Shown here piece after piece: positions 1 to 64,000 of a stretch of DNA of 64,000 nucleotides. The translations under genes were made by a program, and so were the position numbers. The notes beneath the pieces are model-generated. The model worked only from the letters and a program-made list of their open reading frames with translations, made no database searches and was not told the origin of the DNA. Positions within the stretch are counted from its first letter, which is position 1. The number at the start of each line of letters is the position of its first letter. The stretch comes from a phage: sequence record PX393110.1; one strand, given 5' to 3'.

Positions 1-81
1 ATTATCTGTACGGCATTCATAACCACCATTCTCTACAGCGGTATGCAGGATCTTGGTTCTGTCCATTAATTTAAAAGCCAT
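1..81 (-). CDS. hypothetical protein, 3' end beyond window edge
   Basis: Hand-translated. ATG at 81 (alternative ATG at 66) gives MAFKLMDRTKILHTAVENGGYECRTDN..., open to position 1. Co-oriented with neighbours. Confidence 0.3.
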   Translation of the reverse strand, partial: MAFKLMDRTKILHTAVENGGYECRTDN

Positions 82-232
82 CAGTGAACCTATAGATTCC
101 GATTTCAGATTTATCCTGGTCAGATAAGTGACCCTGACGGTACATAACCAATCCATCACGAGTCCGGATTATGTCATCTGGGCAGATAGGCTTTAGCCTA
201 CTCATGACCATCAATGCTCTTACCCATTCCAT
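71..232 (-). CDS. small hypothetical protein (53 aa)
   Basis: Below the ORF-track cutoff, hand-translated as MEWVRALMVMSRLKPICPDD...YRFTDGF. Its ATG overlaps the upstream stop as TAATG. Confidence 0.35.
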   Translation of the reverse strand: MEWVRALMVMSRLKPICPDDIIRTRDGLVMYRQGHLSDQDKSEIGIYRFTDGF

Positions 233-438
233 TAGCGGACCTTAGTTAAGTTGCCTCCGCTCACGTAAGGATGTTGCGAGCGGTAGACTGTTGAACTGAA
301 TTCCTGGGTAATAGACTTACACCCACTTCTATACCCAGGATCGTCAGGACTGCGAGGAGTATTCATGGCGGAGCCTTCCCGAATCATCTTCAGGAAGCGC
401 TCCTCCTGCTCCTTAGTTTCAAAGAGCTTATATCCCAT
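232..438 (-). CDS. hypothetical protein
   Basis: ORF track 232..504. The internal ATG at 438 (MGYKLFETKEQ...) has a GAGG RBS and follows the upstream stop at 446. Confidence 0.45.
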   Translation of the reverse strand: MGYKLFETKEQEERFLKMIREGSAMNTPRSPDDPGYRSGCKSITQEFSSTVYRSQHPYVSGGNLTKVR

Positions 439-445
439 AATTACC

Positions 446-742
446 TCAGAAGGAAATATGGACGTCGACAGGATGCTTCGTAGCAGGAGTAGACTGCTCC
501 ACATCTGACAGTTTAGAGAACAGATCCTGGAGAGGGATGATCTCGCCTTCGACGAAGAGGTTATCCACGCTCTTGATTACTTTCGCCTTATCTTTATCCA
601 GCACGATAAACGTCGTGGAGATAAAGTAGTCATGGTAGCGAGTATTCGGATGGAGATCGATATTAGTGATCTCCGTCAGATTCTTGGACTGAGCCGCACG
701 CAGCAGGGCTCGGTGCTTAGACTTAATGATTACGGAAGGCAT
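446..742 (-). CDS. hypothetical protein
   Basis: ORF track 446..754. The ATG at 742 is preceded by GGAG. Confidence 0.5.
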   Translation of the reverse strand: MPSVIIKSKHRALLRAAQSKNLTEITNIDLHPNTRYHDYFISTTFIVLDKDKAKVIKSVDNLFVEGEIIPLQDLFSKLSDVEQSTPATKHPVDVHISF

Positions 743-744
743 GG

Positions 745-1125
745 TTAGCTCCACATTAGATTTGTTGTTATCAGTGTATAGGTATGACTGATTGCAGCTA
801 AGGCAGTAAGCATCTTCGATAATTTGACCAGGAACTTAATTTGATCCACAGTCATATTCTCATGTTGCTCATCAAGAAGAGCTGAGGTCCTTAAGGACAG
901 ACCCAGCAGATCTATAGGTTGAGCAACTCGCTCCGCTAAGCTTCCGCATAGACCATCTTCGGTTTCCACCTGAATTAATTGGTCTACAATAGTGTTGTAG
1001 TGAATCGGGAGGAGGTCATCCTTGTTAATAGTGTCCCGTAACCCAACAAGACTCGTCGTTACGATCTTGACGTTATCTTCATCGACTACGTGACCACCAA
1101 CTACGGCTCTGAAGTATACAGACAT
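745..1125 (-). CDS. hypothetical protein
   Basis: ORF track. AAGGTG RBS. Tightly packed with neighbours. Confidence 0.55.
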   Translation of the reverse strand: MSVYFRAVVGGHVVDEDNVKIVTTSLVGLRDTINKDDLLPIHYNTIVDQLIQVETEDGLCGSLAERVAQPIDLLGLSLRTSALLDEQHENMTVDQIKFLVKLSKMLTALAAISHTYTLITTNLMWS

Positions 1126-1134
1126 AGCGGCACC

Positions 1135-1446
1135 TTACTTATTCAGGTCGAGGAAGAAACGAGCACGATGGCTCAGAGAGTATAAATTGCACGGACGACC
1201 ACCCTCTTCCGAGGCAGTGGTCGTTTTGATCAACCAGCCATCCTTCTCCAACTTATTACATACATAATAGATGGACGTACGAGGGATTTGACCCAGTGAT
1301 GCTTTGCTATCAGCAAAGACAGTTAACTCGTTGATCGTGGCTCCCGAAGCGGTTCCGGAGATATACCACAGAATCATCGAGGAAGAATTAGACAGACGAT
1401 ACAGACGAGATATAAGGAACAGTTTAGCGATATCGATGTTTTTCAT
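1135..1446 (-). CDS. winged-helix DNA-binding protein (MarR/ArsR-like)
   Basis: AGGAG RBS. Helix-turn-helix plus wing pattern SLGQIPRTSIYYVCNKLEKDGWLIK...GGRPCNLYSLS. Confidence 0.5.
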   Translation of the reverse strand: MKNIDIAKLFLISRLYRLSNSSSMILWYISGTASGATINELTVFADSKASLGQIPRTSIYYVCNKLEKDGWLIKTTTASEEGGRPCNLYSLSHRARFFLDLNK

Positions 1447-1477
1447 AATAACTCCTAACAGATTAGATTATACTATA

Positions 1478-1891
1478 TTAACGGAAAGATTCGTTCGCAG
1501 CTACGGTGCATAGGGATGGAAGGATCAGATCATTAGCGTCACTGAGATCTTCCTTAGTCGCACCAGTTTTCTCTACGGATAAAGTTGTAACTACTTCTAC
1601 CGGATCCAGATGAATCAGGGAGCGGATCACTGCTGGCTTACCATCAGACCCTATGCCATTAAACTGGACGATTGCTGACTTATGCCCATGATCCATAACA
1701 GGCAGGACCATCGCTTCTTTAGCAGAGTACAACACTTCAGCAAGACTGTACTCTGGGCACTCTTCAACATACGACTTAGCCAACAGTGCAGTAATGACAT
1801 CAGCTTCCATAGCAGAAGCTACACGAGGATCTTTACCAGCATGGGCTGTGACTGATGCCAGAATCAAAGAAGCAGCAATTAATTTCTTCAT
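1478..1891 (-). CDS. secreted/periplasmic hypothetical protein
   Basis: N-terminal signal peptide MKKLIAASLILASVTAHAG. Confidence 0.55.
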   Translation of the reverse strand: MKKLIAASLILASVTAHAGKDPRVASAMEADVITALLAKSYVEECPEYSLAEVLYSAKEAMVLPVMDHGHKSAIVQFNGIGSDGKPAVIRSLIHLDPVEVVTTLSVEKTGATKEDLSDANDLILPSLCTVAANESFR

Positions 1892-1903
1892 TTTATCACC
1901 AAG

Positions 1904-2122
1904 TTATGCAATACGAGTTACGGAAAGTTCGGTTTTAACGTCGCGTGTGTCAGCACGCATCGGTAGATACTCTATCTCCTGATAAGCAAGCTCCGGCTCC
2001 ATAAATTTGTACCACGTCTGGAATTGCTCTATCAGCTTACGAGCACTCGGAGCATTACCCTGGATGGTGAAGGAGTGGACACCATTGACCTGGACAGCAA
2101 GACGGTAGCGGAGCTTGTTCAT
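1904..2122 (-). CDS. hypothetical protein
   Basis: ORF track 1904..2182. The ATG at 2122 (MNKLRYRL...) has an AAGGGG RBS and follows the upstream stop at 2133. Confidence 0.45.
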   Translation of the reverse strand: MNKLRYRLAVQVNGVHSFTIQGNAPSARKLIEQFQTWYKFMEPELAYQEIEYLPMRADTRDVKTELSVTRIA

Positions 2123-2132
2123 GAGGATCCCC

Positions 2133-2507
2133 TTATTTTGCTTCTTTAGTGAAAGTCGGACGACGAACCGTGATTTCGCCACTCATATCAACCACGAACT
2201 GGGCAATACGGTGGCCATTCGAACCACCATCGTGGTGCTCGTAGCGGTAACCAACTTCGAACCATGCACCAGTCTTGTCATCCAGAGGGCCTCCGGAGAT
2301 ATGGATCCACATGGATTTGAACATCGGGATGTTCATCTGGCACATAACGTCCTCGGTAGAACCACTCACGTAAACCTGACCACGTACTTCGCGGACTTCT
2401 GGAGTAGCCACCAAATCGGACATATTGATCATTGATTCTACTTCTGCCAGCATGTTCTCGAAAGCAGTTTTAGCGTCGAACTTTTGAATGAATTCTTGGT
2501 TAGTCAT
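2133..2507 (-). CDS. hypothetical protein
   Basis: ORF track. The ATG at 2507 is preceded by the recurrent TAATTTGGAGCTAATT leader, just downstream of a terminator hairpin. Confidence 0.55.
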   Translation of the reverse strand: MTNQEFIQKFDAKTAFENMLAEVESMINMSDLVATPEVREVRGQVYVSGSTEDVMCQMNIPMFKSMWIHISGGPLDDKTGAWFEVGYRYEHHDGGSNGHRIAQFVVDMSGEITVRRPTFTKEAK

Positions 2508-2532
2508 AATTAGCTCCAAATTATAAAGGGGA

Positions 2533-2557
2533 AGAATTAGGAGGACCGAAGTCCTCC
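2533..2557 (-). terminator. intrinsic terminator (UUCG tetraloop)
   Basis: Minus strand GGAGGAC-UUCG-GUCCUCC followed by UAAUUCUUC, after the stop at 2567. Confidence 0.6.
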
Positions 2558-2566
2558 AGATTGGAA

Positions 2567-2851
2567 TCAGAACTGGACGTCTACTTCTTCGAAGATCGCT
2601 TCGAACAGACCATCCTCACACTTAGCCACCACTGCACCGGTACCTGGGTCCAGCATCTCGACTGTATCAGAACCATCGGAAGCGAAGTGACTTTCTTCAG
2701 GAAACACTTCTGGACCAGTGTAAGCTTTGAAACCGATGATCTTTTCACCAACCGCACTTACCCAGTTGGAATTGTAGTTTACTGAAACACCCATGTAGTC
2801 AGTTACCAGAGTGTCATTTGCCAGAGCAGCGAGCAGTTGAGCGATTTTCAT
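2567..2851 (-). CDS. small acidic hypothetical protein (class-2 cassette gene)
   Basis: ATG at 2851 (MKIAQLLAAL...), directly behind the conserved class-2 leader TAATTTGGGATAAAACT. Confidence 0.55.
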   Translation of the reverse strand: MKIAQLLAALANDTLVTDYMGVSVNYNSNWVSAVGEKIIGFKAYTGPEVFPEESHFASDGSDTVEMLDPGTGAVVAKCEDGLFEAIFEEVDVQF

Positions 2852-2975
2852 AGTTTTATCCCAAATTAGACGATTTGATGAACCGGGAAGCGCCTTGACG
2901 CCCCCGCCCACAAGAACGGGCTTTAGGACGGTTCAAAAATCGTTTATTTGAAAAATAAAACGTTTTATTTTTCGT
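2852..2975 (-). promoter_or_regulatory. class-2 conserved leader/promoter cassette a
   Basis: Minus strand: AT-rich palindrome GAAAAATAAAACGTTTTATTTTTC, then CGATTTTTG, then TAAAGCCCGTTCTTGTGGGCGGGGGCG (core 2899..2929), a small GC hairpin, TAATTTGGGATAAAACT and the ATG. Confidence 0.55.
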
Positions 2976-3315
2976 GTCGAACGATGGTATCAATACAGTC
3001 CATATCCATGATAACGAAGATTACAGACTCCCCATTATCTTCCACTACCTTAAGCACCTGCCATCCTTGCTCCATAAAGACTTCTCTCATAGCGGCAAGA
3101 TCTCGCACATGCTTAAGCTCGGTAACTGTAATCACTCTGGGACGAATGAACTTCTTCAGAGTTATCTCGTAAAGATAGGTCCCATGGCTATTGTAGAGAT
3201 TATCTACATTACAGGTATATAGGCCTAACTCCGGACCCCATCCCTGCGATAAGGTCTGGATGAGCTCATAACTAGGCCAATCCCATTTATGCTTACTACG
3301 ATGATACAGAATCAT
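2965..3315 (-). CDS. hypothetical protein
   Basis: ORF track. GGTGG RBS. Overlaps the upstream ORF end by 20 nt. Confidence 0.5.
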   Translation of the reverse strand: MILYHRSKHKWDWPSYELIQTLSQGWGPELGLYTCNVDNLYNSHGTYLYEITLKKFIRPRVITVTELKHVRDLAAMREVFMEQGWQVLKVVEDNGESVIFVIMDMDCIDTIVRHEK

Positions 3316-3601
3316 TAGCTACCACCTTATGATAAAATCTTCCGGTAGTGTGGATTACAGTAGCTATGTACTTAGCGTCCACTTCAGTGCCTAGCAGATT
3401 AGATACCGCCTTAATTACAGTTGCTGCTGGGTGTTTATGGTTAATTACCACATCCAGCATCTTACGATCAGCAGATGGGAAGAACTTCTTATTCCGACGA
3501 GCAATATTCTTAACCACCATGTTGGGATCATCGGATGTATAACCAGCTATTGCCATGGTGGTCAATAAGTCGAAGAATTCGATGGGCTTAGTAGACTTCA
3601 T
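3296..3601 (-). CDS. hypothetical protein
   Basis: ORF track. AAGGT RBS. About 55 nt downstream of a class-1 motif. Confidence 0.55.
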   Translation of the reverse strand: MKSTKPIEFFDLLTTMAIAGYTSDDPNMVVKNIARRNKKFFPSADRKMLDVVINHKHPAATVIKAVSNLLGTEVDAKYIATVIHTTGRFYHKVVANDSVSS

Positions 3602-3622
3602 ATCGTACCTTAACGAGTAAAT

Positions 3623-3666
3623 AAAAATAGGCTGTTAACCGAGGGCGTTCCCCAAGTTAACAGCCT
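3623..3666 (-). terminator. hairpin + U-run using the class-1 motif 3' block as its 5' arm
   Basis: AGGCTGTTAAC-N16-GTTAACAGCCT (11 bp) followed by ATTTTTATTT. Confidence 0.4.
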
Positions 3667-3687
3667 TTGGACCGTATTAAACGGCGG
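3657..3687 (-). promoter_or_regulatory. class-1 motif copy 0 (variant)
   Basis: Minus strand CCGCCGTTTAATACGGTCCAAAGGCTGTTAA, about 55 nt before ATG 3601. The upstream stop (3677) lies inside the motif. Confidence 0.5.
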
Positions 3688-4021
3688 CAGTCAGAAAGTT
3701 ACTGGAGATCAGGAAATCATCCAGAGCTACTTCTGTATTCTTAGGAGTATTGTCTAACTCCCACTCACCCACTCCCAGACGGATCTTAGCCACACCAGGA
3801 GCTATCTCTTCAATAGACAGCTTAGAGCCACCGATGATCTGGAGGCGAAGAGCATTTACAGCTACTGCATACCCAGAGAACGCAGTCTCTACCTGGTGAC
3901 GGAACTCCTGGTCTGAATTAACCTTAGCAGCGTAAGCAGCAGGTTCCATACCCAGTTGCTTAGCATACATCAGATGAAACATGTCCAGGTTAATCTTGTT
4001 ACCAGTAGTCTTCTTAGTCAT
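3677..4021 (-). CDS. hypothetical protein
   Basis: ORF track. GAGGAA RBS. Confidence 0.55.
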   Translation of the reverse strand: MTKKTTGNKINLDMFHLMYAKQLGMEPAAYAAKVNSDQEFRHQVETAFSGYAVAVNALRLQIIGGSKLSIEEIAPGVAKIRLGVGEWELDNTPKNTEVALDDFLISSNFLTAAV

Positions 4022-4520
4022 TTTCGATTTCCTCGGCAGTTACGCCAGTGATGTTTAAATACAGATCGGTCGGTAATTCTGGCAGGGTAGAGACATCCAG
4101 ATTCTCTACGTCCTTGGCCAGAGTTATGTGAGGAGAGTATTCCGCACTGATCTCAGACGGTACCTCCCCAGATGCACGGAGTCGATAGTTAAACGATTGT
4201 AGCAGATCGCTATCGAACGCCAGCACCAGGTAGTTAGCATTCTCACCGAAGATCTCATAGCGAGGATTCTTCAGATGAAGTTTGCTACCTACCAGATCAG
4301 CAATAGTTCCCTCATCCGGAGCACCAGTCCCCGGAGCATACATAAGGGTGCAGTGGTTATCGTGACCGGTATCGAAGTTAAGCTTATCATAATCAGCTAC
4401 TTCAGAGATAACCTGCTTAAGATTATCTATCCAGGCATCAGAGTCTGGACAGAATTTTACCGAGGAGTAACCCTCGTCCACGGACTGTACAAGTCCTAAC
4501 ACTACTTCAGCTTTATTCAT
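4014..4520 (-). CDS. 2H-phosphoesterase superfamily protein (LigT / cyclic-nucleotide phosphodiesterase-like)
   Basis: Two H-x-T/S-x motifs about 75 aa apart (NHCTLMY and PHITLAK), about 168 aa long. The ATG at 4520 lies 3 nt after the upstream stop. Confidence 0.55.
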   Translation of the reverse strand: MNKAEVVLGLVQSVDEGYSSVKFCPDSDAWIDNLKQVISEVADYDKLNFDTGHDNHCTLMYAPGTGAPDEGTIADLVGSKLHLKNPRYEIFGENANYLVLAFDSDLLQSFNYRLRASGEVPSEISAEYSPHITLAKDVENLDVSTLPELPTDLYLNITGVTAEEIEND

Positions 4521-4525
4521 TTTTA

Positions 4526-4825
4526 TCACCATGGCCATGGTAGTTTATTTTCGGGCTCCTGCCTATAGTAGGAGCATTTGATACCCAACGATTCCACAAT
4601 ACTTACAGGAATCTTATCAGTTACTTCAGAGTCTTGATAGATTGGTCCGAATACTGATACGTTTGGATCTTGCAACAGTTCAGATATTAATCCAGCCTCT
4701 TCATAAGTCTCGAAGAATGCTGCGGTGGTATCTGGATTACAGCCGAGACCGGTCCATGAGGTGTAAAACTCGTTTACTCCACAGAGAGCACCGTGCTCCT
4801 TATGCACCACTAAAAATCCCAGCAT
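4526..4825 (-). CDS. hypothetical protein
   Basis: ORF track. The start overlaps the RNase H gene end, so the exact start is uncertain. Confidence 0.45.
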   Translation of the reverse strand: MLGFLVVHKEHGALCGVNEFYTSWTGLGCNPDTTAAFFETYEEAGLISELLQDPNVSVFGPIYQDSEVTDKIPVSIVESLGIKCSYYRQEPENKLPWPW

Positions 4826-5330
4826 CTGTGTATCCTTTAAGTTTATTTCTATACTTAACCATTTCCTGCTTAGCTATCTCATCACAGAGATTATTTACTT
4901 TGTAGCGAGGATTATTGAACTTCTGATGACCTTTGACATGCTTAACCTTAATGGACTTAGGGTTAAGATCGCGAAGCATTTCCATATGCTTATCTATGAA
5001 TTCCTTTAATGCCCATTCGCAATCGCATTGGACGACTACCCTAACACCATCGAATGCTGTCTTAGTCATGGCAAACCATAGGGTCTTCATGATCCCTTCT
5101 AGCTCTGCCCAGTTATTATCTACAGCAGTAAATCCTCCGCGAGTTATATGAGCTCGCTGCTCACCAGGAAGACGAATCCATCCTCCGAAACCAGCAGCCT
5201 TACTCTTATGACAGTACGATGCATCTGAGAAGATTGTTATATAGCCCGCAGGGTCCAGACCGCGTTCGGGAGTACCCTCGAAGTGGATAACTCTACCAAC
5301 ATCTTTCTCACCGATAGCATGTTTCTTCAT
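4800..5330 (-). CDS. RNase H (type 1)
   Basis: The DEDD pattern aligns with E. coli RNase HI: FSDAS (FTDGS), AELEGI (MELMAA), QCDCEW (STDSQY), VKGH...NNLCDEIAK (VKGH..NERCDELAR). Confidence 0.75.
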   Translation of the reverse strand: MKKHAIGEKDVGRVIHFEGTPERGLDPAGYITIFSDASYCHKSKAAGFGGWIRLPGEQRAHITRGGFTAVDNNWAELEGIMKTLWFAMTKTAFDGVRVVVQCDCEWALKEFIDKHMEMLRDLNPKSIKVKHVKGHQKFNNPRYKVNNLCDEIAKQEMVKYRNKLKGYTDAGIFSGA

Positions 5331-6898
5331 TACATATCCACCGTAGTTGCCTGGAACAGACCTACCACCATTTCGTGGGACGGCTTCACGACCGGACTAT
5401 CGAAGTCAATAGAGCTGTTGATGTTCTGGTTAACCATCATCAGGCTACGTACTTCCCAGCAAGCACGATCAGTCAGTACACGGTGAATTGCTGCGGTATC
5501 ACCATCCACGTCCATGTTCTGACCACCCATCGCCATCGGAGGAACCTGAATCTCCTTACCCATGTGAGGTCTGACCTTAAATCCCCATACTGAGTAACGG
5601 TGTAGGGATGGCGCACGGTTCATGAATACCGTAGCATTTTCACACAGTCTCCAGCATACTTCCAGAGCTACTCTGGACTTATTCTTGTACATACGCTGTA
5701 CTTTATTGCTGATGTCGTACATGTTGTACCCTTCGTTAGTCGGGCCACCATATAAGTTCTCCAGCTCACCCAGGATGTCTGGCTGAAGTAATTCGTACAT
5801 CATCTTGAACGGTACACCAAGAGTATCCAGAGGAAGATGCGGAGCCGAAGTAACTACAGAACGACCAGAGTAATCAACACGCTTACCTAACAGGTTACCA
5901 CGAATGCGACCACCCTTGCCTTTAAGGTTATTGATCATCGGCTTAATCAAATTACCGCGATAGTCCTTAGTACCTTCCAGGATTAGTCCGTTAACCATCT
6001 TCTGCATTACAATAGATTCACGAGGAATCAGAGATAACAATGCTTCGCTGGCTTCAGCAGTATCACGAATACTTCTGATACGGATTGCATGGCGCAGGAT
6101 TCGCAGGTAGAGTAAGTTAGTCGGATGATACGACATTACCCCATTACTGATACCGACATCACGGTAGCTCGGAGGATTCACCAGTACTGTAGTGTTATAG
6201 AAGTCGCTGAACTCCGTATAACCACTATTGACTACTGTAGGATCTTCACACTCTTCGATATAGGCTTTCATATCGGCGTGGTTAGCTACCAATGCCTGGA
6301 TAAGACTCAGGAGACCTAATTCCGATGACTCATGCTCGGACATACGACGGATCTTAATCATTACTACTGCGAGGCGCTTCGTGCTATCCTGAACTGGGAT
6401 AGTATTAGAGTAGAACATCGCATACTTCTCACGATCTTCATATTCCGGAAGAGCTGCATTAGACTCACGAACCCGCTCCCGATCATCACCAACCATCTTA
6501 GCTGCCAAACCAGCTTCCTGAACTACGAAGCGGTATCTACCGATAAGGAACTGACCGAACTCTCTCTCTGGAAACCCGAATAACGCAGCCATACGTTTGA
6601 TAGCTAATGGATTCACATAAGGAACGATCGTCTCGATGTGACCCATACGGCGGCGACGGGATTCACGATGCATCGCTACCATACCGCATACATTACACGG
6701 AGGAGCTCCCATAACCAGCTGGTTACCACACTCACACTTACCAGTTACCAGAGGTCCGAATATTCGCTGGCAGAATAGCCCACCAGTGAATGGCTTAGGA
6801 TCATGGAACTTAAGATTATACATGCCCATGTTGGTTACTTCACCACTGGACTCGGCACGGATTACAGCATCAGTTGCAATAGATAACTTTAATTTCAT
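5330..6898 (-). CDS. multisubunit RNA polymerase beta-prime, N-terminal half
   Basis: GLFCQRIFGPLVTGKCECGN (Zn ribbon), RRRRMGHIE, NRAPSLHRYSVWGF, and the catalytic loop NMDVDGD (NADFDGD with all three Asp kept). All are collinear with the N-terminal half of bacterial RpoC. Confidence 0.85.
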   Translation of the reverse strand: MKLKLSIATDAVIRAESSGEVTNMGMYNLKFHDPKPFTGGLFCQRIFGPLVTGKCECGNQLVMGAPPCNVCGMVAMHRESRRRRMGHIETIVPYVNPLAIKRMAALFGFPEREFGQFLIGRYRFVVQEAGLAAKMVGDDRERVRESNAALPEYEDREKYAMFYSNTIPVQDSTKRLAVVMIKIRRMSEHESSELGLLSLIQALVANHADMKAYIEECEDPTVVNSGYTEFSDFYNTTVLVNPPSYRDVGISNGVMSYHPTNLLYLRILRHAIRIRSIRDTAEASEALLSLIPRESIVMQKMVNGLILEGTKDYRGNLIKPMINNLKGKGGRIRGNLLGKRVDYSGRSVVTSAPHLPLDTLGVPFKMMYELLQPDILGELENLYGGPTNEGYNMYDISNKVQRMYKNKSRVALEVCWRLCENATVFMNRAPSLHRYSVWGFKVRPHMGKEIQVPPMAMGGQNMDVDGDTAAIHRVLTDRACWEVRSLMMVNQNINSSIDFDSPVVKPSHEMVVGLFQATTVDM

Positions 6899-6913
6899 TT
6901 TAATTTCTCCTAA

Positions 6914-7633
6914 TCAAGGCTTAGCGACGACAGTATAGGCTTCACGAACGATTTCACGAGCTACTTTAGCCGCATGCTGAGTACCACAATACTGATGCAT
7001 GTATTTGAACTGCACAGGTTGCTGCTGGCGAAGATGATTGATATAGCGACGAAGAGTAGGATGGGTGACACTCTGGTCAGCACCACTCACTACCATCATA
7101 AACGCAAACATCTTCAAACTAGCTTCGCGTTTAGCAGGATATTTCTGCATGATGTAATCGATTACACCGTTCACCAGGAGCTTCAGATCACGAGAACGCG
7201 CTATGGGTGATTTCTGGTCTGGGCTAATGGAAGCAGGATCGATTAATTCCACACGACTTTCGCCATCATCGTCCGTTACGAGAGTAGACTCGTTAAAGGA
7301 CATTATGTGACGACGATCCATCGTTTCTTTATCTTCGTGACGAGTATCACCAGTTTTAGCCATATAACCAGTTGGGTTAACTACCCGAAGATACTCATGC
7401 GACACGATAGAGTCGGCAACGTATGGATTATTATTAACACGAGCAATGTTACGGTCTAGCGAACGTAAATCTCCTGAATCTAATGCGCTATCATAGAAGG
7501 ATAAGTCGATGTACTCGTCCCCAGTGTTAGCAATGTTGAATGTTTCATGGAACTTATAGTTAGCGGTCATTGGTCTATCCCAATTAGAGAATTCAAAGAG
7601 CGACCGCGAGGCCGCTCGGTTACCTGCTATCAA
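6914..7633 (-). CDS. hypothetical protein between the two beta-prime halves
   Basis: ORF track. A TTG start overlaps the upstream TGA (alternative ATG at 7570). No motif recognised. Confidence 0.45.
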   Translation of the reverse strand: MIAGNRAASRSLFEFSNWDRPMTANYKFHETFNIANTGDEYIDLSFYDSALDSGDLRSLDRNIARVNNNPYVADSIVSHEYLRVVNPTGYMAKTGDTRHEDKETMDRRHIMSFNESTLVTDDDGESRVELIDPASISPDQKSPIARSRDLKLLVNGVIDYIMQKYPAKREASLKMFAFMMVVSGADQSVTHPTLRRYINHLRQQQPVQFKYMHQYCGTQHAAKVAREIVREAYTVVAKP

Positions 7634-7968
7634 AGCGCGAAGTAATACCAGTCACCATAAACGCGAATCAGCACTTCCTGACTTTCTGCATCCACATTAG
7701 TGAAGTAGAAGCTACCAAATCCGAACTCCAGAGACTCACCAGTCTGCATGAGATCTGCCATTTCATCCATGAACTTATCGAAGTCCGGATCACGGTCCTG
7801 AACTACAGCGACTTCCACCTCCTTGGTGTACAATTCAGAACGACCAATATGAGGAGCAACCTGGCGGAACTCCATTACAGCACCACGAGCCAGATTTTCC
7901 TCAGCAGCATCCCGAACAGAGGCAGTATCGATTGTAGCGAAAGACTTAATTGCATTTAAACGTGACAT
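7630..7968 (-). CDS. small acidic hypothetical protein (class-2 cassette gene)
   Basis: ATG directly behind the class-2 leader TAATTTGGAGCTAATACT. Confidence 0.55.
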   Translation of the reverse strand: MSRLNAIKSFATIDTASVRDAAEENLARGAVMEFRQVAPHIGRSELYTKEVEVAVVQDRDPDFDKFMDEMADLMQTGESLEFGFGSFYFTNVDAESQEVLIRVYGDWYYFAL

Positions 7969-8075
7969 AGTATTAGCTCCAAATTAGATTATCCAGTGAA
8001 GCGCTACCGCGCCCCACCCAAAAGAACGGGCTTTATGAGCTCCCAAAAATCGGTTATTTGAAAAATAAATTTCAA
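7969..8075 (-). promoter_or_regulatory. class-2 cassette b
   Basis: Core 8008..8040 TAAAGCCCGTTCTTTTGGGTGGGGCGCG, then hairpin GCGC-GGTA-GCGC, TAATTTGGAGCTAATACT and the ATG. AT-rich inverted repeat upstream. Confidence 0.55.
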
Positions 8076-8768
8076 TTATTTTTGGTTAGGAGGCATCTTG
8101 CGAGAACGACGATAGTTGATCATCGTACATGCACAGTTACGCTTATCCTGAGTCTCATAGATAATTGCGCTGGATAATTCCACATTAGACAATAGCAGAG
8201 TCATTACCCGACCTTGGGAAGACAGATCCTGGATGCGCTGCTTATTGATGCACTCTCTTACGGTTTCCTTAGAGTACAGCTTACGATCTCTACGTCCGCA
8301 AGTAATCACGTCTTCTATGGGGACCACCATATCCCCTAGTTCCTTGATTATGAAACGATCATCTGTTATGATAGTAGGGAACGACTTCAATAGTTCTTCC
8401 ACAATCCGTAGAATACCATTGCCCATTCCGTAATACCGCCGATTACTAATATCGTCAATAAGATTATGTCGATATTTTTCATTAATGTAGGTCTTGTGAG
8501 TAGCCAGCAGATAGTACAGTTGCATACCACCGAACCCTTCACATGCCAGATTTCTCCGGAGTACCGCCTTACTTCCTGCGATAGTGAAGTTTCTGATAGG
8601 ATACCAATCAGTAGTCCAAAAGTCGTCTATGTCGTCTATATGCGACTCTATTCCATTATACCAGACTGGTTGTAGGGCATCTGTACCTATGAATTTACGA
8701 CCCTCGTAGCATATACTGTCCCCTACCGTATGGATCAGCAGGGGATTATAGATCTTGCCCACATCCAT
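8076..8768 (-). CDS. hypothetical protein
   Basis: ORF track. Visibly AT-richer than its neighbours. No catalytic motif recognised. Confidence 0.45.
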   Translation of the reverse strand: MDVGKIYNPLLIHTVGDSICYEGRKFIGTDALQPVWYNGIESHIDDIDDFWTTDWYPIRNFTIAGSKAVLRRNLACEGFGGMQLYYLLATHKTYINEKYRHNLIDDISNRRYYGMGNGILRIVEELLKSFPTIITDDRFIIKELGDMVVPIEDVITCGRRDRKLYSKETVRECINKQRIQDLSSQGRVMTLLLSNVELSSAIIYETQDKRNCACTMINYRRSRKMPPNQK

Positions 8769-8776
8769 CTCCCAAG

Positions 8777-10291
8777 TTATTTGTTATTCAGATTTAACCC
8801 AGCAATGATCATCTCGGAACGGGTTCCGAAGCTAACATCACCATTAAGCACTGCCGAGGTAAGACGCTGCTTAACGTTACCGTGGCCAATAGACTTCAAC
8901 CAGCTAGGGTGCTTCGTAGGGATAGCATCAGCTTTAATCGCCAGTACCTCACCCTTATCACCCATGCTGCGAACACCGATTCGTCCGTTATTCATCTTAA
9001 CCAGATCAGTACAACCACGAGCAATGATCTCATGGTGAATCGATGCGATACCGATACCGATGTCGTCGAAGATGTGCTTAAGCTGGATTGATGCTAGCTC
9101 TGCACCCTTAATAGCCGACCCAGCTTCGTGAGCAAGATCCGTGATGCACTTATACTTAGACTCGGATACCTGAGCTACCGCAGTACCTCTACCACCTACC
9201 GTCTTCAGGATGTCAGCCAAGGTATTACTTACCGAAGTACCGAATTCCTTAAGAGTAGTCGAGCCAGATGTATGCTTACCACGAAGACCAGCCTGGGTAG
9301 ATGGTTCGGAGATATGCTGCGCCGACGCCGTTCCAATACCGAAGTTAATCGGGAAGAAGTTAGCTGGTTTAGCCGGATCCATACCGCAGCAATGCTGACA
9401 TACCCCACCCTTAGTCGATTCACAGGTAATCGGGCTAAGGACTTTAACGTTACCCTCTTCATCAGCTAACTGATCAACATTCTCCTTAGTGATCAGTACT
9501 CGATCATTAGTGAATCGATACAGTGCCGATTTCTTAGGTAGGGTAATCACTTCCTTAGTTCCGCAATCTTCTTCCACAATAGACAGCTCACGAGAGCAGT
9601 TAACCAGCTGACGAGCGAACCAGCCAGTCGCAGGTACCAGGAAGAAGTTACCAGCCAGACCCTTACGAGCAGGTCCGCAGGTGTTGAAGTAGTTGATAGG
9701 AGACAACCCGGAGCTTAAGTTCTCCATAATCGGCATCGGCATGATCTTACCAGTCATACCTACCAGAAGACCCTTAGCTACTACCATCGAGCGAACCTGG
9801 GGAGGAGATACACGAGCGCCAGATACACCCATCGCATACAGAGGATTATGACGGTCTACCTCTTTGAACCAGCGATCAGTACATTCGTTGATCACCTTAT
9901 CAGCAGCCACCAGACGATCCTCGTACTTCATCTTACCGAGTTCCTGGGTCATTGATGGGAAGTCGATACCGAAGTCAAACTTAGTGTCGTCATAGCACAA
10001 GCTAAGTCCAGACATAGTTGCTTTATGGAACCCGAACTGCTGCAACTTATGGAGTCTACGCCCAGCTACTTCCGGAGTGTAGTTATTATTGATGTGAGAG
10101 ACGATCTTCGCAGATTCCTTCTTATCGATTTCTTTTTCTGGAAGATAGCCACTGATTTCCCAAATAAACAGTCGACCGATAGTAGTTTCTTTAGGACCAT
10201 CAGAGAAGTAAAAACGCACCGGAGTGGTGTAGGTTGCTTCTTTCATATCAATAAGACGGTGTAATTCATTCAAGGACTTTGATACGATCAT
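8777..10291 (-). CDS. multisubunit RNA polymerase beta-prime, C-terminal half
   Basis: TTIGRLFIWEI, GLSLCYDD, SGARVSPPQVRSMV, bridge-helix-like CGPARKGLAGNF..TGWFARQLVN, EEDCGT, GVCQHCCG, trigger-loop-like AQHISEPSTQ, and C-terminal EMIIAGLN. All are collinear with the C-terminal half of RpoC. Confidence 0.85.
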   Translation of the reverse strand: MIVSKSLNELHRLIDMKEATYTTPVRFYFSDGPKETTIGRLFIWEISGYLPEKEIDKKESAKIVSHINNNYTPEVAGRRLHKLQQFGFHKATMSGLSLCYDDTKFDFGIDFPSMTQELGKMKYEDRLVAADKVINECTDRWFKEVDRHNPLYAMGVSGARVSPPQVRSMVVAKGLLVGMTGKIMPMPIMENLSSGLSPINYFNTCGPARKGLAGNFFLVPATGWFARQLVNCSRELSIVEEDCGTKEVITLPKKSALYRFTNDRVLITKENVDQLADEEGNVKVLSPITCESTKGGVCQHCCGMDPAKPANFFPINFGIGTASAQHISEPSTQAGLRGKHTSGSTTLKEFGTSVSNTLADILKTVGGRGTAVAQVSESKYKCITDLAHEAGSAIKGAELASIQLKHIFDDIGIGIASIHHEIIARGCTDLVKMNNGRIGVRSMGDKGEVLAIKADAIPTKHPSWLKSIGHGNVKQRLTSAVLNGDVSFGTRSEMIIAGLNLNNK

Positions 10292-10310
10292 TACTTAATT
10301 CTCCAAATTA

Positions 10311-10625
10311 TTATGCAGCTACGGATAAGTTTTCAAGGTAACTAACCACTCGGTCGGAATGGCGGAAGATCTTCGGATCCTGAGGTAAGTCAGTCGCGAA
10401 GTTGTGGAAGATCTTGTAGTAGATCTCCCGACGCTGCTCGTCGTTCTTATGAGGAACTCGAACAGTTATGGAAATAGTCTGATCTCCCTTATCCACCAGG
10501 ATGTACGGGAAACCTGTAGAGGAAGCAAATACCCCACGGTAGTTAACACGGTCGAACAGATTACTGAGCATCTGATACGATTTACGCTGGCGGAAAGTAG
10601 CCTTAGACGGATCAAAGTACTGCAT
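10311..10625 (-). CDS. hypothetical protein
   Basis: ORF track 10311..10751. The ATG at 10625 (MQYFDPSK...) has a GAGGAG RBS. Confidence 0.45.
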   Translation of the reverse strand: MQYFDPSKATFRQRKSYQMLSNLFDRVNYRGVFASSTGFPYILVDKGDQTISITVRVPHKNDEQRREIYYKIFHNFATDLPQDPKIFRHSDRVVSYLENLSVAA

Positions 10626-10956
10626 TGATAATCTCCTCAGCCTGATGATCAACCAGGAATACTCCACACTGACCATCATAACCAATACGTTGTGCATTAA
10701 AGCCATACACAGTAATAACTTCAGATATGCCGTCGATAGGATCAGTTTCACCAGTACGAATCACTGGGTAGCGACCAGACAGGATATACTGCTCAATCAC
10801 CATGGCCCAGTGATCGTTATGAGACGACCCAGCCACAATCTTATCAGGCTCGGTGAGGATCAGGTCAGCGAACTTACGCAGAGCGGCCTCCTCGAAGCCA
10901 TCAACATCTGCCAAGGTCACCAGACCATGTTCCTTCTTGAACTCGTCACTAATCAT
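10612..10956 (-). CDS. hypothetical protein
   Basis: ORF track. GGAGG RBS. ATGA overlap with the upstream stop. Confidence 0.5.
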   Translation of the reverse strand: MISDEFKKEHGLVTLADVDGFEEAALRKFADLILTEPDKIVAGSSHNDHWAMVIEQYILSGRYPVIRTGETDPIDGISEVITVYGFNAQRIGYDGQCGVFLVDHQAEEIINAVL

Positions 10957-11420
10957 AAAGCCTCCAGAACTAAGTGGACGTTATTCCCTACGCTGTCATT
11001 TACAACGATATGGGATTTAAACTTATACATTTCGTTGATCACATCGGTCATGTGAATCACCGGAATATACACTCGGTCAGAACCAACTACTGCAACTTCA
11101 TTAAGCCAGTCGTAGTCGATTTCATGGGTCTTCAGAAGATTTATGAGATCACGGTACATGAAGCTTACAGACTTGATTCCGCCACTCATACGAGCAGCCC
11201 AGTCTGTAGCAGGGACGGATTCGATTTCCTTCCTACCTTTCATCTTACGGCGAAAGATGGCGGACTGAACGTTCCATAACTCTGAGAATTCTTGATCGGG
11301 GATTTCTCGACCATGCTTGGTCCGGGAGACCAGTCGAGCTTGAGGATCGGCATTAGGACGGAACTGCTCAGCAATAGAAGGAGCAGCTTGTTGGAAGGCA
11401 GCGAAAAGGGATGTAGACAT
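10953..11420 (-). CDS. hypothetical protein
   Basis: ORF track 10953..11465. The ATG at 11420 (MSTSLFAAF...) has a GGAG RBS, behind a degenerate class-2 core. Confidence 0.5.
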   Translation of the reverse strand: MSTSLFAAFQQAAPSIAEQFRPNADPQARLVSRTKHGREIPDQEFSELWNVQSAIFRRKMKGRKEIESVPATDWAARMSGGIKSVSFMYRDLINLLKTHEIDYDWLNEVAVVGSDRVYIPVIHMTDVINEMYKFKSHIVVNDSVGNNVHLVLEAL

Positions 11421-11465
11421 GACTTTCTCCAGTCTTTCAAGGTCGCAGGCAACGCGACGGATCAT

Positions 11466-11523
11466 TCGGCGGGGAACGCCCCGCGCCCAAGTTAACGGGC
11501 TGCAGAGCGCTCCAGACTTCGTT
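11466..11523 (-). promoter_or_regulatory. class-2 cassette c (degenerate)
   Basis: Core 11477..11508 AGCCCGTTAACTTGGGCGCGGGGCG, then hairpin GCGGGG-CGTT-CCCCGC. AAAAATAAAACGA upstream. Confidence 0.4.
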
Positions 11524-11817
11524 TTATTTTTGGTTTTGAGCTTGCTGGAACATCTTGGTGATTTCCAGCATCAGGTCACGGTAGTCAGAAGTCTGAACTC
11601 CTTCCAAACCGTAGTCGGCAATGATTGACTTGAAGTAGTTCATACCGTCCTGGAGGTTATTGAACTCCAGAGGATCTTCAGCCATCGCCAGGTAGACTTC
11701 GGACATAACCACTGGACGGCCATCTTTCTCATCAACGAAAGCAACCAGAACAGCCAGCTCATCTTTGTCAGCAACTGTAGGATTGGAAGAGAAACCGAAG
11801 TTTTTAGCAGTAAACAT
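11524..11817 (-). CDS. small acidic hypothetical protein (class-2 cassette gene)
   Basis: ATG at 11817 (MFTAKNFG...), behind the leader TAATTTGGAGCTAATT. Confidence 0.55.
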   Translation of the reverse strand: MFTAKNFGFSSNPTVADKDELAVLVAFVDEKDGRPVVMSEVYLAMAEDPLEFNNLQDGMNYFKSIIADYGLEGVQTSDYRDLMLEITKMFQQAQNQK

Positions 11818-11941
11818 AATTAGCTCCAAATTATAACGAACCGTGAAGCGGCCAACCCGCCCCACCCAAAAGAACGGGCTTTAGGACCTCTCAGAGTTCG
11901 TTTTATTTTTCAAAAACATTTCAATAATGAAAAATATTTTT
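11818..11941 (-). promoter_or_regulatory. class-2 cassette d
   Basis: Core 11857..11887 TAAAGCCCGTTCTTTTGGGTGGGGCGG, then hairpin GCGG-GTTGG-CCGC and TAATTTGGAGCTAATT. 12-bp AT inverted repeat ATTTTTCAAAAA/TTTTTGAAAAAT upstream. Confidence 0.55.
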
Positions 11942-11965
11942 GAAAAATAGGCCATCCTTGGCCTA
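11942..11965 (-). terminator. intrinsic terminator
   Basis: UAGGCCA-AGGA-UGGCCUA followed by UUUUUC, 6 nt after the stop at 11971. Confidence 0.6.
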
Positions 11966-11970
11966 ATGAA

Positions 11971-13422
11971 TCAGCGAGCTTTGCTGATTGCCTGGGTAAT
12001 ACGTTGGGACTGTTTACGCCAGGATTGCTGCAGACGAGGATTAAGCTTCATGATTACAGACATAATCATGGCCAGTACTCCACGCTTAGCCTTAGGACTA
12101 CCAGACTTAGCATCCTTCAGGTATTTACGAGCCACAGTTTTAATATCCTGGGATGGCCAGGTCTTAACGACTGGTGACTTAACCTGCTTAGCCAGCGCTA
12201 CGAAGATGACCAGAGTGCTGATAAGGTCGGAGGTACGTACAGAACCTTTACCGCCCATCAGTACTTCGATAACCTTGTTAACGCGACGGAGCACTTCCGA
12301 CGGAGCCGCTTCGTCTACTCCCTCAGGCATAGCCGTACTCTCAGCAGCAGATAGCTTCCAGGAGTTAGCAGTAGCCATATCGGTAGTGTAGCATGCGGAC
12401 AGATCATCGTCGGATGCTTCGGACAGATTCATGAACTCGTTCTTAGTCGGGTTCCAAACCATGTCCTTGTACTTAATGTACCAGCGACCACCATCGTCTT
12501 TGATCATATCAGGGACTTCTCCCTTAGACAGATCTTCGTTGACAGATCGTCCCATCAACCAGCGGTAAACAGGTTTCAGATCCCAGCGACCGTCAGGAGT
12601 AACCTTCACATCCTGGCCAGTCAGATCCTTAATTACCTGAGTTACGTTATCGCCAGTCTGGTTGATCTTATGGTTAGTCACCAGCTGCGCTACGGACTTC
12701 TTATTACCCTGATCGTCGGTACGTTCTGCACCACGTAAGATCATGGTGGAGTTAATCTGGTCCATAGTGAATCCAGCATCGATAAGACGCTTGATCTGAG
12801 CCATGACCTGATCATACTCCTTCGGTAGATCGTCCACAAACTCGTTGAGCTGCAGACCAGCACCACTCGTCATGCTACCACGACCTGCCGCATCACCAGT
12901 AATCAATCGGGCAATTACCACTAGCTTAGAGCTGGAAGATAGTTTAGGATGGTTGATAAACTTATCTAAAAAATCGTTTATCGTAGTGATCTCTTCAGGG
13001 TTATTATTTCTGTTGCTGGCAGCCAACTCTGTGAACATACCCATAGCAGAACCATCCGGAGTCTCATAAGCATCCATCATGTTCAGCTGGGTAGAGCCAC
13101 CTTCGCCATCTTCCGCAAAGAATGCATCAGCAGAGAACGTACCAGAACGAACTTCTTTCTGTACGAACTCTCGTAGCAAATTCTTAGCCATCTGCTGGGG
13201 CATCATCATAAGATAAGAATAGTAGTCACGCAGGTTAGCATCACTGGTATTCTGCATCTTGCGGAACATAGTATACCATTGACTGCTCTTACCATTCTTC
13301 TCGATGTCAGCGACAGCGTGATCAATCATACGCTGGTCGATGAAACGCTCTACCGAGGCTAGATCCTCGTCCACTATTTGTTCACTCATCAACAGAGTGA
13401 GTAAATTTTGGGCCTTAGTCAT
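11971..13422 (-). CDS. hypothetical protein (483 aa)
   Basis: ORF track. The ATG at 13422 has a GGAG RBS. A terminator hairpin follows the stop. No motif recognised. Confidence 0.6.
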   Translation of the reverse strand: MTKAQNLLTLLMSEQIVDEDLASVERFIDQRMIDHAVADIEKNGKSSQWYTMFRKMQNTSDANLRDYYSYLMMMPQQMAKNLLREFVQKEVRSGTFSADAFFAEDGEGGSTQLNMMDAYETPDGSAMGMFTELAASNRNNNPEEITTINDFLDKFINHPKLSSSSKLVVIARLITGDAAGRGSMTSGAGLQLNEFVDDLPKEYDQVMAQIKRLIDAGFTMDQINSTMILRGAERTDDQGNKKSVAQLVTNHKINQTGDNVTQVIKDLTGQDVKVTPDGRWDLKPVYRWLMGRSVNEDLSKGEVPDMIKDDGGRWYIKYKDMVWNPTKNEFMNLSEASDDDLSACYTTDMATANSWKLSAAESTAMPEGVDEAAPSEVLRRVNKVIEVLMGGKGSVRTSDLISTLVIFVALAKQVKSPVVKTWPSQDIKTVARKYLKDAKSGSPKAKRGVLAMIMSVIMKLNPRLQQSWRKQSQRITQAISKAR

Positions 13423-13458
13423 TATTTTCTCCAATATGTCGACATAAAAGGATGATGA

Positions 13459-14184
13459 TCAGTCATCCTGGGTAGAAGCTCCTTCCTTAAGTTTAGCTTC
13501 TAATTTCTCCCGTATTAACGGAAGGAATTCTATTCTCCTAACTTCTGTATGGCCACTCTGGATAATATGCTTGACTAGGTCGTAGTCGACTCTAGGAGTA
13601 GATACTTTAATATCATACTCTAAGTCAGTGGCATCTAATTTATTCATCTTAAAGAATTCGGGAATAACATTACGTATCCTGGAGTGTGGATCGTTAGTCA
13701 CTCCTATTTTCACGAACGAGTCGTCCACTACCCAAATATAAAAATAGCACTCTTCATTAAGAGAGGCTAGAGCTATCTGCCTATCACAGCTAGCTCGTTT
13801 CTCTGGATCAGAGTAAGTTTTACGTATAGATTCTGCATTCTTTAATCTAAAATTTGGATCCTTCTGATTCTCTACAAATATTTTCCTAACGACATCTCTA
13901 TGTTTAGGATAATTATTACTGCATGTGGTGCTGCAGAAGTTAGAGTGACCTTGAACTAATCCACGGAAAGTAGACTCTCCTCCACAGTTTAGACATACGC
14001 CATACCCAGGATCAGTTATAATATCCTTAGGTATGTCTAGCGCAGTTTTATTGTGGCACTTCCGGAGATGGACACCAAATGATCTCTTATAATTATAAGA
14101 GGTATCTGGATCGTCGCAATACGGACAAATCCATCTTTGCGTGGTAAAGTTGTAATACTTACTCAGAAACTCTTCATGTGTCAT
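13459..14184 (-). CDS. Zn-finger + T5orf172/GIY-YIG-like domain protein (possible homing-endonuclease-type gene)
   Basis: N-terminal Cys/His clusters (CPYC...HLRKCH, CLNCGG...CSTTC). The C-terminal YFYIWVVDDSFVKIGVTNDPHSRIRN resembles the T5orf172 core. Markedly AT-rich. Sits next to the DNA polymerase gene. Confidence 0.45.
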   Translation of the reverse strand: MTHEEFLSKYYNFTTQRWICPYCDDPDTSYNYKRSFGVHLRKCHNKTALDIPKDIITDPGYGVCLNCGGESTFRGLVQGHSNFCSTTCSNNYPKHRDVVRKIFVENQKDPNFRLKNAESIRKTYSDPEKRASCDRQIALASLNEECYFYIWVVDDSFVKIGVTNDPHSRIRNVIPEFFKMNKLDATDLEYDIKVSTPRVDYDLVKHIIQSGHTEVRRIEFLPLIREKLEAKLKEGASTQDD

Positions 14185-14200
14185 AATATTCTCCGCTTAG

Positions 14201-14234
14201 AATAAAATGGGCTAGATGGTGAAGCGGCACCATC
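14201..14234 (-). terminator. promoter-proximal hairpin + U-rich tract
   Basis: GATGGTG-CCGCTT-CACCATC, then TAGCCCATTTTATT. It lies between class-1 copy 1 and ATG 14184. Confidence 0.35.
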
Positions 14235-14263
14235 AGGGGAGCTACCCTTTTCGCCCAAACACT

Positions 14264-14294
14264 TTAACAGCCTTTCGAGTCATCAAAAGAGCGG
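14264..14294 (-). promoter_or_regulatory. class-1 motif copy 1
   Basis: CCGCTCTTTTGATGACTCGAAAGGCTGTTAA, 79 nt before ATG 14184 and 2 nt after the upstream stop. Confidence 0.6.
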
Positions 14295-14296
14295 TT

Positions 14297-14566
14297 TTAT
14301 CGAATTAGCCCATACTTCCATGCCATTACATGCGCAGGTTCGTTATGAGCGAAGAATGCGGTACCCTTCTTGGTAGTAAGCACCAAACACGGCTTATTTC
14401 CCATCATATCAGCCATGCTAGCTACCACAGTCTTCTCAGACCCAGGCTTAGCCGGATCAATGCCCATAGCTATTTTATGAGCAGTTGTCTTACCAGGACG
14501 TCTCGGATTAGATACCAAGACTTTAGGGGAGGTCTTTCGGCCACCCTTACGCTGCTTTCTCGCCAT
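14297..14566 (-). CDS. small basic hypothetical protein
   Basis: ORF track. Lys/Arg-rich N-terminus. Overlaps the polymerase stop by 20 nt. Confidence 0.45.
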   Translation of the reverse strand: MARKQRKGGRKTSPKVLVSNPRRPGKTTAHKIAMGIDPAKPGSEKTVVASMADMMGNKPCLVLTTKKGTAFFAHNEPAHVMAWKYGLIR

Positions 14567-17500
14567 GTTTAGGCTCCAGAGTTATTTTAGCCTTAAGCTC
14601 GATATACTTACATCCCCAGCCTGTACCGTCGGAACGAATACCGGATTTGGAGTTGAAGCTGTTAGCTATAGAGTTTAACTTCTCCTTCTCCTTAAGGATC
14701 TCTACGTATGGAGTCCACTGGCTATACTGATCGAGAGCTTCCAGTAGTTTCTCCAATGCAGACTCACGACCCTCAACGATCAGCCATCCGGAACCATCTT
14801 CGTTAACTCCATAGTCATCCAGACCCATCAAGGAACCGCCCCGAGCACCGAATTCGATATCAGTGCGCATAGGCATATCCCAGAGTTCACGAATAGCCCC
14901 CTCCATATTCTCACGAGTCTTCTGGAACACCTTGAACATCTCGTTGATTCCGGATGTGGTATCCAAGGAGTCGTGGACCATGATGTGAGTCTCGGCCTCC
15001 ATATTGGACTGCTTAAAGTCCTCATCCAGGAAGTACATACCTGCGCCAGCAACCATCGACGAAGTATTCTGGATAGGATAGTTCACCGAAGTAGAGTTAA
15101 CGTTGGTACCTTCCAGGTTGATACGGTTACCGAAGTAACCATAAGCATACCCAGTCTCGAAGCCATTTTTCTTGGTAGCATCAATCCATGCCTTAAGACC
15201 GGTAAACTTACCGAATACCGTGTCCATCAGATTCTGAGCACGCTCCATATCACCACCAGTAGCAACCATCGCTACCGATTCAAGGCTAGACTGGTATACT
15301 AATGCGAAGTTAATCGCCTTACCACCCTTACGCTCAACATCAGTTACTTCAGGTTCAGACTTCTGGTATGCAATCGAGCTAACGAATCGGTGCATGTCGC
15401 CACCAGATAAGAATACGTTCTTCATATCCGAGTCATCGGCGAACACGCTAACCATCACCAGCTCAGCCTGGCTAAAGTCCTGGTGGTACCACAGGCCACC
15501 CTCCGGCTTAGATACCCAGATGTTACGCAGAGTACTGTCGCCAGGAACGTTATGAATACCTGCCTGCCAACGAGATGTAATCGCAGCCAACGAGTTAAAG
15601 TCCGGAGTCATGATGTAGCAATCTTCACCATCCTGCAACTTCGGATTATCCCAGTCGTACTTACGAACTCGCAGCGGAGGTAAACCATCACGTAGTTTAG
15701 CTGCCCATACCGTCTGGCGTCCTACCTTACCATCAATGTATGTAGCAATCTGTTTGTAGTGACGCTTATACATCTTCAGGTCAACCATCATACGGAACGA
15801 TGTATTCCAGGTAGACTCGTCATCCGGATTAACTCCCAACATCAACTGGTGAATAGCCAATTGGGCATCGAGAACATCCGCTTTAAACTTATTCGTGAAT
15901 CGCTCTTCATAAGCTTCCAGACCGTCCTGGACGCACATGGCAATTAACTCCCGAACATGCTTAGACTCAGCAGTATCCCCGAATTGGATGATCCTGGTTA
16001 AGATCTCATCTACCGGAAACTCCCGGAAGAATTCCCTCTCCAGCTTCTCCGAATCCTTAGGCACGAACCCCTTAGAGATCGCCAGCAGGGTTTTATCCCA
16101 GTAGTCATGCACCTTAAGCTGGTCCATTACAGACCATAGCATGGTACACATCTCTACTTCATCAGTAAGATAGGCTTTCCAGAACTTCTCCTTATTAGCC
16201 TTATCGTTACTGTTAGGGTTGAAGAATCCTGACAGATCAGCAATCTTCCCAGCCAGAGTAGTAACCATCTTACGGCGCTCTTGTCCACCAGGAGTGTACC
16301 ATACGTTCTCGTACGGCAACTCTCGATAGATAAAGTCGCGAGCTGTAAGCATCTGGTCAGGAGGTAACTTAAGGTTAGGGATTAGGCTAACCAAGTGCTC
16401 CGACATTTTGCTCATGCAATAGTCGTACTCTTTAGTCGCCTCTTCGTCATCCCAACGAATACCGTTAGCTTCGAAGATAGATGCCAGGTATGGATGTAAC
16501 ATATATACGTTATACCCATCCTTATACTTATCGTAAAACATCTCGTGGATGAACACACCGTACGCGGAGTCATAGCAGCAGTACTCCCCAAGAATCTCAC
16601 GAGGAATCGCACCCCACTCATATGGGTAGAACGATGCCAAGTAAATAATCTCGGATTCTTCGAGCTCCTCCGATAGTTCGGCTATCTTATCCAGCATAAA
16701 CTGGTTGAAGTTAACAGGAATACGATTCTTAGCCGCCTTAGTCGGAGCCGCTTCCACGAGTTTCTCGTACTCAGCTTTAAGAGCTAGGTGATGCTCAATA
16801 TTGAACTCGCCAGACTGAATCTCTGCAATCTGCTCAGGAGTACAACGCTTCTTCATATCCTTGAAGATAGCTGCCCAACGATCCTTCCATTCGTGTACCG
16901 ACCCTTCCCAGAAGTCTGCATGTAAATAACGACGAGCAGCATCTTTCAACGAGCTCCGTTCGCCATGCATAGTCAGAGTTACAATCGCATCGATAAACTT
17001 GCAGAATACGTCTAACCAATGCCACGTAGTCTTAATCTCGTACGGACAGTTAAACGCCACGATCTGCTCCTGGAACTTAACCAGGAAGTCACGCAAGAAT
17101 CCTAGCTGTTCCGGAGTCTCTTTACCGGTAACATTGTACCATACGGACTTGGCATCCTTATCACCAATCTTCTTAGCGATACTGAATCCAGTGATCCGGA
17201 AGTCTACCGAGAATAAATCAGCTGCGTTAGACTCATAGTCGAGGCCGAGATAGCCTTTGTACCCAGACCACATAATGTCGTTAAGGAACTCCTGGAGGCC
17301 GTTCCAGTCGACGAATTCCCACTCTACATTATATTCGGATTCTTTCTGGCCGAATACCAGAAACTTAAAACGATCAATCCACGAATCAAGTATACCAGGA
17401 TCAGAATCCAGATTACGTTCAACCTGGGCATGGTGCATGACTACAGCTAGCTTAAAGTTATACTCCGGTATGTTACCCAGAGGGAACTTCAGTAGCTTAT

Positions 17501-17834
17501 CCAGAGTCTTCTTATGCGTATAGCCTGGGGATATAGTCGCAGCTAATTGGCGACCCAAAGTCATTACATGCTTAACGCCATGCTTTTCACACAGCTCGTA
17601 AAAGTTGAGACCATCCTTATCACGGATTTCGTCTATGTTAGACAGCTCTTCGAAAGTACCATCTCTGTTGATCTCTATCAGACCAACTTTGTTATGTACC
17701 CCAGCTGTAATTAGCGCTACATCAAGAGTTTGGCCAGCATTCGATGCAGCAAACGGAGGAGCATCATTATTCTCGCGCTCGTCCCCGATAATGACATAGT
17801 CTACTTCGCCAACTAAATTGTGATTCAGAAACAT
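14547..17834 (-). CDS. family-A DNA polymerase with N-terminal UDG-like domain
   Basis: Pol motif A DFSQAELVMVS, motif B RKGGKAINFALVYQSS, motif C MVHDSLD. Exo-like GLDYES. The N-terminal IIGDERENNDAPPFAASNAGQTLDVAL resembles family-4 UDG (GEGPG..G.PFVG.AGQLL). ATG at 17834. Confidence 0.85.
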   Translation of the reverse strand: MFLNHNLVGEVDYVIIGDERENNDAPPFAASNAGQTLDVALITAGVHNKVGLIEINRDGTFEELSNIDEIRDKDGLNFYELCEKHGVKHVMTLGRQLAATISPGYTHKKTLDKLLKFPLGNIPEYNFKLAVVMHHAQVERNLDSDPGILDSWIDRFKFLVFGQKESEYNVEWEFVDWNGLQEFLNDIMWSGYKGYLGLDYESNAADLFSVDFRITGFSIAKKIGDKDAKSVWYNVTGKETPEQLGFLRDFLVKFQEQIVAFNCPYEIKTTWHWLDVFCKFIDAIVTLTMHGERSSLKDAARRYLHADFWEGSVHEWKDRWAAIFKDMKKRCTPEQIAEIQSGEFNIEHHLALKAEYEKLVEAAPTKAAKNRIPVNFNQFMLDKIAELSEELEESEIIYLASFYPYEWGAIPREILGEYCCYDSAYGVFIHEMFYDKYKDGYNVYMLHPYLASIFEANGIRWDDEEATKEYDYCMSKMSEHLVSLIPNLKLPPDQMLTARDFIYRELPYENVWYTPGGQERRKMVTTLAGKIADLSGFFNPNSNDKANKEKFWKAYLTDEVEMCTMLWSVMDQLKVHDYWDKTLLAISKGFVPKDSEKLEREFFREFPVDEILTRIIQFGDTAESKHVRELIAMCVQDGLEAYEERFTNKFKADVLDAQLAIHQLMLGVNPDDESTWNTSFRMMVDLKMYKRHYKQIATYIDGKVGRQTVWAAKLRDGLPPLRVRKYDWDNPKLQDGEDCYIMTPDFNSLAAITSRWQAGIHNVPGDSTLRNIWVSKPEGGLWYHQDFSQAELVMVSVFADDSDMKNVFLSGGDMHRFVSSIAYQKSEPEVTDVERKGGKAINFALVYQSSLESVAMVATGGDMERAQNLMDTVFGKFTGLKAWIDATKKNGFETGYAYGYFGNRINLEGTNVNSTSVNYPIQNTSSMVAGAGMYFLDEDFKQSNMEAETHIMVHDSLDTTSGINEMFKVFQKTRENMEGAIRELWDMPMRTDIEFGARGGSLMGLDDYGVNEDGSGWLIVEGRESALEKLLEALDQYSQWTPYVEILKEKEKLNSIANSFNSKSGIRSDGTGWGCKYIELKAKITLEPKHGEKAA

Positions 17835-17844
17835 GTTTAACTCC

Positions 17845-17898
17845 AAAAATAAACCTCCGCCAATTTAACAGCCTTTTAGGCCGCTAAAAAGGCGGAGG
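17845..17898 (-). terminator. hairpin enclosing class-1 copy 2, followed by U-run
   Basis: CCTCCGCC...GGCGGAGG followed by TTTATTTTT, just before the polymerase RBS. Confidence 0.35.
17865..17895 (-). promoter_or_regulatory. class-1 motif copy 2
   Basis: CCGCCTTTTTAGCGGCCTAAAAGGCTGTTAA, 30 nt before the polymerase ATG 17834. Flanked by the 8-bp inverted repeat CCTCCGCC/GGCGGAGG. Confidence 0.6.
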
Positions 17899-17903
17899 TA
17901 TCT

Positions 17904-19541
17904 TTAGATGAGGGTCTGTAGGAACCACTCGGGCACTTGTCCCTTAAGGTTATCCAGCAGTCTCTGGAAGGATGGGTCCATCATGTAGGTTACTGCGAAA
18001 TCGTCATGGCTACGTACAGCACGACCACTACCCTGGATGATGGCTATCATAGGCTGGATATTATACCACTCCGGATCACGCACTTTCTTGCGCTCTACCC
18101 AGAGATCACCCAGGTTAGGATAGGAGATCTTGAAGAATACCTGGAATCTGGCAAGATCGCCATGTAAGTCCACGCCCTCCAGAATAGACGGAGACACGAT
18201 AATGCGACCAGGAGTCATCAGCTTAGTGATGTCTCGCACTTCCCTAGAGGTGGGAATGTACATACGGTCGGCATACTTACTTAACTTCTTGATCTCCTCA
18301 GCATTAGCATACGATGCAGAGTGAACCAGTCCGCAAGCAGTGTCATCTCCCAGTCCCTCCAGGAAGTTATCCAGAGCTTCTACATATTCCGGGAACACAT
18401 CCGCCTTAGTCTTGAAGTTCATGCTAGGAAGAGAACGTTCCACAATAAACGGACGATTCTCCAGAGGCCATGCATAATCAGTAGTGATTACTTCCGTATC
18501 ATCCATGCTCAGTTTCAGATCATAGATAAGATTAAACGGAGTAGCAGTCATCAGCAGACGATACTCTGGATGCATAATCAAGCTAGCTGAAGAGTCCAGT
18601 ACTTCCAGTGGCTTGAACTTAAACATCAGATCTCGCTCACCAGTATCTTCGTACAGTACCCACTGATCTGGATCCGTAGCGATGATTGTATTAATCCCGG
18701 ACACGGTCTCTGAAGCCAGGCTAGCTCGAGATTCCAGAGGTCCCAGTTTACTCGCGATCAGCGACTCTACCTGAGCCTTGTTACCGATAGCATCGAACTT
18801 CTCGATAGCCTTCTCCAGATCACGAATCTGAGCGTATAGAACAGATTTAGCCTGGGTAAGATATGGTAGCAGGTCGAAGATGTAGTTGATCTTGAAGTGC
18901 TTAGTCCTCTGAATCTCAGCAACCGGAATGTAATCCCCCATGTCGAATTCTGGAGTTAGGTCCATAAGACGACTGATGTTGATAGTAACTTCGGAGCGAT
19001 CAATAAGAGATCCTGGCAGAGTATGGGCTTCGTCCGCCACCAGCAGTCCTTCTGCAGTGTACTTACCATCCGCAGTAAAGAAGAATGCATAGTTAAGGTT
19101 CTTAAGTGGTGAATCTTTCCACGCATTACGAGCTGCCGCATACTCACAGCACCCGTCCGTCTTACGATAGCGACAGGTAGGGTGATGTTTCTTCTTCGGA
19201 GGAATGGGCAGAGTCAGGTCTGTGTGGCAGCTATAGTTCGTAGCACCCATCAACTGCTTCATATCCTTAAAGTCGCGAAGATACTGCTGCTGGAGAGCAA
19301 TCGTCTTGGTAATGAATAGAGAATCGGTCTCGAACAGCTGATTAATTACTTCGGCTACGATTCGAGAGATCCACGATTTACCAGCACCGGTAGGAGCATT
19401 CAGCAGCACCGTCTTCTTATTCTTATTAATGAACGCATCCAGAATCTTGATGATAGTTTCGCGCTGATTAGCTCGATAGCTAAAGTCCGGGAACGTCTCC
19501 TCCACTACGCTATCGAGGATTCCTTCGACATCATATTGCAT
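17904..19541 (-). CDS. SF2 helicase, DinG/XPD(Rad3)-like
   Basis: Walker A NAPTGAGKS and DEAH box LVADEAHTL. An intervening Cys cluster (YSCH...PTCRYRKTDGCCEY) is typical of Fe-S helicases. Confidence 0.7.
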   Translation of the reverse strand: MQYDVEGILDSVVEETFPDFSYRANQRETIIKILDAFINKNKKTVLLNAPTGAGKSWISRIVAEVINQLFETDSLFITKTIALQQQYLRDFKDMKQLMGATNYSCHTDLTLPIPPKKKHHPTCRYRKTDGCCEYAAARNAWKDSPLKNLNYAFFFTADGKYTAEGLLVADEAHTLPGSLIDRSEVTINISRLMDLTPEFDMGDYIPVAEIQRTKHFKINYIFDLLPYLTQAKSVLYAQIRDLEKAIEKFDAIGNKAQVESLIASKLGPLESRASLASETVSGINTIIATDPDQWVLYEDTGERDLMFKFKPLEVLDSSASLIMHPEYRLLMTATPFNLIYDLKLSMDDTEVITTDYAWPLENRPFIVERSLPSMNFKTKADVFPEYVEALDNFLEGLGDDTACGLVHSASYANAEEIKKLSKYADRMYIPTSREVRDITKLMTPGRIIVSPSILEGVDLHGDLARFQVFFKISYPNLGDLWVERKKVRDPEWYNIQPMIAIIQGSGRAVRSHDDFAVTYMMDPSFQRLLDNLKGQVPEWFLQTLI

Positions 19542-20497
19542 ATTAAGTTCTCTCTTCTGTCTAATACGGACTGGATGAACTCATCAGTACCATTCTGCAG
19601 TTTCCGTATTAGTAATTCCTCAGGATCCTCACCATCGCTGTAGACTACTCGCAGTTGACGAATACTCTTCACCTTCTGTCTTACGCTATTGCGCAGTTCA
19701 AAAGATAAATCCGTACTGTCAAGAAATATCTGACCTTCTTCCGGGAAGAACTGACTCATCATCCTGGCCTGGGTATCGGTGAGGAAAGATCCCTGGACAG
19801 CTAATGGGTTATCGTAGCCTAACAGCAACATTGCGAAAGCATCAAACATACCCTCGCATAAGCTGAACTTAGTCATACCTCCGTATAGACTAGTCTTCAG
19901 AGCACGATTCGGACTATAGATATACTTATCCCCAGGAGGAATATGGTATTTCCTTTTACCTATCGGCTCGTACAGACGCATCGTATAAGATATGATCTTA
20001 CCCTTAAAATACATCGGAGCTGCCACACCTACTCCCTTAAGTTCGCGGATCTGGAAATAATCTTCCATACCCTGTAGGAGCGGGTTGCGGTTAGCCAAAT
20101 ACTCTTTACAGAAATCAGAAGGAGGATCAAACATCCTCTCATACTGAATCTCTGGCACCGAAGATAAACTCCGGACTACCTGCTTATCAGAATGAGCTAT
20201 CCACCCACGGATAGTTAGCTCTAATTCTAACTCTTCCTTACTCTTATTCGAGAAAGGTATGAACTTACAATGGCAACGATGGCATATTCCAGTCTGCTTA
20301 TTGTAGTTCCAGTAAAATGTCCACTTAGAGTTCGGTTCCCCCATAAGTTCACAGGTGGGACACAGTCGGAGCTCCTCCCCCTTATGTTCGTTAGCTATCT
20401 GGACATTACCAGGATACTTATCTGCTTCGAACATGTAAACTCTGGGAGTAACCCTAACCAAGTATTCATTTATACGAGTTAGAGACTCAATTTCCAT
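19505..20497 (-). CDS. DNA primase (Zn ribbon + TOPRIM)
   Basis: CPTCELMG...CHRCHCKF zinc ribbon. TOPRIM-like SLCEGMFDAF and FLDSTD. Confidence 0.65.
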   Translation of the reverse strand: MEIESLTRINEYLVRVTPRVYMFEADKYPGNVQIANEHKGEELRLCPTCELMGEPNSKWTFYWNYNKQTGICHRCHCKFIPFSNKSKEELELELTIRGWIAHSDKQVVRSLSSVPEIQYERMFDPPSDFCKEYLANRNPLLQGMEDYFQIRELKGVGVAAPMYFKGKIISYTMRLYEPIGKRKYHIPPGDKYIYSPNRALKTSLYGGMTKFSLCEGMFDAFAMLLLGYDNPLAVQGSFLTDTQARMMSQFFPEEGQIFLDSTDLSFELRNSVRQKVKSIRQLRVVYSDGEDPEELLIRKLQNGTDEFIQSVLDRRENLICNMMSKESSIA

Positions 20498-20807
20498 AGA
20501 CTAAACTCTGACCCGCATGGATGCGTACTGCATGGTTCTTGTTAGAGTTAGTCAGACGAATCCACTTACCTTCGTCTGTAGAGAATACCTGAGCAGTTAA
20601 GCCCAGGTAAGATACAGAAAGATTAGAGATAGAGTCGACAGTTACCGTACTATCTACCGGAAACTCTACCGATGAGCCAGCTCCAACAATGTAGCCACTC
20701 TTACGCAGCTTCATTGGAGCAATACGACTACTGTGCTGATCGTCAGCACCAATTGTCCGAGCGAACGAGCTCTCAACGTAAACAGTTTCAGGAATATTAA
20801 TCTGCAT
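20487..20807 (-). CDS. small beta-barrel protein, possibly dUTPase-fold
   Basis: ATG at 20807. FSTDEGKWIRLTNSNKNHAVRIHAGQSLV loosely parallels dUTPase motifs 3-4 (GVIDSDYRGE..l.N.....i..GdRIAQL). Weak call. Confidence 0.3.
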   Translation of the reverse strand: MQINIPETVYVESSFARTIGADDQHSSRIAPMKLRKSGYIVGAGSSVEFPVDSTVTVDSISNLSVSYLGLTAQVFSTDEGKWIRLTNSNKNHAVRIHAGQSLVYGN

Positions 20808-21396
20808 TGCCAATAGTCTCTTTAACCAGGTGCTCTATTGAACTACCATGTGCCATATGGAGAAGAGACTGGAGAGTACCCATCCATACATCATCACTCA
20901 CTTCGTCTTTGTACTTATTGAAGCAGGTACTGAAGATGTTGCGGCAGTTCTCCAGCTCGCTTTCGCCAAAGAAGATGTTACCCATGCTGAACTCAGTCAT
21001 GATCTCACGAGATACCGCAATAGCATCTGCAACTTTACAGATGAACTTAGCTTCGGCAGATGCAGGAGTGCGGAAAGTAGGAAGTACCTCTTCCCAGATT
21101 TCCTGCTCAACTTTATTCAGAGTCTCTTTTAACTCTGGGAAGCGAGCCTTAGCAGTGTAGGGGACATCACCTGTAAAGATCTCTGGAATGTCGTGAACCA
21201 ACGAGTACTGATTTACTTCCAGACCCTGCTCAGCAGTTAAAAATCCATCCATCACCAGTTTCTGAACAATCAGAGTAGAGTAGTAAGTAACTTCGAAGCT
21301 ATGCTCCGAGATAGTAGAGCGATGAGACAGTACTTGCTTACCTGCGAAACGATTCACGTTATTGGTACACACTGGTACCTTAAAAAGATCTTTCAT
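20797..21396 (-). CDS. HD-domain 5'-deoxynucleotidase (YfbR-like)
   Basis: TISEHSFEV ... LVHDIPEIFTGDVP match YfbR (ENVSEHSLQV ... LYHDASEVLTGDLP). Confidence 0.7.
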   Translation of the reverse strand: MKDLFKVPVCTNNVNRFAGKQVLSHRSTISEHSFEVTYYSTLIVQKLVMDGFLTAEQGLEVNQYSLVHDIPEIFTGDVPYTAKARFPELKETLNKVEQEIWEEVLPTFRTPASAEAKFICKVADAIAVSREIMTEFSMGNIFFGESELENCRNIFSTCFNKYKDEVSDDVWMGTLQSLLHMAHGSSIEHLVKETIGNAD

Positions 21397-21415
21397 GTAA
21401 TTTCTCCTAAGTTAC

Positions 21416-21448
21416 AAAAATAAAGGTATGGAAGTTGCCTCCCACACC
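21416..21448 (-). terminator. promoter-proximal hairpin + U-run
   Basis: GGTGTGG...CCATACC followed by TTTATTTTT. The stem is 7 bp with one G-U pair that is valid only in minus-strand RNA. Confidence 0.4.
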
Positions 21449-21479
21449 TTAACAGCCTTTCGAGCCCTAAAAAGAGCGG
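21449..21479 (-). promoter_or_regulatory. class-1 motif copy 3
   Basis: CCGCTCTTTTTAGGGCTCGAAAGGCTGTTAA. It abuts the upstream stop (21480) and lies 52 nt before ATG 21396. Confidence 0.6.
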
Positions 21480-22553
21480 TTATTCCAGAATAAACGGAGA
21501 CTTATCCCCGAGGCGGTTCGCGACCCATTTCACGAATGGTGAATTAACCAGATGCTCGCACTGGATAGACATGTGAGCTCCAGTAGTCTTACATAGATAA
21601 TGAGCGCCTGCTAACCACATCATCACATCCAGAGTTGATCCTGGTTGGAACTCTCGACCAACATCTTCCATTACGTATTCTAGAATACTGTGATCGCTAT
21701 TATAACGAGAAGCAGCATCTTCAAGAGTAGCGATGTAATGCTGGAAGTAGGTACGGATCTTATACCAGGAATTAAGTGATCCGAGATCAATCGTAGTTAC
21801 CGGAGCTTCATTAATGTCGTCAACATAAGCTCGGATATTACTTACCTGCTTCTTGATGTTCGACACTTCCGGATACCAGTGGAGATCATCCGTCATCACC
21901 ACATAGTTGCCCATATCTACTTTGAGCATAGTTGCGATGATTTCCTGGATGATCGTGAACTCCACCAGATTAACGTTAGTCAATCCCCAGATTAGATCAT
22001 TACTACGGTTGAATACCGTGCAGTCCAGACCACCATTACGGTACTTAAACGATAGAGCAATGTTGCAGATCATATCTGCGGTATTGATGCTGCCAATGCT
22101 GTTTACCAGACCTACATCAGAATCACGGCTGGGATCGTGAATAGTAGCCACGCACTTACGGTTACCCAGGTCAGAACGGAGGCGGTCTGTTACAGTCTGG
22201 AGTTGATCGTAGTTATACAGACGCTCACCGTAAGCACCACGCCAGGTAACCATATCATCGCTAAACATCTTAGCGCGAGGAACCATAATCGACATCCAGT
22301 TATCGATTGCATAGCCACCAGACAGTACCCACAATACTTCCCCCATAATTCCGAGGATATTGTCTTTACGTTCTGGATGAGCCATCCAACGATTAATCGG
22401 ATTACTTAACTCAACTACAGCATGACCGATGGATACTACCGCCGAAGAGTTAACAGAAGTTCTGGACTTCTGCAACTCACCAGCCTTATCCATAGTATTG
22501 ATGCTGTTAACCAGGATTTCAGTATTACTGTTACCGCGAATTACCGAGATCAT
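21480..22553 (-). CDS. thymidylate-synthase-family pyrimidine dNMP hydroxymethylase/methylase homologue
   Basis: GEVLWVLSGG (ELLWFLQGD), YGERL, DQLQTVTDRLRSD..NRK (DQI..V...L..DP.SRR), catalytic-Cys segment DMICNIALSF, and NRSNDLIWGL (ThyA QRSCDVFLGL; T4 gp42 MRSNDVVFGF), DDLHWY. Extra C-terminal extension of about 100 aa. Confidence 0.7.
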   Translation of the reverse strand: MISVIRGNSNTEILVNSINTMDKAGELQKSRTSVNSSAVVSIGHAVVELSNPINRWMAHPERKDNILGIMGEVLWVLSGGYAIDNWMSIMVPRAKMFSDDMVTWRGAYGERLYNYDQLQTVTDRLRSDLGNRKCVATIHDPSRDSDVGLVNSIGSINTADMICNIALSFKYRNGGLDCTVFNRSNDLIWGLTNVNLVEFTIIQEIIATMLKVDMGNYVVMTDDLHWYPEVSNIKKQVSNIRAYVDDINEAPVTTIDLGSLNSWYKIRTYFQHYIATLEDAASRYNSDHSILEYVMEDVGREFQPGSTLDVMMWLAGAHYLCKTTGAHMSIQCEHLVNSPFVKWVANRLGDKSPFILE

Positions 22554-23272
22554 TTAGAGTCCTTACGCACTGAATCAATAGACTTAACTGCAGAGGACAG
22601 TAACTCCAGACGGGCCTCCTGAGGGATCATACCAGATGGCTCGTTCAGGATCATAATACCTTTACCAGTATTAGTAAAACGAGCTGTGATTGATCCAGGA
22701 TACACCGGATGATTCAGAGTTACAGAATTACACAACGCAGCACCGAATCGCTCCTCGTAGGCACGCATAGTTACCTTAAGGAGAGTAGAACTGACTGCTA
22801 CAGAGTATTCAGGATCAACAACACGGAAGTTATTGTCCTCAATACTCTTATCCTTCGTATTGAAGAACAGAGTCATGTTATAATAATCAATAGACTCGTT
22901 ACTGAGACGTAATGCCTCATCACGAGCTTCCTGGCTGGCAAACATACTGTTATGCAGCAGGAAGTAAACGTACGAATCGAATACCGCACGATCACTGACG
23001 ATCAACTCGCCACGATTGTAGGCATCCTTGAACATCTGAGTTCGCTGACGAATAAGACGCAGCTGGAACTCTACCGCTTCCATAGGATCTTCTACAGCTA
23101 AGCGCAGAATATCCATATGGGATGTTACTCCCAGAGGAAGATGGTCACGAGTCTGTACTGCACGGAAGGTACATTCGGTTGATTCTTCCCAACCTTTAGC
23201 CAGGGTAGATTTACCGGTACCCTGCGCACCAGACATAATTACACTGTAGCCTGGGATACTATAGTCTCTCAT
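22550..23272 (-). CDS. P-loop nucleotide (dNMP/deoxynucleoside-type) kinase
   Basis: P-loop SGAQGTGKST and DRAVFDSYVY (dNK/TMPK-like). ATG at 23272 with GGAGAG RBS. ATGA overlap with the next gene. Confidence 0.6.
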   Translation of the reverse strand: MRDYSIPGYSVIMSGAQGTGKSTLAKGWEESTECTFRAVQTRDHLPLGVTSHMDILRLAVEDPMEAVEFQLRLIRQRTQMFKDAYNRGELIVSDRAVFDSYVYFLLHNSMFASQEARDEALRLSNESIDYYNMTLFFNTKDKSIEDNNFRVVDPEYSVAVSSTLLKVTMRAYEERFGAALCNSVTLNHPVYPGSITARFTNTGKGIMILNEPSGMIPQEARLELLSSAVKSIDSVRKDSK

Positions 23273-23304
23273 TATTCTCTCCAATTAAGAATCTTTCCCA
23301 CATT

Positions 23305-23335
23305 TTAACAGCCTTTCAAGACCCTAAAAGAGCGG
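23305..23335 (-). promoter_or_regulatory. class-1 motif copy 4
   Basis: CCGCTCTTTTAGGGTCTTGAAAGGCTGTTAA, 32 nt before ATG 23272. Confidence 0.6.
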
Positions 23336-23361
23336 ACTAAAAAGGCTGGTGTAAATGTGAA

Positions 23362-24333
23362 CTAGCTAAACTTATACCAGCGAGGTCTCATACGGATCTC
23401 GTGATTCAGTTTATGTAGTTTCGAGAATTCGCAGAATGAGTTGGTGAACATCTGGCGAGTATAGAATCGCTCATCCTCTGGCATGAAGTGGAACCATTTC
23501 TCCGGTTCCCATGAATACCCGAAATGTGCACATATCTCTTTGATGTTCTGATACCACCATTCCACGAATACCTGATAACCACAGGGAGGATTCTGGTCAT
23601 TAATCATGTACCATACCCCATCCTGAGTCCCAGGTCCACATACGATAGCGTCATTATCTGTATACGCAGTCTCTTTAGAGTAGGACATAGTTGCCCAGCA
23701 TTGATATGCCATGAACGGACCTAATCCAGATACCTGTAACAGATGCTCGATAGCCTCGGTAGCGAACGGAGACTTCCATGCCCATAAGATAGGATCACTG
23801 TAGGTCTTCACCAGATAGGCTCTGGCAGCTACACTGTACTTAATATCCTCTGGACATACTTCATTAGCCATCTTAACTGCTGTGCTAAGGAAGTAGGCAT
23901 TTGATTGCTGTGGAGCGGTGAACGGAGGACCATCCTCATAACGACGTAGCTCTTCGCGACCCATGTTATGTATGTCGTCATAGCTCATCTCATAAAGAGG
24001 AAGGACTCTGCGGAAGCGATCCATATATGAATCACCACGGTTTATCATCTGGAAGAGTACTACATTAAGTGCTTTACTCTCCCAGCTTAAAGAATCGTTC
24101 TCCAGAATGTTCTTAATAGCCCACACTGTTTCACGATCGTGCTTACGGAACACGTTAGTGAATTTGAACTTACTAATCCACTTATGTTCCGTCCACGGAG
24201 GAGGCAGCTTAAGCACCTCCTTCTTATAATAAACCTCTGTACGTTCACGGTTATACTCCACATACTCCCGTAACTCCTCAGGATTTATCATCCCAAGGAG
24301 TCCTTCGTAATGCAGACCTAACGGTGTTGACAT
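23362..24333 (-). CDS. hypothetical protein inside the modification island
   Basis: ORF track. TAATG coupling to the upstream glycosyltransferase. Trp/Tyr-rich. A DNA base-modification enzyme (for example pyrophosphorylase-type) is suspected from context only. Confidence 0.35.
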   Translation of the reverse strand: MSTPLGLHYEGLLGMINPEELREYVEYNRERTEVYYKKEVLKLPPPWTEHKWISKFKFTNVFRKHDRETVWAIKNILENDSLSWESKALNVVLFQMINRGDSYMDRFRRVLPLYEMSYDDIHNMGREELRRYEDGPPFTAPQQSNAYFLSTAVKMANEVCPEDIKYSVAARAYLVKTYSDPILWAWKSPFATEAIEHLLQVSGLGPFMAYQCWATMSYSKETAYTDNDAIVCGPGTQDGVWYMINDQNPPCGYQVFVEWWYQNIKEICAHFGYSWEPEKWFHFMPEDERFYTRQMFTNSFCEFSKLHKLNHEIRMRPRWYKFS

Positions 24334-25412
24334 TAAAGAATACCTTCTTTGGTAAAGTAGTCGATTACTTCATCCTGAAGTTCTTGTGCGTAATCCTTGC
24401 GCAGATACAGATTCTCATACTGATGTTTCAGCAGAGCATCACGATCTTTCAGTTTCTCTGCAATCTCCGCATTACTGGAGACGATCAGAGGAGCCAGCAG
24501 CTCTTCGGGGACGCCGCTCCGGATTATTGTTCCGGCAGCATCTTTATCCACCAACATCAGAGTACCAGAGCTCAGGTATTCATAATAACGGTTAGGTGGG
24601 CTGGTATAGAACGAGTTACTAGAGTTCCAGTCTTCAATAAGCAGTACCGCTGCGTATTTAGCCACTTCATCCAGCATCTCTGACAGCTTAAACTTAGGCA
24701 GCCAGTTAATAGGAGCAGCAGGCCCCAGCCACTTACGTTCTTTAGGATCCAGCTCTTCCCAGTTTTCCTGCTCGTAGCCGTCAAATCCAGCAAGACCACC
24801 AGTATGTTTAGCGATAGACATCTGAGCTTTGTAGCTAGGCACCGACATAAACAGTTCCAGACCATCCTGCTGGGAGAAGTACTGAGTGAACTTATGGAAG
24901 CGACCTTCACGAGCAGCACCGTAATACAGCAGGCTATTGTCTGGTTTATCAGATGAGCCGTAGCGAGGCTTACGACCAGGAACGTAGGTAAGACGGTTCC
25001 AGTTAATGTGGTGATAGTTCTCTTCGCTAGGGGAGTACTGATTACCCCAGGAAGTACGCTCGAATGCTGCTACTACTTTAAATGTCGTAGCTGCTGTGAT
25101 GTGTCGCCACTGCGGACCCTGGATACGCATACGTGATGAATAATCTTGACCAATCCAGTAAAACTTAGCTCCGAGGTCCGCCTGGTCTACCCAGAATTTA
25201 TACATCTCATCGCGGAACTTACAGAAGGTAGGAACACCATTGACGGCGATGATCACGTCATATTTGGTGCCATCTTCCATAGCCTTAACAAACTTAGGAG
25301 TATCATCCAGCAAGTCCGCCTGAAGTCCGTAGGCTAACCAGGATGCCAGAGTGTTACTGGCGATGATGGATTTATCGCTGCATGGCGAAAAGTTAGTTAC
25401 TGCAATTTTCAT
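24333..25412 (-). CDS. GT-B glycosyltransferase resembling T4 DNA beta-glucosyltransferase
   Basis: From memory of T4 BGT: MKIAVTNF (MKIAIINM), YDVIIAVN (YDRLIVVN), LLYYGAAREGRF (VIYGGSFRSGQR), AAVLLIEDWNSSNSFYTSPPNRYYEYLSSGTLMLVDKD (AALIIGDKNYNDNFITLRVWETMASDAVMLIDEE). Same length class (359 vs about 351 aa). Confidence 0.6.
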   Translation of the reverse strand: MKIAVTNFSPCSDKSIIASNTLASWLAYGLQADLLDDTPKFVKAMEDGTKYDVIIAVNGVPTFCKFRDEMYKFWVDQADLGAKFYWIGQDYSSRMRIQGPQWRHITAATTFKVVAAFERTSWGNQYSPSEENYHHINWNRLTYVPGRKPRYGSSDKPDNSLLYYGAAREGRFHKFTQYFSQQDGLELFMSVPSYKAQMSIAKHTGGLAGFDGYEQENWEELDPKERKWLGPAAPINWLPKFKLSEMLDEVAKYAAVLLIEDWNSSNSFYTSPPNRYYEYLSSGTLMLVDKDAAGTIIRSGVPEELLAPLIVSSNAEIAEKLKDRDALLKHQYENLYLRKDYAQELQDEVIDYFTKEGIL

Positions 25413-25440
25413 ATTTAATTTCTCCGTAGGCTGTCACAAT

Positions 25441-25470
25441 GTAACAGCCTTTTAGCTCATCAAAGAAGCG
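25441..25470 (-). promoter_or_regulatory. class-1 motif copy 5 (variant)
   Basis: CGCTTCTTTGATGAGCTAAAAGGCTGTTAC, 28 nt before ATG 25412. The upstream stop lies inside the motif. Its 3' block forms the hairpin AGGCTGT/ACAGCCT. Confidence 0.5.
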
Positions 25471-26494
25471 AATTAGCTGATGCCCAACTCAGCCACTTAT
25501 CATTGAGATCAGTTAAGTAGGAATAGTCTTTGTTTAATCCGAATACCGTACGGTTAGTTCCATCGAACTTCATTACCCCAGCACCAGGAGCTCGGATAAT
25601 TGCATCTTCGGTAGCCGTACAATACTCTTTCAAGTATTCCTGGATGTTGGGACGAATACGACGGAACGAGCTATCTGCAGAGTCATAGTGGAACATATCT
25701 GCACAATGCCACTGTACGTAGGACTTATCTGGACGGCTAAGCAGCTCATTACGAGTTACCATATCTTTCGGAGAGTAGCCTAGCTTAGCTACGGTGACTT
25801 CGTGAATACCACCGCCATTAGAAGAGGTGTCCATTAACCAGTTCTCATCCCAGTAGAACGAGCTACCAGTACCGGTTACCTGGCCCACTTTCCATCCCAT
25901 CGCCATACCTTTAAACAACAGGTAGCAATCCTCACCTACAGTGAGTTGCTGGAAGGTCTTATCGAACAGCCAGAACATCTTCTCGCTAGTCTTGACCATA
26001 ATACCCAGGTCAGTAGCCGGAGCAGTGTTATTATGGGACTGACGATCGCAGAGTTCAACAATCTTGTAGTTACGGTTCTTGAAGCTACGGACGAACGCCA
26101 TCTCAAACTCAGATCCCTCGAAGTCGATAATGGACCGATCCAGATGGAAGATATCGTCGGCGAACCAGACATCATCATCCACGAAGTAGCAGATGTCTGG
26201 GCACCAGTCCTGCTTCTCCATTACAATCCATGCTTTATCCAGAGCATGGGCACGGATTTCTCCGATTACCGGATTTTCGTACTTAGGGCTATGACAGAAA
26301 TTAAATTGCTCATCCCCACCAAACTGCTCTTCCAGAATTGCCTTATCTTCTTCGGAGGCATCCTGAATAAAGTAGAAGAAGCGATACTCAATAGAGTCGT
26401 CAGTCTTTTTAGCATCTTTGAACGACTGAATCTGACGGAGTACCGACTTCAGACGATGATAGGTTGGGATGATAAAAGCTACTTTGGTGGTCAT
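25460..26494 (-). CDS. GT-A (GT2-like) glycosyltransferase
   Basis: N-terminal VAFIIPTYHRLKSV and the DXD-type motif FVDDDVWF. Confidence 0.65.
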   Translation of the reverse strand: MTTKVAFIIPTYHRLKSVLRQIQSFKDAKKTDDSIEYRFFYFIQDASEEDKAILEEQFGGDEQFNFCHSPKYENPVIGEIRAHALDKAWIVMEKQDWCPDICYFVDDDVWFADDIFHLDRSIIDFEGSEFEMAFVRSFKNRNYKIVELCDRQSHNNTAPATDLGIMVKTSEKMFWLFDKTFQQLTVGEDCYLLFKGMAMGWKVGQVTGTGSSFYWDENWLMDTSSNGGGIHEVTVAKLGYSPKDMVTRNELLSRPDKSYVQWHCADMFHYDSADSSFRRIRPNIQEYLKEYCTATEDAIIRAPGAGVMKFDGTNRTVFGLNKDYSYLTDLNDKWLSWASANSLL

Positions 26495-26500
26495 AATTAT

Positions 26501-27112
26501 TTATCCAATTTGACGAACTAAGCGAAACCCTTCGGCGTACGGCCACTGGGCGGAATATCCACGTAAGGTGGCTAGGGCTAAGATACTCTGGGTATCTCGG
26601 TCTGACTTAATCTGGGAGTCGAATCGTCCCATAGCCTGGCACTTACACTCAATATCGTCCTTATTCAGACGCTCGAAGTAATTAGGTTCCATCTGACCGA
26701 ACTGGGTCAGGGACTCGGCATACTCATATTCCAGGATAAGCCAGTTATACGCTCGGAGAGCTACACGAGCAGCATGATTAACTAGTTGATGGTCCTGGTG
26801 TAGGCTACTGAACGGAATATAGACTACATCCGGCCTGATTTTAGCAACATAGTCCGCAATATCCTTAGCCAATTGCGGAATATCCTTCTGAGTCATACCA
26901 TCGCCTGTGGAGGCATCGTTACGCTCCAGGCAATGTACTTCTTTGATATTCGGATAGACACCGAATGCTGCTTCGGCTTCGCCACGACGGGTCTCGTCCG
27001 GAGCAGTTACTTCGAGGATGAAGAATTGGTCATCGCGGAATTTGCTCATAATACCTCCGCAACCCAGAATCTCATCATCGTGATGTGGGCTGATAATCAG
27101 TCGTGACTTCAT
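26501..27112 (-). CDS. PIG-L/LmbE-family N-acetyl-sugar deacetylase
   Basis: IISPHHDDEILGCGG (family motif PHPDDE..G.GG) and the downstream SLHQDHQ metal-binding motif. Confidence 0.75.
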   Translation of the reverse strand: MKSRLIISPHHDDEILGCGGIMSKFRDDQFFILEVTAPDETRRGEAEAAFGVYPNIKEVHCLERNDASTGDGMTQKDIPQLAKDIADYVAKIRPDVVYIPFSSLHQDHQLVNHAARVALRAYNWLILEYEYAESLTQFGQMEPNYFERLNKDDIECKCQAMGRFDSQIKSDRDTQSILALATLRGYSAQWPYAEGFRLVRQIG

Positions 27113-27129
27113 TATTAATCCTCGCTACA

Positions 27130-27163
27130 CAAAAATGGGGTTAGGCCGTAGAGACCTAACCCC
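27130..27163 (-). terminator. promoter-proximal hairpin + U-run
   Basis: GGGGTTAGG-N9-CCTAACCCC followed by ATTTTTG. It lies between class-1 copy 6 and ATG 27112. Confidence 0.45.
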
Positions 27164-27179
27164 GTACGCCTCTGACACC

Positions 27180-27210
27180 TTAACAGCCTTTTAGGTCATC
27201 AAACAGGCGG
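27180..27210 (-). promoter_or_regulatory. class-1 motif copy 6
   Basis: CCGCCTGTTTGATGACCTAAAAGGCTGTTAA, 67 nt before ATG 27112. The BCCT stop lies inside the motif. Confidence 0.55.
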
Positions 27211-28581
27211 AGTTTCCTTAGCCAAGAATACTTTAGGTACAAAGATCTTGAGGAACCCGAATAGAATACACAATACCCCAATCAGTACCGGAACAGCCGA
27301 TACAGCTACCAGAGTCTTCGTTACAGTTACTACGTCGCCACCTGCCCAGTTAAGTGCAGCAGCAACTACACCCATGCTTACAATCCAGAATACACGAGTT
27401 CTAGGAGCGGTCATGGACTCTACCGTAATACCTGCTGAGTCATGACCTGTAATAAAGAACAGGATCACAGACACGAGGGTAATTACCGAGAATATCCATC
27501 CGCCTGGGAAATTAGCCAGAAGCTGGAAGATATCCTGAGCACCATGTTGTAGACCAGCTACACCGAATACGGTAAACCAGACGTTACTGATGATGGTAGG
27601 GAACAGTACACATCCGAGGATCAGTTCGCGAATAGTACGGCCGTAAGAGATACGTGCCACAAACGCTCCGACGAATAATGCCCAACCTACCCAGGCTGCA
27701 TAGTAAGCATAAGGCCAGCTAGCCAGCCATTGCTTCTCTTCAGCAGTACTGCCGATGTTTACTGACATAGGAATAATCTGGAGCAGATAGCTACCAGAAT
27801 AGGTGATGGTCTTCCAGAGGTATTCGAAGAATGTACCACTTACAGCAACGAATGCCATAATAGATAGAGCTACGATTACATTATATCTGGATAACCACTT
27901 AACCCCACGATCGACACCAGTTACGGCACTAAGTACAGTACCCAGAGTCAGGAGCGCGATAATGGTGTAAGGACCAACATCCACTCCCAGGAACTCTTTA
28001 AATCCGGAACTGATCGGGCCTACTGCGTAGACGAACGACAGGGTTAAGCCTATGATGGTAGAGAAGAGTAAGCTTATCGTATTAAGGTTATTCAGAGCTC
28101 GGGACTTGAATAACTGATTAAGCGGACGGTCTTCACCACGTACATGCAGTAAGTACCCGAATGCCACCCCTACGACTGCATAAACTGCCCATGCGTTAAG
28201 TCCCCAGTCAAAGAAGGTAGTTACCATATTCTGACGTTCGGACATACCCTCCTGCTGATGGTACATAGGTTCGAGTACACCATAATAAATCATGGATACA
28301 CCCATACCGGTACTAAACATCATGGAGTAATAGGTAAAGCGATTATATTTCGGAGCACCTTTACCCAGCTTAATGTTACCATGCTTGCTGAATACAAAGA
28401 ATGCCAGGAACGCTAGGAAGATCAGCGAAGACCAGGTAAATATGAATCCATACTGAGATATGAATACAGACTTACTCCAGTCCATTACAGCACCAAACTG
28501 GGTGGGAGCTAACATAATGGCGAGTATGATACCCACCGTTACTAGCACCGTCCCCCAGGTAACTACCTTTGAATCTGACAT
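27199..28581 (-). CDS. BCCT-family (betaine/carnitine/choline-type) transporter
   Basis: Polytopic membrane protein. SWPYAYYAAWVGWALFVGAFVARISYGRTIRELILGCVLFP aligns with the BCCT signature region (BetP [41 protein letters not shown]). Confidence 0.8.
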   Translation of the reverse strand: MSDSKVVTWGTVLVTVGIILAIMLAPTQFGAVMDWSKSVFISQYGFIFTWSSLIFLAFLAFFVFSKHGNIKLGKGAPKYNRFTYYSMMFSTGMGVSMIYYGVLEPMYHQQEGMSERQNMVTTFFDWGLNAWAVYAVVGVAFGYLLHVRGEDRPLNQLFKSRALNNLNTISLLFSTIIGLTLSFVYAVGPISSGFKEFLGVDVGPYTIIALLTLGTVLSAVTGVDRGVKWLSRYNVIVALSIMAFVAVSGTFFEYLWKTITYSGSYLLQIIPMSVNIGSTAEEKQWLASWPYAYYAAWVGWALFVGAFVARISYGRTIRELILGCVLFPTIISNVWFTVFGVAGLQHGAQDIFQLLANFPGGWIFSVITLVSVILFFITGHDSAGITVESMTAPRTRVFWIVSMGVVAAALNWAGGDVVTVTKTLVAVSAVPVLIGVLCILFGFLKIFVPKVFLAKETPPV

Positions 28582-28584
28582 TGA

Positions 28585-29493
28585 TTATTCCTCAATTACG
28601 CCCTTAGCGATTAACTGGCGACGGACGTATGCGTAGCCAGCAGGTGAAGTAGCGAGGACGATGTCCGCACTACGGAAGTTGGTTTCGATATAGAAGCACT
28701 CCTGAAGATCCCGCGTACAGAAGAGCTCAGTGCTCATCATACCCTCGCGTACGTTACATGCGTCTGCAACGAATTGCGCAACATCTTCGAAGTGGTCTAC
28801 CGAATGACTATAGCCGAATCCACGGGCATCAGTAGATATAACGTAGTTATGGCAGTACGGAGTGAAGTCAGTATCTTCGTAGGATTTACCCTGGATAGTG
28901 AAAATATCTGCATAATCCTTGAACCCGCTCGGGCTAACCAGAAGATCCCAGGCAACTACCATACCGTCGATAACATCTGCTTGAAGTACCAGAGAAGTAG
29001 TATATTCGTCCGGCGCCTTATCACAGACCAAAATTGGGGAGTCCCCCAGAAGGTCCGACATAGTGCCTGCACCCTTGCCCCCGTGAACACGATCACGGCG
29101 TACAAACGCCTCCTGAGGCTTCTGGTACAGTCTAAACGACGGTACAATCAGCGAATCAGGCATAGTTCCCAGATTAGCTTCGGAGCGAAGGCAGGATAAT
29201 TGGTCAGCTTTAGACCACGTACTTTCGATAGCGTGCAGATCGTTACCGATTTTGGTATAGATGTAGCTTTCCGGATTGCGGTACTTACCCTGATTCAGCT
29301 CTTCGATAACCGAGTCGAAATAAGGAAGTCGTACTGATCCCTCACGAGGAGCAGTTAACGCTACTGAACCATGCTTGGTATGATCCTGATCAACTACCAT
29401 AACCTGGTCCAGACTTACACCCATCTTAAGAATCTGGGATAGTGTAGCTGCTGTGTGGTTAGTGCAGCCAATCATCAAATCTAACTTCTTCAT
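28585..29493 (-). CDS. ATP-grasp-like ligase
   Basis: Gly-rich loop RVHGGKGAGT and the C-terminal CFYIETNFRSAD (E-x-N-x-R Mg-ATP motif of ATP-grasp enzymes). Moderate support. Confidence 0.45.
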   Translation of the reverse strand: MKKLDLMIGCTNHTAATLSQILKMGVSLDQVMVVDQDHTKHGSVALTAPREGSVRLPYFDSVIEELNQGKYRNPESYIYTKIGNDLHAIESTWSKADQLSCLRSEANLGTMPDSLIVPSFRLYQKPQEAFVRRDRVHGGKGAGTMSDLLGDSPILVCDKAPDEYTTSLVLQADVIDGMVVAWDLLVSPSGFKDYADIFTIQGKSYEDTDFTPYCHNYVISTDARGFGYSHSVDHFEDVAQFVADACNVREGMMSTELFCTRDLQECFYIETNFRSADIVLATSPAGYAYVRRQLIAKGVIEE

Positions 29494-29520
29494 TTTAATT
29501 CCTCAGTTAACTTGTACAAC

Positions 29521-29550
29521 CTAACAGCCTTTCGAACCCTAAAAAGAGCG
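29521..29550 (-). promoter_or_regulatory. class-1 motif copy 7 (variant)
   Basis: CGCTCTTTTTAGGGTTCGAAAGGCTGTTAG, 27 nt before ATG 29493. Confidence 0.5.
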
Positions 29551-29564
29551 AAATAATAGATATC

Positions 29565-29586
29565 TAGCCACCTCGTAAGATGGCTA
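29565..29586 (-). terminator. hairpin after methyltransferase gene
   Basis: TAGCCA-N10-TGGCTA followed by an AU-rich tract, upstream of class-1 copy 7. Confidence 0.3.
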
Positions 29587-29594
29587 TGTATATA

Positions 29595-30335
29595 TTACTT
29601 TAATTCGGAGAGATCTGCTATCTTCACCTTAGCTGTTACATCCCAGATTCCTTCACCAAATCCGGTATCTTCCAGCAGCTTAGGCACTTCACGTTTCTGT
29701 ACCTTAGACTGCTCGTACTTAAGCAGAGGAATATTACCGGTCTTATCCGATTGATCCCACAGATAAGTAGCAGCACCAATGTTATCGAACAGTGCGAGAT
29801 CTGGATTAAACTGGGTAAGGAGTCGGCAGTCCCAGTGAGATTTATGTTCCTCGAAAGGATTAGTCTCCGTACCACGCTGACGATACTCGTAGTTAGGAGT
29901 ACCGATCACGATTTTAGCCTTAGACTGGAATAGCTTAGACAACACCATAAGCCCATCTTCGCTATCCAGATGCTCCAACACATCTAGCCAGATAATAGTG
30001 CCGAATTTATCCAGCTCTTCAATAGGAAGATCTTTCAGCAGTTCAACGATATTGCAGATGTAGATATCGCTATATACATTTACACTGCCTTTGATGTAGT
30101 CTTCGCAGATGTCCAGACCTGTGATCTGACCTTCGAATCCTGCGTTACGGAGAGCTAGACCGATCTCTCCACGACCTAATCCCATATCCAGGATTGGCCC
30201 GGAGATAATTTCGTTACGGAGCATCCATTGGAGAAAGTGCTTCTGGACTAAGTAGGAGGTACCTCCGTTGCCCAGTGAAGCCTTCGTGACCTTAGTACCA
30301 GGAACGAAGTTACACTCGATATGTTTACCAAACAT
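29595..30335 (-). CDS. class I SAM-dependent methyltransferase
   Basis: Motif I ILDMGLGRGEIGLAL, acidic motif II GLDI, and IIWLDVLEHL. Confidence 0.7.
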   Translation of the reverse strand: MFGKHIECNFVPGTKVTKASLGNGGTSYLVQKHFLQWMLRNEIISGPILDMGLGRGEIGLALRNAGFEGQITGLDICEDYIKGSVNVYSDIYICNIVELLKDLPIEELDKFGTIIWLDVLEHLDSEDGLMVLSKLFQSKAKIVIGTPNYEYRQRGTETNPFEEHKSHWDCRLLTQFNPDLALFDNIGAATYLWDQSDKTGNIPLLKYEQSKVQKREVPKLLEDTGFGEGIWDVTAKVKIADLSELK

Positions 30336-30361
30336 GTTCTGTCCTCATTAGTTTCGACACC

Positions 30362-30392
30362 TTAACAGCCTTTGGAGCCGTAAAAGAAGCGG
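30362..30392 (-). promoter_or_regulatory. class-1 motif copy 8
   Basis: CCGCTTCTTTTACGGCTCCAAAGGCTGTTAA, 26 nt before ATG 30335 and 12 nt downstream of a canonical UUCG terminator. Confidence 0.65.
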
Positions 30393-30404
30393 TATTGTAC
30401 ATAT

Positions 30405-30434
30405 CCAAAAATTAGGGTGACCGAAGTCACCCTA
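30405..30434 (-). terminator. intrinsic terminator (UUCG tetraloop)
   Basis: UAGGGUGAC-UUCG-GUCACCCUA followed by AUUUUUGG, 6 nt after the topoisomerase stop. Confidence 0.7.
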
Positions 30435-30439
30435 GTTAG

Positions 30440-31687
30440 TTACAGTTTACCGATCATCTTCTGAATCATCTCATCAGAAGTCTGATTCTCTACCTTAGCA
30501 CGACGCTCTTGCAGATTAGCAATGCGGTCGTCGTGATCTTTCTTACGCAACATGCTAATGCTACGGCTAAGGCAGGAATTCAACACTTCCTGGGTAATAC
30601 CGAGAGCTTTGATGATCTGAGCATCAGACTTATCCTGCATAACCAGCTCGCCCACTTTAGGAAGAATCTGGTAAATCTCGATGTCTCGGTCAATCTTCTT
30701 AAGCGACTCAGTCTTATGGACGGAGAATGCCTGATTGTAGAGAGCCATCGTGACTGCAATCCAGTCGCGAATACCCATCGTCACCAATTGGCCATTATAA
30801 GCTACCTGGATACGATGCGAGCGGTTCATGTAAGCAATATTCATGCATGCTTCGTGAACCTCGTCCATATCGATGGTTCTGATACGTGGAGCCTTCATTA
30901 CTCGGATATAGATCTTATCCTTGGACATGTTCTTGACCAGGATCTTACCTTCGGACAGCCACTTATTCAGGAAGCCGATGCGAGGAGTAATCACCTCACC
31001 AGACCCGATGATGTCGATGGTATCGGTATTGACACGAGTCACCTTAAGGCTAAGACCGAGGCGACCTACACCAGTTTCCCACAGCTGCTTAAGGTCAGAC
31101 TTAGCAGGCACGATATCGTAACCGTACTGAGCCTTAAGCAGATTGTAGTCATCATGCTCATAAGCATCCAGCAGTGACTCATAGGTGAACGCTGGAATAC
31201 GAGACTGAATCCCCGTAGCCCATGAGAAGGTACCGTACATCAGAGCATACGGAATCGGCACCGGAAGGTACGCATATTCCATCTTCTCTTCACCTTCCAC
31301 CTGCGGAACATAGTCCGCTAAGCCGAAGTAGTACTCTGCACGATCTTCGTTCAGGCCAACCTTCGTGTAACGAGGAGCCGCACCAGGTACTTCTTCCAAC
31401 AGTTTCACACCGAAGGAACCCTGACCATCAATAGCTCCGATACGAGCCAGACGAGAGATAGTTCCATCGATAGACTGGTCGCCGAATGGGTGGAGCGACT
31501 GAGTCTCGGAGATAGCACTCAGAGTCCCAACCAGCTTCCCGCGAGCAATGCTATTCAGCGCCATGTAGATACGACGCTGAGCAGGAATCAGGCCATCGAT
31601 ACCAGGAACTACACGATGAAGAGCACAGTACACACTGTAGTCAGTGTAGTTCTTGGTGATGAATTCAGAAATCTTTACCTGTTCCAT
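30440..31687 (-). CDS. type II DNA topoisomerase, GyrA/T4 gp52-like cleavage subunit
   Basis: DGLIPAQRRIYMAL and the catalytic-Tyr segment GAAPRYTKVGL (GyrA AAMRYTE). Confidence 0.8.
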   Translation of the reverse strand: MEQVKISEFITKNYTDYSVYCALHRVVPGIDGLIPAQRRIYMALNSIARGKLVGTLSAISETQSLHPFGDQSIDGTISRLARIGAIDGQGSFGVKLLEEVPGAAPRYTKVGLNEDRAEYYFGLADYVPQVEGEEKMEYAYLPVPIPYALMYGTFSWATGIQSRIPAFTYESLLDAYEHDDYNLLKAQYGYDIVPAKSDLKQLWETGVGRLGLSLKVTRVNTDTIDIIGSGEVITPRIGFLNKWLSEGKILVKNMSKDKIYIRVMKAPRIRTIDMDEVHEACMNIAYMNRSHRIQVAYNGQLVTMGIRDWIAVTMALYNQAFSVHKTESLKKIDRDIEIYQILPKVGELVMQDKSDAQIIKALGITQEVLNSCLSRSISMLRKKDHDDRIANLQERRAKVENQTSDEMIQKMIGKL

Positions 31688-31689
31688 AA

Positions 31690-33675
31690 TTACTCCTTAA
31701 ACAGACCGTAGTCTTCTAACAGTTGGCGACGAGCACGAGATGAGTACAACAATTTACGAGCGGCATCGAGATGCTCTTCGTTATCATCGTAGGTGACCTG
31801 GATAAGACGGCGAGTCTTCGCATTCACGATGAACTGCTCAGTCTCTTCCTCTGTGTAGGAACCGAGACCCTTACGACGTTCGACATAGGACTTATCGAAG
31901 TCGATCTTATCCTTCTCATCGGCGTAGTAGAACTCGGTCTTCTTACCGTTCTTGACCACATAGAACGGAGCTTCGAGTTTATACAGACGACCATCCTTAA
32001 CCAGCTCAGGAGCATGGATGAGGAAGATTGAACTGATGAGATTACTGATGTGCTGACCATCCACATCCAGGTCAGTCATAATGATGACCTTACCGTAGCG
32101 TGCTTTATCCAGGTCGAACATAGAACCCATGCCGCAGCCGATAGTGTTAATGATCGCCAGCAGTTCTGGGTTATTCACGAACTCCATAATATCCATGGAA
32201 GCCGAGTTACGCATCTTACCACGGAGCGGAAGCACCGACTGATACTCGTTACGCAGTTTGATGATGTTACCCGAAGCAGACGGACCCTCTGTGATGAACA
32301 GTTCACGAAGATCCCAGCGGTCAGACGGAGATTCGTAGATCTTCGCCATGTCTCCGTCCATAGCGGCCTTACGATGATCGTCACCCATCACCAGCTTGGA
32401 TTTAATGAAGTCCATGTTGGAGAGTTTATTCAGGCTGGCTTTGTAAGCCAGGATCTTGGCAATCAGAGCATCGAAGAACTGCTTATTCTGCTCATAAACC
32501 AGGCTGAAGTAGAATGTGAGCTGACTAAGGCATTCTTTCTCATAGAAGAAGTACTCGCCATAATAGTCGTAATCATTGATCTGCTCATCATCCAGCATCA
32601 GCTGATTCTTGGCATAGATTTCCCAGTCGCTCCAGGACATACCGAGACCAGTCAGCTTCTCCTTAGTCTGGGAGGAGAATGCAGTACGGTAGCTGGAGAA
32701 GACGTTAGTGAACACGATCAGACCCAGCTTAGCATCACCAACAGTGATGGCCGAGTTGATTTTATTCAGCATGCCGCCGAGCGCTCTCGTGACCAATTTC
32801 TCATGCAGACCACCATGCGGGTTATTGATCAAGTTGATCATGTCCACGTGGGAGTAAGACATATTCTTATCAGAATAGCCCAGCTCTCCGGAGAATGTCA
32901 GACGATCGTTGAACGAGAACTCATACTTAACAGTAGAGTCCAGGAACAGCTTCTCATTTTCGGCAACATCCGCACGGAAGTCCCAGGTAGCCAGAGCTTC
33001 ACCATTTACGGTGATAGTGGCATCTCGACCAATCAGGGAGATCTTCAGAGGAACCGTGTCCACATCAGACCAGATGCTGCGGTACAGAGTAGCATCAGGA
33101 ACCAGGAAGACTGCTGTAGAGAAGTCAGTAGCCTTTAAGGTCTCCAGCACTTCATCCGGAATACCGTCATCGTGAAGATCGTTCAGATCATTGATTACGG
33201 CATCAATCTGCATGATACCACGACGGAAGCCAAGCACGTAGAACTGACCAGGCTCCATAGGGATGTGTGCCTTATCACCCTGCATAACACGGCGAATCAC
33301 GATAAAGCGCTCAGACACTGCGTTAACAGCAGAGCTACCTACACCGTGAGTACCGGAAGTGATTTCGCGGTTATCACCCAGCTTGGAACCTGCGTGAAGA
33401 TCTGTTACAGTAGAGAACAGGATTGACTTAGTCGGATCTTCCGGATCAGCGTAGATAGGAATGCCGCGACCGTTGTCGGTAACCAATTTATAGGATTCAC
33501 GGTTAATGATCTGCACCAGGTTGGCATGACCATTAAGCAGCTCATCCTCCGCGTTATTGATTATTTCCTGGAGAGGATGAGTGTAGTTAATCGGGTCGCC
33601 CAGATACATCGACACGTTCTGACGAACGTTATCAGGGTAACGCAATCTTGTGATTTCAATAGCATGTTCTGACAT
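31690..33675 (-). CDS. type II DNA topoisomerase, GyrB/T4 gp39-like ATPase-TOPRIM subunit
   Basis: EIINNAEDE, DNGRGIP, GTHGVGSSAVNA, TOPRIM ELFITEGPSASG, IMTDLDVDGQHI. ATG at 33675 with GGAG RBS. Confidence 0.85.
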   Translation of the reverse strand: MSEHAIEITRLRYPDNVRQNVSMYLGDPINYTHPLQEIINNAEDELLNGHANLVQIINRESYKLVTDNGRGIPIYADPEDPTKSILFSTVTDLHAGSKLGDNREITSGTHGVGSSAVNAVSERFIVIRRVMQGDKAHIPMEPGQFYVLGFRRGIMQIDAVINDLNDLHDDGIPDEVLETLKATDFSTAVFLVPDATLYRSIWSDVDTVPLKISLIGRDATITVNGEALATWDFRADVAENEKLFLDSTVKYEFSFNDRLTFSGELGYSDKNMSYSHVDMINLINNPHGGLHEKLVTRALGGMLNKINSAITVGDAKLGLIVFTNVFSSYRTAFSSQTKEKLTGLGMSWSDWEIYAKNQLMLDDEQINDYDYYGEYFFYEKECLSQLTFYFSLVYEQNKQFFDALIAKILAYKASLNKLSNMDFIKSKLVMGDDHRKAAMDGDMAKIYESPSDRWDLRELFITEGPSASGNIIKLRNEYQSVLPLRGKMRNSASMDIMEFVNNPELLAIINTIGCGMGSMFDLDKARYGKVIIMTDLDVDGQHISNLISSIFLIHAPELVKDGRLYKLEAPFYVVKNGKKTEFYYADEKDKIDFDKSYVERRKGLGSYTEEETEQFIVNAKTRRLIQVTYDDNEEHLDAARKLLYSSRARRQLLEDYGLFKE

Positions 33676-33711
33676 AGTTTCTCCGGTCAGGTTTAAATAA
33701 GCTCGCACAGT

Positions 33712-33742
33712 TTAACAGCCTTTGGAGGGCTCAAAGGAGCGG
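33712..33742 (-). promoter_or_regulatory. class-1 motif copy 9
   Basis: CCGCTCCTTTGAGCCCTCCAAAGGCTGTTAA, 36 nt before ATG 33675. The upstream stop lies inside the motif. Confidence 0.6.
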
Positions 33743-33994
33743 TTCTGGAAGAGCGTACCAACCAGACAGCTCAAAGAACTCATCCAGAGTTCCATTAAAG
33801 AAGGAGTCCAACTCCTTAGCCATTTCCCTGGCGAAGCGACCAGATTCGGTCGACATAACCACACGAGCTTCCTTCATGGGCTCCTTAACCACTTCGTACT
33901 GATCCTGGTTAGGGTAATATACAATGGCGCATTTCAGGTTTACCGACATAACCACCACCGTATTGAATTTAGTGACTTCGAGAAGCTTAACCAT
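33731..33994 (-). CDS. hypothetical protein
   Basis: ORF track. TAATG overlap with the upstream gene. Its stop lies inside a class-1 motif. Confidence 0.5.
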   Translation of the reverse strand: MVKLLEVTKFNTVVVMSVNLKCAIVYYPNQDQYEVVKEPMKEARVVMSTESGRFAREMAKELDSFFNGTLDEFFELSGWYALPEPLL

Positions 33995-34236
33995 TATGCA
34001 GCTTCCCCTGTGACTTTCAGGAACTCGGCCACTTCTTCTGCATCAAATTTGCAGGAAAACTTAGCGCATTCCATAACCGCTTCGAACAGGGTATTGAAGC
34101 TGGAGTCATAACCACCGATTTGGCTAGAGAAGTGAACATTGAACTTTGTATCGAGGCCTGGGGTGTGCTGAATTTCAGCAGAGTTAGCGATTGCAACCAG
34201 AACAGCACCACCACGTGAACTTTTGATTATAGCCAT
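33994..34236 (-). CDS. small hypothetical protein (class-2 cassette gene)
   Basis: ATG directly behind the class-2 leader TAATTTGGGATAAAATC. Confidence 0.55.
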   Translation of the reverse strand: MAIIKSSRGGAVLVAIANSAEIQHTPGLDTKFNVHFSSQIGGYDSSFNTLFEAVMECAKFSCKFDAEEVAEFLKVTGEAA

Positions 34237-34354
34237 GATTTTATCCCAAATTAGAAGAGCCGCAGCGGGAACGCCCCGCCACCCAAAAGAACGGGCTTAA
34301 AGACGGCTCATAAATCGTTTTATTTTTCATTATTTGAAAAATAAAATAATCTAC
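34237..34354 (-). promoter_or_regulatory. class-2 cassette e
   Basis: Core 34272..34304 TTAAGCCCGTTCTTTTGGGTGGCGGGGCG, then hairpin GCGGG-GCGTT-CCCGC and TAATTTGGGATAAAATC. AT inverted repeat TTTTATTTTTCA/TGAAAAATAAAA upstream. Confidence 0.55.
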
Positions 34355-34380
34355 ACAAAAATGGGGTCCGAAGACCCCAT
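34355..34380 (-). terminator. intrinsic terminator (UUCG tetraloop)
   Basis: AUGGGGUC-UUCG-GACCCCAU followed by UUUUGUG, 5 nt after the SbcCD-like stop. Confidence 0.7.
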
Positions 34381-34384
34381 CTAA

Positions 34385-37150
34385 CTACTCTTCCATAAAC
34401 GTAGTTACGTTATTGGAAAGGTAGGCACCGATTTTAGTATTATATCTCTGGAACGTAGGTACATGAGTAACCAGGATGATGTGATTAACCGGAATGTCCT
34501 GGAGAGCATCGATAGCTATGTCCAGAGTATTCACATCCAGATTCTTCAACGACTCATCCAGAATCAGGCATCCAGCACCTTTACTAAGGCTAATCAGCTT
34601 ACCGATGAACAGTACGTCCACCAGGTTCTGCTGACCACCAGAGAGATCAGAATACGGAATCAGGAACTCACCGACTTTGTATTGAACATCAAAGTCAATC
34701 TTGATATTTCCATTAGCCTGTTCACGAACGGTAGAGATGACCATATCACCACCAGTCATCATCGCAGCCACTTCCTTAAAGATAGAAGCAGTTACGTCAC
34801 CGCTATTAGTGAACAGATTCTGATACTCCACCAGCTTCTGATACTTAGGCTGAAGAGTAGCCAGCTCAGAGTTAGCCTTATCCAGCTTCGTCTGAGCATC
34901 GTCCATACGAGACTTAAGACTACGAAGAGTAGCCATAGCTCCGATAGTGGAGTTAATCTCGATAAGCTCTTGTTCCAGCTTAGCGACTTCCTCTTCCAGA
35001 ACTTGCACGGAGGAATAGGACTTAGTCTTATTCTTAAGCACTTCCACATCGCTATTGACGGTATGAATCTTCTGGCGAAGAGTGGCCACATCGTTTAGCA
35101 GACCGGACTTACGACGGAGTTCGACTAATTCGTTATTCTTAAGAGCCAGCTTCTGTCGGATTTCATCAGACTTAGGAGCCTTACTTATCTCAGCTTCCAC
35201 AGCATCCAACTTAGACACAGATACAGATCCCTGTGTCTCGAGCTCATCCATCTTACTTCTGATAGAGCTCTGTACCTGCTTAATGTCCTCTTCCTTAAGA
35301 GACTGTTTACAGGTAGGACAGGTAGTGGGAATATTCCGCATTTCTGTCTCTAACTTAGTCAACTCCTGTTCCAGACGAGTCAACTCCTTAGTTAGAGATT
35401 CGCTCTGGTTATGGAGCGAACGAATATTCCCTTCTACTTCCGACACTTCGGCATCTAGCAGAGTAATTTCGCCACGGACATTAGCGAGTGCGGAGTTAAC
35501 CTCTTCTTCGCTAAAGTCTATATTGAACGCAGCCAGCGAGTCTTCCAACATCTGAAGACTCTGTAGCTTACTATCCAAATTACCCAGCTCCCGGATCTTC
35601 TGACGAATATCATCAATCTGAGGAAGGATTCGGGATTTAGCCTCTTCCAGATCACTTACGTCCTTGAGTCTGGAGAAATCGTGATCCTCCATCGTCTTAA
35701 GGACTTCTTCCTGAGCAGTAACCTGAGTCTGGAGATTACCGATCTCTACCTTACAGTTCTTAGCCGAGGCCTTTGCGACAGCTTCGTACTGGTTAATTAC
35801 GGTAAGACCAAGCATCTTCGTTATCAGGTTGATACGCTCGTTGAATCCGAACTGGCTAAGGAACGGAGGACTGTTCTGGGAGCGGTACAGAAGATCGAAG
35901 TGTTCGAGGAATGGCAGCATCTCCCAGAGCTTAGCTTCACGCTCACGAATACTTCCGCCATCCATCTCATCGCCATCAATCCAGACTCGGAACGTCTGAC
36001 CACCAGCCCAATGGCGACTGATCAGGAATTCACGACCACCATACTCCAGCATCACTTCTACCAGAAGATGGTCCTGACCGAGTCTCACCACGTTACGAGG
36101 ACTGTCGCTACCAGTTAAGCAGTAGTTCAGAGCTCGTAACAGCGAGGATTTACCATTACCGGTTTCGCCGTAGAGATAAGTCAGACCTTTCTTAAAGTCC
36201 AGCTCCAACTTATCGATGCTACGGAAGTTCTCTACCTTAATGCTATTTAAGGTAAAGTTGAGGTCGAATACCGACTCGGAACGATCAACGTGGGTAGACA
36301 TCTCATCATGGATATCTTTAAGACCTTTAGCCCGAACGACTTTATCGATAACTTCTTCGACATCAATAGACTTAACCGAGATGCGTGAAGCATCCATCAT
36401 CTGAGCTCGTTCACGAACTACCAGATGTGGGTAATTGTCCAATCCGACAGGAACCTCATCTTCCCAGTACATCTTTAAGTACTTAAAGGAATCAGACTCT
36501 ACCGGAACCCGCTGCCAGGAAAGATCTTTGAGATCCAGCAGTACCAGACTGCCTTCCTGACTATCACCCATCCCATGAGGAATAGGCACGTTCACCGAGT
36601 GAGTATGACCGATGCTGATAGGACGGTGGATGTCACCCGCAAATCCCAGATCGTACTTAGTATCGTCGAACTCCTGACCGAACATCGAGGACAGGGTAAT
36701 ATGGCCGATTAGGACATCTACTTTATCCTGGATGAAGCTAAAGTCCTGAGTCGGACGCCAGTCGCTGAAGGCGACCTTACGGCCACCTAAGTTCAGGATC
36801 TTACCATCGACATACTCCGCCTTACCAGCCAGGATCGGCACCAGCGAGTTCTGATAGTGATCAGCATCTACCGATTTGGAGTTAATGTCGTGGTTACCCA
36901 GAATGTAGTAAATCTCGGAGAACTGCTCACCGAGGATGTCCATAAACTGGGAAGTAGCATGTGCAATCTTAGGCTCGTGCTGAGCCTTATGCACCAAGTC
37001 GCCAGCGATAGATAGGCAAGTAACTTTATGTTCCTTACCCATCTCCACCATACGATGAGCCAATCTGATAAACTGCTTTAGCCGAAACCCTTCCGAGTTA
37101 TGTTGCTGAAACTCATGAATATGAATATCAGCAGCAATTAACATTTTCAT
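34385..37150 (-). CDS. fused Mre11/SbcD-like nuclease + Rad50/SbcC-like ATPase
   Basis: N-terminal phosphoesterase motifs AADIHIHE, AGDLVH, GNHD, IGHITL, GDIH, GHTHS. Then Walker A GETGNGKSSLL, long coiled coil with a CPTC zinc hook, signature LSGGQQ, and Walker B LILDES. Confidence 0.85.
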   Translation of the reverse strand: MKMLIAADIHIHEFQQHNSEGFRLKQFIRLAHRMVEMGKEHKVTCLSIAGDLVHKAQHEPKIAHATSQFMDILGEQFSEIYYILGNHDINSKSVDADHYQNSLVPILAGKAEYVDGKILNLGGRKVAFSDWRPTQDFSFIQDKVDVLIGHITLSSMFGQEFDDTKYDLGFAGDIHRPISIGHTHSVNVPIPHGMGDSQEGSLVLLDLKDLSWQRVPVESDSFKYLKMYWEDEVPVGLDNYPHLVVRERAQMMDASRISVKSIDVEEVIDKVVRAKGLKDIHDEMSTHVDRSESVFDLNFTLNSIKVENFRSIDKLELDFKKGLTYLYGETGNGKSSLLRALNYCLTGSDSPRNVVRLGQDHLLVEVMLEYGGREFLISRHWAGGQTFRVWIDGDEMDGGSIREREAKLWEMLPFLEHFDLLYRSQNSPPFLSQFGFNERINLITKMLGLTVINQYEAVAKASAKNCKVEIGNLQTQVTAQEEVLKTMEDHDFSRLKDVSDLEEAKSRILPQIDDIRQKIRELGNLDSKLQSLQMLEDSLAAFNIDFSEEEVNSALANVRGEITLLDAEVSEVEGNIRSLHNQSESLTKELTRLEQELTKLETEMRNIPTTCPTCKQSLKEEDIKQVQSSIRSKMDELETQGSVSVSKLDAVEAEISKAPKSDEIRQKLALKNNELVELRRKSGLLNDVATLRQKIHTVNSDVEVLKNKTKSYSSVQVLEEEVAKLEQELIEINSTIGAMATLRSLKSRMDDAQTKLDKANSELATLQPKYQKLVEYQNLFTNSGDVTASIFKEVAAMMTGGDMVISTVREQANGNIKIDFDVQYKVGEFLIPYSDLSGGQQNLVDVLFIGKLISLSKGAGCLILDESLKNLDVNTLDIAIDALQDIPVNHIILVTHVPTFQRYNTKIGAYLSNNVTTFMEE

Positions 37151-38004
37151 GCCGACTCCAGTATCTTAGCCGTAACGCATCTGTTGTACTTACCCAGTAC
37201 ACCATGGAAATACGGAGGAAATCTGTGACCTGGACAGAACTCTTCCAGAGTCGGTAAGATACGCTGTTGCATCTGTACCTTAGACTCCTGCTCCTTAATG
37301 ATGTTGTGGACTTCGGTATCAGTCAGAATCCTGTCGAGTCGCATTAGCTCCATATTGGAACGAACACGGAACTCTACCGATTGGCTTAGCGAACCATCTT
37401 TGTAAGCGTTAATCGCTTCCTTAACAGTCTTCAAGCCAGTAGCCACTCCTGGAATGTTGTCGGAGCCGTCCCCGACGATGGCTTTGTAGATGAGGTAATC
37501 CTTATGATCATCCAGATCGTAGGTCTTCATCAACCAGGGAAGATCTACTAAACCATCATCCGGATTCAGGACACAAGTATTCTCATTAATGGATAAGTAC
37601 CAGTCTCGGTCTCGTGAGTGTAACATGACCGGACGACCAGAATGAGCATAGTAGTAGCCTAAATCATCGGCTTCCACACCAGACACCTGGATACATTTAA
37701 TACCCAGCGACGGGAAGATCTGCTCGTGAAGAACATTCATAGCAGCCCACAATGCTTCGAAACTCTCGTCGTACTCACGATTGGCCTTATACTCTGGATT
37801 CTTATCCTTAGGTCTGTATCGCCACTTACCCCGATCGTACAGCATGATTAGTTCGGAGCTATATCCGTCTTCCTTAATCAACTTCGCTACACTACCGATA
37901 GTAGAGGCGACTGTAGGACCTAAATCCTGAGACTTACCGGCTGCGAACCAGTTACGAAGCGTCAACCACTGACAATCGACTGGTATTAACGGTATATCAT
38001 TCAT
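37147..38004 (-). CDS. 5'-3' exonuclease / flap endonuclease (T4 RNase H / FEN family)
   Basis: GVEADDLGYYYA and the H3TH motif VGDGSDNIPGV. Confidence 0.8.
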   Translation of the reverse strand: MNDIPLIPVDCQWLTLRNWFAAGKSQDLGPTVASTIGSVAKLIKEDGYSSELIMLYDRGKWRYRPKDKNPEYKANREYDESFEALWAAMNVLHEQIFPSLGIKCIQVSGVEADDLGYYYAHSGRPVMLHSRDRDWYLSINENTCVLNPDDGLVDLPWLMKTYDLDDHKDYLIYKAIVGDGSDNIPGVATGLKTVKEAINAYKDGSLSQSVEFRVRSNMELMRLDRILTDTEVHNIIKEQESKVQMQQRILPTLEEFCPGHRFPPYFHGVLGKYNRCVTAKILESA

Positions 38005-38020
38005 AGTCTACCTAGAGCGT

Positions 38021-38049
38021 CAAAAATAAAGGGACCGAAGTCCCTTTAT
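38021..38049 (-). terminator. intrinsic terminator (UUCG tetraloop)
   Basis: AUAAAGGGAC-UUCG-GUCCCUUUAU followed by UUUUUG, after the SSB-like gene. Confidence 0.7.
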
Positions 38050-38060
38050 TAGTTAATTAA

Positions 38061-39095
38061 TTATTTACGGAATTTGGCGAAGCGAGAGGCAGCACCACCT
38101 TCTTCTTTGTCTTCGTCAGACTTATCGTCGCCGGCATCTTCAGTTTTATCTTCAGATTTGGCGTCAGATTTGTCGTCAGCAGCGTCTTCTTTAGACTCGC
38201 CTTTATCTTCAGACTTATCTTCGGCAGAGCTCGCGTCGGACTTAACATCAGACTTAGCGTCAGATTTGTCGTCGGCTTTCTGATCACCGGACTCTTCCTT
38301 AGATTCTTCGGCCTTAGCCTCTTCTTCAGCTTTAAGCTCTTCGAAGCCATCTTCGCCAACCAGCGGCAGACCTTTAGCCTTACGCTGGGAACGAATTTCG
38401 TCCAGATCTTTACGGACACGCTTGACCAGACCTACGTATTTGTCTTTGTCGAAGCCTTCACGGATGTACGCCTGAGCCAGCGGCTGGTAGGTCTGATCTG
38501 CAACTACCGGATCAGCTTTGCTGAACAGCGGAGTGAAGGTTACAGAACCCTGATTACCACGTACTACGGTAATCTTAACCGGAGAGCCTTTGATGTCTTT
38601 ATCCAGCATACCTTCCAGAACTTCCGGAGAGTCTTCCGCCAGCGCCGTAATGAAGTCGGTCAGTGCGTTAGCCACCTTACCGTTACCGATCACCGCATAC
38701 AGAGTATTCGGCTTCCAGTTATCAGACGGAGTGTCGGTTTTCTGCAGGAAGAAGTAGAACAGGATGTTGTACTTCAGACCGTATTTCCAGTGATTGTATT
38801 CGTTCAGCTCGTCGAGCATGTCATCCAGCTCGGCATAGTTGAAGTTTTCCGGCAGATCTTCACAGTCGGACGGAGTCTGAATACCATAGCTGAAGTAACC
38901 GTGAGTACGGACTTCACGATACAGGTTACCGACGGGGTCAGTTATGATACGACCCTGATGGCTACCTTCCGGAAGGAAAGTCGCGTTAGGGAAGTTACCG
39001 GTACCACCGGATTTCTCTTTACGCTCTTTCATTTTACCTGCGAGGGCTTTGATACCAGCTACGTCTAACTTCTTAACTTGAACTTGTTCAGTCAT
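38061..39095 (-). CDS. probable single-stranded DNA-binding protein with acidic low-complexity tail
   Basis: Strongly optimised codons. Sits in the replication/recombination block. The C-terminal ~90 aa is D/E/K/S-rich (KSDAKSDVKSD...), like the acidic tails of phage SSBs. No sequence identity established. Confidence 0.5.
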   Translation of the reverse strand: MTEQVQVKKLDVAGIKALAGKMKERKEKSGGTGNFPNATFLPEGSHQGRIITDPVGNLYREVRTHGYFSYGIQTPSDCEDLPENFNYAELDDMLDELNEYNHWKYGLKYNILFYFFLQKTDTPSDNWKPNTLYAVIGNGKVANALTDFITALAEDSPEVLEGMLDKDIKGSPVKITVVRGNQGSVTFTPLFSKADPVVADQTYQPLAQAYIREGFDKDKYVGLVKRVRKDLDEIRSQRKAKGLPLVGEDGFEELKAEEEAKAEESKEESGDQKADDKSDAKSDVKSDASSAEDKSEDKGESKEDAADDKSDAKSEDKTEDAGDDKSDEDKEEGGAASRFAKFRK

Positions 39096-39156
39096 CTTTG
39101 TGATCTCTATTTAAACAATGTTTTAACAATCTTAATCAGAGTTGCCCTCTGACACC

Positions 39157-39187
39157 TTAACAGCCTTTCGACCCTCCAAAAGAGCGG
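39157..39187 (-). promoter_or_regulatory. class-1 motif copy 10
   Basis: CCGCTCTTTTGGAGGGTCGAAAGGCTGTTAA, 61 nt before the SSB-like ATG 39095. Confidence 0.6.
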
Positions 39188-39191
39188 CGGA

Positions 39192-40232
39192 CTACACCTT
39201 ACGCAGTCGGTCTATCATTTTAGCCCGATGCTGCTCTTCTGTATTGATGATCGAGTACATACGAACCAATACTGACGGATCATTATCTACTCGGTTGGCT
39301 AACTTATCCAGAGCACCTAAGTAGATACTGGTCTCTTCCTTGATTACCTTACGAACTGAGTCAGCAAAGGTAAATCCAATACTGTCTGGGTTGAACGTAA
39401 TACCGTCCAGCATCACAGCCAGCATCACATTGTCCTGGAAGATGTCCGATTTAATAGAATCCAGTACACTATTCTTGCGGACTGTTTCCAATATCGAGAC
39501 GACCTTAGACACCTTCGGGAACCCTTTCCGGCCATTCAGTAGTTCCAGGAAGGTAAAGAATTTGCCTATGTCTTTGATAGATGTAAGCAGCAGGAATAGT
39601 TCAGGATGGTGCTCTGCCAGAATCGACAGGAACATCATCTTCTCTGTATTCGTCTTAGGAATCAGATCCTGTATCGCTTTAATATCTACGTCGGTCACGA
39701 TTGCTCCCATATGTTCGAGTATACGAGTCACGATGATCCTGTCTGTCAGATCAAGATGCTCGACCATAACCACTCCCCAGTCTAAATATAGCTGGATGAT
39801 AGGTTTGAATCGGTTAGGGAGGAACTGATTCCAAAGATTAACATAGCGATGGACAGCCACTTCCTGTCTAACGCTGTAACTATTGCCTAACTCCAGAGCC
39901 TTGTAAAAATCTGAGTTCTCGGCTAATTCGGGTTCTAGCATGTCGATCGATACTTGCTTTACTTCTTTCTTAATTATCGACTCGAGATGATCCCGTGTAA
40001 CTTCTTCTGTGGTAGTGAGCAGCATGTAGGTTAAGCTGGTCACTGCAGAAGATAATGCCTCTTCGGTCTGTCCTCTGAATTTATAATAGGTACACACCCG
40101 TCGGACTATGGCTAGTGATAAGGTGAATAGGGTACGAGAATCCCTCTTCACAGAATTGATCTCCCTATTCACCAATTCAACTAGCTTTTCGACGGTAGCG
40201 TTCTCGAGGATCTCTACCATCTCTTTTATCAT
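39192..40232 (-). CDS. hypothetical protein (346 aa)
   Basis: ORF track. ATGA overlap upstream. AT-rich. No motif recognised. Confidence 0.55.
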   Translation of the reverse strand: MIKEMVEILENATVEKLVELVNREINSVKRDSRTLFTLSLAIVRRVCTYYKFRGQTEEALSSAVTSLTYMLLTTTEEVTRDHLESIIKKEVKQVSIDMLEPELAENSDFYKALELGNSYSVRQEVAVHRYVNLWNQFLPNRFKPIIQLYLDWGVVMVEHLDLTDRIIVTRILEHMGAIVTDVDIKAIQDLIPKTNTEKMMFLSILAEHHPELFLLLTSIKDIGKFFTFLELLNGRKGFPKVSKVVSILETVRKNSVLDSIKSDIFQDNVMLAVMLDGITFNPDSIGFTFADSVRKVIKEETSIYLGALDKLANRVDNDPSVLVRMYSIINTEEQHRAKMIDRLRKV

Positions 40233-40456
40233 TTAAATATCTTCCTCAGACCAGCATCCGGATCACCCTCATCCACGAAATCCTGCTTAATGCTAACTGC
40301 ATCGTTGATAGATATTTTGAACTCCTCGTCGGAAACACGAGTAATAGTTCCGTATTTACTCTCTATGGAGTTGCCTGGACTTATGGAACTCAGCACCATA
40401 AATACCATGGCTTCGTTGGGTAGGGTACCTACGATATCGGACAGCTTTACACTCAT
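40229..40456 (-). CDS. hypothetical protein
   Basis: ORF track. GGGGT RBS. Confidence 0.5.
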   Translation of the reverse strand: MSVKLSDIVGTLPNEAMVFMVLSSISPGNSIESKYGTITRVSDEEFKISINDAVSIKQDFVDEGDPDAGLRKIFK

Positions 40457-40459
40457 ACA

Positions 40460-40909
40460 TTACCCCATACTTGATAAAGAGATAGACTTTTCGTCTAGTT
40501 CGCATACCTCCGTGATTAAAATCAGGTATTCGTAATTATCTTTATCATTGATTAGTTTATCCATATTCAAGGTGATCGTGAATCGATCATCTATGCTAAT
40601 AGCTTCCTTGACCGCATCTTCCACTGCTTTAATCAGGTTAGATACATCGCGAGTCCAGAATGATTGGCTGAACGAGAATATCATGCGGATATTCAACATC
40701 ACGGACTTACCTTTATATGGCAGAAATGCTTCTCTAGCTCCCTGCATATCTAAGGAGGATTTCACCCACTCCTTAAAGTCCTTGATGCTAGGGTCGAGAT
40801 AGACCCACGATCTTCCTCCACGAGCCCTCCCGACTTTATACATTTCGTTCACGGAGGGGAAATTCCCTCCGTATTGCAGAATGTAGTTATGAGTTCCTAA
40901 TACTTCCAT
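40460..40909 (-). CDS. RusA-like Holliday-junction resolvase
   Basis: RDVSNLIKAVEDAVKEAISIDDRF matches the RusA D-x-D-N-x-x-K...D...DD pattern. Size fits (149 aa). Confidence 0.5.
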   Translation of the reverse strand: MEVLGTHNYILQYGGNFPSVNEMYKVGRARGGRSWVYLDPSIKDFKEWVKSSLDMQGAREAFLPYKGKSVMLNIRMIFSFSQSFWTRDVSNLIKAVEDAVKEAISIDDRFTITLNMDKLINDKDNYEYLILITEVCELDEKSISLSSMG

Positions 40910-42168
40910 TAGTTCCTCCGACCACCTCTGCCACCATAAGTCTGTAGGCGAGAATACACATCACGAGTAATCTGTTCGATTTCACCATGAGCTCTCATGA
41001 TCCAAGGTGAGCTAATTCCGTCCTTACCACGACGGCACTTAGCCACTTTAAGAATACCGCAGTGCTTCTCACTACGAGGACTCAGACCGACCGTAACCAT
41101 CATATCTACGTTCTGCTGCTTACGAGCAGATTCACCAGCAGAATCGATATTCAGTTCTTCCTCTCCCCAGTATTGAATCTTAGGCTGAGAGGCAACGAAC
41201 ACCAGGCGAGCAGGTTCGTAGATAGGTTTAGCTATGGAAGTCAGGATGTCATAGATATGACCACCATCGTCATACATACTTCCTGTTTCCGGACGCTTAA
41301 GGTTGGAGTCATAGTCCACTACCAGACAGTCGTAGCGCTTCTTACCTCGACAACTATCCAGGTATTCTTCCAGATCTTCAGCACCGAGACTACGAGAAGG
41401 CACTGTAATCAGGTCGATATAGTTCAGGATCTCACGAACGTCGTCGGTAAGGTGTTTATTCAGTTCGGCGACAACCTTAGCATAAGGAGTACCGGTGATC
41501 ACCGCCGTAGCACGAGATAAGAAGTCGTAGCGAGTTAAGTCGCCAAGAGCTACCCATAAAGTGCGACGACCCTGTGTAGCGAATCCGAGGACTTCCTGTA
41601 GCATGATAGCAGATTTACCACCACCAGGACGACCTACGAACTGAATTACCTGACCAGGAATATAGCCATTAAATACCGAGGCTTCAGTAACCACATCCAG
41701 AGTAGACTGGAATACGCCATCTAAGCCACCGATGTCATGTTCCATTACAGTATCTACATCCAGACCACCCAGAGTATGTACCGGAATAGTCGAAGTCAGA
41801 CTACGTGGAATATCACGAATCAGATCAATCAACATACCGGTATCTTCGGAGTTAGCTTTCATGATCTCTGTCAGTTTACGCTCCTGATAGAATCGGAAGA
41901 AGTTATTCACAATCTTCTCAATTTCTTTAGGATCGTTAACCAGACGGAAATTCTCGGCCAACTCAACAAAGTTAGATATGTCCTCTGCAGGACATACCTC
42001 ACCAAGTATCGAGTGAATTACAGCTGGGGTGGCATCCTGTAACTTAATACCGGACTCCACGAGGGTTCTTGCAATCTCAGTAGACCAGGGAAGATCATTA
42101 ATCGTGAGTCCCATAGACTCTTTGATCTTAGGGTTAAACAAACTTGCTACGTGTGTGATCTCTGACAT
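40909..42168 (-). CDS. DnaB-family (RecA-fold) replicative helicase
   Basis: Walker A FVGRPGGGKSAIMLQ and Walker B CLVVDYDS. TAATG coupling to the next gene. Confidence 0.65.
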   Translation of the reverse strand: MSEITHVASLFNPKIKESMGLTINDLPWSTEIARTLVESGIKLQDATPAVIHSILGEVCPAEDISNFVELAENFRLVNDPKEIEKIVNNFFRFYQERKLTEIMKANSEDTGMLIDLIRDIPRSLTSTIPVHTLGGLDVDTVMEHDIGGLDGVFQSTLDVVTEASVFNGYIPGQVIQFVGRPGGGKSAIMLQEVLGFATQGRRTLWVALGDLTRYDFLSRATAVITGTPYAKVVAELNKHLTDDVREILNYIDLITVPSRSLGAEDLEEYLDSCRGKKRYDCLVVDYDSNLKRPETGSMYDDGGHIYDILTSIAKPIYEPARLVFVASQPKIQYWGEEELNIDSAGESARKQQNVDMMVTVGLSPRSEKHCGILKVAKCRRGKDGISSPWIMRAHGEIEQITRDVYSRLQTYGGRGGRRN

Positions 42169-42177
42169 TTCTATGTC

Positions 42178-43818
42178 CTATTTGCGAAATGATACCTTAG
42201 TGTGACTGATTACTTTCAGTCTACTTTTAATAGTTTCCATCTTGGACTTCATCTGCTTATTCAGCATATAATTATGCTTATCGAAGAAGAGTCCTACCTT
42301 AACCGCATCACCACGAGCCGAACGACCGATAGTCTGGATTACGCTCTTGTATGACTTGCCAGTTAAGGGTATAATAGAATCTAAGTTAGGGATGTCGATC
42401 CCTTCGGTACCAACGGAAGTAGTGATCAGCACTTTGAATGCTAAATCCTCAGCCAGTTCCTTGAGCTCGTCAAGTCCTAACCCTTCCGCTTCGCCTACAG
42501 GTGTCCAAACTACCGAACTCGAGAAGAATACAGTATCGATACCGATAGCATTCAGATTTCTAGCCATCTGAACACCATCTTCGACCTGAACCATCGGGAT
42601 ATAGGTTATACCTTTACCACCGAATACTTCATTATAAGTTCGTTTAATAGCCTCAGCAGTCATCATGCTACCCATATGCAGGTACAAACTACCTAACATA
42701 TACTCGGGTCGCTCTTTCTGATACTTGGCAATAACAGATCTGTCTTCTGACATCTCAACTAATATTTCGGTTAACTCTACCGGAACAGGTAGGTCATGCT
42801 CGATAATAGATGGTCCACAGTATGCTAATACCGCCATCCCCTTACTCGAAGCACCAAACTTAAATCCCTCGACGAGTAAACTGACGCCCTCCAGAGAATC
42901 CCCAGTGGCCGTAGTTCCCCAGATATACTCGGGATCGATAAGTTCTGTAAGTCTCTGCCAACCAGATGCAGAGAAGTGGTGAGCCTCGTCGGCTATAATA
43001 CAGTTAACCTGATTAAAGAACTCGGAGTACTCACCTTTCTTGTACTTATTGGTTCTCTGGAGTCCCGCCGGATTAATAACGTTAATCGGACTATTTACAT
43101 CCAGATCCCACGGAATAGTTACCCCGTACTTAGCAGCACGTAGAATAATCTCTTCCTTAACTCGGTTAGCGAAAGTATAGATCAACACTTTCTCTGTCAG
43201 ACCCGCTTCCAGTACAGACTCAGCAGTACCGATCAGCAGTTCTGTTTTACCAGCACCCGTATATAACCCGATGATCCCGAACTTAGAGTGACAGATAGCA
43301 TCTGCCGCACTCATCTGAATCTTACCCTTTTCAGGCTTAGGGTGATTTTCGAATACATCCAGCCATTTACGACTGAACTCGAATGCTGGCTCTTCCAGAC
43401 TATTATCGAACTGGGTAGGATCATCAGACGTAGCTATCGCAGTAGCACCAGGAATTACCTGAGCTCCTGAGTTGATCAGCTGATATAACATCTGACCTAC
43501 ACCGAGCTGGCAATTAACTTCACCAGCAAATAGACTCGTATATTTAATCTCTTTACGAGTCGGGAACATCCGTTTCATTCTCCAGTTATATTCCATCACA
43601 TCTTCGATGGCTGTGGAGAACATATGAATCTGTTTCAGTGCTTCCTGATCGTCAGCTGTGATCTTGCACAACATCCGAGACTCACGAGTAAAGTGTATAG
43701 TATACTCTTTACCAGCCGACTCGTTCTGAATCTTGGCTAATTCCATACGAATGGCTTTAGACACATCCGGATTTACCTTAGCCTTCTTCCCTACAAGATC
43801 CTCTAGCTTTACAGACAT
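42178..43818 (-). CDS. SF2 DNA helicase (UvsW/RecG-like)
   Basis: Motif I GLYTGAGKTEL, motif II IIADEAHHF, motif VI QTIGRSARG. Confidence 0.7.
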   Translation of the reverse strand: MSVKLEDLVGKKAKVNPDVSKAIRMELAKIQNESAGKEYTIHFTRESRMLCKITADDQEALKQIHMFSTAIEDVMEYNWRMKRMFPTRKEIKYTSLFAGEVNCQLGVGQMLYQLINSGAQVIPGATAIATSDDPTQFDNSLEEPAFEFSRKWLDVFENHPKPEKGKIQMSAADAICHSKFGIIGLYTGAGKTELLIGTAESVLEAGLTEKVLIYTFANRVKEEIILRAAKYGVTIPWDLDVNSPINVINPAGLQRTNKYKKGEYSEFFNQVNCIIADEAHHFSASGWQRLTELIDPEYIWGTTATGDSLEGVSLLVEGFKFGASSKGMAVLAYCGPSIIEHDLPVPVELTEILVEMSEDRSVIAKYQKERPEYMLGSLYLHMGSMMTAEAIKRTYNEVFGGKGITYIPMVQVEDGVQMARNLNAIGIDTVFFSSSVVWTPVGEAEGLGLDELKELAEDLAFKVLITTSVGTEGIDIPNLDSIIPLTGKSYKSVIQTIGRSARGDAVKVGLFFDKHNYMLNKQMKSKMETIKSRLKVISHTKVSFRK

Positions 43819-43820
43819 AA

Positions 43821-44339
43821 TTACTCCTCTTTACTCTGGTAAAGTAACTGGACATCTGCCGCATTCTCGACATATTCCTGAGCTATACGAATAGCCCTAA
43901 CGACCATAGCCTTCTCTCCCCAGCTTAAGAACTCAGGAGTAGCGGCCATCTTAACGATCAACTCACGAGACAGATCTTCGATACACTTAATCTTGTTCGA
44001 GACCTTAGGAAACGCGAGTCTGTTATTGATGGTGATACGATCAGCAGGAATCTGGGTGAAGGTCTCGCCGAACAGTCTATCGAAATCTCCGATGTCGAGT
44101 TCAGTGAAGTAACCCTTACCTTCTTCCGTATCAAATATCCCATGAACTACTACGTTCTGTCGGATAGACACATTTAGTAAGTACTTAGAGTTCAGTAAGA
44201 TAACGTAGATACTCGAATAGCTTCGGAGATCACGTTTCCATGCTGATAACGACTCAGTAGGTGAGCCTTTGTATTCTACTCCCGAATTAAGAAGCATCTT
44301 AGCAAATGGGTCTAGGCTGTTAATTACTACAGTACTCAT
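43821..44339 (-). CDS. hypothetical protein
   Basis: ORF track 43821..44360. The ATG at 44339 has an AAGGAG RBS, 24 nt after a class-1 motif. Confidence 0.5.
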   Translation of the reverse strand: MSTVVINSLDPFAKMLLNSGVEYKGSPTESLSAWKRDLRSYSSIYVILLNSKYLLNVSIRQNVVVHGIFDTEEGKGYFTELDIGDFDRLFGETFTQIPADRITINNRLAFPKVSNKIKCIEDLSRELIVKMAATPEFLSWGEKAMVVRAIRIAQEYVENAADVQLLYQSKEE

Positions 44340-44363
44340 TGTATTCTCCTTGGGTGCCACAGT

Positions 44364-44394
44364 TTAACAGCCTTTCGACGCTAATTAAAGGTGG
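44364..44394 (-). promoter_or_regulatory. class-1 motif copy 11 (variant)
   Basis: CCACCTTTAATTAGCGTCGAAAGGCTGTTAA, 24 nt before ATG 44339. The upstream stop lies inside the motif. Confidence 0.5.
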
Positions 44395-44696
44395 TCTTTA
44401 ACAGTTCCCAGAATATTATCTCTGGTATGGATTACGCCACTACGATTGGCTTCAATACGTGTGGTAGCTACTATTTCAAATACTTCTAATTGGATAGTAG
44501 GATGAATCATGCAAGTACGGATCAACATAGACAGAGCATCTTCGTAGCTCTGATAACCAGTCGCGTTCTTGTGATTATCCTGCCAAAGTCTATCTGTCGC
44601 CTGAGCTCGCTCCGAGATGTAAGAGATCTTACCATCTTTCATCTGACCAACACAATACTTAGCTTCAGAACTATCTGAAATATGTAACGTTTCCAT
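44385..44696 (-). CDS. hypothetical protein
   Basis: ORF track. AGGAG RBS. Its stop lies inside a class-1 motif. Confidence 0.5.
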   Translation of the reverse strand: METLHISDSSEAKYCVGQMKDGKISYISERAQATDRLWQDNHKNATGYQSYEDALSMLIRTCMIHPTIQLEVFEIVATTRIEANRSGVIHTRDNILGTVKDHL

Positions 44697-44739
44697 AATT
44701 TCTCCTAATGGGGAGTTTTACCTCCCCTGAGTAAACATA

Positions 44740-44988
44740 TTAGAATGGGCGGTGACGAGATTCCGTTACCTGAAGACCTTCGAAGATCTTACCAACGAAG
44801 TCAAAGCTTACACCATCTTCTACCGATGTAATCTTGACACTATTGGTATCATCGATCTTCTGACCAGTCGCCAGGAGGCCGTTGGGGAGGACTACGCCTA
44901 CGAATTCACGAGTATCAGGTGGTCTACGGAAGTGTTTCTTCCCAGCAGGTTTCTTGTGTCTCGAGAACGGATTATTATTATAAGGCAT
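44740..44988 (-). CDS. hypothetical protein
   Basis: ORF track. GAGGAG RBS. Confidence 0.5.
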   Translation of the reverse strand: MPYNNNPFSRHKKPAGKKHFRRPPDTREFVGVVLPNGLLATGQKIDDTNSVKITSVEDGVSFDFVGKIFEGLQVTESRHRPF

Positions 44989-45349
44989 TGTCTAGCTCCT
45001 CTTTTATAGTATGATCTTTGTACATTCTTAAACTATACGGGTTCTCTATCTCTTCGAATTGAAGACCATCGAATCCATGTATCATGTTAGCGAATCGCAT
45101 ATTATACATGGTAATCCTGATCTGCCAAATCATAGAATTAGAGGCTTTACGGAATACTTTACACGGCTCACTAACTACAGCACCCTGGATCTTCTTTAGC
45201 TCGTTAACGATGTTCGACACATCTTCAAGTTCGCAATATGACTGAAAGATCCGTGATGGACATCGTCTTATTTGACTAACGTCTGAACCATACATAATTT
45301 TTACACAACGAGTAGATTGAACACAGAAGGACGTTGGATACGCCTCCAC
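44978..45349 (-). CDS. hypothetical protein (start uncertain)
   Basis: ORF track. A GTG start lies 4 nt after a class-1 motif. The alternative ATG at 45295 lacks a clear RBS. Confidence 0.35.
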   Translation of the reverse strand: MEAYPTSFCVQSTRCVKIMYGSDVSQIRRCPSRIFQSYCELEDVSNIVNELKKIQGAVVSEPCKVFRKASNSMIWQIRITMYNMRFANMIHGFDGLQFEEIENPYSLRMYKDHTIKEELDNAL

Positions 45350-45353
45350 CGCT

Positions 45354-45384
45354 TTAACAGCCTTTTAGGTCATTAAAACGGCGG
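45354..45384 (-). promoter_or_regulatory. class-1 motif copy 12
   Basis: CCGCCGTTTTAATGACCTAAAAGGCTGTTAA, 8 nt after the GT32 stop. Confidence 0.55.
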
Positions 45385-45392
45385 AGTTCAGA

Positions 45393-46184
45393 TCAATACC
45401 GTGGGTCGGTATCCTGATAATCGCGAATCAAGTCATAGACGAGCACATCCAGACGAGTAGCATCTTCACGCTTCATGCGGGTAGGTCTGTACATATGAAT
45501 ACATACACAGTGCTTAGACCATACCTTAGCAGTCTGACGTTCCGTAAGTTCTTTACGGTCGACGATGTACTTCTCGAATGCGTGATAAGAGATAGGCTTT
45601 GATACTTCGATATATTGGCACATATCGAGGAATTGCGGGTAGTCGTCAGTCAGGTAACGACTGAATACATCCTGGTAATAGGAGTAGTTAGGGAACTTAC
45701 CACCATTTTCCAGAGATAAAGCATGAGTCTCTATCTCCTTCAGCATCAGAGACATGAATGCCTGATTATTGCTGGGGGAGGTCCACATGTTGATTTCGCA
45801 GTAGTCTAACCGAGGGGAATAAACGCGTACCTGAGTCTCGTGAGGAGTGTAGGTTTCGTGAGGGCTTCGGATAAAGAGTGTATCAGCATCAACATAGGAG
45901 TAACCACGAAGATCCATCATTACCTGAATCTTGAGTCGCAGGTAATCACATACAGAGGCCATCTTAGCCTTAGTCTTCAGGATATTATACGCTTTCTCCA
46001 TGATAGGATCTCTGGCGAATAAATCCTGGATCATAATGCATCGGCACCCTTCGATAATGTTTTCAGTATTATCGATCACCAGCACATGGTCCTTAGGTCC
46101 ATATTTCTGTAAGGATTTAATGCATTCCCGAACATGGATAGGCATCTTTGGTCCTACCCAAAGCTGGAAATAATTCTGACTCAT
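45393..46184 (-). CDS. GT32-like (DXD, Gly_transf_sug-type) glycosyltransferase
   Basis: QLWVGPKMP..., MASVCDYLRLKIQVMMDLRGYSYVDADTLF (family pattern SD..R...L...GG.Y.D.D). GAGGT RBS. Confidence 0.55.
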   Translation of the reverse strand: MSQNYFQLWVGPKMPIHVRECIKSLQKYGPKDHVLVIDNTENIIEGCRCIMIQDLFARDPIMEKAYNILKTKAKMASVCDYLRLKIQVMMDLRGYSYVDADTLFIRSPHETYTPHETQVRVYSPRLDYCEINMWTSPSNNQAFMSLMLKEIETHALSLENGGKFPNYSYYQDVFSRYLTDDYPQFLDMCQYIEVSKPISYHAFEKYIVDRKELTERQTAKVWSKHCVCIHMYRPTRMKREDATRLDVLVYDLIRDYQDTDPRY

Positions 46185-46818
46185 AGTTACCTCTATGTTA
46201 TTTATTTTAAACTGGATAGGGACCTAATAGAGTAAATTAGTAAATAAATACTTATTAGTTACCTCTTACCTATGCTAAGGGAAGCGTACTCGAGGAGTAC
46301 AGAGGCTTAGCGAAAGAGCGGAGTAACACCTTTATCCCAATTAGTCAAAGTAGAGAGCGAAGGAGTCGCGCCCGCTTGAGGCGGCGCGACCTCCGCTTCA
46401 CCAATCCTACCGGATGAGCGCCTGCGACCACCCGAGCCTACCCCTGCATCACTCTCTAAAGCCACTTCGGGCTTTACCTCGTTCTGCTACGCGATACGCA
46501 GGCGATAGCTACACTAAGTCCCCTGGAGATGGCTAGTAAGCATCCGCTACCAGTCATATCCAACCTAACATTGGCGAAGCCAGGGACTAGGCACTCCGCG
46601 CCAATAAGCTACATTAGGATTTATGTCCGTATTCGAAGATAGGCCGATCGGTGAGACTATGCATTCATCTCTGCTCAACCAGGAAGCGCCGATTAGGGTA
46701 AATACCCAAACTACCTTCTTAATGTCACTCCTCCCAGACCGCTTCGGGACTTAGCTTAAGTCATATCCGAATAATCTGGCATCTACGACGGACCGTAGTG
46801 TATGGAGCGTACTGCAAT
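46185..46818 (-). other. 634-nt ORF-free, highly structured leader / candidate large ncRNA
   Basis: No ORF of 60 aa or more on either strand. A class-1 motif sits at its 5' end. Contains many GC-rich helices (details in findings). Confidence 0.35.
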
Positions 46819-46848
46819 TTAACAGCCTTTCGATTCATCAAAAGAGCG
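46819..46848 (-). promoter_or_regulatory. class-1 motif copy 13
   Basis: CGCTCTTTTGATGAATCGAAAGGCTGTTAA. It points into about 630 nt of ORF-free sequence before ATG 46184. Confidence 0.55.
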
Positions 46849-46982
46849 TAATTAGGGACCCGATTATTCCACTTAGCTGCCATCCGTTCGGGTCAACACA
46901 GATCGTTCCAGGTCTTAGGCATCATACCAGACCGTTTCAGTACACTCGGATTATTAGTTCCCGGTGACCATTTAAAGATGGT

Positions 46983-47055
46983 GGCCCATACTGGTTTCGA
47001 ACCAGTGACCAATCGATTATGAGTCGACTGCTCTCACCACTGAGCTAATGGGCCG
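46983..47055 (-). tRNA. tRNA with CAU anticodon (Met elongator or Ile2/lysidine type)
   Basis: Hand-folded cloverleaf: acceptor GGCCCAT/ATGGGCC, D arm GCTC..GAGC, anticodon arm GTCGA-CTCATAA-TCGAT, T arm ACTGG-TTCGAAA-CCAGT, discriminator A. CCA is not encoded. Confidence 0.85.
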
Positions 47056-47199
47056 AACTGGTCGGGACCGTGGCCCACACTAGAGGATTTGCCAAACTCC
47101 CCATTATCATGGCCTAAGCCATCCAGACAGCCGTGACTACCCTGCTCCGGTACATGTGATAATGGGGACGTATCCAAAAATGTGGAGATCCCGTTAAGG
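47056..47199 (-). other. 144-nt structured inter-tRNA spacer
   Basis: 11-bp stem CCCCATTATCA (47100-10) / TGATAATGGGG (47158-68) enclosing the hairpin ATGGC-CTAA-GCCAT. No T-loop, so it is not a tRNA. Confidence 0.4.
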
Positions 47200-47276
47200 T
47201 GGTACTCCCTACAGGATTCGAACCTGTGACCAATAGCTTAGAAGGCTACTGCTCTATCCAGCTGAGCTAAGGGAGC
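47200..47276 (-). tRNA. tRNA-Arg (UCU)
   Basis: Hand-folded cloverleaf: acceptor GCTCCCT/AGGGAGT, D arm GCTC..GAGC, anticodon arm GTAGC-CTTCTAA-GCTAT, T arm ACAGG-TTCGAAT-CCTGT, encoded CCA. Confidence 0.85.
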
Positions 47277-47457
47277 TTATTAATTCTTCTACCTGCTTAA
47301 CAGATTTATTCATGCCTGTTCCGTGACACTCCCCGCAGACCCAAGTCCGACAGAAGATATCACCAGGCTCAGCATCGTCACACTCTCCTAAACCTCCACA
47401 TTCTGGACATTTAGCTTCATTAACAATACTTCTTAGCTTATGAAAAGTAGTTTCCAT
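47254..47457 (-). CDS. DnaJ-type zinc-finger mini-protein
   Basis: Two CxxCxGxG repeats (CPECGGLG, CGECHGTG) plus CRTWVC. GGAGG RBS. The last 23 nt overlap the 5' part of tRNA-Arg. Confidence 0.55.
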   Translation of the reverse strand: METTFHKLRSIVNEAKCPECGGLGECDDAEPGDIFCRTWVCGECHGTGMNKSVKQVEELISSLSSAG

Positions 47458-47473
47458 AAATCCTCCATTTTAG

Positions 47474-47541
47474 GATGACCTCTTAGCTTACCATCGCGAA
47501 AAGCTACATGGAGTGTAGTTAACGTGAACTAAGAGGTCATC
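47474..47541 (-). repeat. 13-bp perfect inverted repeat between two small genes
   Basis: GATGACCTCTTAG (47474-86) / CTAAGAGGTCATC (47529-41), with the inner hairpin CTACA-TGGAG-TGTAG. It ends 5 nt before the GGAGG RBS of ORF 47254..47457. Confidence 0.5.
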
Positions 47542-47547
47542 ATAAAA

Positions 47548-47649
47548 TCAGCTATTGAAAGCTAATATAATACTGTCCCAACCATCTACATAAATTGCGT
47601 TGGCTACATATAATACGAAGAATATAGCAACGACTATTGGATTAATCAT
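47548..47649 (-). CDS. 33-aa single-pass membrane peptide
   Basis: Internal ATG of ORF 47548..47757 with an AGGAG RBS: MINPIVVAIFFVLYVANAIYVDGWDSIILAFNS (hydrophobic helix). Confidence 0.4.
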   Translation of the reverse strand: MINPIVVAIFFVLYVANAIYVDGWDSIILAFNS

Positions 47650-47989
47650 CGTACTCTCCTGAGAAATATTATCCTGCTTACTGTTACAGGGACGCCGTTC
47701 GTCGCGCCAGATTACCAATCGGCGATTAAGCCGATCTCGCCAACCGCGTAACGCCATTGGCTGGTATCACATAGGCTTGTAGCCCTCAGTCAACCTGTCC
47801 TGAGGAGGTAGGAAGAGCCATACGCCAAATCCGGGATTGATAGTCCCATATAGCTTCCTACTTTGCCATTCTCGTATGGCCTCGGATACGACTGTCTCTG
47901 GGTAAGGAGTCCCGACAGCTGATACGGTTTAGTTTATTTTTAATTTGAGTCCCACTCATACCTTACAGACTCAAGCACTGCAGACCACC
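47650..47989 (-). other. ORF-free structured region upstream of the membrane-peptide gene
   Basis: Long-range 8-bp stem GCCATACG/CGTATGGC (47817-24 / 47873-80). Hairpins ATCGGC/GCCGAT, CCTCAG/CTGAGG and CTGTC/GACAG. Confidence 0.3.
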
Positions 47990-48019
47990 GAAAAACCGAC
48001 TGGTACGCTAGCAGTCGGT
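47990..48019 (-). terminator. intrinsic terminator about 30 nt downstream of class-1 copy 14
   Basis: ACCGACUG-CUAGCGUAC-CAGUCGGU followed by UUUUCGG. Confidence 0.55.
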
Positions 48020-48046
48020 CCCACGGATCCCATGAACAACTTATGA
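47990..48046 (-). ncRNA. candidate ~55-nt small RNA (class-1 motif to terminator)
   Basis: Bounded by class-1 copy 14 and the terminator at 47990..48019. The only ORF inside is 20 codons with no RBS. Confidence 0.25.
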
Positions 48047-48050
48047 CAAT

Positions 48051-48080
48051 TTAACAGCCTTTCGAGTCATCAAAAGAGTG
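48051..48080 (-). promoter_or_regulatory. class-1 motif copy 14
   Basis: CACTCTTTTGATGACTCGAAAGGCTGTTAA, followed about 30 nt later by a hairpin plus U-run. Confidence 0.55.
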
Positions 48081-48232
48081 TTAAGTTGCCCGCTCCCTAT
48101 CACCGAGCACTGTGATGATGGGAAATAGGGAGCGAAACGATTCCTAAGTTTTATCTTCTTCTCTAAGTGATTAACCGTTACATACGATATACCTTCTTAG
48201 TTAGATAAGCCGGAATTGGCACTTCGAACACT

Positions 48233-48263
48233 TTAACAGCCTTTCGACCGTACAAAAGAGCGG
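48233..48263 (-). promoter_or_regulatory. class-1 motif copy 15
   Basis: CCGCTCTTTTGTACGGTCGAAAGGCTGTTAA. In tandem with copy 16, 58 nt apart. Confidence 0.55.
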
Positions 48264-48268
48264 CGTAA

Positions 48269-48811
48269 TTAGACGCTCGCCTCAGACACTTTAACAGCCT
48301 TTGGAACTGTAAAAAGAGCGGGTTTATACCATTCGGGAGTGCGGTAGAAAGTAATGGTACGACCCTCTTTCTCCCAGATATAGTATTTATCGTTCAGGTA
48401 GTTACGATACTTCTCGTAAACTGTTTCGCCAGGAGCACCTGCCACACACGCATAAGGTGTCATGTCAGTCTCCGGACCGACCTTCAAGTTCTTAGGCAGT
48501 TTGCTGAGTCGCGACAGAATAATATCTGTGGCATGCATACGACCGGTACGTTCATAGAACAGGATACACAGATAGTTAGCCAGCTCTTTAACGAAGTTGT
48601 AGTTACCGGAAGATTCACGGACCCAGCGTGCTGATGGGTGATTTACGTGAGTCTGTTTGTAAATACCCTCGATAGCTTGATCGCCATCCAGAACATGATG
48701 AGCTGTGGACAACAGCTGAGCACATTCGATAATCATTTTATTCTGGTGCATTGGCATACAATGGTCCATAGCACATTCTAACGCATCTTCGTGAGTACGG
48801 AAAATATTCAC
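48269..48811 (-). CDS. hypothetical protein, possibly pyrimidine-dimer DNA glycosylase (DenV/Pyr_excise)-like
   Basis: GTG start with AGGAG RBS. The pattern K..IEC.QLL...H.......YK.TH.NHPS.RW and C-terminal PEWYK loosely recall the DenV-related family. The last 12 codons are a class-1 motif. Confidence 0.35.
   Translation of the reverse strand: MNIFRTHEDALECAMDHCMPMHQNKMIIECAQLLSTAHHVLDGDQAIEGIYKQTHVNHPSARWVRESSGNYNFVKELANYLCILFYERTGRMHATDIILSRLSKLPKNLKVGPETDMTPYACVAGAPGETVYEKYRNYLNDKYYIWEKEGRTITFYRTPEWYKPALFTVPKAVKVSEASV
48291..48321 (-). promoter_or_regulatory. class-1 motif copy 16
   Basis: CCGCTCTTTTTACAGTTCCAAAGGCTGTTAA. It lies inside the last codons of ORF 48269..48811. Confidence 0.5.
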
Positions 48812-48897
48812 TATAATTACTCCTAACGTGGTTTGCTTACTTTAAGTCTCTCGTAAAAGATTTAGAGTAAGCATCGGAGGTAACCACCTCCGACACT

Positions 48898-48928
48898 TTA
48901 ACAGCCTTTCGACGGTACAAAAGAGCGG
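48898..48928 (-). promoter_or_regulatory. class-1 motif copy 17
   Basis: CCGCTCTTTTGTACCGTCGAAAGGCTGTTAA, 86 nt before GTG 48811. Immediately followed by the hairpin TCGGAGG/CCTCCGA. Confidence 0.6.
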
Positions 48929-48930
48929 TT

Positions 48931-49086
48931 TTAAATCTTACATGCGTCCCCGCAGTCGTCGTCACCAGGCTGGCTGATAACTTCGTCTACGTTAACCATG
49001 CGATCTTCGACACGCTTAGATGCTTCGTCGAGTTCTTCCTGAGAAGGAATATTATTGAAGTCCAACTCTTCAGCAGATTTGCTCAT
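48931..49086 (-). CDS. small acidic hypothetical protein (51 aa)
   Basis: Internal ATG of ORF 48931..49299 with GAGGAA RBS (MSKSAEELDF...). It follows the upstream stop at 49094. Confidence 0.4.
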   Translation of the reverse strand: MSKSAEELDFNNIPSQEELDEASKRVEDRMVNVDEVISQPGDDDCGDACKI

Positions 49087-49093
49087 AGTTTCC

Positions 49094-49414
49094 TCATAAG
49101 AACATTTTGACAAGATGTTTAGTACCGTTGATAGCAGCTTTCTTAGCAGCCGACTTAACATGAGCTTTAACTTTCTTATGTAAAGTCTTGGACTTAGCCT
49201 TATTTTTAAGGAGTCGTCCGGCAGCTTTAGCCCTACGCTTGATTCTGTTAGCTGATTCGGAAATAGCAATACCTTCCTCATCAGTAACATCATCAACATT
49301 AGACGAAGCTATCATCAGTAACTGATCATCGGTTAAACCAGCTGCTATGGTTTTGACGAATATTCCTTCATCGACATCACCAACAGCATTAAGGAGATCC
49401 TGTGATTTTGACAT
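49094..49414 (-). CDS. hypothetical protein with Lys-rich C-terminus
   Basis: ORF track 49094..49429, ATG at 49414. Confidence 0.45.
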   Translation of the reverse strand: MSKSQDLLNAVGDVDEGIFVKTIAAGLTDDQLLMIASSNVDDVTDEEGIAISESANRIKRRAKAAGRLLKNKAKSKTLHKKVKAHVKSAAKKAAINGTKHLVKMFL

Positions 49415-49883
49415 AATCTTCCCATACATTAATTACTTCCTTACCCAGAGATTTAGCATGGGTTACACAGTTACCTGTACCACCCTTGCTGCCATCCCAT
49501 AAGGCTAATCCCTTCTGACTACGGTTAACCATGTAACGGTTACGCACCATCATCTTGAAAGAATCATACCCAGGCTCGGAAACTATAATTGTGCGACGAC
49601 TTCTCCTGCAGAGCTCAGTCCATTTTTCTACATCTGCAGATCGCCACATCTTGGGCTGGTCAATCATAGGGACTGCTGCGAAATATGGTATTCCGAGGTT
49701 AGCACATGCTTGAGCACATGCCATGTCCCATCCTAAAGCCATACCCACGAACCAGCAGTCGACCTTATTTTCTTCGGTCAACCTCTGGATATGATGTTCG
49801 GCAAACTGGGTAAGCTGATCATGGCTAAAGATATCCCAGCCACCCAGTTTATCTGGCCTATGACCAGTGACGAACATAAACAT
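49389..49883 (-). CDS. SLOG-superfamily protein (YpsA/DUF1273-like)
   Basis: FVTGHRPDKLGG..., VDCWFVGMALGWDMACAQA..., GLALWDGSKGGTGN parallel B. subtilis YpsA (VTGYKPFELG, WILISGQLGVELWAAEA, LLLLYDPEKEGSP). Confidence 0.5.
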   Translation of the reverse strand: MFMFVTGHRPDKLGGWDIFSHDQLTQFAEHHIQRLTEENKVDCWFVGMALGWDMACAQACANLGIPYFAAVPMIDQPKMWRSADVEKWTELCRRSRRTIIVSEPGYDSFKMMVRNRYMVNRSQKGLALWDGSKGGTGNCVTHAKSLGKEVINVWEDYVKITGSP

Positions 49884-50224
49884 TACTTCTTCTCTATCTT
49901 GGCCTGCTTAGCCTTAACTAAAGCCAATGCGTTAGCCAGTTTAGCAGAAGTATCCTGCGGACCATCTTCTTCGAGCTGTTTCTTCAGGGACTCCATACGA
50001 TCGGTAGTCCCTTTAGTATCCATCTCGATTAATTCGTTGATGGTCGACCCGCCGACGTTAGGTAACTTGCCGAGTTGCGACAAATCCTTAACTTCGGGGA
50101 TCTTAACGTGAAGTTGAATAGACTGGGATGCTCTCGCGAATGACCCAGCACGACGATTGTCTCCTACCTTATTATATAGGGAAGATAGGTTACCCAGGAA
50201 CGTAATGATATCAGCAGTTTTCAT
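49883..50224 (-). CDS. helix-hairpin-helix protein resembling the Pol X 8-kDa (dRP-lyase) domain
   Basis: ATG at 50224 with GGAGG RBS. IITFLGNLSSLY...RRAGSFARASQSI...LGKLPNVGGSTINELIE..TKGT parallels the Pol beta N-terminus (ITDMLTELANFE...NAYRKAASVI...[20 protein letters not shown]). Confidence 0.45.
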   Translation of the reverse strand: MKTADIITFLGNLSSLYNKVGDNRRAGSFARASQSIQLHVKIPEVKDLSQLGKLPNVGGSTINELIEMDTKGTTDRMESLKKQLEEDGPQDTSAKLANALALVKAKQAKIEKK

Positions 50225-50243
50225 ATTTGATTCCTCCAACGGT

Positions 50244-50274
50244 TTAACAGCCTTTGGACCTTACAAAAGAGCGG
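50244..50274 (-). promoter_or_regulatory. class-1 motif copy 18 (first leftward unit at the divergent junction)
   Basis: CCGCTCTTTTGTAAGGTCCAAAGGCTGTTAA, only 19 nt before ATG 50224. No co-oriented gene lies upstream of it, so a promoter is required here. Confidence 0.7.
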
Positions 50275-50329
50275 TTTTTATTCAAAAAGAGTGTTAAAAT
50301 TAGGTTTTTGAGCTTTACAGGACGCCCCT

Positions 50330-50366
50330 GCGCTCTAAAGATAGGCCTCAAAAGGGTGTTTTTGTG
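50330..50366 (+). promoter_or_regulatory. possible rightward, diverged class-1-like element
   Basis: Plus strand GCGCTCT-N14-AAAGGGTGTTTTTGTG, about 55 nt before ATG 50421. Spacing is 2 nt longer than class 1. Confidence 0.2.
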
Positions 50367-50420
50367 AAGGTTGTCCGAGCCCCGTCCGGGACGTCTTCAA
50401 CTATAAACAGGAGAAATACA

Positions 50421-50894
50421 ATGGGCGAGTTAGCTAAGCAAAACTTAAGTACTATTCAAAAGGGTCTTTCCTTAGTTAATTCGGAGGGTTCTGAATCCGT
50501 TAACGTCAAAGCCCTACAAGGTAAAGAGATAGGCTTACAGATTCTCCAGCTAGGTCTGGCTGAGTCTGAGGCTAACCGAGTAGCCAAGCTTAACGGGATT
50601 ATCGAGATCCTCGAAAAGAAAATCTTTGATCCTGAGCGTCTGGACAGACTCACCGAGAAGGAGCAGATCGAGAGATATCAACTGGCATTAGCTAGTGCAT
50701 CTCAGTCGGCAGCATTCGTTAAATCGACCATTGGTTCGATTAACTGGACAGCTATCGAAGTATCTCTGCTGAGTCTGGCTTCCGCCATAGAGACTGCCAA
50801 TGAAGGTCAGTCTCCTAAGGATCGTAAAGATATGTCTACTATCGCCAATAACTTGATTAAGCAATTGGCGGAAGGCATTGGTCCTAAGGGGTAA
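50421..50894 (+). CDS. hypothetical protein (positional candidate for small terminase subunit)
   Basis: ATG at 50421 with AGGAG RBS. It is the first gene of the rightward module, immediately upstream of the large terminase. Confidence 0.35.
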   Translation: MGELAKQNLSTIQKGLSLVNSEGSESVNVKALQGKEIGLQILQLGLAESEANRVAKLNGIIEILEKKIFDPERLDRLTEKEQIERYQLALASASQSAAFVKSTIGSINWTAIEVSLLSLASAIETANEGQSPKDRKDMSTIANNLIKQLAEGIGPKG

Positions 50895-50897
50895 ACC

Positions 50898-52724
50898 ATG
50901 ACTGATGCATTAGATGAGTTTATTGAAGCATGTGGCTCTAGACTCGAAGCTATGCATCAGTTAGCGTTGATGAGTGGCTACGAGGAGCGGGTTCCGACGA
51001 TCCAGGATTTCATAATGGATCCGTACTACCTGGGTAAGTCTCTGGTAGATGCTGACGGTGTCTGCTCGGTCTATCCTATATGGATGGATGCTCTAGCTAA
51101 GATTTACCCTACTCCTTACACTTCACCAGCTGTAGAGATTTATCTAACTGGTGGTATCGGTCTGGGTAAGTCAACTGCTGCTAAGATTATCACTCTCTAC
51201 GACCTGTGCAAATTGCTATGTCTTAGAGATCCTCGCGCTCATTTTAAACTTCTGCCATCCACAGTAATTCGTTGGATGTTGATGAACGCCACTAAAGGTC
51301 TATCCTACGATGTACTCTACGCAGAGATCATCGAGTGGATAGAGAACAGTCCATTCTTCAAAGGTAAGATGACTGGTGGTAAGAATCCTCGTACTTTGTT
51401 CATTAAGAATGTGGACTTAGGATTCGGTTCTCGTGGTCAGGATGCTCTGGGGCAGGCTACCGTAGGTGCTATCTTCTCAGAGATAAACGACATGACCGTA
51501 GTTCATGGTCAGGCAGAAGATAACTTCGACACCATCTATACTCGTATGAACTCTCGTTTCGGGGGTAAAGGGGTAGAGATGATTGGCCACTTGATTCTAG
51601 ACTCTTCGAATAAGGGAAACCGTTCCTTTATCGATGTTCGTCTAGAGGATAAAGCCAAGAAAGGAATTAACGACTATCTGTTATTCAGATATGCCCACTG
51701 GGAAGCTAAATGGCACCTCGGAGGGTATTCTGGGGAAATGTTCTACGTCTATGCTGGTGACCAGTATCGAGATCCGTTTATCTTTGATGAGAATACTCTC
51801 AAGATTAAAGACGGTCTGGAGCCATCTCGTATTATCTCTGTACCTGTTGAACATAGACAGGAATTCGAGACTAACATTGTTAAGTCTCTCAGGGATCTTG
51901 CTGGTGTGTCTACATTCGGTACATGGTCGTTCATCTCGTCCTACGAGGTGCTTAACCGAGCAGCTGACCACATTAACCCTACTGAATCTAACGTGGTAGT
52001 TCTGGACTTCTTCGATAAGGAGCAGACTCTTCACCAGACTATAGATGTCCCCAGACTTGCCTTCCTTAATAAGAAGGATCGGTTCATCCATATTGACTTG
52101 GGTCTTAAGAACGACTCAACTGGTATAGCCTGTTCTTATCTCGATGGTTATGTAGACCAAGAGACCTATGATCCTCTGACCAGTACTCGCATGGTTACTC
52201 GTGAACCTAAGATTGTTACTGAGTGGGCATTAGAAATTACCTGCCAGCCTGGTCAGGAAGTCCCTATCTACAAGATTAAGAACTTCTTAATAGAAGCATC
52301 TCAGCAAGGTTACCCAATTAAAATGGTAACCACAGATGGATACCAATCCACGAACTTACGTCAGGATTTAACTCTGGCTGGGTTCGAGACTGCTCTGCTA
52401 TCTGTAGACCGGACTAAAGACCCGTATAACTACTTAAGAAACTCGATTCTCGAAGGTCGCAGCACTATTCCTGCTGTACCTAAACTGATCAAGGAGCTTA
52501 AAGAGTTGGAGGAAGGAGAAGGTAAGTTCGACCACCCTCCGTCGGGGAGTAAAGATATCGCGGATGCTGTCTGCGGATCTCAGTGGTCAGTTAAAGAGAA
52601 TATCCATAAGATAGGGTCTACTGCCACGGTTGAAGATCTTCAAGTTGCACTCCACGAACTTAATAAGTCTAGGGATGCGAAGGAGATGTTTCGGAACATT
52701 ATTAAGCAACGAGTGGGTGGCTAA
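50898..52724 (+). CDS. terminase large subunit
   Basis: Walker A LTGGIGLGKSTAAK, Walker B-like HLILDSS, and RNase-H-fold nuclease Asp motifs IHIDLGLKNDSTGIA, VTTDGYQS, SKDIADAV. Position is just before the portal. Confidence 0.8.
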   Translation: MTDALDEFIEACGSRLEAMHQLALMSGYEERVPTIQDFIMDPYYLGKSLVDADGVCSVYPIWMDALAKIYPTPYTSPAVEIYLTGGIGLGKSTAAKIITLYDLCKLLCLRDPRAHFKLLPSTVIRWMLMNATKGLSYDVLYAEIIEWIENSPFFKGKMTGGKNPRTLFIKNVDLGFGSRGQDALGQATVGAIFSEINDMTVVHGQAEDNFDTIYTRMNSRFGGKGVEMIGHLILDSSNKGNRSFIDVRLEDKAKKGINDYLLFRYAHWEAKWHLGGYSGEMFYVYAGDQYRDPFIFDENTLKIKDGLEPSRIISVPVEHRQEFETNIVKSLRDLAGVSTFGTWSFISSYEVLNRAADHINPTESNVVVLDFFDKEQTLHQTIDVPRLAFLNKKDRFIHIDLGLKNDSTGIACSYLDGYVDQETYDPLTSTRMVTREPKIVTEWALEITCQPGQEVPIYKIKNFLIEASQQGYPIKMVTTDGYQSTNLRQDLTLAGFETALLSVDRTKDPYNYLRNSILEGRSTIPAVPKLIKELKELEEGEGKFDHPPSGSKDIADAVCGSQWSVKENIHKIGSTATVEDLQVALHELNKSRDAKEMFRNIIKQRVGG

Positions 52725-54302
52725 ATGGCAGAAAACGAAGTGGTCTCTAAGCAAGACTTAGATGACAAACCTGGTTCTCGCCAGGAGGTCTTAGCAAAGT
52801 TGCTAGACGATACCATCACTATGAAGCATAGCGATGGATTGTTGGGCACGGTACAGGCTTACCTTACCGATCGCCTTACCAATATGGTAACCACTCGTGA
52901 AAAGTATTTCAACGAGCTGGCGAGATTTCGCTATAACTATATCACAGCTGGTATCTATGATATCATCTGTAATGACGTGCTCACCAATACGGATGATGGT
53001 GGATTCGTCATAGAAATTGAAGGTGATGAAGAACTGACTCGGGAGGCAAATGAGCTAATTAAAGCTCTAGCTATCCCAGACTTCCTCACTTCCATTTTGC
53101 CGGAGTTACTGCATTATGGATCATACCCCTTAAGACCGTCACTGGAAGATGGCGAGGGATTGATTGGGTTGGTGGATGATTTTGATCCTCGTGATGTTAT
53201 CGCAGTAACTGATTCATCCGGCCTTCCTATTTTCTTCTTCGTAAACTATACGACGAAGGATGCTGGGTATATAGACTATGAGTCTCGTCAGAAAATGGAG
53301 TATCTAGGCCCTCAAGAGGTATCTTACCTCTCTCTGGATCAGAACTTCATTAAGCTGCCGATTCCCGATAAAGTCACTGCCCAGATGAAGCGTAAAATCA
53401 CGGAAGAGCTGGGTGAAGATGAACCCATGGTTAAGCTCATGGGTAAGTCGATTAAAATTCGTTCGTCCTTATCATTCTTATGGGGATCTCTGGATAAGCT
53501 CAAGAATATCTTGATGCTGGATAAGGTTAACGTCTATAAGACGCTGGCTAACCTCCTAAGTCCGTCTGTAATCGGTGTTCCTCTTCCGAACAATAACGAC
53601 ATTAAGCAGATGAAGTCTATAGTCAACGACTATGACCAAATCATTAACAGTACTAACCTGTTTGCTGCTGATATGAGTAACCTCCAGTTTAATCTGCAGG
53701 ATATCGTATCAGTTAAAGTCGTTCCTATCTCTGGAGATCGGTCTGTACCTCAGATCCTGGATACTGGTAAGTCGGATAACACTATCGATCCGGAGAAGAT
53801 CAGATCCGAGTTAGAGGTTCTGTTACAGTCCTATGGTATTCCTCTGGAATTATTCCTTGGAAGCCTTTCCTCTAAGGATAACCTAAGGACGAATATTCGT
53901 TACGCTAAGAAGATCAAGCGCATCGGTAAGAGTCTGTGTAAATGGCTGCAGTATCTGCTGCTGTTACACTTCGGCTTTAAATACGAAAATCTGGATCTAG
54001 AGTTATCTGAAATTAAGGTAACCCTGAAGTCCTCGATTAACGTAGATGCTCTTGAGAATATGGAGACTCAAGATCTTCTTATCACAAGTATTAATGGTAT
54101 GACTGGAATGCTGGATTCTCTGAAGAACGAGATCGAGAACTCCAATTATACTATTGATAACGATGCTCTGCTTAAGGTAGTCGCGGATACTCTCGCAGAT
54201 ATAGGCTCTCCGTTCCATGGAGTAATTAAGCTTAAGTCTGAGGTACCAGTAACCCAGCAGACTCCTCCTGCTCCCCCAGAAGATGGTGAAGAGAATGAAT
54301 AA
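52725..54302 (+). CDS. portal protein
   Basis: 525 aa, immediately after the terminase with abutting start/stop. Acidic C-terminus. Call based on synteny and size. Confidence 0.6.
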   Translation: MAENEVVSKQDLDDKPGSRQEVLAKLLDDTITMKHSDGLLGTVQAYLTDRLTNMVTTREKYFNELARFRYNYITAGIYDIICNDVLTNTDDGGFVIEIEGDEELTREANELIKALAIPDFLTSILPELLHYGSYPLRPSLEDGEGLIGLVDDFDPRDVIAVTDSSGLPIFFFVNYTTKDAGYIDYESRQKMEYLGPQEVSYLSLDQNFIKLPIPDKVTAQMKRKITEELGEDEPMVKLMGKSIKIRSSLSFLWGSLDKLKNILMLDKVNVYKTLANLLSPSVIGVPLPNNNDIKQMKSIVNDYDQIINSTNLFAADMSNLQFNLQDIVSVKVVPISGDRSVPQILDTGKSDNTIDPEKIRSELEVLLQSYGIPLELFLGSLSSKDNLRTNIRYAKKIKRIGKSLCKWLQYLLLLHFGFKYENLDLELSEIKVTLKSSINVDALENMETQDLLITSINGMTGMLDSLKNEIENSNYTIDNDALLKVVADTLADIGSPFHGVIKLKSEVPVTQQTPPAPPEDGEENE

Positions 54303-54549
54303 ATCTGAGCTGCTTATGCAAGCTGTTGATGAGTCTGCTGCTACTACGTACACGCTGACTCGCCTTGCAAAAGATAACAGCGATACCGTAAATGGTGTGC
54401 TGGATAACTTCCTCCGTGACGTGCAGATCCACGATGCTGGCGCTACTGCATCTATCGATGACAATGGCGATCTCATAGTAACTACTCGCCTCGGCGATGG
54501 TCTGACTTATATCATGGAAAAGTACGGCTTCGGCTACACTAAGTCGTAA
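54295..54549 (+). CDS. hypothetical head-module protein
   Basis: The ATG at 54295 overlaps the portal stop. Confidence 0.45.
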   Translation: MNKSELLMQAVDESAATTYTLTRLAKDNSDTVNGVLDNFLRDVQIHDAGATASIDDNGDLIVTTRLGDGLTYIMEKYGFGYTKS

Positions 54550-54561
54550 TAAGGAACCGCT

Positions 54562-55998
54562 ATGGAAGTAGTAGACTCGGTCAATGCTGTTGACTTAGTT
54601 GAGGTATCCGAGGCAGTCCAATTCGACGTAGTTGAAAATGCATCCGAAGTTGATGGAAAATACGTCCTAGCTAAAGCCGTAGGTCCTGCGTTCTTTCCTG
54701 GTCAAACCTCTGGTAATAAAGTTTATTACCCAGAGGCGCTCTGGGAAAAAGTGCTGGCTGATGGGGACGTTAATTCCCGGCTGCAAAACCGTACCATGTT
54801 TGGTACGATTGGTCACGACATTGAAGATATCAATGACGAGGTCATCCGTCGAGGCGAACTGTCTCATATCGTAACTAAACTTTTTGTAGATGATGCTGGT
54901 GTAGGTCGAGCTGAGTATCTGGTAGTCAATACCCCGACTGGTCAGATTCTCAACACGCTACTCCGAGCAGGCTCTAAGCTGCGGGTGTCTACAAAGGCTA
55001 AGGGAGCGCTATCCCATCCAGATGAGAATGGGGTCAAAACTCTCAGAAGCTACTATCTTAAAAGGATAGACTTCGTACTTACCCCCGGATTCGAGCAGGC
55101 ACTGCCCGAAGTAGCAGAGTCTCTGAACAAAATCCGTAACCAACTACCAGATCCCGTCGAGGAGAGTAAAATGGAACAGAACGAATTCATTGAGCACCTT
55201 AAGACTGAGAATGCTCAGCTGAAGGCTCAGGTTGATGAATCTAAACAGGCCAATACGGTCCTGAAAACTCAGCTGGAAGAAGCGAAGACCCAACTGGCTA
55301 CCGCTACCACCCAGCTGGCCGAAGTTAGCGAGTCCCTGGCTAAATACCAGACTCTGGGCACCTTCGAGCAGGTAGATGAGGCATTGACTAAAGGTGCTGA
55401 AACTATCACTTCTCTGAAAGAATCTCTGAACGAGACTATTGAAGAGTCTGCTCACGACATCCACGATCTGGAAGTCGTAGAAGAAGCTCTGGAGAAATAT
55501 AAAGAGCTGGGTACTCCAGAAGAGATCTCTGAAGCTATCGCCACCCTGAATGGACTGATCGAAGAGAAAGAGACCCAGGTCTGCGAATCTCTGGCCAAGA
55601 AATTCAAACGTAGCCCTAACATGATTAAAACCATGCAGACTGCGTTGGGTGGTCTGGATAAAGTCGAAGAAGCTCTGTTAGCCGAAGCTGCTGAACTGGG
55701 CATCAAAATCGACGAATCCGACGATGGCGAAGATAAAGGCGACGGTAAAGACGATAAGGGTGATGACAAATCCGACAAGAAAGATGGTGGGGATGACAAA
55801 GGCGACGACGCTGATGAATCCAAGAAAACTCCATCTAAAGTCGAAGAGTCTCTGAATCGCGTAAATCGCCTGGGTTCTCTGATGTCTACCAGACAGATCC
55901 GTACCAATCTGATTAATACTCAGAAAGTAGACGAGTCTGCCGGTAAAACTGCCGACGCACCTCAATCTCGTGCCGGTAAACTGATGTCTCGTCGATAA
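54562..55998 (+). CDS. prohead protease / scaffold-like fusion protein
   Basis: The N-terminal domain has His/Ser candidates (GTIGHDIED, LRVSTKAKG). This is followed by a long coiled coil (QLKAQVDESKQ...) and a D/K/G-rich acidic segment. It lies between portal and capsid. Confidence 0.45.
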   Translation: MEVVDSVNAVDLVEVSEAVQFDVVENASEVDGKYVLAKAVGPAFFPGQTSGNKVYYPEALWEKVLADGDVNSRLQNRTMFGTIGHDIEDINDEVIRRGELSHIVTKLFVDDAGVGRAEYLVVNTPTGQILNTLLRAGSKLRVSTKAKGALSHPDENGVKTLRSYYLKRIDFVLTPGFEQALPEVAESLNKIRNQLPDPVEESKMEQNEFIEHLKTENAQLKAQVDESKQANTVLKTQLEEAKTQLATATTQLAEVSESLAKYQTLGTFEQVDEALTKGAETITSLKESLNETIEESAHDIHDLEVVEEALEKYKELGTPEEISEAIATLNGLIEEKETQVCESLAKKFKRSPNMIKTMQTALGGLDKVEEALLAEAAELGIKIDESDDGEDKGDGKDDKGDDKSDKKDGGDDKGDDADESKKTPSKVEESLNRVNRLGSLMSTRQIRTNLINTQKVDESAGKTADAPQSRAGKLMSRR

Positions 55999-56053
55999 CA
56001 GACTCAGTATCCGTAAGTGTAATTTGACTTTCCATGATTAAGGACTAATTTTC

Positions 56054-57481
56054 ATGACTAAGCAGAATATCGTGCTGTCTAACGTCGACGAGGCTTCCGC
56101 AGATGTAATGGCTAACGCCTACTTCGACAAATACAGCGAACAAATGGATGCATACGCATCTAACTCCATCCTGGCTCGCGTTAACGAAAGCCTGTCTCCG
56201 TTCGAAATGATCGCTGTAGGTCAGACTCTGGACCAGTACCAAGGTTACCAGAAGTATGTCAACGAATCCATGAGCGGCCTGGCATCTATGGGTGCTATTC
56301 CGGCAATCGCTCTGGATGTTATCACCGCATCTGTCGGTAACTCTATCCTGCCTCTGGTCTGCTCTATCCAGCCGATCCCTGAAGAGCATGGTATTGTTTA
56401 CTATCGCCAGATTAAAGCATCCCAGACCTCCGGCGGTTACACTGCAGGCGACGTGATCCGTGATCCGCTGTCTCGTGATAATCCTGGTGAAGGTACCCTG
56501 GGTGCCCAGCGTCGTCAGCAGGTAATTGGTACCGGTAACGGCAGCGAAACTAACTTCGCCGCTACTCTGGAACTGTATCCGGTTCGTCCGAACATGGTCT
56601 TCGTCAACATCCCTGGTGTTGGTAACGGTCAGGACGACGGTAACGGTAAGATCCTGGGCTTCGGCTTCGATGGTACCATCAACTACAAAACTGGCGCGAT
56701 CACTATCGCAGCTAAAGCAGCTGTTCCTAACACTGCTCAGGTTGCTGTTCGCTTCGACGTTGATGTTGATCTGCTGGATAACCTGGATAAAATCCAGGCT
56801 GGCCTGATCTCCAAAGATATCCGTGCGGAAATCTGGACCCTGGCTGCTGATATCGGTACCTTCGCTAACTTCGCCTTCCAGAACCGCTTCGGTCGTTCTG
56901 CAGAAGATGAAGTCGCATCCGATCTGTCCAACGAAATCACTAACGTTCTGAACGTTCGTGCTATCAAACAGATCGCTGCGATGGCTATCGGCGAAACTAT
57001 CTGGGATCAGACTCCTCCTGCTGGTGTTTCCTATGCGGAACACAAACTGACTCTGGTTGATACCTTCGCTCGTGCTGAATCCGTGTTGCACAACAACGCT
57101 GGTGTAGGCTCGGTGAACCGTATCATCTGCGGTCGCTCTGCTGCTGCGGTATTCCGTGGTATGCCTGAGTTCACCCCAGCAGGTCAGTCTGTCGGTACTT
57201 CCGTATCTCTGTATGGCTTCTACGACGGCGTGCCGGTAATTCGTGCAACTGGTGTTATCGAAGATAACGCTGCTTATCTGATCTGCAACCCGGACGGTTA
57301 TTTCAACTGCCCGCTGGCATACTCTCCGTTCATGCCGCTGATCGTTACCGATACCATCCAGAACCCGAACAACCCGTTCCGCGGTACTAAAGCTGCTGGC
57401 GTTTGGGCTGGTATGACCCAGCTGAACCCGAACCTGGTAACCAAACTGACCTTCAAACTGGCTAACTTCTCTGGTAGCTAA
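56054..57481 (+). CDS. major capsid protein
   Basis: 475 aa with the most optimised codon usage in the window. It follows the scaffold/protease and is followed by a strong intrinsic terminator. Confidence 0.7.
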   Translation: MTKQNIVLSNVDEASADVMANAYFDKYSEQMDAYASNSILARVNESLSPFEMIAVGQTLDQYQGYQKYVNESMSGLASMGAIPAIALDVITASVGNSILPLVCSIQPIPEEHGIVYYRQIKASQTSGGYTAGDVIRDPLSRDNPGEGTLGAQRRQQVIGTGNGSETNFAATLELYPVRPNMVFVNIPGVGNGQDDGNGKILGFGFDGTINYKTGAITIAAKAAVPNTAQVAVRFDVDVDLLDNLDKIQAGLISKDIRAEIWTLAADIGTFANFAFQNRFGRSAEDEVASDLSNEITNVLNVRAIKQIAAMAIGETIWDQTPPAGVSYAEHKLTLVDTFARAESVLHNNAGVGSVNRIICGRSAAAVFRGMPEFTPAGQSVGTSVSLYGFYDGVPVIRATGVIEDNAAYLICNPDGYFNCPLAYSPFMPLIVTDTIQNPNNPFRGTKAAGVWAGMTQLNPNLVTKLTFKLANFSGS

Positions 57482-57507
57482 GATTTGATGCGTTAAGTTG
57501 GCATTAG

Positions 57508-57537
57508 CTACGGCCTCTTATTGAGGCCGTAGTTTTT
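57508..57537 (+). terminator. intrinsic terminator after the major capsid gene
   Basis: CUACGGCCUC-UUAUU-GAGGCCGUAG followed by UUUUU. Confidence 0.75.
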
Positions 57538-57553
57538 CTTGTTTTAATTTACT

Positions 57554-57583
57554 TTGACATATCTCGATTAGTCAAACTAAATT
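57554..57583 (+). promoter_or_regulatory. sigma70-like promoter candidate
   Basis: TTGACA-N18-TAAATT, located between the capsid terminator and ATG 57631. The TTTGAC/GTCAAA inverted repeat overlaps it. Confidence 0.3.
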
Positions 57584-57630
57584 TAGTCAGGACGACACAC
57601 TAGCACTAACCACCAACCAAAGAGGTAGAT

Positions 57631-58341
57631 ATGTATAAGGTAACTAATAAGTCCGAGTACACTGTTCAAGCTAACCTGTCCGCAGACGGTCCGGTAAGCA
57701 TCGCTCCTAAAGAGAGTCTGACCATTCGTAACCCGTCTCGCGATTTCGTTAAAGAGATCGGTCGCGTATCTAACCTGCTTTCCTATACGGAAGTAAGTGG
57801 TGATGCGTCTGGCGATCAGACCGATAAAGACGAAGTGGTCGCAGCTGAGCCTGAACATCCGAACTCTCTGGACAAAGAGCCAGGTACTGTTATCCAGGGT
57901 ACTGCTCTGACCAAAGAAGAAATTAACACTGCTGCTGAGCGCTCTGATCATAAGATCAATGACAAAGTGCCCGATACTGCGGTAGTTGGCGCTAACCAGG
58001 ATGCTGCTGCACCTAAAACTGGTGGCGAGTCTAACGTCGCTCCTAAAGAAGTGACCGACGCAGAATTAAATAACGCTGGCGCTGCTGCTGGTGGTGAAGA
58101 TCAGGGTGCTGGTAATGCGGAAGATGCTTCTGCAGATAAATCCGACTCTGGCATCCGTCAGTTTACCGGTGAAGAACCCACCAAATCTGAAGAAGATGGC
58201 GAAGGTGAGCAGTACACTCGCGAAGAGCTGGAATCTACTCACTGGGCCACCGTTAAGAGCATCGCGGAATCTAACGGTATTGATTACACCAACAAAGGTG
58301 AAGCGATCACCGCTATTCTGGATGCTAAAGTAACCAAGTAA
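57631..58341 (+). CDS. head-module protein with low-complexity linker and C-terminal SAP/Rho-N-like motif
   Basis: AGAGGT RBS. Ala/Gly/Asp/Glu-rich middle. C-terminal WATVKSIAESNGIDYTNKGEAITAIL. Confidence 0.4.
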   Translation: MYKVTNKSEYTVQANLSADGPVSIAPKESLTIRNPSRDFVKEIGRVSNLLSYTEVSGDASGDQTDKDEVVAAEPEHPNSLDKEPGTVIQGTALTKEEINTAAERSDHKINDKVPDTAVVGANQDAAAPKTGGESNVAPKEVTDAELNNAGAAAGGEDQGAGNAEDASADKSDSGIRQFTGEEPTKSEEDGEGEQYTREELESTHWATVKSIAESNGIDYTNKGEAITAILDAKVTK

Positions 58342-58374
58342 TAGCTAAAATTCAACGAGCCTACGGAGCATAGT

Positions 58375-58911
58375 ATGGATATTCGCAGTTTAGTTCTCCA
58401 GGGAACAGATACTCTCAGGAAGAATCAATATCCTACTGGTAAAGTAGGCTCGTTCGATTTTAACTATGTTATGAGAAATAAACAGCTCATCGTTAAATCT
58501 CAGGCACGCCCTTCCAGTGGTGAATCGTATTCGGCATATCAGTCCCAGATTGTATTCTCTGGAGTAGGTTATTCTGATGTTCCGTCTCCTGATTTCCCTC
58601 TGACGTACAATTCTCCTAACGGGAAGATTTATCTTCAGAAGCCTACCACTCGGAATACTGTCCAGATCAGATGTTCTTGTAAGGACGATTATTTCATGTG
58701 GCAGTACCCTAATAAGTCTAAGGGTGCTCTCCTGGGTAGATTTAAGCCGTATGTACGTAAAACAACGGATCGTCCTCCTAGAAACCCAGGCAACGTACCA
58801 GGAATGTGTAAACATGCTCTGGCTCTCGTGAAGAATCTGTTTTCTATGGGAGTTCTCCAGCCTGATTCTCAGGTACAAGAGTACTTATCAAGACCAACTA
58901 GGAGTATATAA
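58375..58911 (+). CDS. SWIM zinc-finger protein
   Basis: CxC...CxH pattern: IRCSCKDDYF ... GMCKHALALV. Confidence 0.5.
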   Translation: MDIRSLVLQGTDTLRKNQYPTGKVGSFDFNYVMRNKQLIVKSQARPSSGESYSAYQSQIVFSGVGYSDVPSPDFPLTYNSPNGKIYLQKPTTRNTVQIRCSCKDDYFMWQYPNKSKGALLGRFKPYVRKTTDRPPRNPGNVPGMCKHALALVKNLFSMGVLQPDSQVQEYLSRPTRSI

Positions 58912-59198
58912 TGGTAACTGCAGCAGAAGTTCTTTCGTCTGTTGACGAAGCCACTTATACGATCAAGCGCATCAAACAGATTCGTGACGGTCGTCTGGTG
59001 ATTCGTCAGAAGCGTCAGTACGCTGGTCCGGCACCTAAGCCAGGATTTAAGCGTAATCCTCAGACTGGCAACATCGAGAAGATGACAGCTACTGAGCACC
59101 GTAAGCGTTCTAAAGCTGTCCGTAAGGTACAGCGTAAGGCCACGGTTAAGCTGAAACGCGCTAAATCAATTCGTCGCAGAGAGGCTATGGGGTTATGA
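58911..59198 (+). CDS. small basic hypothetical protein
   Basis: TAATG overlap upstream. Arg/Lys-rich. Confidence 0.45.
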   Translation: MVTAAEVLSSVDEATYTIKRIKQIRDGRLVIRQKRQYAGPAPKPGFKRNPQTGNIEKMTATEHRKRSKAVRKVQRKATVKLKRAKSIRRREAMGL

Positions 59199-59824
59199 GT
59201 CTGAGCTATGATGAACTCGTTGAATCGTTCCTGTTAGAATCAGGGCAATTTATTCTGGATAGTCTGGATGATACTGCTCTTACGCAGGACCGAGTGGAGC
59301 TTATCATAGCTAAAGAGCTGGCCACCTACTCCAGATATAAACCTAATCTGGTTACTGGAGCTTTGAATCTCTGGAATAACCGAAGATTTACTGGTAAGGA
59401 TGAGCACGGTAATCCTGAGCCCATCCCTATCGTAATTCACCGACTATTCGTTAATGGTGGTTTTACTCGCTTGATCACCAACAATAGATTCGGTACCATC
59501 TCCCAGAACTACTGGCGCTTCGATAACGGGGTGTTCAATATGTATATGGAAGATGGGCAGTACTTGTGTGAGTATGCAGTAGCGCACGCCTATAATAAAG
59601 AAACTAAGTTAATCGACTCCTTAGACTTAACAGCAACTACGTTCATGAGCATGGTTCATGGTAAGATGATGCAAGTCTTAGGCAGGTCCCGACGAGCCTT
59701 CCAGATTAGTGATAGTCCTATACTGATGGATGGTGATGCACTAATAGCGGACGGCCAACAGATGTATGATCAGGCTATGGAAGATCTTAAAACCCAGAGC
59801 GATTACATGTTGGCTTCTATGTAA
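59195..59824 (+). CDS. head-tail joining region protein (function inferred from position only)
   Basis: ATGA overlap upstream. Lies between the head and tail modules. Confidence 0.4.
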   Translation: MSLSYDELVESFLLESGQFILDSLDDTALTQDRVELIIAKELATYSRYKPNLVTGALNLWNNRRFTGKDEHGNPEPIPIVIHRLFVNGGFTRLITNNRFGTISQNYWRFDNGVFNMYMEDGQYLCEYAVAHAYNKETKLIDSLDLTATTFMSMVHGKMMQVLGRSRRAFQISDSPILMDGDALIADGQQMYDQAMEDLKTQSDYMLASM

Positions 59825-59833
59825 GAGGCTTTT

Positions 59834-60397
59834 ATGGAGAAGAGAACTCACCAGGATAGACTGGAGGAGGCTTCCCGCAAGTTCGCATTAGTTCAAATAC
59901 CGTTAGCAGTGAAAACTGCTGGTATATATTGTCGGTTGTACCGTAAAGTCAACGACCTACGTGATGAGGTCTACGGCAATTACGGCGGAGTCGACGAACT
60001 AATCCCCATTACAGCGAACTCGGTGTATTCTGGCATGGATAATGCCGTTGCATCGGCATCAGGTTCGTCGCTGGACTTATCCAGCTTGGGTACTTTAGAG
60101 GACGGTGCGCTAGCTCAGAACGAAATAGACGTCTCTTCTGGCTACGAAGTAGAAGACGAGTTCCGAGTACTGCTTACCGCATCTCAATGGCGAATAGTAG
60201 CGGGCTATGAGGGAGGCTTCCTCGAGGATAGCGGATATGCTTTTGCTCTTACCTCAAAGGACTTAAAGACAGGTGATGTCGTAGAGTTCGATAGGAAAGA
60301 CGGAGCTCTCGCGAGATTCCGAGTAATTAAGCCGGTATCTCTTGGTCGTAAGGTGGATATCGTAACCAGATTTCAATTATCGAACATAGGGGATTGA
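59834..60397 (+). CDS. head-tail joining region protein (position only)
   Basis: ORF track, co-oriented, tightly packed. Confidence 0.4.
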   Translation: MEKRTHQDRLEEASRKFALVQIPLAVKTAGIYCRLYRKVNDLRDEVYGNYGGVDELIPITANSVYSGMDNAVASASGSSLDLSSLGTLEDGALAQNEIDVSSGYEVEDEFRVLLTASQWRIVAGYEGGFLEDSGYAFALTSKDLKTGDVVEFDRKDGALARFRVIKPVSLGRKVDIVTRFQLSNIGD

Positions 60398-60398
60398 T

Positions 60399-61064
60399 AT
60401 GTCTAGCTTGTCAATTACCCCAGCTGATGTAGTGGCTGCTCTTAATAAGTGGATAGCTTTAAACTATAAAACTGTTAGGAGTATTGTGTTCGATCCTATG
60501 GCTGGTTACGAGACTTCCATAGAGAATGTAAGGTCCACGAGTGTCCAGCTGAATAAATATCGTGAACCTAAATCCACGATGCCTATTCTGTCGTGGAACC
60601 GGACGCCCTTCCGCAGAGGAGATATGGGTAAGACCATAACTCAGAAGATGAAAGGTGCCGATGGCAAATGGTACAACGTAACTGTAGCCATGATGAAGAT
60701 GGACTACAGATTCGTATTCTTCGCCACGAATATGAAAGATGTTGAGCAGTTTGAGGTTGACTGGTTAACGCAGCGTGGGTTAAACGGGATTACGAATGCT
60801 ACAGTGAACATGGGGCAGTCGCTAGGTGAATTTACCTTCGCCTTAAACTGGGGCATGTCTCTGGAAGATATAACCTTTAATCTGGAGACTAATTACTACA
60901 AAGCCTTAACTGGCTCTGCGGAGATTAGTGGACCGGTTATATCAGCCACGGAACTGGGTGAGGATGACCTCAATAACCTTATCGAGGTGGTTGAGTTCCA
61001 ACTCCAGTCCTGTAATGGCGGAGTACTTCCGGATAAGTTTACAATTACAGATCTCGGAGATTAA
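60399..61064 (+). CDS. head-tail joining / tail-terminator region protein (position only)
   Basis: ORF track, co-oriented, tightly packed. Confidence 0.4.
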   Translation: MSSLSITPADVVAALNKWIALNYKTVRSIVFDPMAGYETSIENVRSTSVQLNKYREPKSTMPILSWNRTPFRRGDMGKTITQKMKGADGKWYNVTVAMMKMDYRFVFFATNMKDVEQFEVDWLTQRGLNGITNATVNMGQSLGEFTFALNWGMSLEDITFNLETNYYKALTGSAEISGPVISATELGEDDLNNLIEVVEFQLQSCNGGVLPDKFTITDLGD

Positions 61065-61065
61065 G

Positions 61066-61257
61066 ATGTCTGAACAAAATAAAACCGACGCCCCAGTTAG
61101 CGAAAAGGTTCGCCTGTTCTCTATTGTGGATCATGACGTCGAGATCACCATTAAAGGTGGTCAAACTATCCTCGTTCCTCCGAAGGGCATCCTGAAAGAT
61201 GTTCCTAAAGAGTGGCTGGAAGATGTCAAACTTCCCGCTGGCGTTAAGATGAAATAA
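61066..61257 (+). CDS. small hypothetical protein (63 aa)
   Basis: Internal ATG of ORF 60928..61257 (MSEQNKTDAP...), one nt after the upstream stop. Confidence 0.4.
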   Translation: MSEQNKTDAPVSEKVRLFSIVDHDVEITIKGGQTILVPPKGILKDVPKEWLEDVKLPAGVKMK

Positions 61258-61267
61258 GGAGATTTAA

Positions 61268-63067
61268 ATGTCTGCACCACGCGTAAGCTATGCGGAGCGC
61301 GATCTGAGTGCGTACGTTCCTGCTACTGAGACTATTTATGCGGCTATCGTAGTTGATGCTGTTAAAGGTCCGGTAGAGAAACCGATCGTGCCTGGCAATG
61401 CTCCCAACTTCCTGAAAATCTTTACGCCAAATGAGCAAATCGACATCGGTATGTCTACTGCGCACTTCTCTGCGCTGACCGTGTTGGAGAAATACTCCAG
61501 CGTGGTAGTAGTCCGTGCTGCCTCTGCTGATGCTCGCTATTCCGGCGCTCTGGTAAATAACGACGGTACCGTCGTTACCGCCAGTGATATTAAAGATCCG
61601 TCTGCAGTGGATATGGACGATGAGTCCTTCCTGATTGCCGCAGCTAACCAGGGTCTTTGGGGTGATGAACTCCGCTTCCAGGTACTCGGCTATAAAGCTA
61701 CTGAGACTGTCTCTGTAACTGGCGGTATTCTTAAGTCTACCCAGAAATGGGGTGCTGGTTATCCGGTTAAGTTGGCTGGGTCTAACCTGCCTGCTGAAGT
61801 AAATGATTATACCACTTACTTCGCAGTTCCGGCTACCGGTGGTATTAAACTGGCTACCAGCCGAGCTAATGCTACTGCATCTACTCCGGTCACACTGACC
61901 GTGTCCGATGCCACTGGCGTTATCGTATCTCCGGCTGTGGAGTACACCAAGACTCCTAATACCTTCAATCTGCGGGTATTTAAAGCAGACGATCTGGTTA
62001 ATCCGGTGCTGGATGTAATCGGTTCTAAGATCAATGGTCTTAAGGATCCGGACAATAAGTCTCTGTACATCGAAGATGTTACTGCCGACAATATCTATGC
62101 TCAGGTGTTTAACAACCCTCTGAATACTGATCCGGTAGCCGACATCGTTATCCCAGCAGCATTGGGTGGTGGTTCTAACGGATCTCCGGTTACCGATGGC
62201 GACTGTATTCGTGCTCTGAACAAGCTCAACAACCCTCGTGAATTCGCCATTAAAGTGATCATGAACGGTGGCCGTACTTCTCAGGCTTACGGTTCGGCAA
62301 TCATCGCTCTGGCAGAGTCCCGTGCTGACTGCGTCGGTATTACCTCGGTTCCTCTGACTGCACAGGGTGGCGTATCTCCTGCTCAGTCTATGGTTAACTA
62401 TCGTAAGCACGACACTAACTGGGATACCAGTTATGCTGCCATGTATGCGCCTCACGTTAAGATCTACGATCGTTACAACGACCGTAATCTGTGGGTATCT
62501 CCGGACGGTGTTGCGACGAAGGCTATCTTCGATACTGCGTCTAACTTCGAGATCTGGTACCCAGTTGGTGGTAACAAGCGCGGTGTGGTTAACGTGCTGG
62601 ATACGTACGTACACCTGCTCGATTCTGACCAGGATCTTCTGTATGATGCGGGTATTAACCCTATCGTATTCGAAGAAGGCGAAGGTATCAAGATCTGGGG
62701 TCAGAAGACTCTTCAGTATGCCAGCTCCATGCTGGATCGTCTGAACGTCCGACTCCTGCTGGTTACCATCGGTCCGGCTATCCGTAAACTGTTGGCGAAC
62801 TTCCTGTTCGAATTCAACGATGCGGATACTCGTGCACTGGCTAAAGGTATGGTCGATACCTATATGGATTCGATCATGGCTCGTCGTGGTGTTACTAAGT
62901 ACGTCACTATCTGTGATGATACCAACAACACTGCAAGCGATGTGGATAACCATATCCTGAGAGTAAGCCTGCTGGTTTGCCCGAATAATTCGACCGAATA
63001 CATCCCTCTGACTATTGGTATTACCAATAACAGTGTGGACTTCGATCTGGCCGCGGAAGCACTGTAA
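61268..63067 (+). CDS. tail sheath protein
   Basis: 599 aa. The C-terminal region fits the sheath family pattern (YAAMYAPHVKIYD..., VSPDG, GINPIVFEEGEGIKIWGQKTL, LNVRLL, FEFNDADTR, ICDDTNNT). Followed by a tube-sized gene. Confidence 0.85.
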   Translation: MSAPRVSYAERDLSAYVPATETIYAAIVVDAVKGPVEKPIVPGNAPNFLKIFTPNEQIDIGMSTAHFSALTVLEKYSSVVVVRAASADARYSGALVNNDGTVVTASDIKDPSAVDMDDESFLIAAANQGLWGDELRFQVLGYKATETVSVTGGILKSTQKWGAGYPVKLAGSNLPAEVNDYTTYFAVPATGGIKLATSRANATASTPVTLTVSDATGVIVSPAVEYTKTPNTFNLRVFKADDLVNPVLDVIGSKINGLKDPDNKSLYIEDVTADNIYAQVFNNPLNTDPVADIVIPAALGGGSNGSPVTDGDCIRALNKLNNPREFAIKVIMNGGRTSQAYGSAIIALAESRADCVGITSVPLTAQGGVSPAQSMVNYRKHDTNWDTSYAAMYAPHVKIYDRYNDRNLWVSPDGVATKAIFDTASNFEIWYPVGGNKRGVVNVLDTYVHLLDSDQDLLYDAGINPIVFEEGEGIKIWGQKTLQYASSMLDRLNVRLLLVTIGPAIRKLLANFLFEFNDADTRALAKGMVDTYMDSIMARRGVTKYVTICDDTNNTASDVDNHILRVSLLVCPNNSTEYIPLTIGITNNSVDFDLAAEAL

Positions 63068-63077
63068 GGAGATCAGG

Positions 63078-63602
63078 ATGCCGCCTATTACTTTGGATCA
63101 AGTCCGCAATCTGGGAGACTTCGCCACGATCGTCGACTGGGAATTACAGTTCATCACTGTACCTTCCGGCCTGAATAATCTGTCGGATGCAGTCTTCCTG
63201 CGTTGCGAATCTTCGGATATTCCGAAAAAGACTGGTACTTCCACATCTATCCAGATTCGTGGTCTGGTACCGGTTAAACAGCCTGGGATTTACGCTCCTC
63301 CGCAGACTCTTACACTCACCTGTAACGAAACTGTGGATAACGCAATCGCTCAGCAGATTGCTAACTGGCGTGAAATGTGCTATCAGACTGGTACTGGCGT
63401 TGCTGGTCGTACTCAGGATGTTAAGGCGAAACTGCGTCTTAAACGTCTGAATCGTCAGAAAGTCGGTATCTGGTATTATGATCTCGAAGGTGTATTCCTG
63501 GAAGATTATGATGCTGGTGGCCAGCTGGGCTCTACTTCGGCTGACGTACTGAAACCAGTCCTGACGTTGTCCTACGACGACTTCAAGGAAGGAGCTCTTT
63601 AA
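63078..63602 (+). CDS. tail tube protein
   Basis: ATG at 63078 with AAGGAG RBS. 174 aa, directly after the sheath. Confidence 0.65.
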   Translation: MPPITLDQVRNLGDFATIVDWELQFITVPSGLNNLSDAVFLRCESSDIPKKTGTSTSIQIRGLVPVKQPGIYAPPQTLTLTCNETVDNAIAQQIANWREMCYQTGTGVAGRTQDVKAKLRLKRLNRQKVGIWYYDLEGVFLEDYDAGGQLGSTSADVLKPVLTLSYDDFKEGAL

Positions 63603-63616
63603 TAGAGAGGTAGACC

Positions 63617-64000
63617 GTGTTTTTGAATAATGTTCAACAAGTACGGTCTATCGAATGGGGACAAATGCACTTATGGGATGTAAGATTCCCTGATGCTCCG
63701 TCCCCATTCTCCGACTGGTTTCCTGCTACGGATTATCAGTTGAACTCAGTAACTGGGCTAGCTATGTCTCAGCAGTTTTACATGCGAGATTTTAAGTTCC
63801 CCCAGAGTAAAGGATCTCCGGATTTAACTTTCCAGGTATTGGACGATGAGAAGATGACACTCCACGAGTGGTATCATCATTGGTTCGACGAAATATACCA
63901 GGAGTCTTCCGGAGTACTTACTTTAGCTGAGTGCGTTAGACCAGTTATAGTAGCTACCCTAAATCGTCAGAGACAGAGAGTGTTGTTAGAGACATTCTAT
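63617..64000 (+). CDS. tail-module protein, 3' end beyond window edge
   Basis: Hand-translated. GTG at 63617 sits 6 nt after AGAGAGG and gives MFLNNVQQVRSIEWGQMHLWDVRFPDAPSPFSDWFP..., open to 64000. Not in the ORF track because no stop falls within the window. Confidence 0.5.
   Translation, partial: MFLNNVQQVRSIEWGQMHLWDVRFPDAPSPFSDWFPATDYQLNSVTGLAMSQQFYMRDFKFPQSKGSPDLTFQVLDDEKMTLHEWYHHWFDEIYQESSGVLTLAECVRPVIVATLNRQRQRVLLETFY

Follow-up and report, generated by a model that had tools for sequence, protein, structure and literature searches.

The window, by which we mean the whole 64,000-nucleotide stretch of sequence record PX393110.1 that was analysed, is from an IME392-like coliphage whose DNA is thymidine-hypermodified and whose RNA polymerase (RNAP) has a split beta-prime subunit. 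Hypermodified thymidine and split beta-prime occur together in this clade of little-studied, non-jumbo phages. No description of promoters, start sites, terminators or transcription was found in the searchable literature for IME392, YerA41 or their relatives. The polymerase subunit is encoded in two parts:

5330..6898, minus strand: phage RNAP beta-prime, N-terminal half (Pfam RNA_pol_Rpb1_1 and _2; phmmer versus E. coli RpoC, 6.7e-52)
8777..10291, minus strand: phage RNAP beta-prime, C-terminal half (Pfam RNA_pol_Rpb1_3, _4 and _5; phmmer, 1.2e-25)

Over its full length the protein is ~31% identical to bacterial beta-prime, and is thus bacterial in type. Querying all ORFs with E. coli RpoB and RpoD in phmmer identified no beta or sigma subunit, nor did searching the neighbours of the RNAP genes against Pfam, PHROGs and PDB sequences. 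Likewise, no antiterminator family was recognised among the ~35 window proteins scanned. Only two tRNAs reach the Rfam gathering score in the whole window, and nothing credible was detected at 46100-48950 with E values up to 1. Beta-prime searches of viral and metagenome contigs returned no relatives. Intermediate relatives were reached via homologues of a PIG-L protein and of a 487-aa protein; the latter has four homologues, which form a shallow alignment.

A two-box motif on the early strand

The sequence AGGCTGTTAA occurs 27 times in the window with at most one mismatch, compared to 3.4 expected. It is the core of a fixed-register, two-box element of ~46 nt (class 1), conserved from position -25 to +21 and present in 19 copies, all on the minus strand. 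Motif copies score 42-63 bits with a position weight matrix (PWM), the rest of the window scores at most 15 bits, and the shuffle maximum is 10.9. The element is conserved, intergenic, co-oriented with the genes and placed at a fixed short distance upstream of ribosome binding sites (RBS), as is typical of promoters; some copies precede tRNAs. There are 24-25 copies per genome, all on the early strand and none in the structural module. All units of the 50-kb module, including those of the RNAP genes, use the class-1 or a related second motif, and a homologous motif is present in Ab1-TPeters, whose beta-prime is 38% identical. A pattern scan of viral contigs gave four single matches, which is the chance level. 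From its position and orientation, we infer that the 46-nt motif serves this phage clade as its early/middle promoter. Candidate start bases in the motif are A10/A11, G14 and A19.

The motif does not resemble the sigma70 consensus promoter. A sigma70 reading was considered, not adopted and left open: there is no TTGACA-like -35 element, and sigma70-like promoter matches in the window are at or below shuffle expectation. Motif positions 5-13 (TGtTAAagT) resemble an extended -10, for which A19 is a possible start. Counting against this reading, the TAnnnT shape is kept in only ~60% of Ab1-TPeters copies. We rejected the possibility that the motif is an RNA-structure family. Only two of the 19 copies fold on their own significantly beyond shuffles (17865, z = -9.0, and 45354, z = -6.6), the remaining 17 have z above -2.7, and the spacer is not generally complementary to the core. 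Promoters of the N4 virion RNAP are similar in that promoter sequence can form a hairpin, but in N4 each early promoter has to fold into a small hairpin (stem of 5-7 bp, loop of 3 nt) to be recognised, whereas here only two of 19 copies fold.

Hairpins at the motif copies

Six of the 19 motif copies (0, 1, 2, 3, 6 and 14) are associated with a hairpin and a T-run. An earlier note on this DNA had described a hairpin and U-run ahead of the RBS at these six copies. All six are found in the sequence, but copy 14 is followed by neither an RBS nor an ORF and sits in a 2-kb ORF-free region with two tRNAs. The features, with copies identified by number or by coordinate, are:

3646..3691, minus strand: class-1 motif copy 0, core AGGCTGTTAA at 3657-3666 (PWM 42.7 bits)
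3619..3666, minus strand: copy 0 hairpin (3666-3629) and T-run; -24.6 kcal/mol, then ATTTTTATTT at 3628-3619
14253..14298, minus strand: class-1 motif copy 1 (14264; PWM 58.7 bits)
14200..14257, minus strand: copy 1 branched structure (14257-14208), GGGC/GCCC outer stem with two inner hairpins, then TTTTATTC
17845..17898, minus strand: copy 2 (17865), where the motif is a whole-promoter hairpin (17898-17854); -32.7 kcal/mol, then TTTATTTTT
21414..21450, minus strand: copy 3 (21449) hairpin (21450-21423; motif 21438-21483) and T-run; -17.6 kcal/mol, then TATTTTT
27128..27163, minus strand: copy 6 (27180) hairpin (27163-27137; motif 27169-27214) and T-run; -19.4 kcal/mol, then ATTTTTGTG
47988..48026, minus strand: copy 14 (48051) hairpin (48018-47996; motif 48040-48085) and TTTTT, upstream of tRNA-Arg

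The hairpins differ in how they overlap the motif. At copy 0 the motif core is the 5' arm, as had been proposed for copies 0 and 5 and is seen in both, and the upstream ORF (3677-4021) has its stop codon within the motif. The copy 2 hairpin spans motif positions -24 to +21, that of copy 3 +9 to +36, and that of copy 6 +27 to +53. Copy 3 contains two G:U pairs (G14:U31 and G18:U27), confirming the pairing claimed there. What had been called a stable hairpin at copy 1 is indeed a structure followed by its T-run, but it is a three-way junction rather than a simple hairpin; at the copy 1 position the hairpins of IME392, L016 and L017 all differ from one another, with starts at +10 to +18. Copies 0, 2, 3 and 6 have the stem of an intrinsic terminator and a U-run 0-2 nt after it, with 5-7 T in the 8 nt that follow hairpins 3666-3629, 17898-17854, 21450-21423 and 27163-27137. 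This arrangement is less clean at 48018-47996 and 14257-14208.

Other hairpins at motif copies have no T-run:

25428..25450, minus strand: copy 5 (25441) core-built hairpin (25450-25428), the core being the 5' arm
45344..45386, minus strand: copy 12 (45354) whole-promoter hairpin; -23.9 kcal/mol, four G:U pairs, z = -6.6
48869..48898, minus strand: hairpin after copy 48898, 13 bp, +10 to +39
39136..39152, minus strand: short hairpin after copy 39157, +15 to +31

At 45354, the three genomes have either T or C at position +16, which faces G-19, and for the 48898 hairpin differences between genomes are confined to the loop. Given their lack of a T-run, the strong hairpins of this group (45354, 48898, 25441 and one at the PIG-L junction of relatives L019 and L020) are not classical terminators.

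The window also encodes terminators of conventional type:

11948..11965, minus strand: conventional terminator; a class-2 element follows at 11881
30413..30434, minus strand: conventional cUUCGg terminator, then ATTTTTGG; upstream of motif copy 8
34360..34381, minus strand: conventional cUUCGg terminator; a class-2 element follows at 34298
38027..38048, minus strand: conventional cUUCGg terminator after ORF 38061-39095

The conventional order reported earlier for copy 8 was recovered, with the terminator at 30434-30413 and then the motif core at 30371-30362. This terminator follows the topoisomerase IV-A gene, and its position is kept in L018, L019 and L020, with four different stems. Its conservation in all lineages with changing stems indicates that the transcribing enzyme appears to respond to intrinsic terminators. 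Class-2 elements carry a conserved hairpin of their own, starting at +16.

The hairpins are strand-specific and under selection

In overall stability, motif sites do not differ from 150 random same-strand windows, which are mostly coding sequence (Mann-Whitney p = 0.24), and the distribution is bimodal. The tail is enriched relative to these controls: seven of 19 motif sites lie below the control 5th percentile (P = 2.3e-5) and five of 19 below the 1st (P = 1e-6). Hairpins with a stability of -12 kcal/mol or better and five or more T in 8 nt occur at 4/19 motif sites versus 3.3% of controls (P = 0.003). In Ab1-TPeters, five of 19 motif windows are below the 5th percentile of controls, and in three of these the core is the 5' arm. 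The sense RNA is 2-10 kcal/mol more stable than the antisense in eight of nine promoter-associated hairpins, which have 1-4 G:U pairs each. G:U pairs point to RNA rather than DNA structure; we thus rejected a DNA cruciform or palindromic protein-binding site as the main reading.

The hairpins are under selection, as compensatory base changes preserve their stems in more distant relatives; each covariation set comprises only 3-5 distinct sequences. Across three lineages, the 21449-type stem shows compensatory double changes at four positions and no broken pair, and the T-run is kept. In the 17865-type hairpin of L016 the spacer changes from AGCG to GGTA, three substitutions that all still pair with the invariant core. 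EP_H11 shows a change from C to T at position +16, opposite G-19. The 48051 stem differs from that of EP_H11 by two compensatory double changes and one wobble change; in IME392 the stem is kept and the T-run lost. A compensatory change from T:A to C:G at the L019/L020 PIG-L junction involves motif position +10. Chance was rejected on the strength of the tail statistics and this covariation.

The 27180 terminator is present in all four genomes with a BCCT gene upstream and in neither of the two without it (L019 and L020), an association with two independent lineages on each side only. In L018, which has BCCT upstream, a U:A pair has become U:G and pairing is kept. L019 and L020 have a hairpin at +16, with ATTTTGG, after a 23305-type promoter.

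Stop codons, start sites and the role of the hairpins

In 12 of 16 copies, the end of the upstream stop codon falls between -16 and +4 nt relative to motif position -25, and the stop codon is supplied by the spacer consensus TTTTGATGA. Three copies have a gap of at least 22 nt, and two of these (30362 and 29521) have a hairpin before the motif. Hairpins start 9-40 nt past the upstream gene's stop codon, in sense orientation. Where the stop codon abuts or lies within the motif, the upstream gene's terminator can only follow or overlap the next promoter; terminators would thus come after, or be built from, the next promoter because the genes are packed so tightly. The earlier note overlooked the position of the upstream stop codon, which offers the simplest account.

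The effect on the new transcript can be predicted from the candidate starts. For initiation at +10, +14 or +19, the hairpins at 3657 and 17865 cannot form in promoter-initiated RNA. More generally, where the 5' arm lies upstream of plausible starts (3657, 17865, 25441 and 45354), only read-through RNA folds the hairpin. The hairpins at 27180 and 48051 are wholly downstream of every candidate start (+10 to +19); that at 14264 is intact in its own transcript for a start at +10 or +14, and that at 21449 for +10.

On balance, we consider it somewhat more probable than otherwise that the hairpins serve the upstream unit as intrinsic terminators and are nested with the next promoter. Hairpins with a T-run would be Rho-independent-type terminators that end the unit just upstream, and those without may be 3'-end or processing hairpins. 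The next promoter would start within, or right at, the upstream gene's final codons, with the terminator placed behind or within that promoter. At nested sites (3657 and 17865 with a T-run, 25441 and 45354 without), upstream-derived RNA would fold the hairpin and stop, and RNA from the embedded promoter, lacking the 5' arm, would escape. At non-nested sites (27180 and 48051, and 14264 and 21449 depending on the exact start), the hairpin would also be present in the new leader, and could act as a leaky attenuator releasing a short leader RNA of roughly 30-70 nt. We infer actual termination at the hairpins, and the start-site position, from these sequence features. The arrangement is no new mechanism but ordinary phage promoter and terminator signals in a compact form.

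There is a counterpoint. For any plausible start, the terminators at 27180 and 48051 lie in the leader of the promoter they follow, where essential downstream genes would rely on leakage, and packing alone does not explain the promoter-before-terminator order.

The hairpins with a T-run could instead be leader attenuators of the promoter just upstream, with most RNAs aborting and read-through conditional on time or a factor; the abundant short leader RNAs may then be regulatory. We regard this as rather unlikely overall. The start positions for which 27180, 48051, 14264 (+10/+14) and 21449 (+10) remain intact favour it, as does the +16 hairpin with ATTTTGG of L019 and L020, and such attenuation has been measured in phiKZ, PAK_P3 and 201phi2-1, in one case just upstream of a tRNA, as at copy 14 (PMC10914365, PMC11512511). 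It is inapplicable to 3657 and 17865, whose 5' arms precede any plausible start, and the presence of the 27180 terminator follows that of BCCT upstream rather than that of the PIG-L leader downstream. Promoter-proximal attenuators in need of an antiterminator were one suggestion of the earlier note: attenuation is plausible at 27180 and 48051, and probably at 14264 and 21449, but no antiterminator gene was recognised among the proteins scanned. That the hairpins are 5' protective stem-loops of their own mRNA, resembling the T7 gene 10 leader, with the T-tract an A/U-rich translation enhancer before the Shine-Dalgarno sequence, seems improbable. In Ab1-TPeters, L016, L017 and the window, the 5' arms do start close together, between +9 and +18, and the T-run, where present, lies just before the RBS, except at copy 14. 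Protective stem-loops, also suggested earlier, are plausible at 48898 and 39157, which have no T-run, and at the class-2 element, all starting at +10 to +16. The idea fails where the 5' arm is the core or the upstream box (3657, 17865, 25441, 45354 and L019/L020), and the enriched hairpins at 21449, 27180, 3657 and 17865 have every sequence feature of an intrinsic terminator (4/19 versus 3.3%). Stem-loops 13-17 nt from a 5' end are too far away to protect it, and the 27180 hairpin is at that distance from any plausible 5' end.

Another suggestion, that the hairpins stop host RNAP reading through from early regions and are ignored by the phage RNAP, found no support and is very improbable. The phage does encode its own beta-prime, and the motif is unlike the sigma70 consensus. 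Against this, no sigma70-type promoters stand out, conserved conventional terminators with covarying stems occur inside motif-driven units, and the beta-prime is bacterial in type. All module units share the class-1 or second motif, so no separate host-transcribed region feeds the hairpins, and as the RNAP genes are behind the same motifs, the motif-reading enzyme must already be present at infection. We give the least credence to the motif being an RNA processing site in polycistronic RNA, cut by a phage or host endoribonuclease, with hairpins protecting the new ends. The whole-promoter hairpins (17865 and 45354) have ~19-20 bp, long enough for an RNase III substrate, but only two of 19 copies fold as RNA, two boxes with a sequence-variable, fixed-length spacer are typical of DNA recognition, the first module copy (50244) has nothing upstream to process, and copies also precede tRNAs.

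Within the nested-terminator reading, we tentatively raise the possibility, itself doubtful, that promoter-in-terminator modules are one-way insulators and that this phage clade uses them as a design principle. A polymerase coming from upstream would transcribe the whole promoter, its RNA would fold as a terminator and it would stop; a polymerase starting at the embedded promoter would begin inside the hairpin and be immune. If so, each short unit would be under its own promoter only, at no cost in genome length, and the spacer and flanks would be under dual selection, as DNA promoter spacer and as RNA hairpin arm.

Promoter-proximal terminators have been mapped in several phages, and the usual interpretation is that they attenuate the leader or give rise to small RNAs. 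For part of them, the nested-terminator reading offers a simpler account: a gene that overlaps the next promoter would push its own terminator behind or into that promoter, and the effect on the new transcript would depend only on the start position relative to the 5' arm. Whole-promoter hairpins with compensatory spacer changes suggest one sequence selected both as DNA signal and as RNA structure, and may find use in synthetic biology as compact parts for insulation.

The closest comparison is with phiKZ-type phages, which also have their own multisubunit RNAP. Across six phages, 42 terminators have been placed in 5'UTRs, immediately downstream of promoters, and the phiKZ T102 terminator aborts >90% of transcripts (PMC10914365); 5'UTR terminators of phiKZ (T102/P112), PAK_P3 and 201phi2-1 were mapped by ONT-cappable-seq (PMC10914365, PMC11512511). 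As here, an intrinsic-type hairpin and U-run lie between a phage-specific promoter and the first start codon, and one case is directly upstream of a tRNA (compare copy 14). In those phages start and termination sites were mapped and the terminators described as leader elements, whereas those here are predicted from sequence; hairpin arms derived from the promoter and an overlapping upstream stop codon are absent from the phiKZ-type descriptions consulted.

Like ordinary Rho-independent terminators, the hairpins consist, on the coding strand, of a GC-rich stem and short loop with a T-run 0-2 nt past the stem, lie 9-40 nt after a stop codon and have stems that covary between relatives. What differs is the next promoter, which here separates the hairpin from the stop codon or forms the hairpin itself; terminator then promoter, the usual order, occurs only at 30434 and before class-2 elements.

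In the T7 late region, reportedly described by Dunn and Studier in 1983, promoters are followed by RNase III stem-loops, and the gene 10 leader has a 5' stem-loop. The order of promoter, stable hairpin, U-rich leader and RBS is shared, and T7 hairpins act on read-through RNA from upstream promoters, giving similar ends to all of a gene's mRNAs. T7 differs in its single-subunit RNAP and in that its RNase III hairpins have no terminator T-runs and are not built from the promoter. The lambda pR' - tR' system (Q) also has a strong terminator shortly after a promoter, and downstream expression needs read-through. Lambda differs in having a Q-binding element and a sigma-dependent pause; neither was identified here, nor was an antiterminator among the ~35 proteins scanned. 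There is one such promoter per lambda genome, versus about six sites in this window.

The class-1 motif and its genomic setting

Escherichia phage vB_EcoM_IME392 (116 kb) and EP_H11 each share ~90% identity with the window. Its minus-strand module (1-50239) carries early, replication, and nucleotide-metabolism genes, and a plus-strand structural module starts at 50364. A 5-hmdU DNA kinase is encoded (23362-24333), so the phage DNA carries hypermodified thymidine, in agreement with the grouping of IME392 with YerA41, RP13, and Carin-5 (PMC12686479). ORF 4014-4538 (minus strand) would be a candidate counter-defence gene, given a Pfam match to the anti-CBASS protein Acb1 (E = 2.7e-6) that at 27.6 bits is barely over the curated 27-bit cut-off.

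Split RNA polymerase beta-prime is the only RNAP subunit detectable in the window (region 5330-13434, minus strand) and in the whole genomes of IME392 and the distant relative Ab1-TPeters; phmmer, Pfam, PHROGs, and PDB-sequence searches recovered no RpoB-like or sigma70-like ORF from the three. Each half is single copy per genome among relatives. Also conserved in the window phage and Ab1-TPeters, and linked to the RNAP genes in each, are two proteins without annotation.

5330-6898, beta-prime, N-terminal half
6914-7633, unannotated 239-aa protein, adjoining the N-terminal half in both phages
8777-10291, beta-prime, C-terminal half
11971-13434, unannotated 487-aa protein, near the C-terminal half in Ab1-TPeters

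Either the phage beta is highly diverged, or host subunits partner the phage beta-prime.

With at most one mismatch, AGGCTGTTAA occurs 27 times versus 3.4 expected. The 19 minus-strand copies of the class-1 motif (named here by core coordinate) align without gaps; numbered with the A of AGGCTGTTAA as position 1, they show conservation between -25 and +21. Along the element, CCGC-TCTTTT is followed by a variable spacer and then by TCGAA-AGGCTGTTAA, T13, G14 (invariant), and A19. These copies score 42-63 bits against a position weight matrix, versus at most 15 bits in the rest of the window and a shuffle maximum of 10.9; IME392 has 25 copies and EP_H11 24. In all three genomes the copies lie on the early strand only, with zero in the structural module; those of the window are intergenic and oriented with the genes. 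Ab1-TPeters, which has an Acinetobacter host, 37% GC, and a beta-prime 38% identical, carries a homologue of this two-box element, whose core there reads AAA[AG][GC]CTGTT..TGT. We infer that the class-1 motif is the putative early/middle promoter of the clade; no mapped start site for it is described in the searchable literature.

Ab1-TPeters has two upstream-box classes over one shared core, aaCTCaaaaTTGAsyy and CCTGTtTCTTAA (sites compared: 17578, 18258, 19511, and 62052 versus 7860, 24449, 36945, 43225, 51656, 62164, and 65069), which suggests two temporal promoter classes acting via a common core element. Separately, sigma70-consensus promoter matches are rarer than in shuffles in two of three 20-kb segments (1-60000, both strands), with counts of 19 versus 34.3 (sd 6.2) and 25 versus 33.6 (sd 6.9). 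This shortage may reflect avoidance of host-type promoters.

Hairpins associated with the motif

An earlier note had described a terminator-like hairpin and U-run behind six motif copies (3657, 14264, 17865, 21449, 27180, and 48051). Both our own scan for hairpins with adjacent T-runs and a second terminator scan recovered the pair at all six. The same scans, with coordinates checked, bore out its description of 25441, where the core is the 5' arm of the hairpin, and of 30362, where a terminator precedes the motif in the conventional order. Overall structure in the 19 motif windows is not above that of 150 random same-strand windows (p = 0.24). Hairpin stability is bimodal over them, with seven under the control 5th percentile (P = 2.3e-5) and five under the 1st (P = 1e-6). 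Hairpins that reach -12 kcal/mol and have five or more T in eight occur in 4 of 19 motif windows versus 3.3% of controls (P = 0.003). In Ab1-TPeters, 5 of 19 motif windows fall under the control 5th percentile, and in three of those the core is the 5' arm. The observation stands, and chance does not account for it.

Owing to one to four G:U pairs, the sense RNA of eight of nine promoter-associated hairpins is 2-10 kcal/mol more stable than the antisense; conventional terminators are symmetric in this respect. The motif alone beats shuffles in folding only at 17865 (z = -9.0) and 45354 (z = -6.6), and is not itself an RNA fold.

Intermediate relatives (L016-L020), found via protein homologues, allowed covariation to be followed. 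In three lineages, hairpins of the 21449 type start at +9 to +11, and their stem has compensatory double changes at four positions, none broken, with the T-run retained. At the 17865 type, the spacer from -11 to -8 changes from AGCG to GGTA in L016 with all positions still pairing with the invariant core, and in EP_H11 C16, opposite G-19, becomes T. The 48051 stem differs from that of EP_H11 by two compensatory double changes. At the PIG-L junction of L019 and L020 the whole promoter forms a hairpin, with a compensatory T:A to C:G change involving motif position +10. A conventional terminator follows topoisomerase IV-A at the same position in all lineages, with a varying stem sequence. Selection acts on the hairpins as RNA structures, and they are functional RNA elements.

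Some whole-promoter hairpins lack a T-run (45344-45386 in the window, ~8120-8157 in L019, and ~7393-7431 in L020) and are kept by compensatory change; they may serve as RNase III sites, as 3'-end stabilisers, or as U-run-independent stops. Conventional terminators of the early module resemble one another, each being a 7-9 bp stem capped by a cUUCGg tetraloop; the loops of promoter-associated hairpins differ from this, and they contain G:U pairs.

2540-2557, minus, cUUCGg-style terminator
30413-30434, minus, cUUCGg-style terminator
34360-34381, minus, cUUCGg-style terminator
38027-38048, minus, cUUCGg-style terminator

Probable terminators interleaved with putative promoters

In 12 of the 16 copies with an upstream gene, its stop codon ends -16 to +4 nt from motif position -25, and the stop is often provided by the spacer consensus TTTTGATGA. 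Gaps of at least 22 nt occur only at 30362, 29521, and 23305, and at the first two a hairpin precedes the motif. The hairpins begin 9-40 nt past the upstream stop codon, a spacing normal for a 3'UTR. The window, IME392, EP_H11, and L018 all have the 27180 terminator, each with a BCCT transporter gene upstream; L019 and L020 have the same promoter/PIG-L junction with neither that gene nor the terminator. The hairpin therefore tracks the upstream unit. The transporter, unusual cargo in a lytic phage, and a 302-aa protein form a two-gene cassette (27199-29493, minus strand) with this same distribution. It resembles an insertion that carries a motif copy (29521) and terminator (27163-27137) of its own.

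On balance, we lean toward reading the hairpins as terminators, or 3'-end hairpins, that belong to the upstream unit and are interleaved with the following promoter as a result of tight gene packing. Un-nested hairpins would in addition attenuate the leader, as a side effect.

Which hairpins a promoter's own transcript can contain depends on its start. Of three candidate starts, A10/A11 is suggested by several hairpins that begin at +9 to +11 and by the module's first promoter (copy 50244), whose sole Shine-Dalgarno lies at +17 to +21; G14 is invariant in class 1, the related class-2 motif, and Ab1-TPeters; and A19 fits sigma70-like spacing. The hairpins at 27180 and 48051 are intact for every candidate, and the 14264 structure for +10 and +14 starts. 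For 21449, a +10 start leaves the hairpin intact, a +14 start weakens it and puts a 5-nt gap ahead of the T-run, and a +19 start abolishes it. Those at 3657 and 17865 cannot form in promoter-initiated RNA for any of the three. This survival pattern therefore divides the six into two predicted read-through-only terminators (3657 and 17865), two start-site-dependent sites, and two (27180 and 48051) that should also attenuate their own promoter.

The proposals that the hairpins are promoter-proximal attenuators or protective 5' stem-loops are tenable for subsets of sites and fail as general accounts, the former at 3657 and 17865; no lambda Q-type components were found, with ~35 window proteins scanned for an antiterminator family. 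The idea that they discriminate between host and phage polymerases found no support. An N4-type hairpin promoter was rejected, as only two of 19 copies fold (17865 and 45354). The nested hairpins resemble ordinary terminators overlapping the following promoter, and also the pairs in T7, where a promoter has an RNase III site behind it.

For six Pseudomonas phages, PMC10914365 describes 42 terminators within 5'UTRs directly behind promoters, 81% with long/short bimodal output, and phiKZ T102, where >90% of transcripts are aborted into a 71-nt RNA. The hairpins at 27180 and 48051, predicted to be always intact, match these maps. The arrangement is a compact form of signals already known; its unusual features are the modules in which a hairpin takes in the whole promoter and the dual selection acting on the spacer.

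A second conserved element and the tRNA region

A second conserved intergenic element of ~110 nt (class 2) occurs four times in the window versus 0.5 expected, and five times per full genome.

34283-34298, minus, class-2 element (with ~60 nt either side)
11866-11881, minus, class-2 element (with ~60 nt either side)
8018-8033, minus, class-2 element (with ~60 nt either side)
2908-2923, minus, class-2 element (with ~60 nt either side)

Its layout is AT-rich TTATTTTTCAAATAAACGATTTTTGA, CCTAAAGCCCGTTCTTTTGG, a hairpin GTGGGGCG..CGCTTCAC whose stem covaries, CTAATTTGGAG, and ATG; it also occurs in L017 and L019, where it reads AAGCGAGTTCTTTTGG. The core can be aligned with that of class 1, T13-G14 being common to both. 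The element follows conventional terminators and precedes the units in which the two beta-prime genes lie. It probably represents another class of promoter, one whose leader hairpin is fixed.

A 2-kb ORF-free stretch (46184-48269) holds two tRNAs, and an Rfam search of it returned nothing else.

46979-47054, tRNA-Met
47200-47276, tRNA-Arg

It is fed by four class-1 copies (48291, 48233, 48051, and 46819), two of them in tandem, 58 nt apart. From 48051 to its hairpin, a small RNA of ~55 nt would be predicted. In 201phi2-1, 8 of 11 small RNAs arise by such termination, one just upstream of a tRNA (PMC11512511), and the tRNA context of 48051 matches that case.

Follow-up and report, generated by a model that had tools for sequence, protein, structure and literature searches.

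A phage RNA polymerase beta-prime subunit encoded by two genes in swapped order, with no detectable beta subunit

Introduction

Two routes of transcription takeover by phages are known: some phages bring a whole polymerase of their own, and others retarget the host enzyme with small factors. Among phages with large polymerase subunits of their own, the phiKZ-like and AR9/PBS2-like jumbo phages have a beta-prime made of separate N- and C-terminal polypeptides in the active enzyme. Pieces of beta are encoded by these phages as well, often with two complete sets (one virion, one non-virion), and sigma is absent. In YerA41, one of the myophages with hypermodified thymidine, the N half of beta-prime, the C half and a 924-aa beta are encoded in a row. 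The largest subunit is also functional in two pieces in cyanobacteria and plastids (rpoC1/rpoC2) and in archaea (A'/A''). Here, we analyzed a phage locus in which the two halves of beta-prime are encoded in swapped order and no beta was detected. Literature searches yielded no account of a phage that encodes beta-prime and lacks beta, or of such a gene order.

Results

Two Genes Encode One Beta-Prime Subunit

The window is a 64,000-nt stretch of DNA from an E. coli phage (PX393110.1). Two of its ORFs had been predicted to be the halves of beta-prime, and both were found on the minus strand at exactly the positions predicted. The features of the locus are as follows.

4800..5330, minus strand: RNase H-like gene (Pfam RNase_H, 2e-08; PHROG 531, 6.5e-18)
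5330..6898, minus strand: beta-prime N half, 522 aa, with Zn ribbon, clamp helices, switch 2 and the catalytic NMDVDGD
6914..7570, minus strand: 218-aa protein, a conserved partner that usually adjoins the N half; its C-terminal domain bears a weak resemblance to sigma region 4
7630..7968, minus strand: 112-aa gene, lineage-specific, between the two units and outside the conserved module
7969..8075, minus strand: intergenic cassette with a hairpin, a -10-like GATAAT and GGAG, in that order, ahead of the 112-aa gene
8076..8768, minus strand: 230-aa protein, a conserved partner that immediately follows the C half in most relatives
8777..10291, minus strand: beta-prime C half, 504 aa, with pore/funnel region, bridge helix, second Zn site and trigger loop
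11971..13434, minus strand: 487-aa conserved protein, with the DNA polymerase A gene on one side and the beta-prime genes on the other
38061..39095 and 39192..40232: two conserved proteins of about 345 aa without fold assignment

Pfam searches, PDB searches and alignment with E. coli RpoC agree on the assignment of the halves. The N half matches RNA_pol_Rpb1_2 (3e-23) and Rpb1_1 (3e-14), while the C half matches Rpb1_5 (3e-12) together with Rpb1_3 and Rpb1_4, so that domains 1 and 2 and domains 3, 4 and 5 are colinear with RpoC. In phmmer searches against the PDB, the N half corresponds to E. coli beta-prime residues 6–514 (E = 4e-50) and the C half matches bacterial beta-prime at 4e-29, covering about residues 553–954, which span the bridge helix and the N-terminal arm of the trigger loop. 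The identity to E. coli beta-prime is 26–31%. All three Asp of the catalytic triad are present in the NMDVDGD loop (N half residues 461–467), which reads NADFDGD or NADYDGD in relatives. In the alignment with E. coli, the Zn1 cysteines, switch 2, the bridge helix and the Zn2 cysteines are likewise conserved, both Cys4 zinc sites are present across the halves, and the C half has equivalents of the trigger-loop residues R933 and H936. The alignment left the E. coli segments 1147–1218 and 1343–1406 unmatched, which correspond to the jaw and the universally conserved C-terminal motif (GLKENVIVGRLIPAGTG region), and SI3 (E. coli 972–1127) is missing from the C half. Each half is under strong purifying selection, with dN/dS of about 0.03 (0.032 for the N half and 0.034 for the C half, the latter against EP_H11). 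The two ORFs are confirmed as complementary pieces of one beta-prime subunit.

Gene Order and Conserved Partners

On the minus strand, the C half is followed by the 230-aa, 112-aa and 239-aa ORFs, the N half and the RNase H-like gene, and transcription therefore reaches the C half before the N half, as originally proposed. The start of the RNase H-like gene overlaps the stop of the N half, and its position is the same in L012. For the gene next to the N half, the mechanical ORF extends to TTG 7633 (239 aa), while a start at ATG 7570 (218 aa) is more likely.

The three genes between the halves had been regarded as unrelated, which holds for the 112-aa gene. It has no family match in Pfam or PHROG, and it is missing from the corresponding position in the 47%-identical relative L012. 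The other two are conserved. Among the five relatives with split genes that were examined, four (L012, L013, L014 and RP13, where it is ORF151; not Ab1-TPeters) have a homologue of the 230-aa gene after the C half; a weak match was found in TM30, and dN/dS of the 230-aa gene is 0.054. No match to this family was obtained in Pfam, PHROG or PDB sequences. The 218/239-aa gene adjoins the N half in five of six genomes, and in RP13 it comes after the C-half unit. Structure modeling predicts a helical, not barrel-like, protein with a C-terminal domain that weakly resembles the sigma region 4 fold. Profile searches with this family found no match among PDB sequences, and even with a cutoff of E = 10 none of seven members matched a Pfam family, including the Sigma70 profiles for regions 2 and 4.

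Homologues of the 487-aa protein are present in L012, L013, L014, Ab1-TPeters and RP13. In RP13, the homologue adjoins PolA and is 43 kb away from the beta-prime genes, and the membership of this protein in the beta-prime module is uncertain. For each of the three partner families (487-aa, 218-aa and 230-aa), 3–4 relatives were found, so the alignments are too shallow for good structure models. A 5-hmdU DNA kinase cluster is also located in the window.

The cassette between the 112-aa and 230-aa genes, called a class-2 cassette in the original prediction, is a real element. It is intergenic and about 85 nt long (7972–8055), with a second copy at 11819–11910 and more diverged copies at 11469–11531 and 34275–34299, while none would be expected by chance. 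The cassette is probably the boundary between two transcription units. The two small genes that follow the repeated cassette were considered as paralogues and rejected (E = 14).

A Single Fission and a Later Exchange of Units

Rhizobium phage RHph_TM30 and its relatives (Kleczkowskaviridae) are the closest relatives with an unsplit beta-prime gene, located downstream of PolA. In TM30 it is a single gene of 1127 aa in which the C-terminal arm of the trigger loop is still recognisable; homologues of the 218-aa and (weakly) the 230-aa protein flank it, and no beta was detected there either. When aligned to the fused TM30 protein, the N and C halves meet at residues 474–483 and leave neither a gap nor an overlap; in E. 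coli numbering, the fission site is at about residue 520. The split clade is monophyletic in 100/100 bootstraps, the split form is the same in about 15 protein clusters, and both halves co-occur in all relatives examined. These results show that beta-prime was split once, in the ancestor of a phage clade infecting Escherichia, Acinetobacter and Ralstonia.

The gene order differs within this clade. In L013 and L014 the order is ORF239-like, N half, C half, ORF230-like, while in the window, IME392, EP_H11 and L012 it is C half, ORF230, ORF239, N half. The ancestral order was therefore the 218-aa protein with the N half, followed by the C half with the 230-aa protein, and in the IME392 lineage these two-gene units exchanged places, so the C half now comes first. 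Because the 218-aa and 230-aa genes travel in the swapped units, two of the three intervening genes are conserved partners. In Ab1-TPeters the halves are 40 kb apart, which indicates that they are independent genes.

The exclusion of a simple intron or intein split in the original prediction was borne out. Both halves come with a GGAG ribosome-binding site, an ATG and a stop of their own, and neither intein blocks nor extra residues were found at the fission site in comparison with the fused TM30 protein. Mobile elements do occur elsewhere in the beta-prime genes of relatives, at the NADFDGD codons, where Ab1-TPeters has a group I intron and a metagenomic relative has an intein.

Comparison with Other Split Polymerases

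The doubt that this polymerase is of the phiKZ/AR9 kind was justified. The N half is 31% identical to E. coli RpoC (E = 4e-50), whereas the phiKZ- and AR9-like sequences are far more diverged from it (about 23% identity and E = 6e-5 for AR9). In contrast to those phages, beta was undetected here, only one set is encoded, and the genome is 111–116 kb. YerA41 and Carin-5 belong to the same wider phage group and share a related UDG-fused family A DNA polymerase, thymidine modification genes and a beta-prime in two pieces. However, beta-prime of YerA41 is split at about E. coli residue 636 and not about 520, indicating an independent fission, and no match to the 218-aa or 230-aa family was found in the 25-kb YerA41 region around the RNA polymerase genes. 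The rpoC1/rpoC2 and A'/A'' genes differ in their split sites, in their N-to-C order within one operon and in having beta in the same genome.

Search for a Beta Subunit

The original prediction reported no beta homologue in the window, and this negative result now extends to the whole genomes of IME392, EP_H11 and RP13, which are complete or nearly complete. Using E. coli RpoB and YerA41 beta as tblastn queries against the window and these genomes, the best E-value was at least 1, while RpoC queries against the same genomes gave 1e-50 and 1e-28. The Rpb2 families of Pfam gave nothing above noise in about 70 proteins (the best E-value, 0.09, was dismissed). A search of all phage records with RpoB detected YerA41 beta at 5e-21 and returned no Rhizobium phage, although 10 of them have beta-prime. 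Matches to the beta signatures GxKG, PSRM and NxED in all six frames were at chance level. In the same genome-wide check, each half turned up once per genome, and there was no second set.

Two candidates for a cryptic beta were rejected. The 487-aa ORF contains a beta-fork-like 'AYETPDGSAMG' and matches Rpb2_3 at E = 0.09, but the 'ETPDG' motif is not conserved in its homologues, its AF2 model is all-helical (pLDDT 54.6), and Foldseek against the PDB returned nothing. RP13 ORF156 (762 aa) has no homologue in IME392. Furthermore, the gene set common to IME392 and RP13 contains no large unexplained protein near the module.

Discussion

The reading that best accounts for the locus is a phage beta-prime in two pieces that relies on a beta from outside, most likely host RpoB, and we consider this joint reading to have about an even chance of being right. 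Each half is translated as its own polypeptide, and the two presumably come together afterwards, like the naturally split beta-primes; since the halves have separate translation signals, the order swap would be neutral. For its second catalytic barrel the enzyme would depend on another source, most likely RpoB of the host, joined by alpha and perhaps omega in a hybrid host–phage polymerase. The two conserved small partners might assist this enzyme, one of them possibly acting like a sigma factor, and the template would be phage DNA with predicted thymidine hypermodification. This fits the 5-hmdU DNA kinase cluster in the window and the prediction of T modification for the phage group (PMC12686479; bioRxiv 10.1101/2025.03.26.645540). 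In its more specific form, a clade of predicted T-hypermodifying phages replaces only the beta-prime of the host by a phage-made one, in two pieces in this lineage, which joins the beta and alpha of the host and one or two small phage partners; this is a serious possibility, if somewhat short of an even one. We are similarly tentative about the part of the same reading in which such a hybrid is adapted to modified phage DNA or phage promoters and works without the jaw. The identity of just 26–31% to E. coli beta-prime and the missing jaw and C-terminal motif count against a hybrid.

The main alternative, which we regard as rather unlikely, is a complete phage polymerase whose beta derives from one or more diverged phage proteins such as the 230-aa protein, the 487-aa protein or the two of about 345 aa. 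All other known phage multisubunit polymerases have their own beta, conserved partner genes without assigned fold travel with the beta-prime genes here, and the polymerase of crAss-like phages, undetectable by sequence, is a precedent. However, beta-prime is easily recognised in these phages (E = 1e-50), and a co-evolving beta should be too, as the YerA41 beta is. The 487-aa and 218-aa proteins are predicted to be helical rather than barrel-like, the beta candidates match neither Pfam nor PHROG, and the absence of a large unexplained protein near the module from the genes that IME392 and RP13 have in common also argues against it. If beta is instead supplied by the host, as in the preferred reading, the full rifampicin sensitivity of infection that the original prediction took as a sign against a phage polymerase would lose that meaning, since the host beta is itself rifampicin-sensitive.

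The missing beta, jaw and C-terminal motif would also fit a decoy or regulator, in which the halves bind host sigma, beta or DNA and shut off or redirect host transcription. We consider this improbable: such a protein would not need an intact active site, yet the Asp triad, both Zn sites, the bridge helix and the trigger-loop Arg and His are kept across lineages at 30–40% identity, and dN/dS is very low. That the halves are joined into one polypeptide by trans-splicing or a split intein is suggested by the mobile elements that target the beta-prime gene in relatives, but those elements sit away from the fission site, the fission site itself is free of intein blocks and extra residues, the halves have separate translation signals, and the distance between them in Ab1-TPeters also speaks against joining, which makes it very unlikely. 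The least credible explanation is the proposal in the original prediction that the halves might belong to two enzymes, virion and non-virion, as in phiKZ. Their physical separation is the one point in its favor; each genome has exactly one copy of either half, the two are colinear and non-overlapping on the fused TM30 homologue, they evolve under equal constraint, and they co-occur in relatives, in most of which they are adjacent.

On a conservative reading, the locus records a single fission of the beta-prime gene at a new site followed by a swap of gene order, reveals two previously unnoticed conserved partner proteins, and shows that the codons of the catalytic loop have been invaded repeatedly, by an intron and by an intein. 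If the hybrid polymerase is real, it would follow the same logic of retargeting the host core as T4 gp55/gp33, AsiA/MotA and the SPO1 sigma factors, with one partner here being weakly sigma-region-4-like; we know of no system in which a catalytic core subunit is replaced. The enzyme would then lack the jaw, which some inhibitors of the host enzyme bind. A phage that contributes beta-prime alone, as two pieces, would represent a third strategy of transcription takeover and a natural test of the exchange of RNA polymerase core subunits between distant lineages, and it would give a clue to how DNA carrying bulky thymidine modifications is transcribed.

Two halves of one beta-prime subunit

The window encodes a two-piece RNA polymerase beta-prime with intact catalytic elements and two conserved partner proteins, and without a recognisable beta. 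The coordinates of both beta-prime ORFs and their order, with the C half read first and the N half later along transcription, agree with the original prediction. Features of the region are:

4800-5330, minus strand: RNase H-like gene
5330-6898, minus strand: N half of beta-prime (522 aa)
6914-7570, minus strand: 218-aa protein
7630-7968, minus strand: 112-aa protein
7972-8055, minus strand: intergenic cassette
8076-8768, minus strand: 230-aa protein
8777-10291, minus strand: C half of beta-prime (504 aa)
11971-13434, minus strand: 487-aa protein

The N half was confirmed by Pfam matches to Rpb1_1 and Rpb1_2 and the C half by matches to Rpb1_3, Rpb1_4 and Rpb1_5. Against E. coli beta-prime, residues 6-514 were aligned for the N half (4e-50) and ~553 to 954 for the C half, and the motif NMDVDGD occupies N-half residues 461-467. 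In an alignment with E. coli numbering, the elements retained are the two Cys4 zinc sites, switch 2, the Asp triad, the bridge helix, and an Arg and a His of the trigger loop. No counterpart was seen for SI3 (972-1127), for the jaw (1147-1218) or for the C-terminal tail (1343-1406).

Over the region, the window shares 96.6% identity with Escherichia phage vB_EcoM_IME392 (MH719082, 116,460 bp) and 93% with EP_H11 (OP688485). GenBank already names these ORFs RNAP subunits; the IME392 N half (L001 16457-18025, AXY86067) is mislabelled 'beta subunit' and the EP_H11 C half (L002 26582-28096, WBU87653) 'hypothetical protein'. The RNase H-like gene starts on the N-half stop codon (TAATG overlap) and keeps its position after the N half in L012, a relative with 47% identity, an arrangement suggestive of co-expression of the two genes.

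When mapped onto the unsplit 1127-aa beta-prime of Rhizobium phage RHph_TM30 (TM30), the end of the N half directly adjoins the start of the C half at residues 474-483 (E. coli residues 515-524). Both halves carry a GGAG and an ATG of their own, and the dN/dS values against EP_H11 are nearly equal (N half 0.032, C half 0.034). A tblastn search with E. coli RpoC detected exactly one copy of each half per full genome (IME392, EP_H11 and RP13). These results rule out the proposal that the halves belong to two different enzymes, as well as joining by a split intein or by trans-splicing.

Insertions were observed within the N half of two relatives. In the Acinetobacter phage Ab1-TPeters (PP763253), the catalytic-loop codons are interrupted by a group I intron (16293-16604; Rfam RF00028, 66 bits, E 3e-16), with exon 1 ending in ...PFNAD and exon 2 starting with DGDQMAIH, and in GenBank the gene appears as three separate hypothetical proteins. 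At the same site, the N half of a metagenomic contig (L016 10001-12682, SRR29792786; P0019, 893 aa) contains an intein that includes an HNH endonuclease (..NAD-[intein..VHN]-CDGD); another intein lies in this contig's family A DNA polymerase.

Fission site and gene order

The split form of the N half recurs in ~15 clusters of phage and metagenome proteins. In a neighbour-joining tree the split clade is monophyletic (100/100 bootstraps), and the fused TM30 protein branches between it and bacteria. Yersinia phage YerA41 differs in that its beta-prime is cut at E. coli residue ~636, close to where cyanobacteria divide rpoC1 from rpoC2; its N half is followed directly by the C half and then by a 924-aa beta (L007 11383-17447). 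Because the cut lies at a different site from the 515-524 of the split clade, the YerA41 fission is independent.

Gene neighbourhoods and profile searches revealed two conserved two-gene units, one of a ~200-240-aa protein with the N half and the other of the C half with a ~220-230-aa protein.

Gene order around the beta-prime halves
Window, IME392, EP_H11, L012: [C, 230][218, N]
L013, L014 (metagenomic relatives): [218-like, N][C, 230-like]
RP13: N, five small ORFs, C, 230-like, 218-like
TM30: two 218-like genes, fused beta-prime, then a weak 230-like match
Ab1-TPeters: halves 40 kb apart

From this conservation across relatives, the permuted order results from two units having traded places. 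Since each half is translated separately, the order would have no functional consequence. Of the three intervening genes described as unrelated, only the 112-aa gene is lineage-specific; the 218-aa and 230-aa genes are the conserved unit partners. Both partners are strongly constrained (dN/dS 0.015 and 0.054, respectively), and profile and homologue searches yielded no family or structure assignment for the 230-aa protein.

The cassette predicted between the halves is present. It is ~85 nt long and precedes the 112-aa gene, both being lineage-specific additions, with a further full copy at 11819-11910 and looser copies at 11469-11531 and 34275-34299. On the minus strand it reads AAAGCCCGTTCTTTTGGGTGGGGCG, a G-U-containing hairpin, a -10-like box, GGAG and ATG. 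Comparison of the proteins following the two full copies showed no kinship, and the cassette may serve as a promoter specific to the phage or as a 5' leader. For ORF 11524..11865 the mechanical GTG start falls inside a cassette, so ATG 11817 is probably the real start.

Relatives and DNA modification genes

The phages of the IME392/EP_H11 group are myophages whose genomes encode a family A DNA polymerase and a type II topoisomerase; they also carry an Mre11-Rad50 fusion gene and a 5-hmdU DNA kinase cluster. A UDG-fused polymerase unites these phages with YerA41, Carin-5, SP-15, RP13 and RHph_TM30, and thymidine hypermodification is predicted for the group (PMC12686479; bioRxiv 10.1101/2025.03.26.645540). 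A cluster of this type occupies 20797-30335 (minus strand) and encodes a YfbR-like deoxynucleotidase, a thymidylate-synthase homologue, a kinase, a 5-hmdU DNA kinase (E 5e-35), a glycosyltransferase-like protein, a PIG-L deacetylase and a methyltransferase. Also in the cluster is a BCCT betaine/choline transporter of full length (E 4e-92), an unusual gene for a phage. At 34385-37150 (minus strand), an Mre11-type phosphoesterase and a zinc-hook-bearing Rad50/SMC ATPase are encoded by one ORF as a 921-aa fusion protein.

Search for beta and possible source of the second barrel

As predicted, the window has no beta homologue: tblastn with E. coli RpoB and YerA41 beta gave nothing better than E=1, either here or in the full IME392, EP_H11 and RP13 genomes, while RpoC gave ~1e-50 and 1e-28 in the same searches. 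Pfam scans of ~70 proteins found no Rpb2 domain above noise. RpoB searches of all phage records recovered the YerA41, phiKZ and AR9 groups and none of the ten beta-prime-bearing Rhizobium phages (0/10). The sole lead, an ETPDG motif in the 487-aa ORF, was rejected (the motif lacks conservation, and a helical structure is predicted for the protein).

The second barrel of the active site would then have to be supplied by another protein. Host RpoB would be the simplest source, giving a hybrid host-phage enzyme, a reading to which we assign an even chance or somewhat less. Such a hybrid would, speculatively, agree with the joint occurrence of this beta-prime and thymidine modification genes and, equally speculatively, with the loss of the jaw. 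A diverged beta made by the phage itself is the less probable, and in our view unlikely, source. Among the genes common to IME392 and RP13 there is no large unexplained protein near the module. Two adjoining ~345-aa proteins (38061-39095 and 39192-40232, minus strand) are conserved between IME392 and RP13 and have no Pfam, PHROG or PDB match; the pair is located in the replication module, with a 5'-3' exonuclease on one side and a DnaB-like helicase on the other. A non-catalytic role, for halves in which the catalytic residues are kept and the jaw is lost, is considered quite improbable.

If host RpoB does complete the enzyme, phage transcription would be rifampicin-sensitive. Full sensitivity, originally proposed as a refutation of a phage-encoded polymerase, is thus predicted by the hybrid as well and does not discriminate. 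Split phage beta-primes as such are already known, and our literature search found no paper describing where beta-prime is cut here, the exchanged gene order, the partner genes or the missing beta. A hybrid of phage beta-prime and host RpoB, if confirmed, would make this a new category.

Follow-up and report, generated by a model that had tools for sequence, protein, structure and literature searches.

Organization of the island

What do the eleven genes lying between the primase and topoisomerase genes of this phage do, and do they act on its DNA? The window, the whole 64,000-nucleotide stretch that was analysed (PX393110.1), is 96.6% identical to Escherichia phage IME392 and 94.7% to EP_H11, in whose annotations the island genes are labelled hypothetical. 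The eleven co-oriented ORFs of the preliminary description (o1 to o11) were recovered at exactly the same coordinates, 20487-30335 on the minus strand, with a Toprim-type primase gene (19505-20497) on one side and topoisomerase IV-A/GyrB-like genes (30440-33708) on the other. Among their products, transmembrane segments are predicted for the BCCT transporter alone.

20487..20813, minus strand: o1, 108-aa protein; overlaps the end of o2 and is kept in relative locus L003
20797..21396, minus strand: o2, YfbR-like HD-domain 5'-deoxynucleotidase (Pfam YfbR-like 1.7e-14, HD_3)
21480..22553, minus strand: o3, thymidylate-synthase homologue (Pfam Thymidylat_synt 4.7e-12)
22550..23284, minus strand: o4, P-loop kinase (Pfam AAA_28 2.1e-9), translationally coupled to o3
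23362..24333, minus strand: o5, PF18723 protein "HMUDK_hel", formerly aGPT-Pplase1 (Pfam 4.8e-35)
24333..25412, minus strand: o6, GT-B glycosyltransferase of the T4 beta-glucosyltransferase (BGT) type (hhalign, AF2, Foldseek)
25460..26494, minus strand: o7, probable GT-A (GT2-like) glycosyltransferase (DDD and ED motifs, SpsA profile match)
26501..27112, minus strand: o8, PIG-L/LmbE N-acetyl-sugar deacetylase (Pfam PIG-L 6.7e-14, which passes the curated cut-off)
27199..28581, minus strand: o9, BCCT-family secondary transporter (Pfam BCCT 4.3e-92)
28585..29493, minus strand: o10, 302-aa soluble protein, always directly upstream of the BCCT gene
29595..30335, minus strand: o11, class I SAM-dependent methyltransferase of small-molecule type (weak Pfam and PDB matches)

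The promoter-like motif AAAGGCTGTTA has 19 exact copies in the window, every one on the minus strand; the expected number, with one mismatch allowed, is 0.8. The motif is real, but it does not stand at each island gene as first described: six copies fall within the island, so that six two-gene units would be served. Further copies lie 5' of the PolA and GyrB-like genes, and the island carries this motif of the replication genes, not that of the structural module. Through these six copies of a promoter-like motif that is the phage's own, the island is linked to the replication genes.

21450..21460, minus strand: promoter-like motif upstream of o2
23306..23316, minus strand: promoter-like motif upstream of o4
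25442..25452, minus strand: promoter-like motif upstream of o6
27181..27191, minus strand: promoter-like motif upstream of o8
29522..29532, minus strand: promoter-like motif upstream of o10
30363..30373, minus strand: promoter-like motif upstream of o11

Nucleotide-pool genes and the probable modified base

Eight of the eleven gene identities assigned beforehand hold, including the HD 5'-deoxynucleotidase, the thymidylate-synthase-family enzyme, the nucleotide kinase, the deacetylase, the transporter and the methyltransferase, whereas the dUTPase-like, orphan and ATP-grasp calls (o1, o5 and o10) do not stand as given. For o1, searches of Pfam, NCBIfam, PHROGs and PDB returned no match, and the proposed dUTPase fold finds no support; its true start is likely the ATG at 20807, and since it is kept at the same position in L003 with 57% identity, it is a real gene. 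The HD protein o2 (PHROG 7076, 5.9e-19) keeps the residues H32 and H68-D69 and is predicted to deplete the dTMP/dTTP pool. The neighbouring o3 (PHROG 3676, 7e-71) retains the catalytic Cys163 and the RSND motif (183-186) and would be a dUMP hydroxymethylase making 5-hydroxymethyl-dUMP. The kinase o4, with the Walker A motif GAQGTGKS (residues 19-26), matches PHROG 2107/761 "thymidylate kinase" and is a putative hm-dUMP kinase, which could alternatively phosphorylate hmU in DNA.

The preliminary description left the hydroxymethyl-pyrimidine as either cytosine or thymine; the glycosylated hydroxymethyl-pyrimidine itself is supported, the cytosine option is not. The nearest phage homologues of o3 are from Ackermannviridae (41%), the PhiW-14 dUMP hydroxymethyltransferase and SPO1-like phages, with E values of 1e-49 to the enzymes of hmU phages against 0.4 to T4 gp42. 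RSND is common to o3, T4 gp42 and the dUMP hydroxymethylase of phage M6; however, the Asp that marks gp42 as a dCMP hydroxymethylase is replaced by Val in o3, followed by Asn, as in M6 gp58. Because its relatives are dUMP hydroxymethylases of hmU phages and the T4 Asp is absent, the base is read as uracil-derived. The order of o3 and o2 also recalls phage M6, where gp58 and gp59 follow the order thymidylate synthase (TS) then HD. The 323-aa o5, previously taken for an orphan, belongs to PF18723, a marker of 5-hydroxymethyl-dU thymidine hypermodification that is typical of thymidine-hypermodifying phages. The modified base is almost certainly thymine, via 5-hydroxymethyl-uracil, and not cytosine.

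Predicted sugar transfer, deacetylation and methylation

The claim that o6 tracks T4 BGT along its whole length is strongly borne out. The hhalign comparison gave a probability of 95.8% (E 7e-9) over 293 columns, the AF2 model has a pLDDT of 92, and the top four Foldseek matches of this model in the PDB are all T4 BGT (best E 1e-13). A full HMMER search found 269 relatives. The conserved residues D90, R168, R171, R275 and E278 include equivalents of the catalytic Asp and of the UDP-binding Arg and Glu, which vary little or not at all among 101 members of the family. The enzyme is accordingly predicted to glycosylate 5-hmU in DNA.

For o7, the GT2 assignment is plausible: it has the invariant motifs DDD (106-108) and ED (188-189) and an N-terminal IIPTYHR, and the best PDB match of its family profile is SpsA, in an alignment that begins at the N-terminus and spans the DXD motif, although at a marginal E of 0.015 and with no Pfam match. 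It would add a second sugar or HexNAc. In o8 the motifs PHHDDE (9-14) and HQDH (105-108) are intact, and the deacetylase is therefore likely active. The methyltransferase o11 has the motif I ILDMGLGRG and no DPPY motif; it matches Pfam Methyltransf_25 at 4e-5, below the cut-off, as well as several related methyltransferase families, NCBIfam UbiG (1.2e-5) and PDB 3dli (9e-5). Its presence in the island varies: L003 lacks it, and a methyltransferase gene occupies the equivalent place in L008.

Gene neighbourhoods were compared in 80 viral loci (IMG/VR) carrying the GT-B family of o6. A TS homologue and/or PF18723 was present in 49 of them and ParB and/or a TET/JBP dioxygenase in 26, with zero overlap between the two sets; both routes are expected to yield hmU (PMC13229309), so that 75 of the 80 offer an hmU-generating context. 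The HD gene occurs in 25 of the 80 loci. Where PF18723 is present, it is co-stranded with the GT-B gene (42/42 viral loci). The conserved core comprises TS, kinase, GT-B, GT-A and PIG-L, with 30-75% identity in the relatives L003, L007 and L008.

Proposed pathway

On balance, and with confidence somewhat above even, the island is proposed to encode a two-stage pathway that hypermodifies thymine in the phage DNA. In the first stage, before replication, o3 would turn dUMP into 5-hydroxymethyl-dUMP, o4 would phosphorylate it towards the triphosphate, and o2 would drain thymidine nucleotides, after which the phage PolA would make hmU-containing DNA, as homology suggests for each step. In the second stage, on the DNA polymer, o6 would move the sugar of a host nucleotide-sugar onto the hydroxymethyl group of hmU in a base-J-like linkage, together with or alongside o5, the product of a translationally coupled gene. 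A further sugar would then come from the GT-A enzyme o7, at least one sugar being an N-acetylhexosamine, from which o8 would strip the acetyl group and expose an amine. In the tailoring steps, the most tentative, o10 and the BCCT transporter might import a small quaternary-ammonium-type compound and attach it, and o11 might methylate the product.

The central part of the earlier proposal, that a hydroxymethyl-pyrimidine is glycosylated and then tailored, is supported by homology, the confident BGT-like model and the neighbourhood statistics; the tentative order of the tailoring steps, deacetylation followed by acylation with an imported carboxylate and methylation, is consistent with the comparative data. 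If the pathway is correct, thymine would carry a bulky, probably cationic, sugar adduct that blocks host nucleases.

The transporter and its partner gene

The closest solved relative of o9, with its multiple predicted transmembrane segments, is BetP (2.6e-48); o9 partly retains the Trp box, and its counterpart in L003 is 89% identical. The soluble o10, previously called an ATP-grasp-like ligase, has only four homologues found by search, an AF2 pLDDT of 39 and no Pfam match, its comparison with genuine ATP-grasp neighbours gave 0.1% in hhalign, and it matched no fold to which it could be assigned. Its motifs R133..GGKGAG, Q171..G177 and E270-x-N-x-R274 can be aligned with hallmark motifs of ATP-grasp enzymes, so that an ATP-grasp-like ligase is possible at the level of motifs. 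The o10-BCCT pair is kept in L003, L099 and L098, down to 36-39% identity, and in L008 a decarboxylase and ATP-grasp module takes its place; judged from these loci, the two genes appear to form a conserved, swappable pair that behaves as a module.

Osmoprotection is the usual role of BCCT transporters, and o9 could be an auxiliary host-fitness gene, for example for osmoprotectant uptake during infection, with an incidental position in the island and an o10 unrelated to DNA chemistry. The BCCT gene was found in none of the 80 IMG/VR loci, and L008 lacks it while otherwise retaining the modification core. Against this, the gene lies within the island, immediately downstream of o10, in each of four lineages, both genes are under one promoter-like motif, and in isolated phages the BCCT gene hardly occurs outside the present group. 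This explanation is the most serious of the alternatives, but is considered unlikely.

The PF18723 protein and the kinase

In a second alternative, o4 or a kinase of the host would first phosphorylate hmU in DNA; o5 would then displace the phosphate with a nucleophile, perhaps a BCCT-imported compound such as choline, or keep a phosphate bridge, and the sugars would be built on this linker, a parallel to the phosphate-bearing adducts of SP-15, YerA41 and Carin-5. PF18723, formerly aGPT-Pplase1, is a paralogue-type partner of the amino-acid:DNA transferase (AADT) enzymes, and the closest homologue of o5, which has no Walker A motif, is RP13 ORF120 (33% identity, E 3e-46), with others in M6 gp55 and the ViI-like Maynard_81. 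The adjoining o4 and o5 echo the M6 pair gp54-gp55 and SP10 gp186, a kinase-plus-C-terminal-domain protein, and the modified T of Carin-5 and YerA41 bears phosphate and sugars (PMC12686479).

However, o4 falls outside PF18748 (E>0.1) and phrog_800, to which the validated hmU DNA kinase M6 gp54 belongs, a canonical hmU DNA kinase is absent, and none of the window ORFs scanned (about 170 aa and longer) is an AADT (PF18724). In the majority of GT-B/PF18723 loci there is no nearby P-loop kinase, whichever type is considered, and in L007 the GT-B gene adjoins kinase and TS genes with no PF18723 gene. Activity of PF18723 has never been demonstrated. The phosphate-activated route is considered improbable. 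As judged from gene linkage, o5, whose start codon overlaps the o6 stop codon, may work with o6, although its M6 homologue gp55 was dispensable in reconstitution (PMC8989533).

Possible targets other than hmU in DNA

Mycobacteriophage sets of glycosyltransferase and methyltransferase genes glycosylate capsids, PIG-L genes of Mycobacterium and Arthrobacter phages are annotated "glucosaminyl deacetylase", and sets of PIG-L, glycosyltransferase and methyltransferase genes occur in phages where other uses are known or suspected. Genes o6 to o11 could make a small-molecule glycoside (bacillithiol- or mycothiol-like, from GT-B through PIG-L to a ligase) or glycosylate virion proteins, leaving o2 to o5 alone to concern DNA; BshA is among the fold matches of o6, o8 weakly matches NCBIfam BshB1, and the transporter hints at small-molecule metabolism. 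This has little probability: o6 fits T4 BGT about a million-fold better than BshA (1e-13 vs 4e-7), its family has an hmU-generating context in nearly all of the viral loci, its gene is joined to that of the PF18723 protein, and the island lies amid replication genes and shares their motif.

The weakest reading, a T4-like cytosine system in which o3 is a dCMP hydroxymethylase and o6 glycosylates 5-hydroxymethyl-cytosine, can draw on the likeness of o6 to the 5hmC-acting T4 BGT, the RSND motif shared with gp42 and documented 5hmC-acting phage GT-B enzymes (bioRxiv 10.1101/2023.12.21.572611), but the RSND of the M6 enzyme, the Val of o3 at the gp42 Asp position, its E values, the specificity of PF18723 for thymidine-hypermodifying phages and the M6-like pairing of HD and TS make it highly improbable.

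Comparison with known systems

The system had been called undescribed; it is uncharacterized and a particular variant, but T-modification in IME392 and EP_H11 was already predicted in 2025 (bioRxiv 10.1101/2025.03.26.645540, preprint; PMC12686479). Phage GT-A and GT-B enzymes place glycans on 5hmC (bioRxiv 10.1101/2023.12.21.572611), and T hypermodification associated with sugar, HexNAc and a deacetylase has been reported for Carin-5, YerA41 and SP-15, with hexose, HexNAc and a deacetylase gene associated with the modified T of Carin-5 (PMC12686479). The island thus represents an uncharacterized variant of known phage DNA hypermodification, with a tailoring chemistry that is conjectural. The adducts of YerA41 and RP13 block polymerases, whereas standard methods apparently sufficed to sequence IME392, so that its adduct would not be polymerase-blocking. 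Compared with known phage DNA hypermodification, a small-molecule importer of its own is unusual.

Organization of the gene island

The eleven co-oriented genes that the preliminary description had placed between primase and topoisomerase genes were found there, all on the minus strand. Genes for a helicase, a Toprim-type primase, and a family-A polymerase of 1099 aa flank the island on one side, and topoisomerase IV-A/GyrB-like genes on the other. The island stretch has 96.6% identity to Escherichia phage vB_EcoM_IME392 and 94.7% to EP_H11, and nearly all of the eleven genes are annotated as hypothetical in both records.

Features of the window (coordinates, strand, description)
4014-4538, minus strand: 174-aa ORF with a borderline Pfam match (2.7e-6, right at the cut-off) to the anti-CBASS phosphodiesterase Acb1
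5330-6898 and 8777-10291, minus strand: predicted split RNA polymerase largest subunit, two ORFs with Rpb1 domains 1-2 and domains 3-5
20487-30335, minus strand: island of eleven ORFs, o1 to o11
34385-37150, minus strand: 921-aa SbcCD-like fusion of a calcineurin-like nuclease, an SMC/Rad50-type ATPase, and a zinc hook in one polypeptide
37147-38004 and 40460-40909: 5'-3' exonuclease and RusA resolvase, following the fusion
45393-46184, minus strand: 263-aa ORF related to a GT32-like DXD glycosyltransferase
3658, 14265, 17866, 33713, 39158, 44365, 48052-48909, and 50245, minus strand: examples of AAAGGCTGTTA sites

The motif AAAGGCTGTTA occurs in 19 exact copies in the window, on the minus strand every time, against a chance expectation of 0.8 matches with one mismatch allowed. 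Within the island it is found six times, ahead of o2, o4, o6, o8, o10, and o11, and other copies precede the polymerase and GyrB-like genes. The motif had been described as serving each island gene as it does the replication genes; the sharing is real, but in the island it marks six two-gene units rather than every gene. From this layout, the island is a set of six gene pairs headed by predicted promoters and expressed together with the replication genes. The motif, often with the T-rich stretch GCTCTTTTTAGGG on its 5' side, marks the entire early/replication region and ends where the plus-strand structural module starts. The two Rpb1-domain ORFs indicate a putative split multisubunit phage RNA polymerase in a phage with close relatives of only about 111-116 kb genome size, and AAAGGCTGTTA may be the promoter of this predicted enzyme.

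Nucleotide-pool genes and the predicted modified base

As initially annotated, o2 encodes a YfbR-like HD nucleotidase (Pfam 1.7e-14) and o4 a P-loop kinase (AAA_28; 'thymidylate kinase' in PHROGs). The 108-aa ORF o1, for which a dUTPase-like fold had been suggested, matched no motif or family in Pfam, NCBIfam, PHROGs, or PDB, permissive thresholds included, which leaves that suggestion unsupported.

The o3 product is a thymidylate-synthase (TS) homologue by Pfam and PHROG. The catalytic Cys and the RSND motif reported for it are both present, and RSND had been likened to that of T4 dCMP hydroxymethylase. The same motif occurs in the dUMP hydroxymethylase of phage M6, which carries a 5-hydroxymethyl-uracil (hmU) pathway, so RSND in o3 is no pointer to cytosine. 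The Asp that follows RSND in the T4 enzyme is Val in o3, with Asn one position on, as in M6, and the closest phage relatives of o3 are enzymes of hmU phages (Ackermannviridae, 41%; PhiW-14; SPO1-like phages). On these observations the reading of o3 as a dCMP hydroxymethylase was rejected, and o3 is predicted to be a dUMP hydroxymethylase. Because its reading frame overlaps that of o3, o4 is probably the hm-dUMP kinase. Homology supports a pool-editing route that would lead to hmU DNA.

A PF18723 protein in place of an orphan

The 323-aa protein o5 is not the orphan that it had been taken for, since it matches Pfam PF18723 ('HMUDK_hel', aGPT-Pplase1) at 4.8e-35 and aligns with M6 gp55, RP13 ORF120, and Maynard_81, the PF18723 protein of RP13 being its nearest homologue. 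The Pfam name implies an hmU DNA kinase, and on the M6 assignments it is misleading, because gp54, the validated hmU DNA kinase of M6, is a 187-aa P-loop protein that falls in PF18748 (7.7e-18) as well as phrog_800, and the PF18723 member of that phage is gp55, the o5 homologue. A Walker A/P-loop was not found in o5. As a 5-hmdU DNA kinase, o5 was ruled out, given the PF18748 membership of gp54, the similarity of o5 to the dispensable gp55, and the missing P-loop. Published biochemistry reports that M6 gp54 and gp51 are enough for the first two steps, that gp55 was omitted from the minimal reconstitution, and that the SP10 gp186 kinase domain is active without its C-terminal domain (PMC8989533). 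The presence of aGPT-Pplase1 with no detectable 5-HMUDK has also been reported for RP13, EP_H11, and IME392 (bioRxiv 10.1101/2025.03.26.645540).

The amino-acid:DNA transferase of M6, gp51, is a PF18724 member (1.4e-46). In the window, no PF18748 match was found among o4, o5, and the other scanned ORFs, nor a phrog_800 match for o4, and the scanned ORFs, which comprised those above about 170 aa and part of those of 110-170 aa, gave no PF18724 match. The island thus has one of the hallmarks of thymidine hypermodification but, on these scans, not the canonical kinase/transferase chemistry.

The BGT-like glycosyltransferase

Word-indexed and BLAST searches made the o6 product appear an ORFan, with only 2-4 homologues per query from the word-indexed protein searches; a full HMMER scan retrieved 269 relatives. 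With tblastn of o6, o7, and o10 against 50,697 phage records, only IME392 and EP_H11 were returned. An alignment of 101 members of the o6 family has Y163, G165, R168, R171, D261, R275, Y277, and E278 invariant and D90 near-invariant (at least 90% of the members).

Direct similarity of o6 to T4 beta-glucosyltransferase (BGT) is weak (pairwise BLASTP E 0.008), and BGT was not retrieved from the PDB sequences by phmmer with o6 or by hmmsearch with the family profile; only profile-profile and fold comparison recovered it. In hhalign, the 101-sequence profile matched T4 BGT at 95.8% probability (E 7e-9) over 293 columns, covering residues 1-348 of 351. D90 aligns on the catalytic Asp100 of BGT, and R168, R171, R275, and E278 align on its UDP contacts Arg191, Arg195, Arg269, and Glu272. 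The AlphaFold (AF2) model of o6 (pLDDT 92, pTM 0.89), searched against the PDB with Foldseek, had T4 BGT at ranks 1-4 (E 1e-13 to 9e-11, TM about 0.64). The earlier statement that o6 tracks BGT along its whole length is thus borne out by the profile alignment, the confident model, and the four best folds.

A set of 80 viral IMG/VR contigs encoding the o6 family, L018-L097, was scanned with local HMMs; some are near-duplicates, so the following counts are not independent.

Genomic context of the BGT-like GT-B gene in 80 viral loci (near-duplicates included)
TS homologue and/or PF18723 near the GT-B gene: 49 of 80 (PF18723 42, TS 41, HD 25)
ParB and/or TET/JBP dioxygenase near the GT-B gene: 26 of 80
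Both contexts: 0 of 80
Neither context: 5 of 80

Genes that generate hmU therefore accompany the family in 75 of the 80 loci. The PF18723 gene is on the strand of the GT gene in 42/42 cases, within 3 kb in 41/42, and directly next to it in about 15. TS-GT and PF18723-GT pairs that had seemed to be fused are separate, adjacent genes. The phage TET/JBP enzymes that depend on ParB have been described as thymine dioxygenases making hmU (PMC13229309), and the two contexts together point to 5-hmU in DNA as the common acceptor on which they would converge. Structure and context support a role for o6 as a BGT-type enzyme that would glycosylate a hydroxymethyl-pyrimidine, most likely hmU.

The two contexts are mutually exclusive across these contigs. 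Other frequent neighbours of the GT-B gene are a class I methyltransferase, in 11 loci, and a radical-SAM/SPASM enzyme, in 31 loci and often in the context with TS and PF18723; a 150-aa 'SWKKRGG' protein without a Pfam family occurs in 32 loci of the TS and PF18723 context. A separate locus, L016 (Logan SRR19193838), encodes a 784-aa protein with an N-terminal BGT-like domain, next to genes for PIG-L, a sugar epimerase/dehydratase, a hexapeptide acyltransferase, a DegT aminotransferase, a methyltransferase, a YfbR-like HD protein, and a dCMP deaminase. It looks like another, independent cluster for putative amino-sugar decoration of DNA.

Tailoring genes and related loci

Three further assignments of the preliminary description were upheld. 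The PIG-L N-acetyl-sugar deacetylase o8 scores 52.9 bits against a Pfam cut-off of 28.2, with the metal-binding His/Asp motifs PHHDDE and HQDH intact. The SAM-dependent enzyme o11 is a class I methyltransferase of the small-molecule type. For o9, the BCCT match (4e-92, 309 bits) covers 1-481 of the 485-position model, the nearest solved relative is BetP (2.6e-48), and the aromatic box keeps W/W/Y in TM4 and is partly kept in TM8 (AYYAAWVGW versus FYWAWWISW); these similarities mark o9 as a bona fide BCCT transporter. In isolated phages, BCCT genes are essentially limited to IME392 and EP_H11.

The o7 product had no Pfam match even at E 5 and, like o10, no phmmer match among PDB sequences. Its N-terminal IIPTYHR, DDD at 106-108, and ED at 188-189 are invariant in six homologues, and the best PDB match of its family profile is SpsA, the archetypal GT2, aligned through the DXD at an E of only 0.015; o7 is probably a GT-A enzyme. 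The 302-aa protein o10 has no Pfam match, its profile gave an hhalign probability of 0.1% against the genuine ATP-grasp genes of the related loci L003 and L007, and its AF2 model is unusable (pLDDT 39). Hallmark-like motifs are the one feature of o10 that favours an ATP-grasp enzyme. A role of the decoration enzymes in envelope polysaccharide is unlikely, because none of them has a TM segment.

Four related metagenomic lineages were compared with the island.

Related loci, with identity to the window and gene content
L003/L099: 60-90%; whole island minus o11; extra genes encode a second o7 paralogue, a GT32-like and a phosphatidylserine-decarboxylase-like protein, a genuine ATP-grasp enzyme, and a CxxCxxCC protein
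L008: about 40% (o6 homologue); methyltransferase, decarboxylase/ATP-grasp module, PIG-L, GT-A, GT-B, and PF18723; no BCCT and no o10
L007: 30-40%; PIG-L, GT-A, decarboxylase/ATP-grasp module, GT-B, kinase, and TS; no PF18723
L098: 36-39%; GT32-like gene, o10-like gene, and BCCT, with the order kept

The comparison defines a core of TS, kinase, GT-B, GT-A, and PIG-L, with the o10-BCCT pair as one conserved accessory module and the decarboxylase/ATP-grasp set as a second one that replaces or accompanies it. The second module, absent from the window, lies at 3750-5860 in L003, 1684-3909 in L007, 6422-8098 in L008, and 3602-5712 in L099. It consists of an ATP-grasp enzyme, a tiny membrane peptide, and a phosphatidylserine-decarboxylase-like protein whose N-terminus is hydrophobic, joined by the CxxCxxCC protein in L003, L007, and L099. 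From its content, an amino acid may be ligated and then decarboxylated on the same scaffold. The two modules would fit alternative decorations of the freed sugar amine, one in which an amino acid is ligated and then decarboxylated, and one in which a ready-made compound is imported and attached.

The BCCT gene (27199-28581 in the window, 6839-8221 in L003) is 89% identical between the two, against 63-76% for the neighbouring decoration genes, which makes it the best conserved decoration gene among o5-o10. The 263-aa ORF listed among the window features resembles the GT32-like gene of the L003/L099/L098 islands (26% identity, E 5e-14), and this homology makes it a candidate decoration gene 15 kb outside the reported island.

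Proposed pathway and significance

After transfer of a first sugar to hmU, o7 would add a second sugar, and o8 would de-acetylate an N-acetyl-hexosamine. More speculatively, o10 would attach a cargo imported by the BCCT transporter and o11 would methylate the product. It is a tentative and rather unlikely proposal that this cargo is a quaternary-ammonium metabolite of the glycine betaine/carnitine/choline type, which o10 links to the de-acetylated amino-sugar on hmU. If true, o9 would be the first nutrient transporter that a virus encodes for the sole purpose of modifying DNA bases, the product would be a permanently cationic glyco-adduct on thymine, and PF18723 would be a functional partner of BGT-like glycosyltransferases and not of an hmU DNA kinase. 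If the adduct is a simple glucosyl-hmU, base-J-like chemistry would still be extended to coliphages.

The sequence has been public since 2018, modification of T in these phages is a prediction of 2025, and it is well established that phage DNA can be hypermodified with glycans. New here is that the GT-B gene is assigned, that BGT-like glycosyltransferases are linked statistically to PF18723, and that the deacetylase, o10, BCCT, and methyltransferase are recognized as a tailoring set. Phage DNA hypermodifications determine how phages evade restriction and CRISPR and are a source of enzymes for DNA labelling and sequencing chemistry. The interest of the island lies mainly in its transporter and in the fact that E. 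coli phages allow it to be tested; these phages are culturable, so it is open to direct study. It also offers an entry to a widespread uncharacterised system of a TS homologue, PF18723, and a BGT-like GT; a TS homologue and/or PF18723 accompanies the GT in over half of the 80 contigs sampled. Such work could give PF18723 (aGPT-Pplase1) a function, could show further tailoring of DNA sugars, and could reveal whether a virus takes up an outside metabolite for building DNA.

Comparison with known systems

The T-even glucosylation of 5hmC, as in T4, shares with the island a GT-B DNA glycosyltransferase, a dNMP kinase, and a hydroxymethylase of the TS family, all within the replication block, and o6 aligns with T4 BGT over its whole length and keeps the positions of the catalytic Asp and of the UDP-binding Arg and Glu residues. 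Unlike T4, in which the base is cytosine-derived, the base here would be uracil-derived, and the island has six extra tailoring genes that T4 does not have.

With the phages M6, ViI, PhiW-14, SP10, and PaMx11 (Lee et al. 2018, 2021), it shares PF18723 and a homologue of the dUMP hydroxymethylase with an HD hydrolase next to it, and as in that hmdU pathway, hmU is predicted to be decorated after replication. In contrast, the defining PF18748 kinase and PF18724 transferase were not found in the scanned window ORFs, and glycosyltransferases stand in their place.

The RP13-like phages (SP-15, YerA41, Carin-5, RP13) have oligosaccharide-modified thymidine and a large PolA, longer than 900 aa and fused to an N-terminal UDG-like domain. 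IME392 and EP_H11 were placed in the RP13-like polymerase group by the authors of PMC12686479, which also describes phosphate as part of the modified thymidine of SP-15, YerA41, and Carin-5. The 1099-aa PolA of the window has a C-terminal DNA_pol_A domain; its N-terminal 415 aa had no Pfam match, and a UDG-like domain was not shown with Pfam. As in those phages, a block of GT and deacetylase genes adjoins the polymerase, and the PF18723 protein of RP13 is the nearest to o5. The RP13-like genomes differ in resisting standard sequencing and in carrying a C5 linker and phosphate, and no BGT-like, BCCT, or o10 genes have been reported for them.

In the 5hmC systems of Pyle et al. 2024 and the ParB-dependent T-dioxygenase systems (PNAS 2026), a BGT-like GT-B and a GT-A build mono- to trisaccharides, HexNAc included, on a hydroxymethyl-pyrimidine of the DNA, and members of the o6 family adjoin ParB and TET/JBP genes. 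The island differs from both in that its hydroxymethyl group would be made before replication by the TS homologue, and those studies do not describe tailoring by a deacetylase, transporter, o10, and methyltransferase. Base J of kinetoplastids, beta-D-glucosyl-hydroxymethyluracil, resembles the predicted first product, a sugar O-linked to 5-hmU in DNA, but is made by a GT-A-fold glucosyltransferase on hmU from thymine oxidation and has no further tailoring.

In bacillithiol and mycothiol synthesis (GT-B BshA/MshA, PIG-L BshB/MshB, then a ligase), GlcNAc is added and de-acetylated and the amine is acylated, an order of steps like the one proposed here. Their acceptor is malate or inositol, whereas that of the island would be DNA, and the o10 ligase step is putative; the likeness is an analogy of mechanism, not membership.
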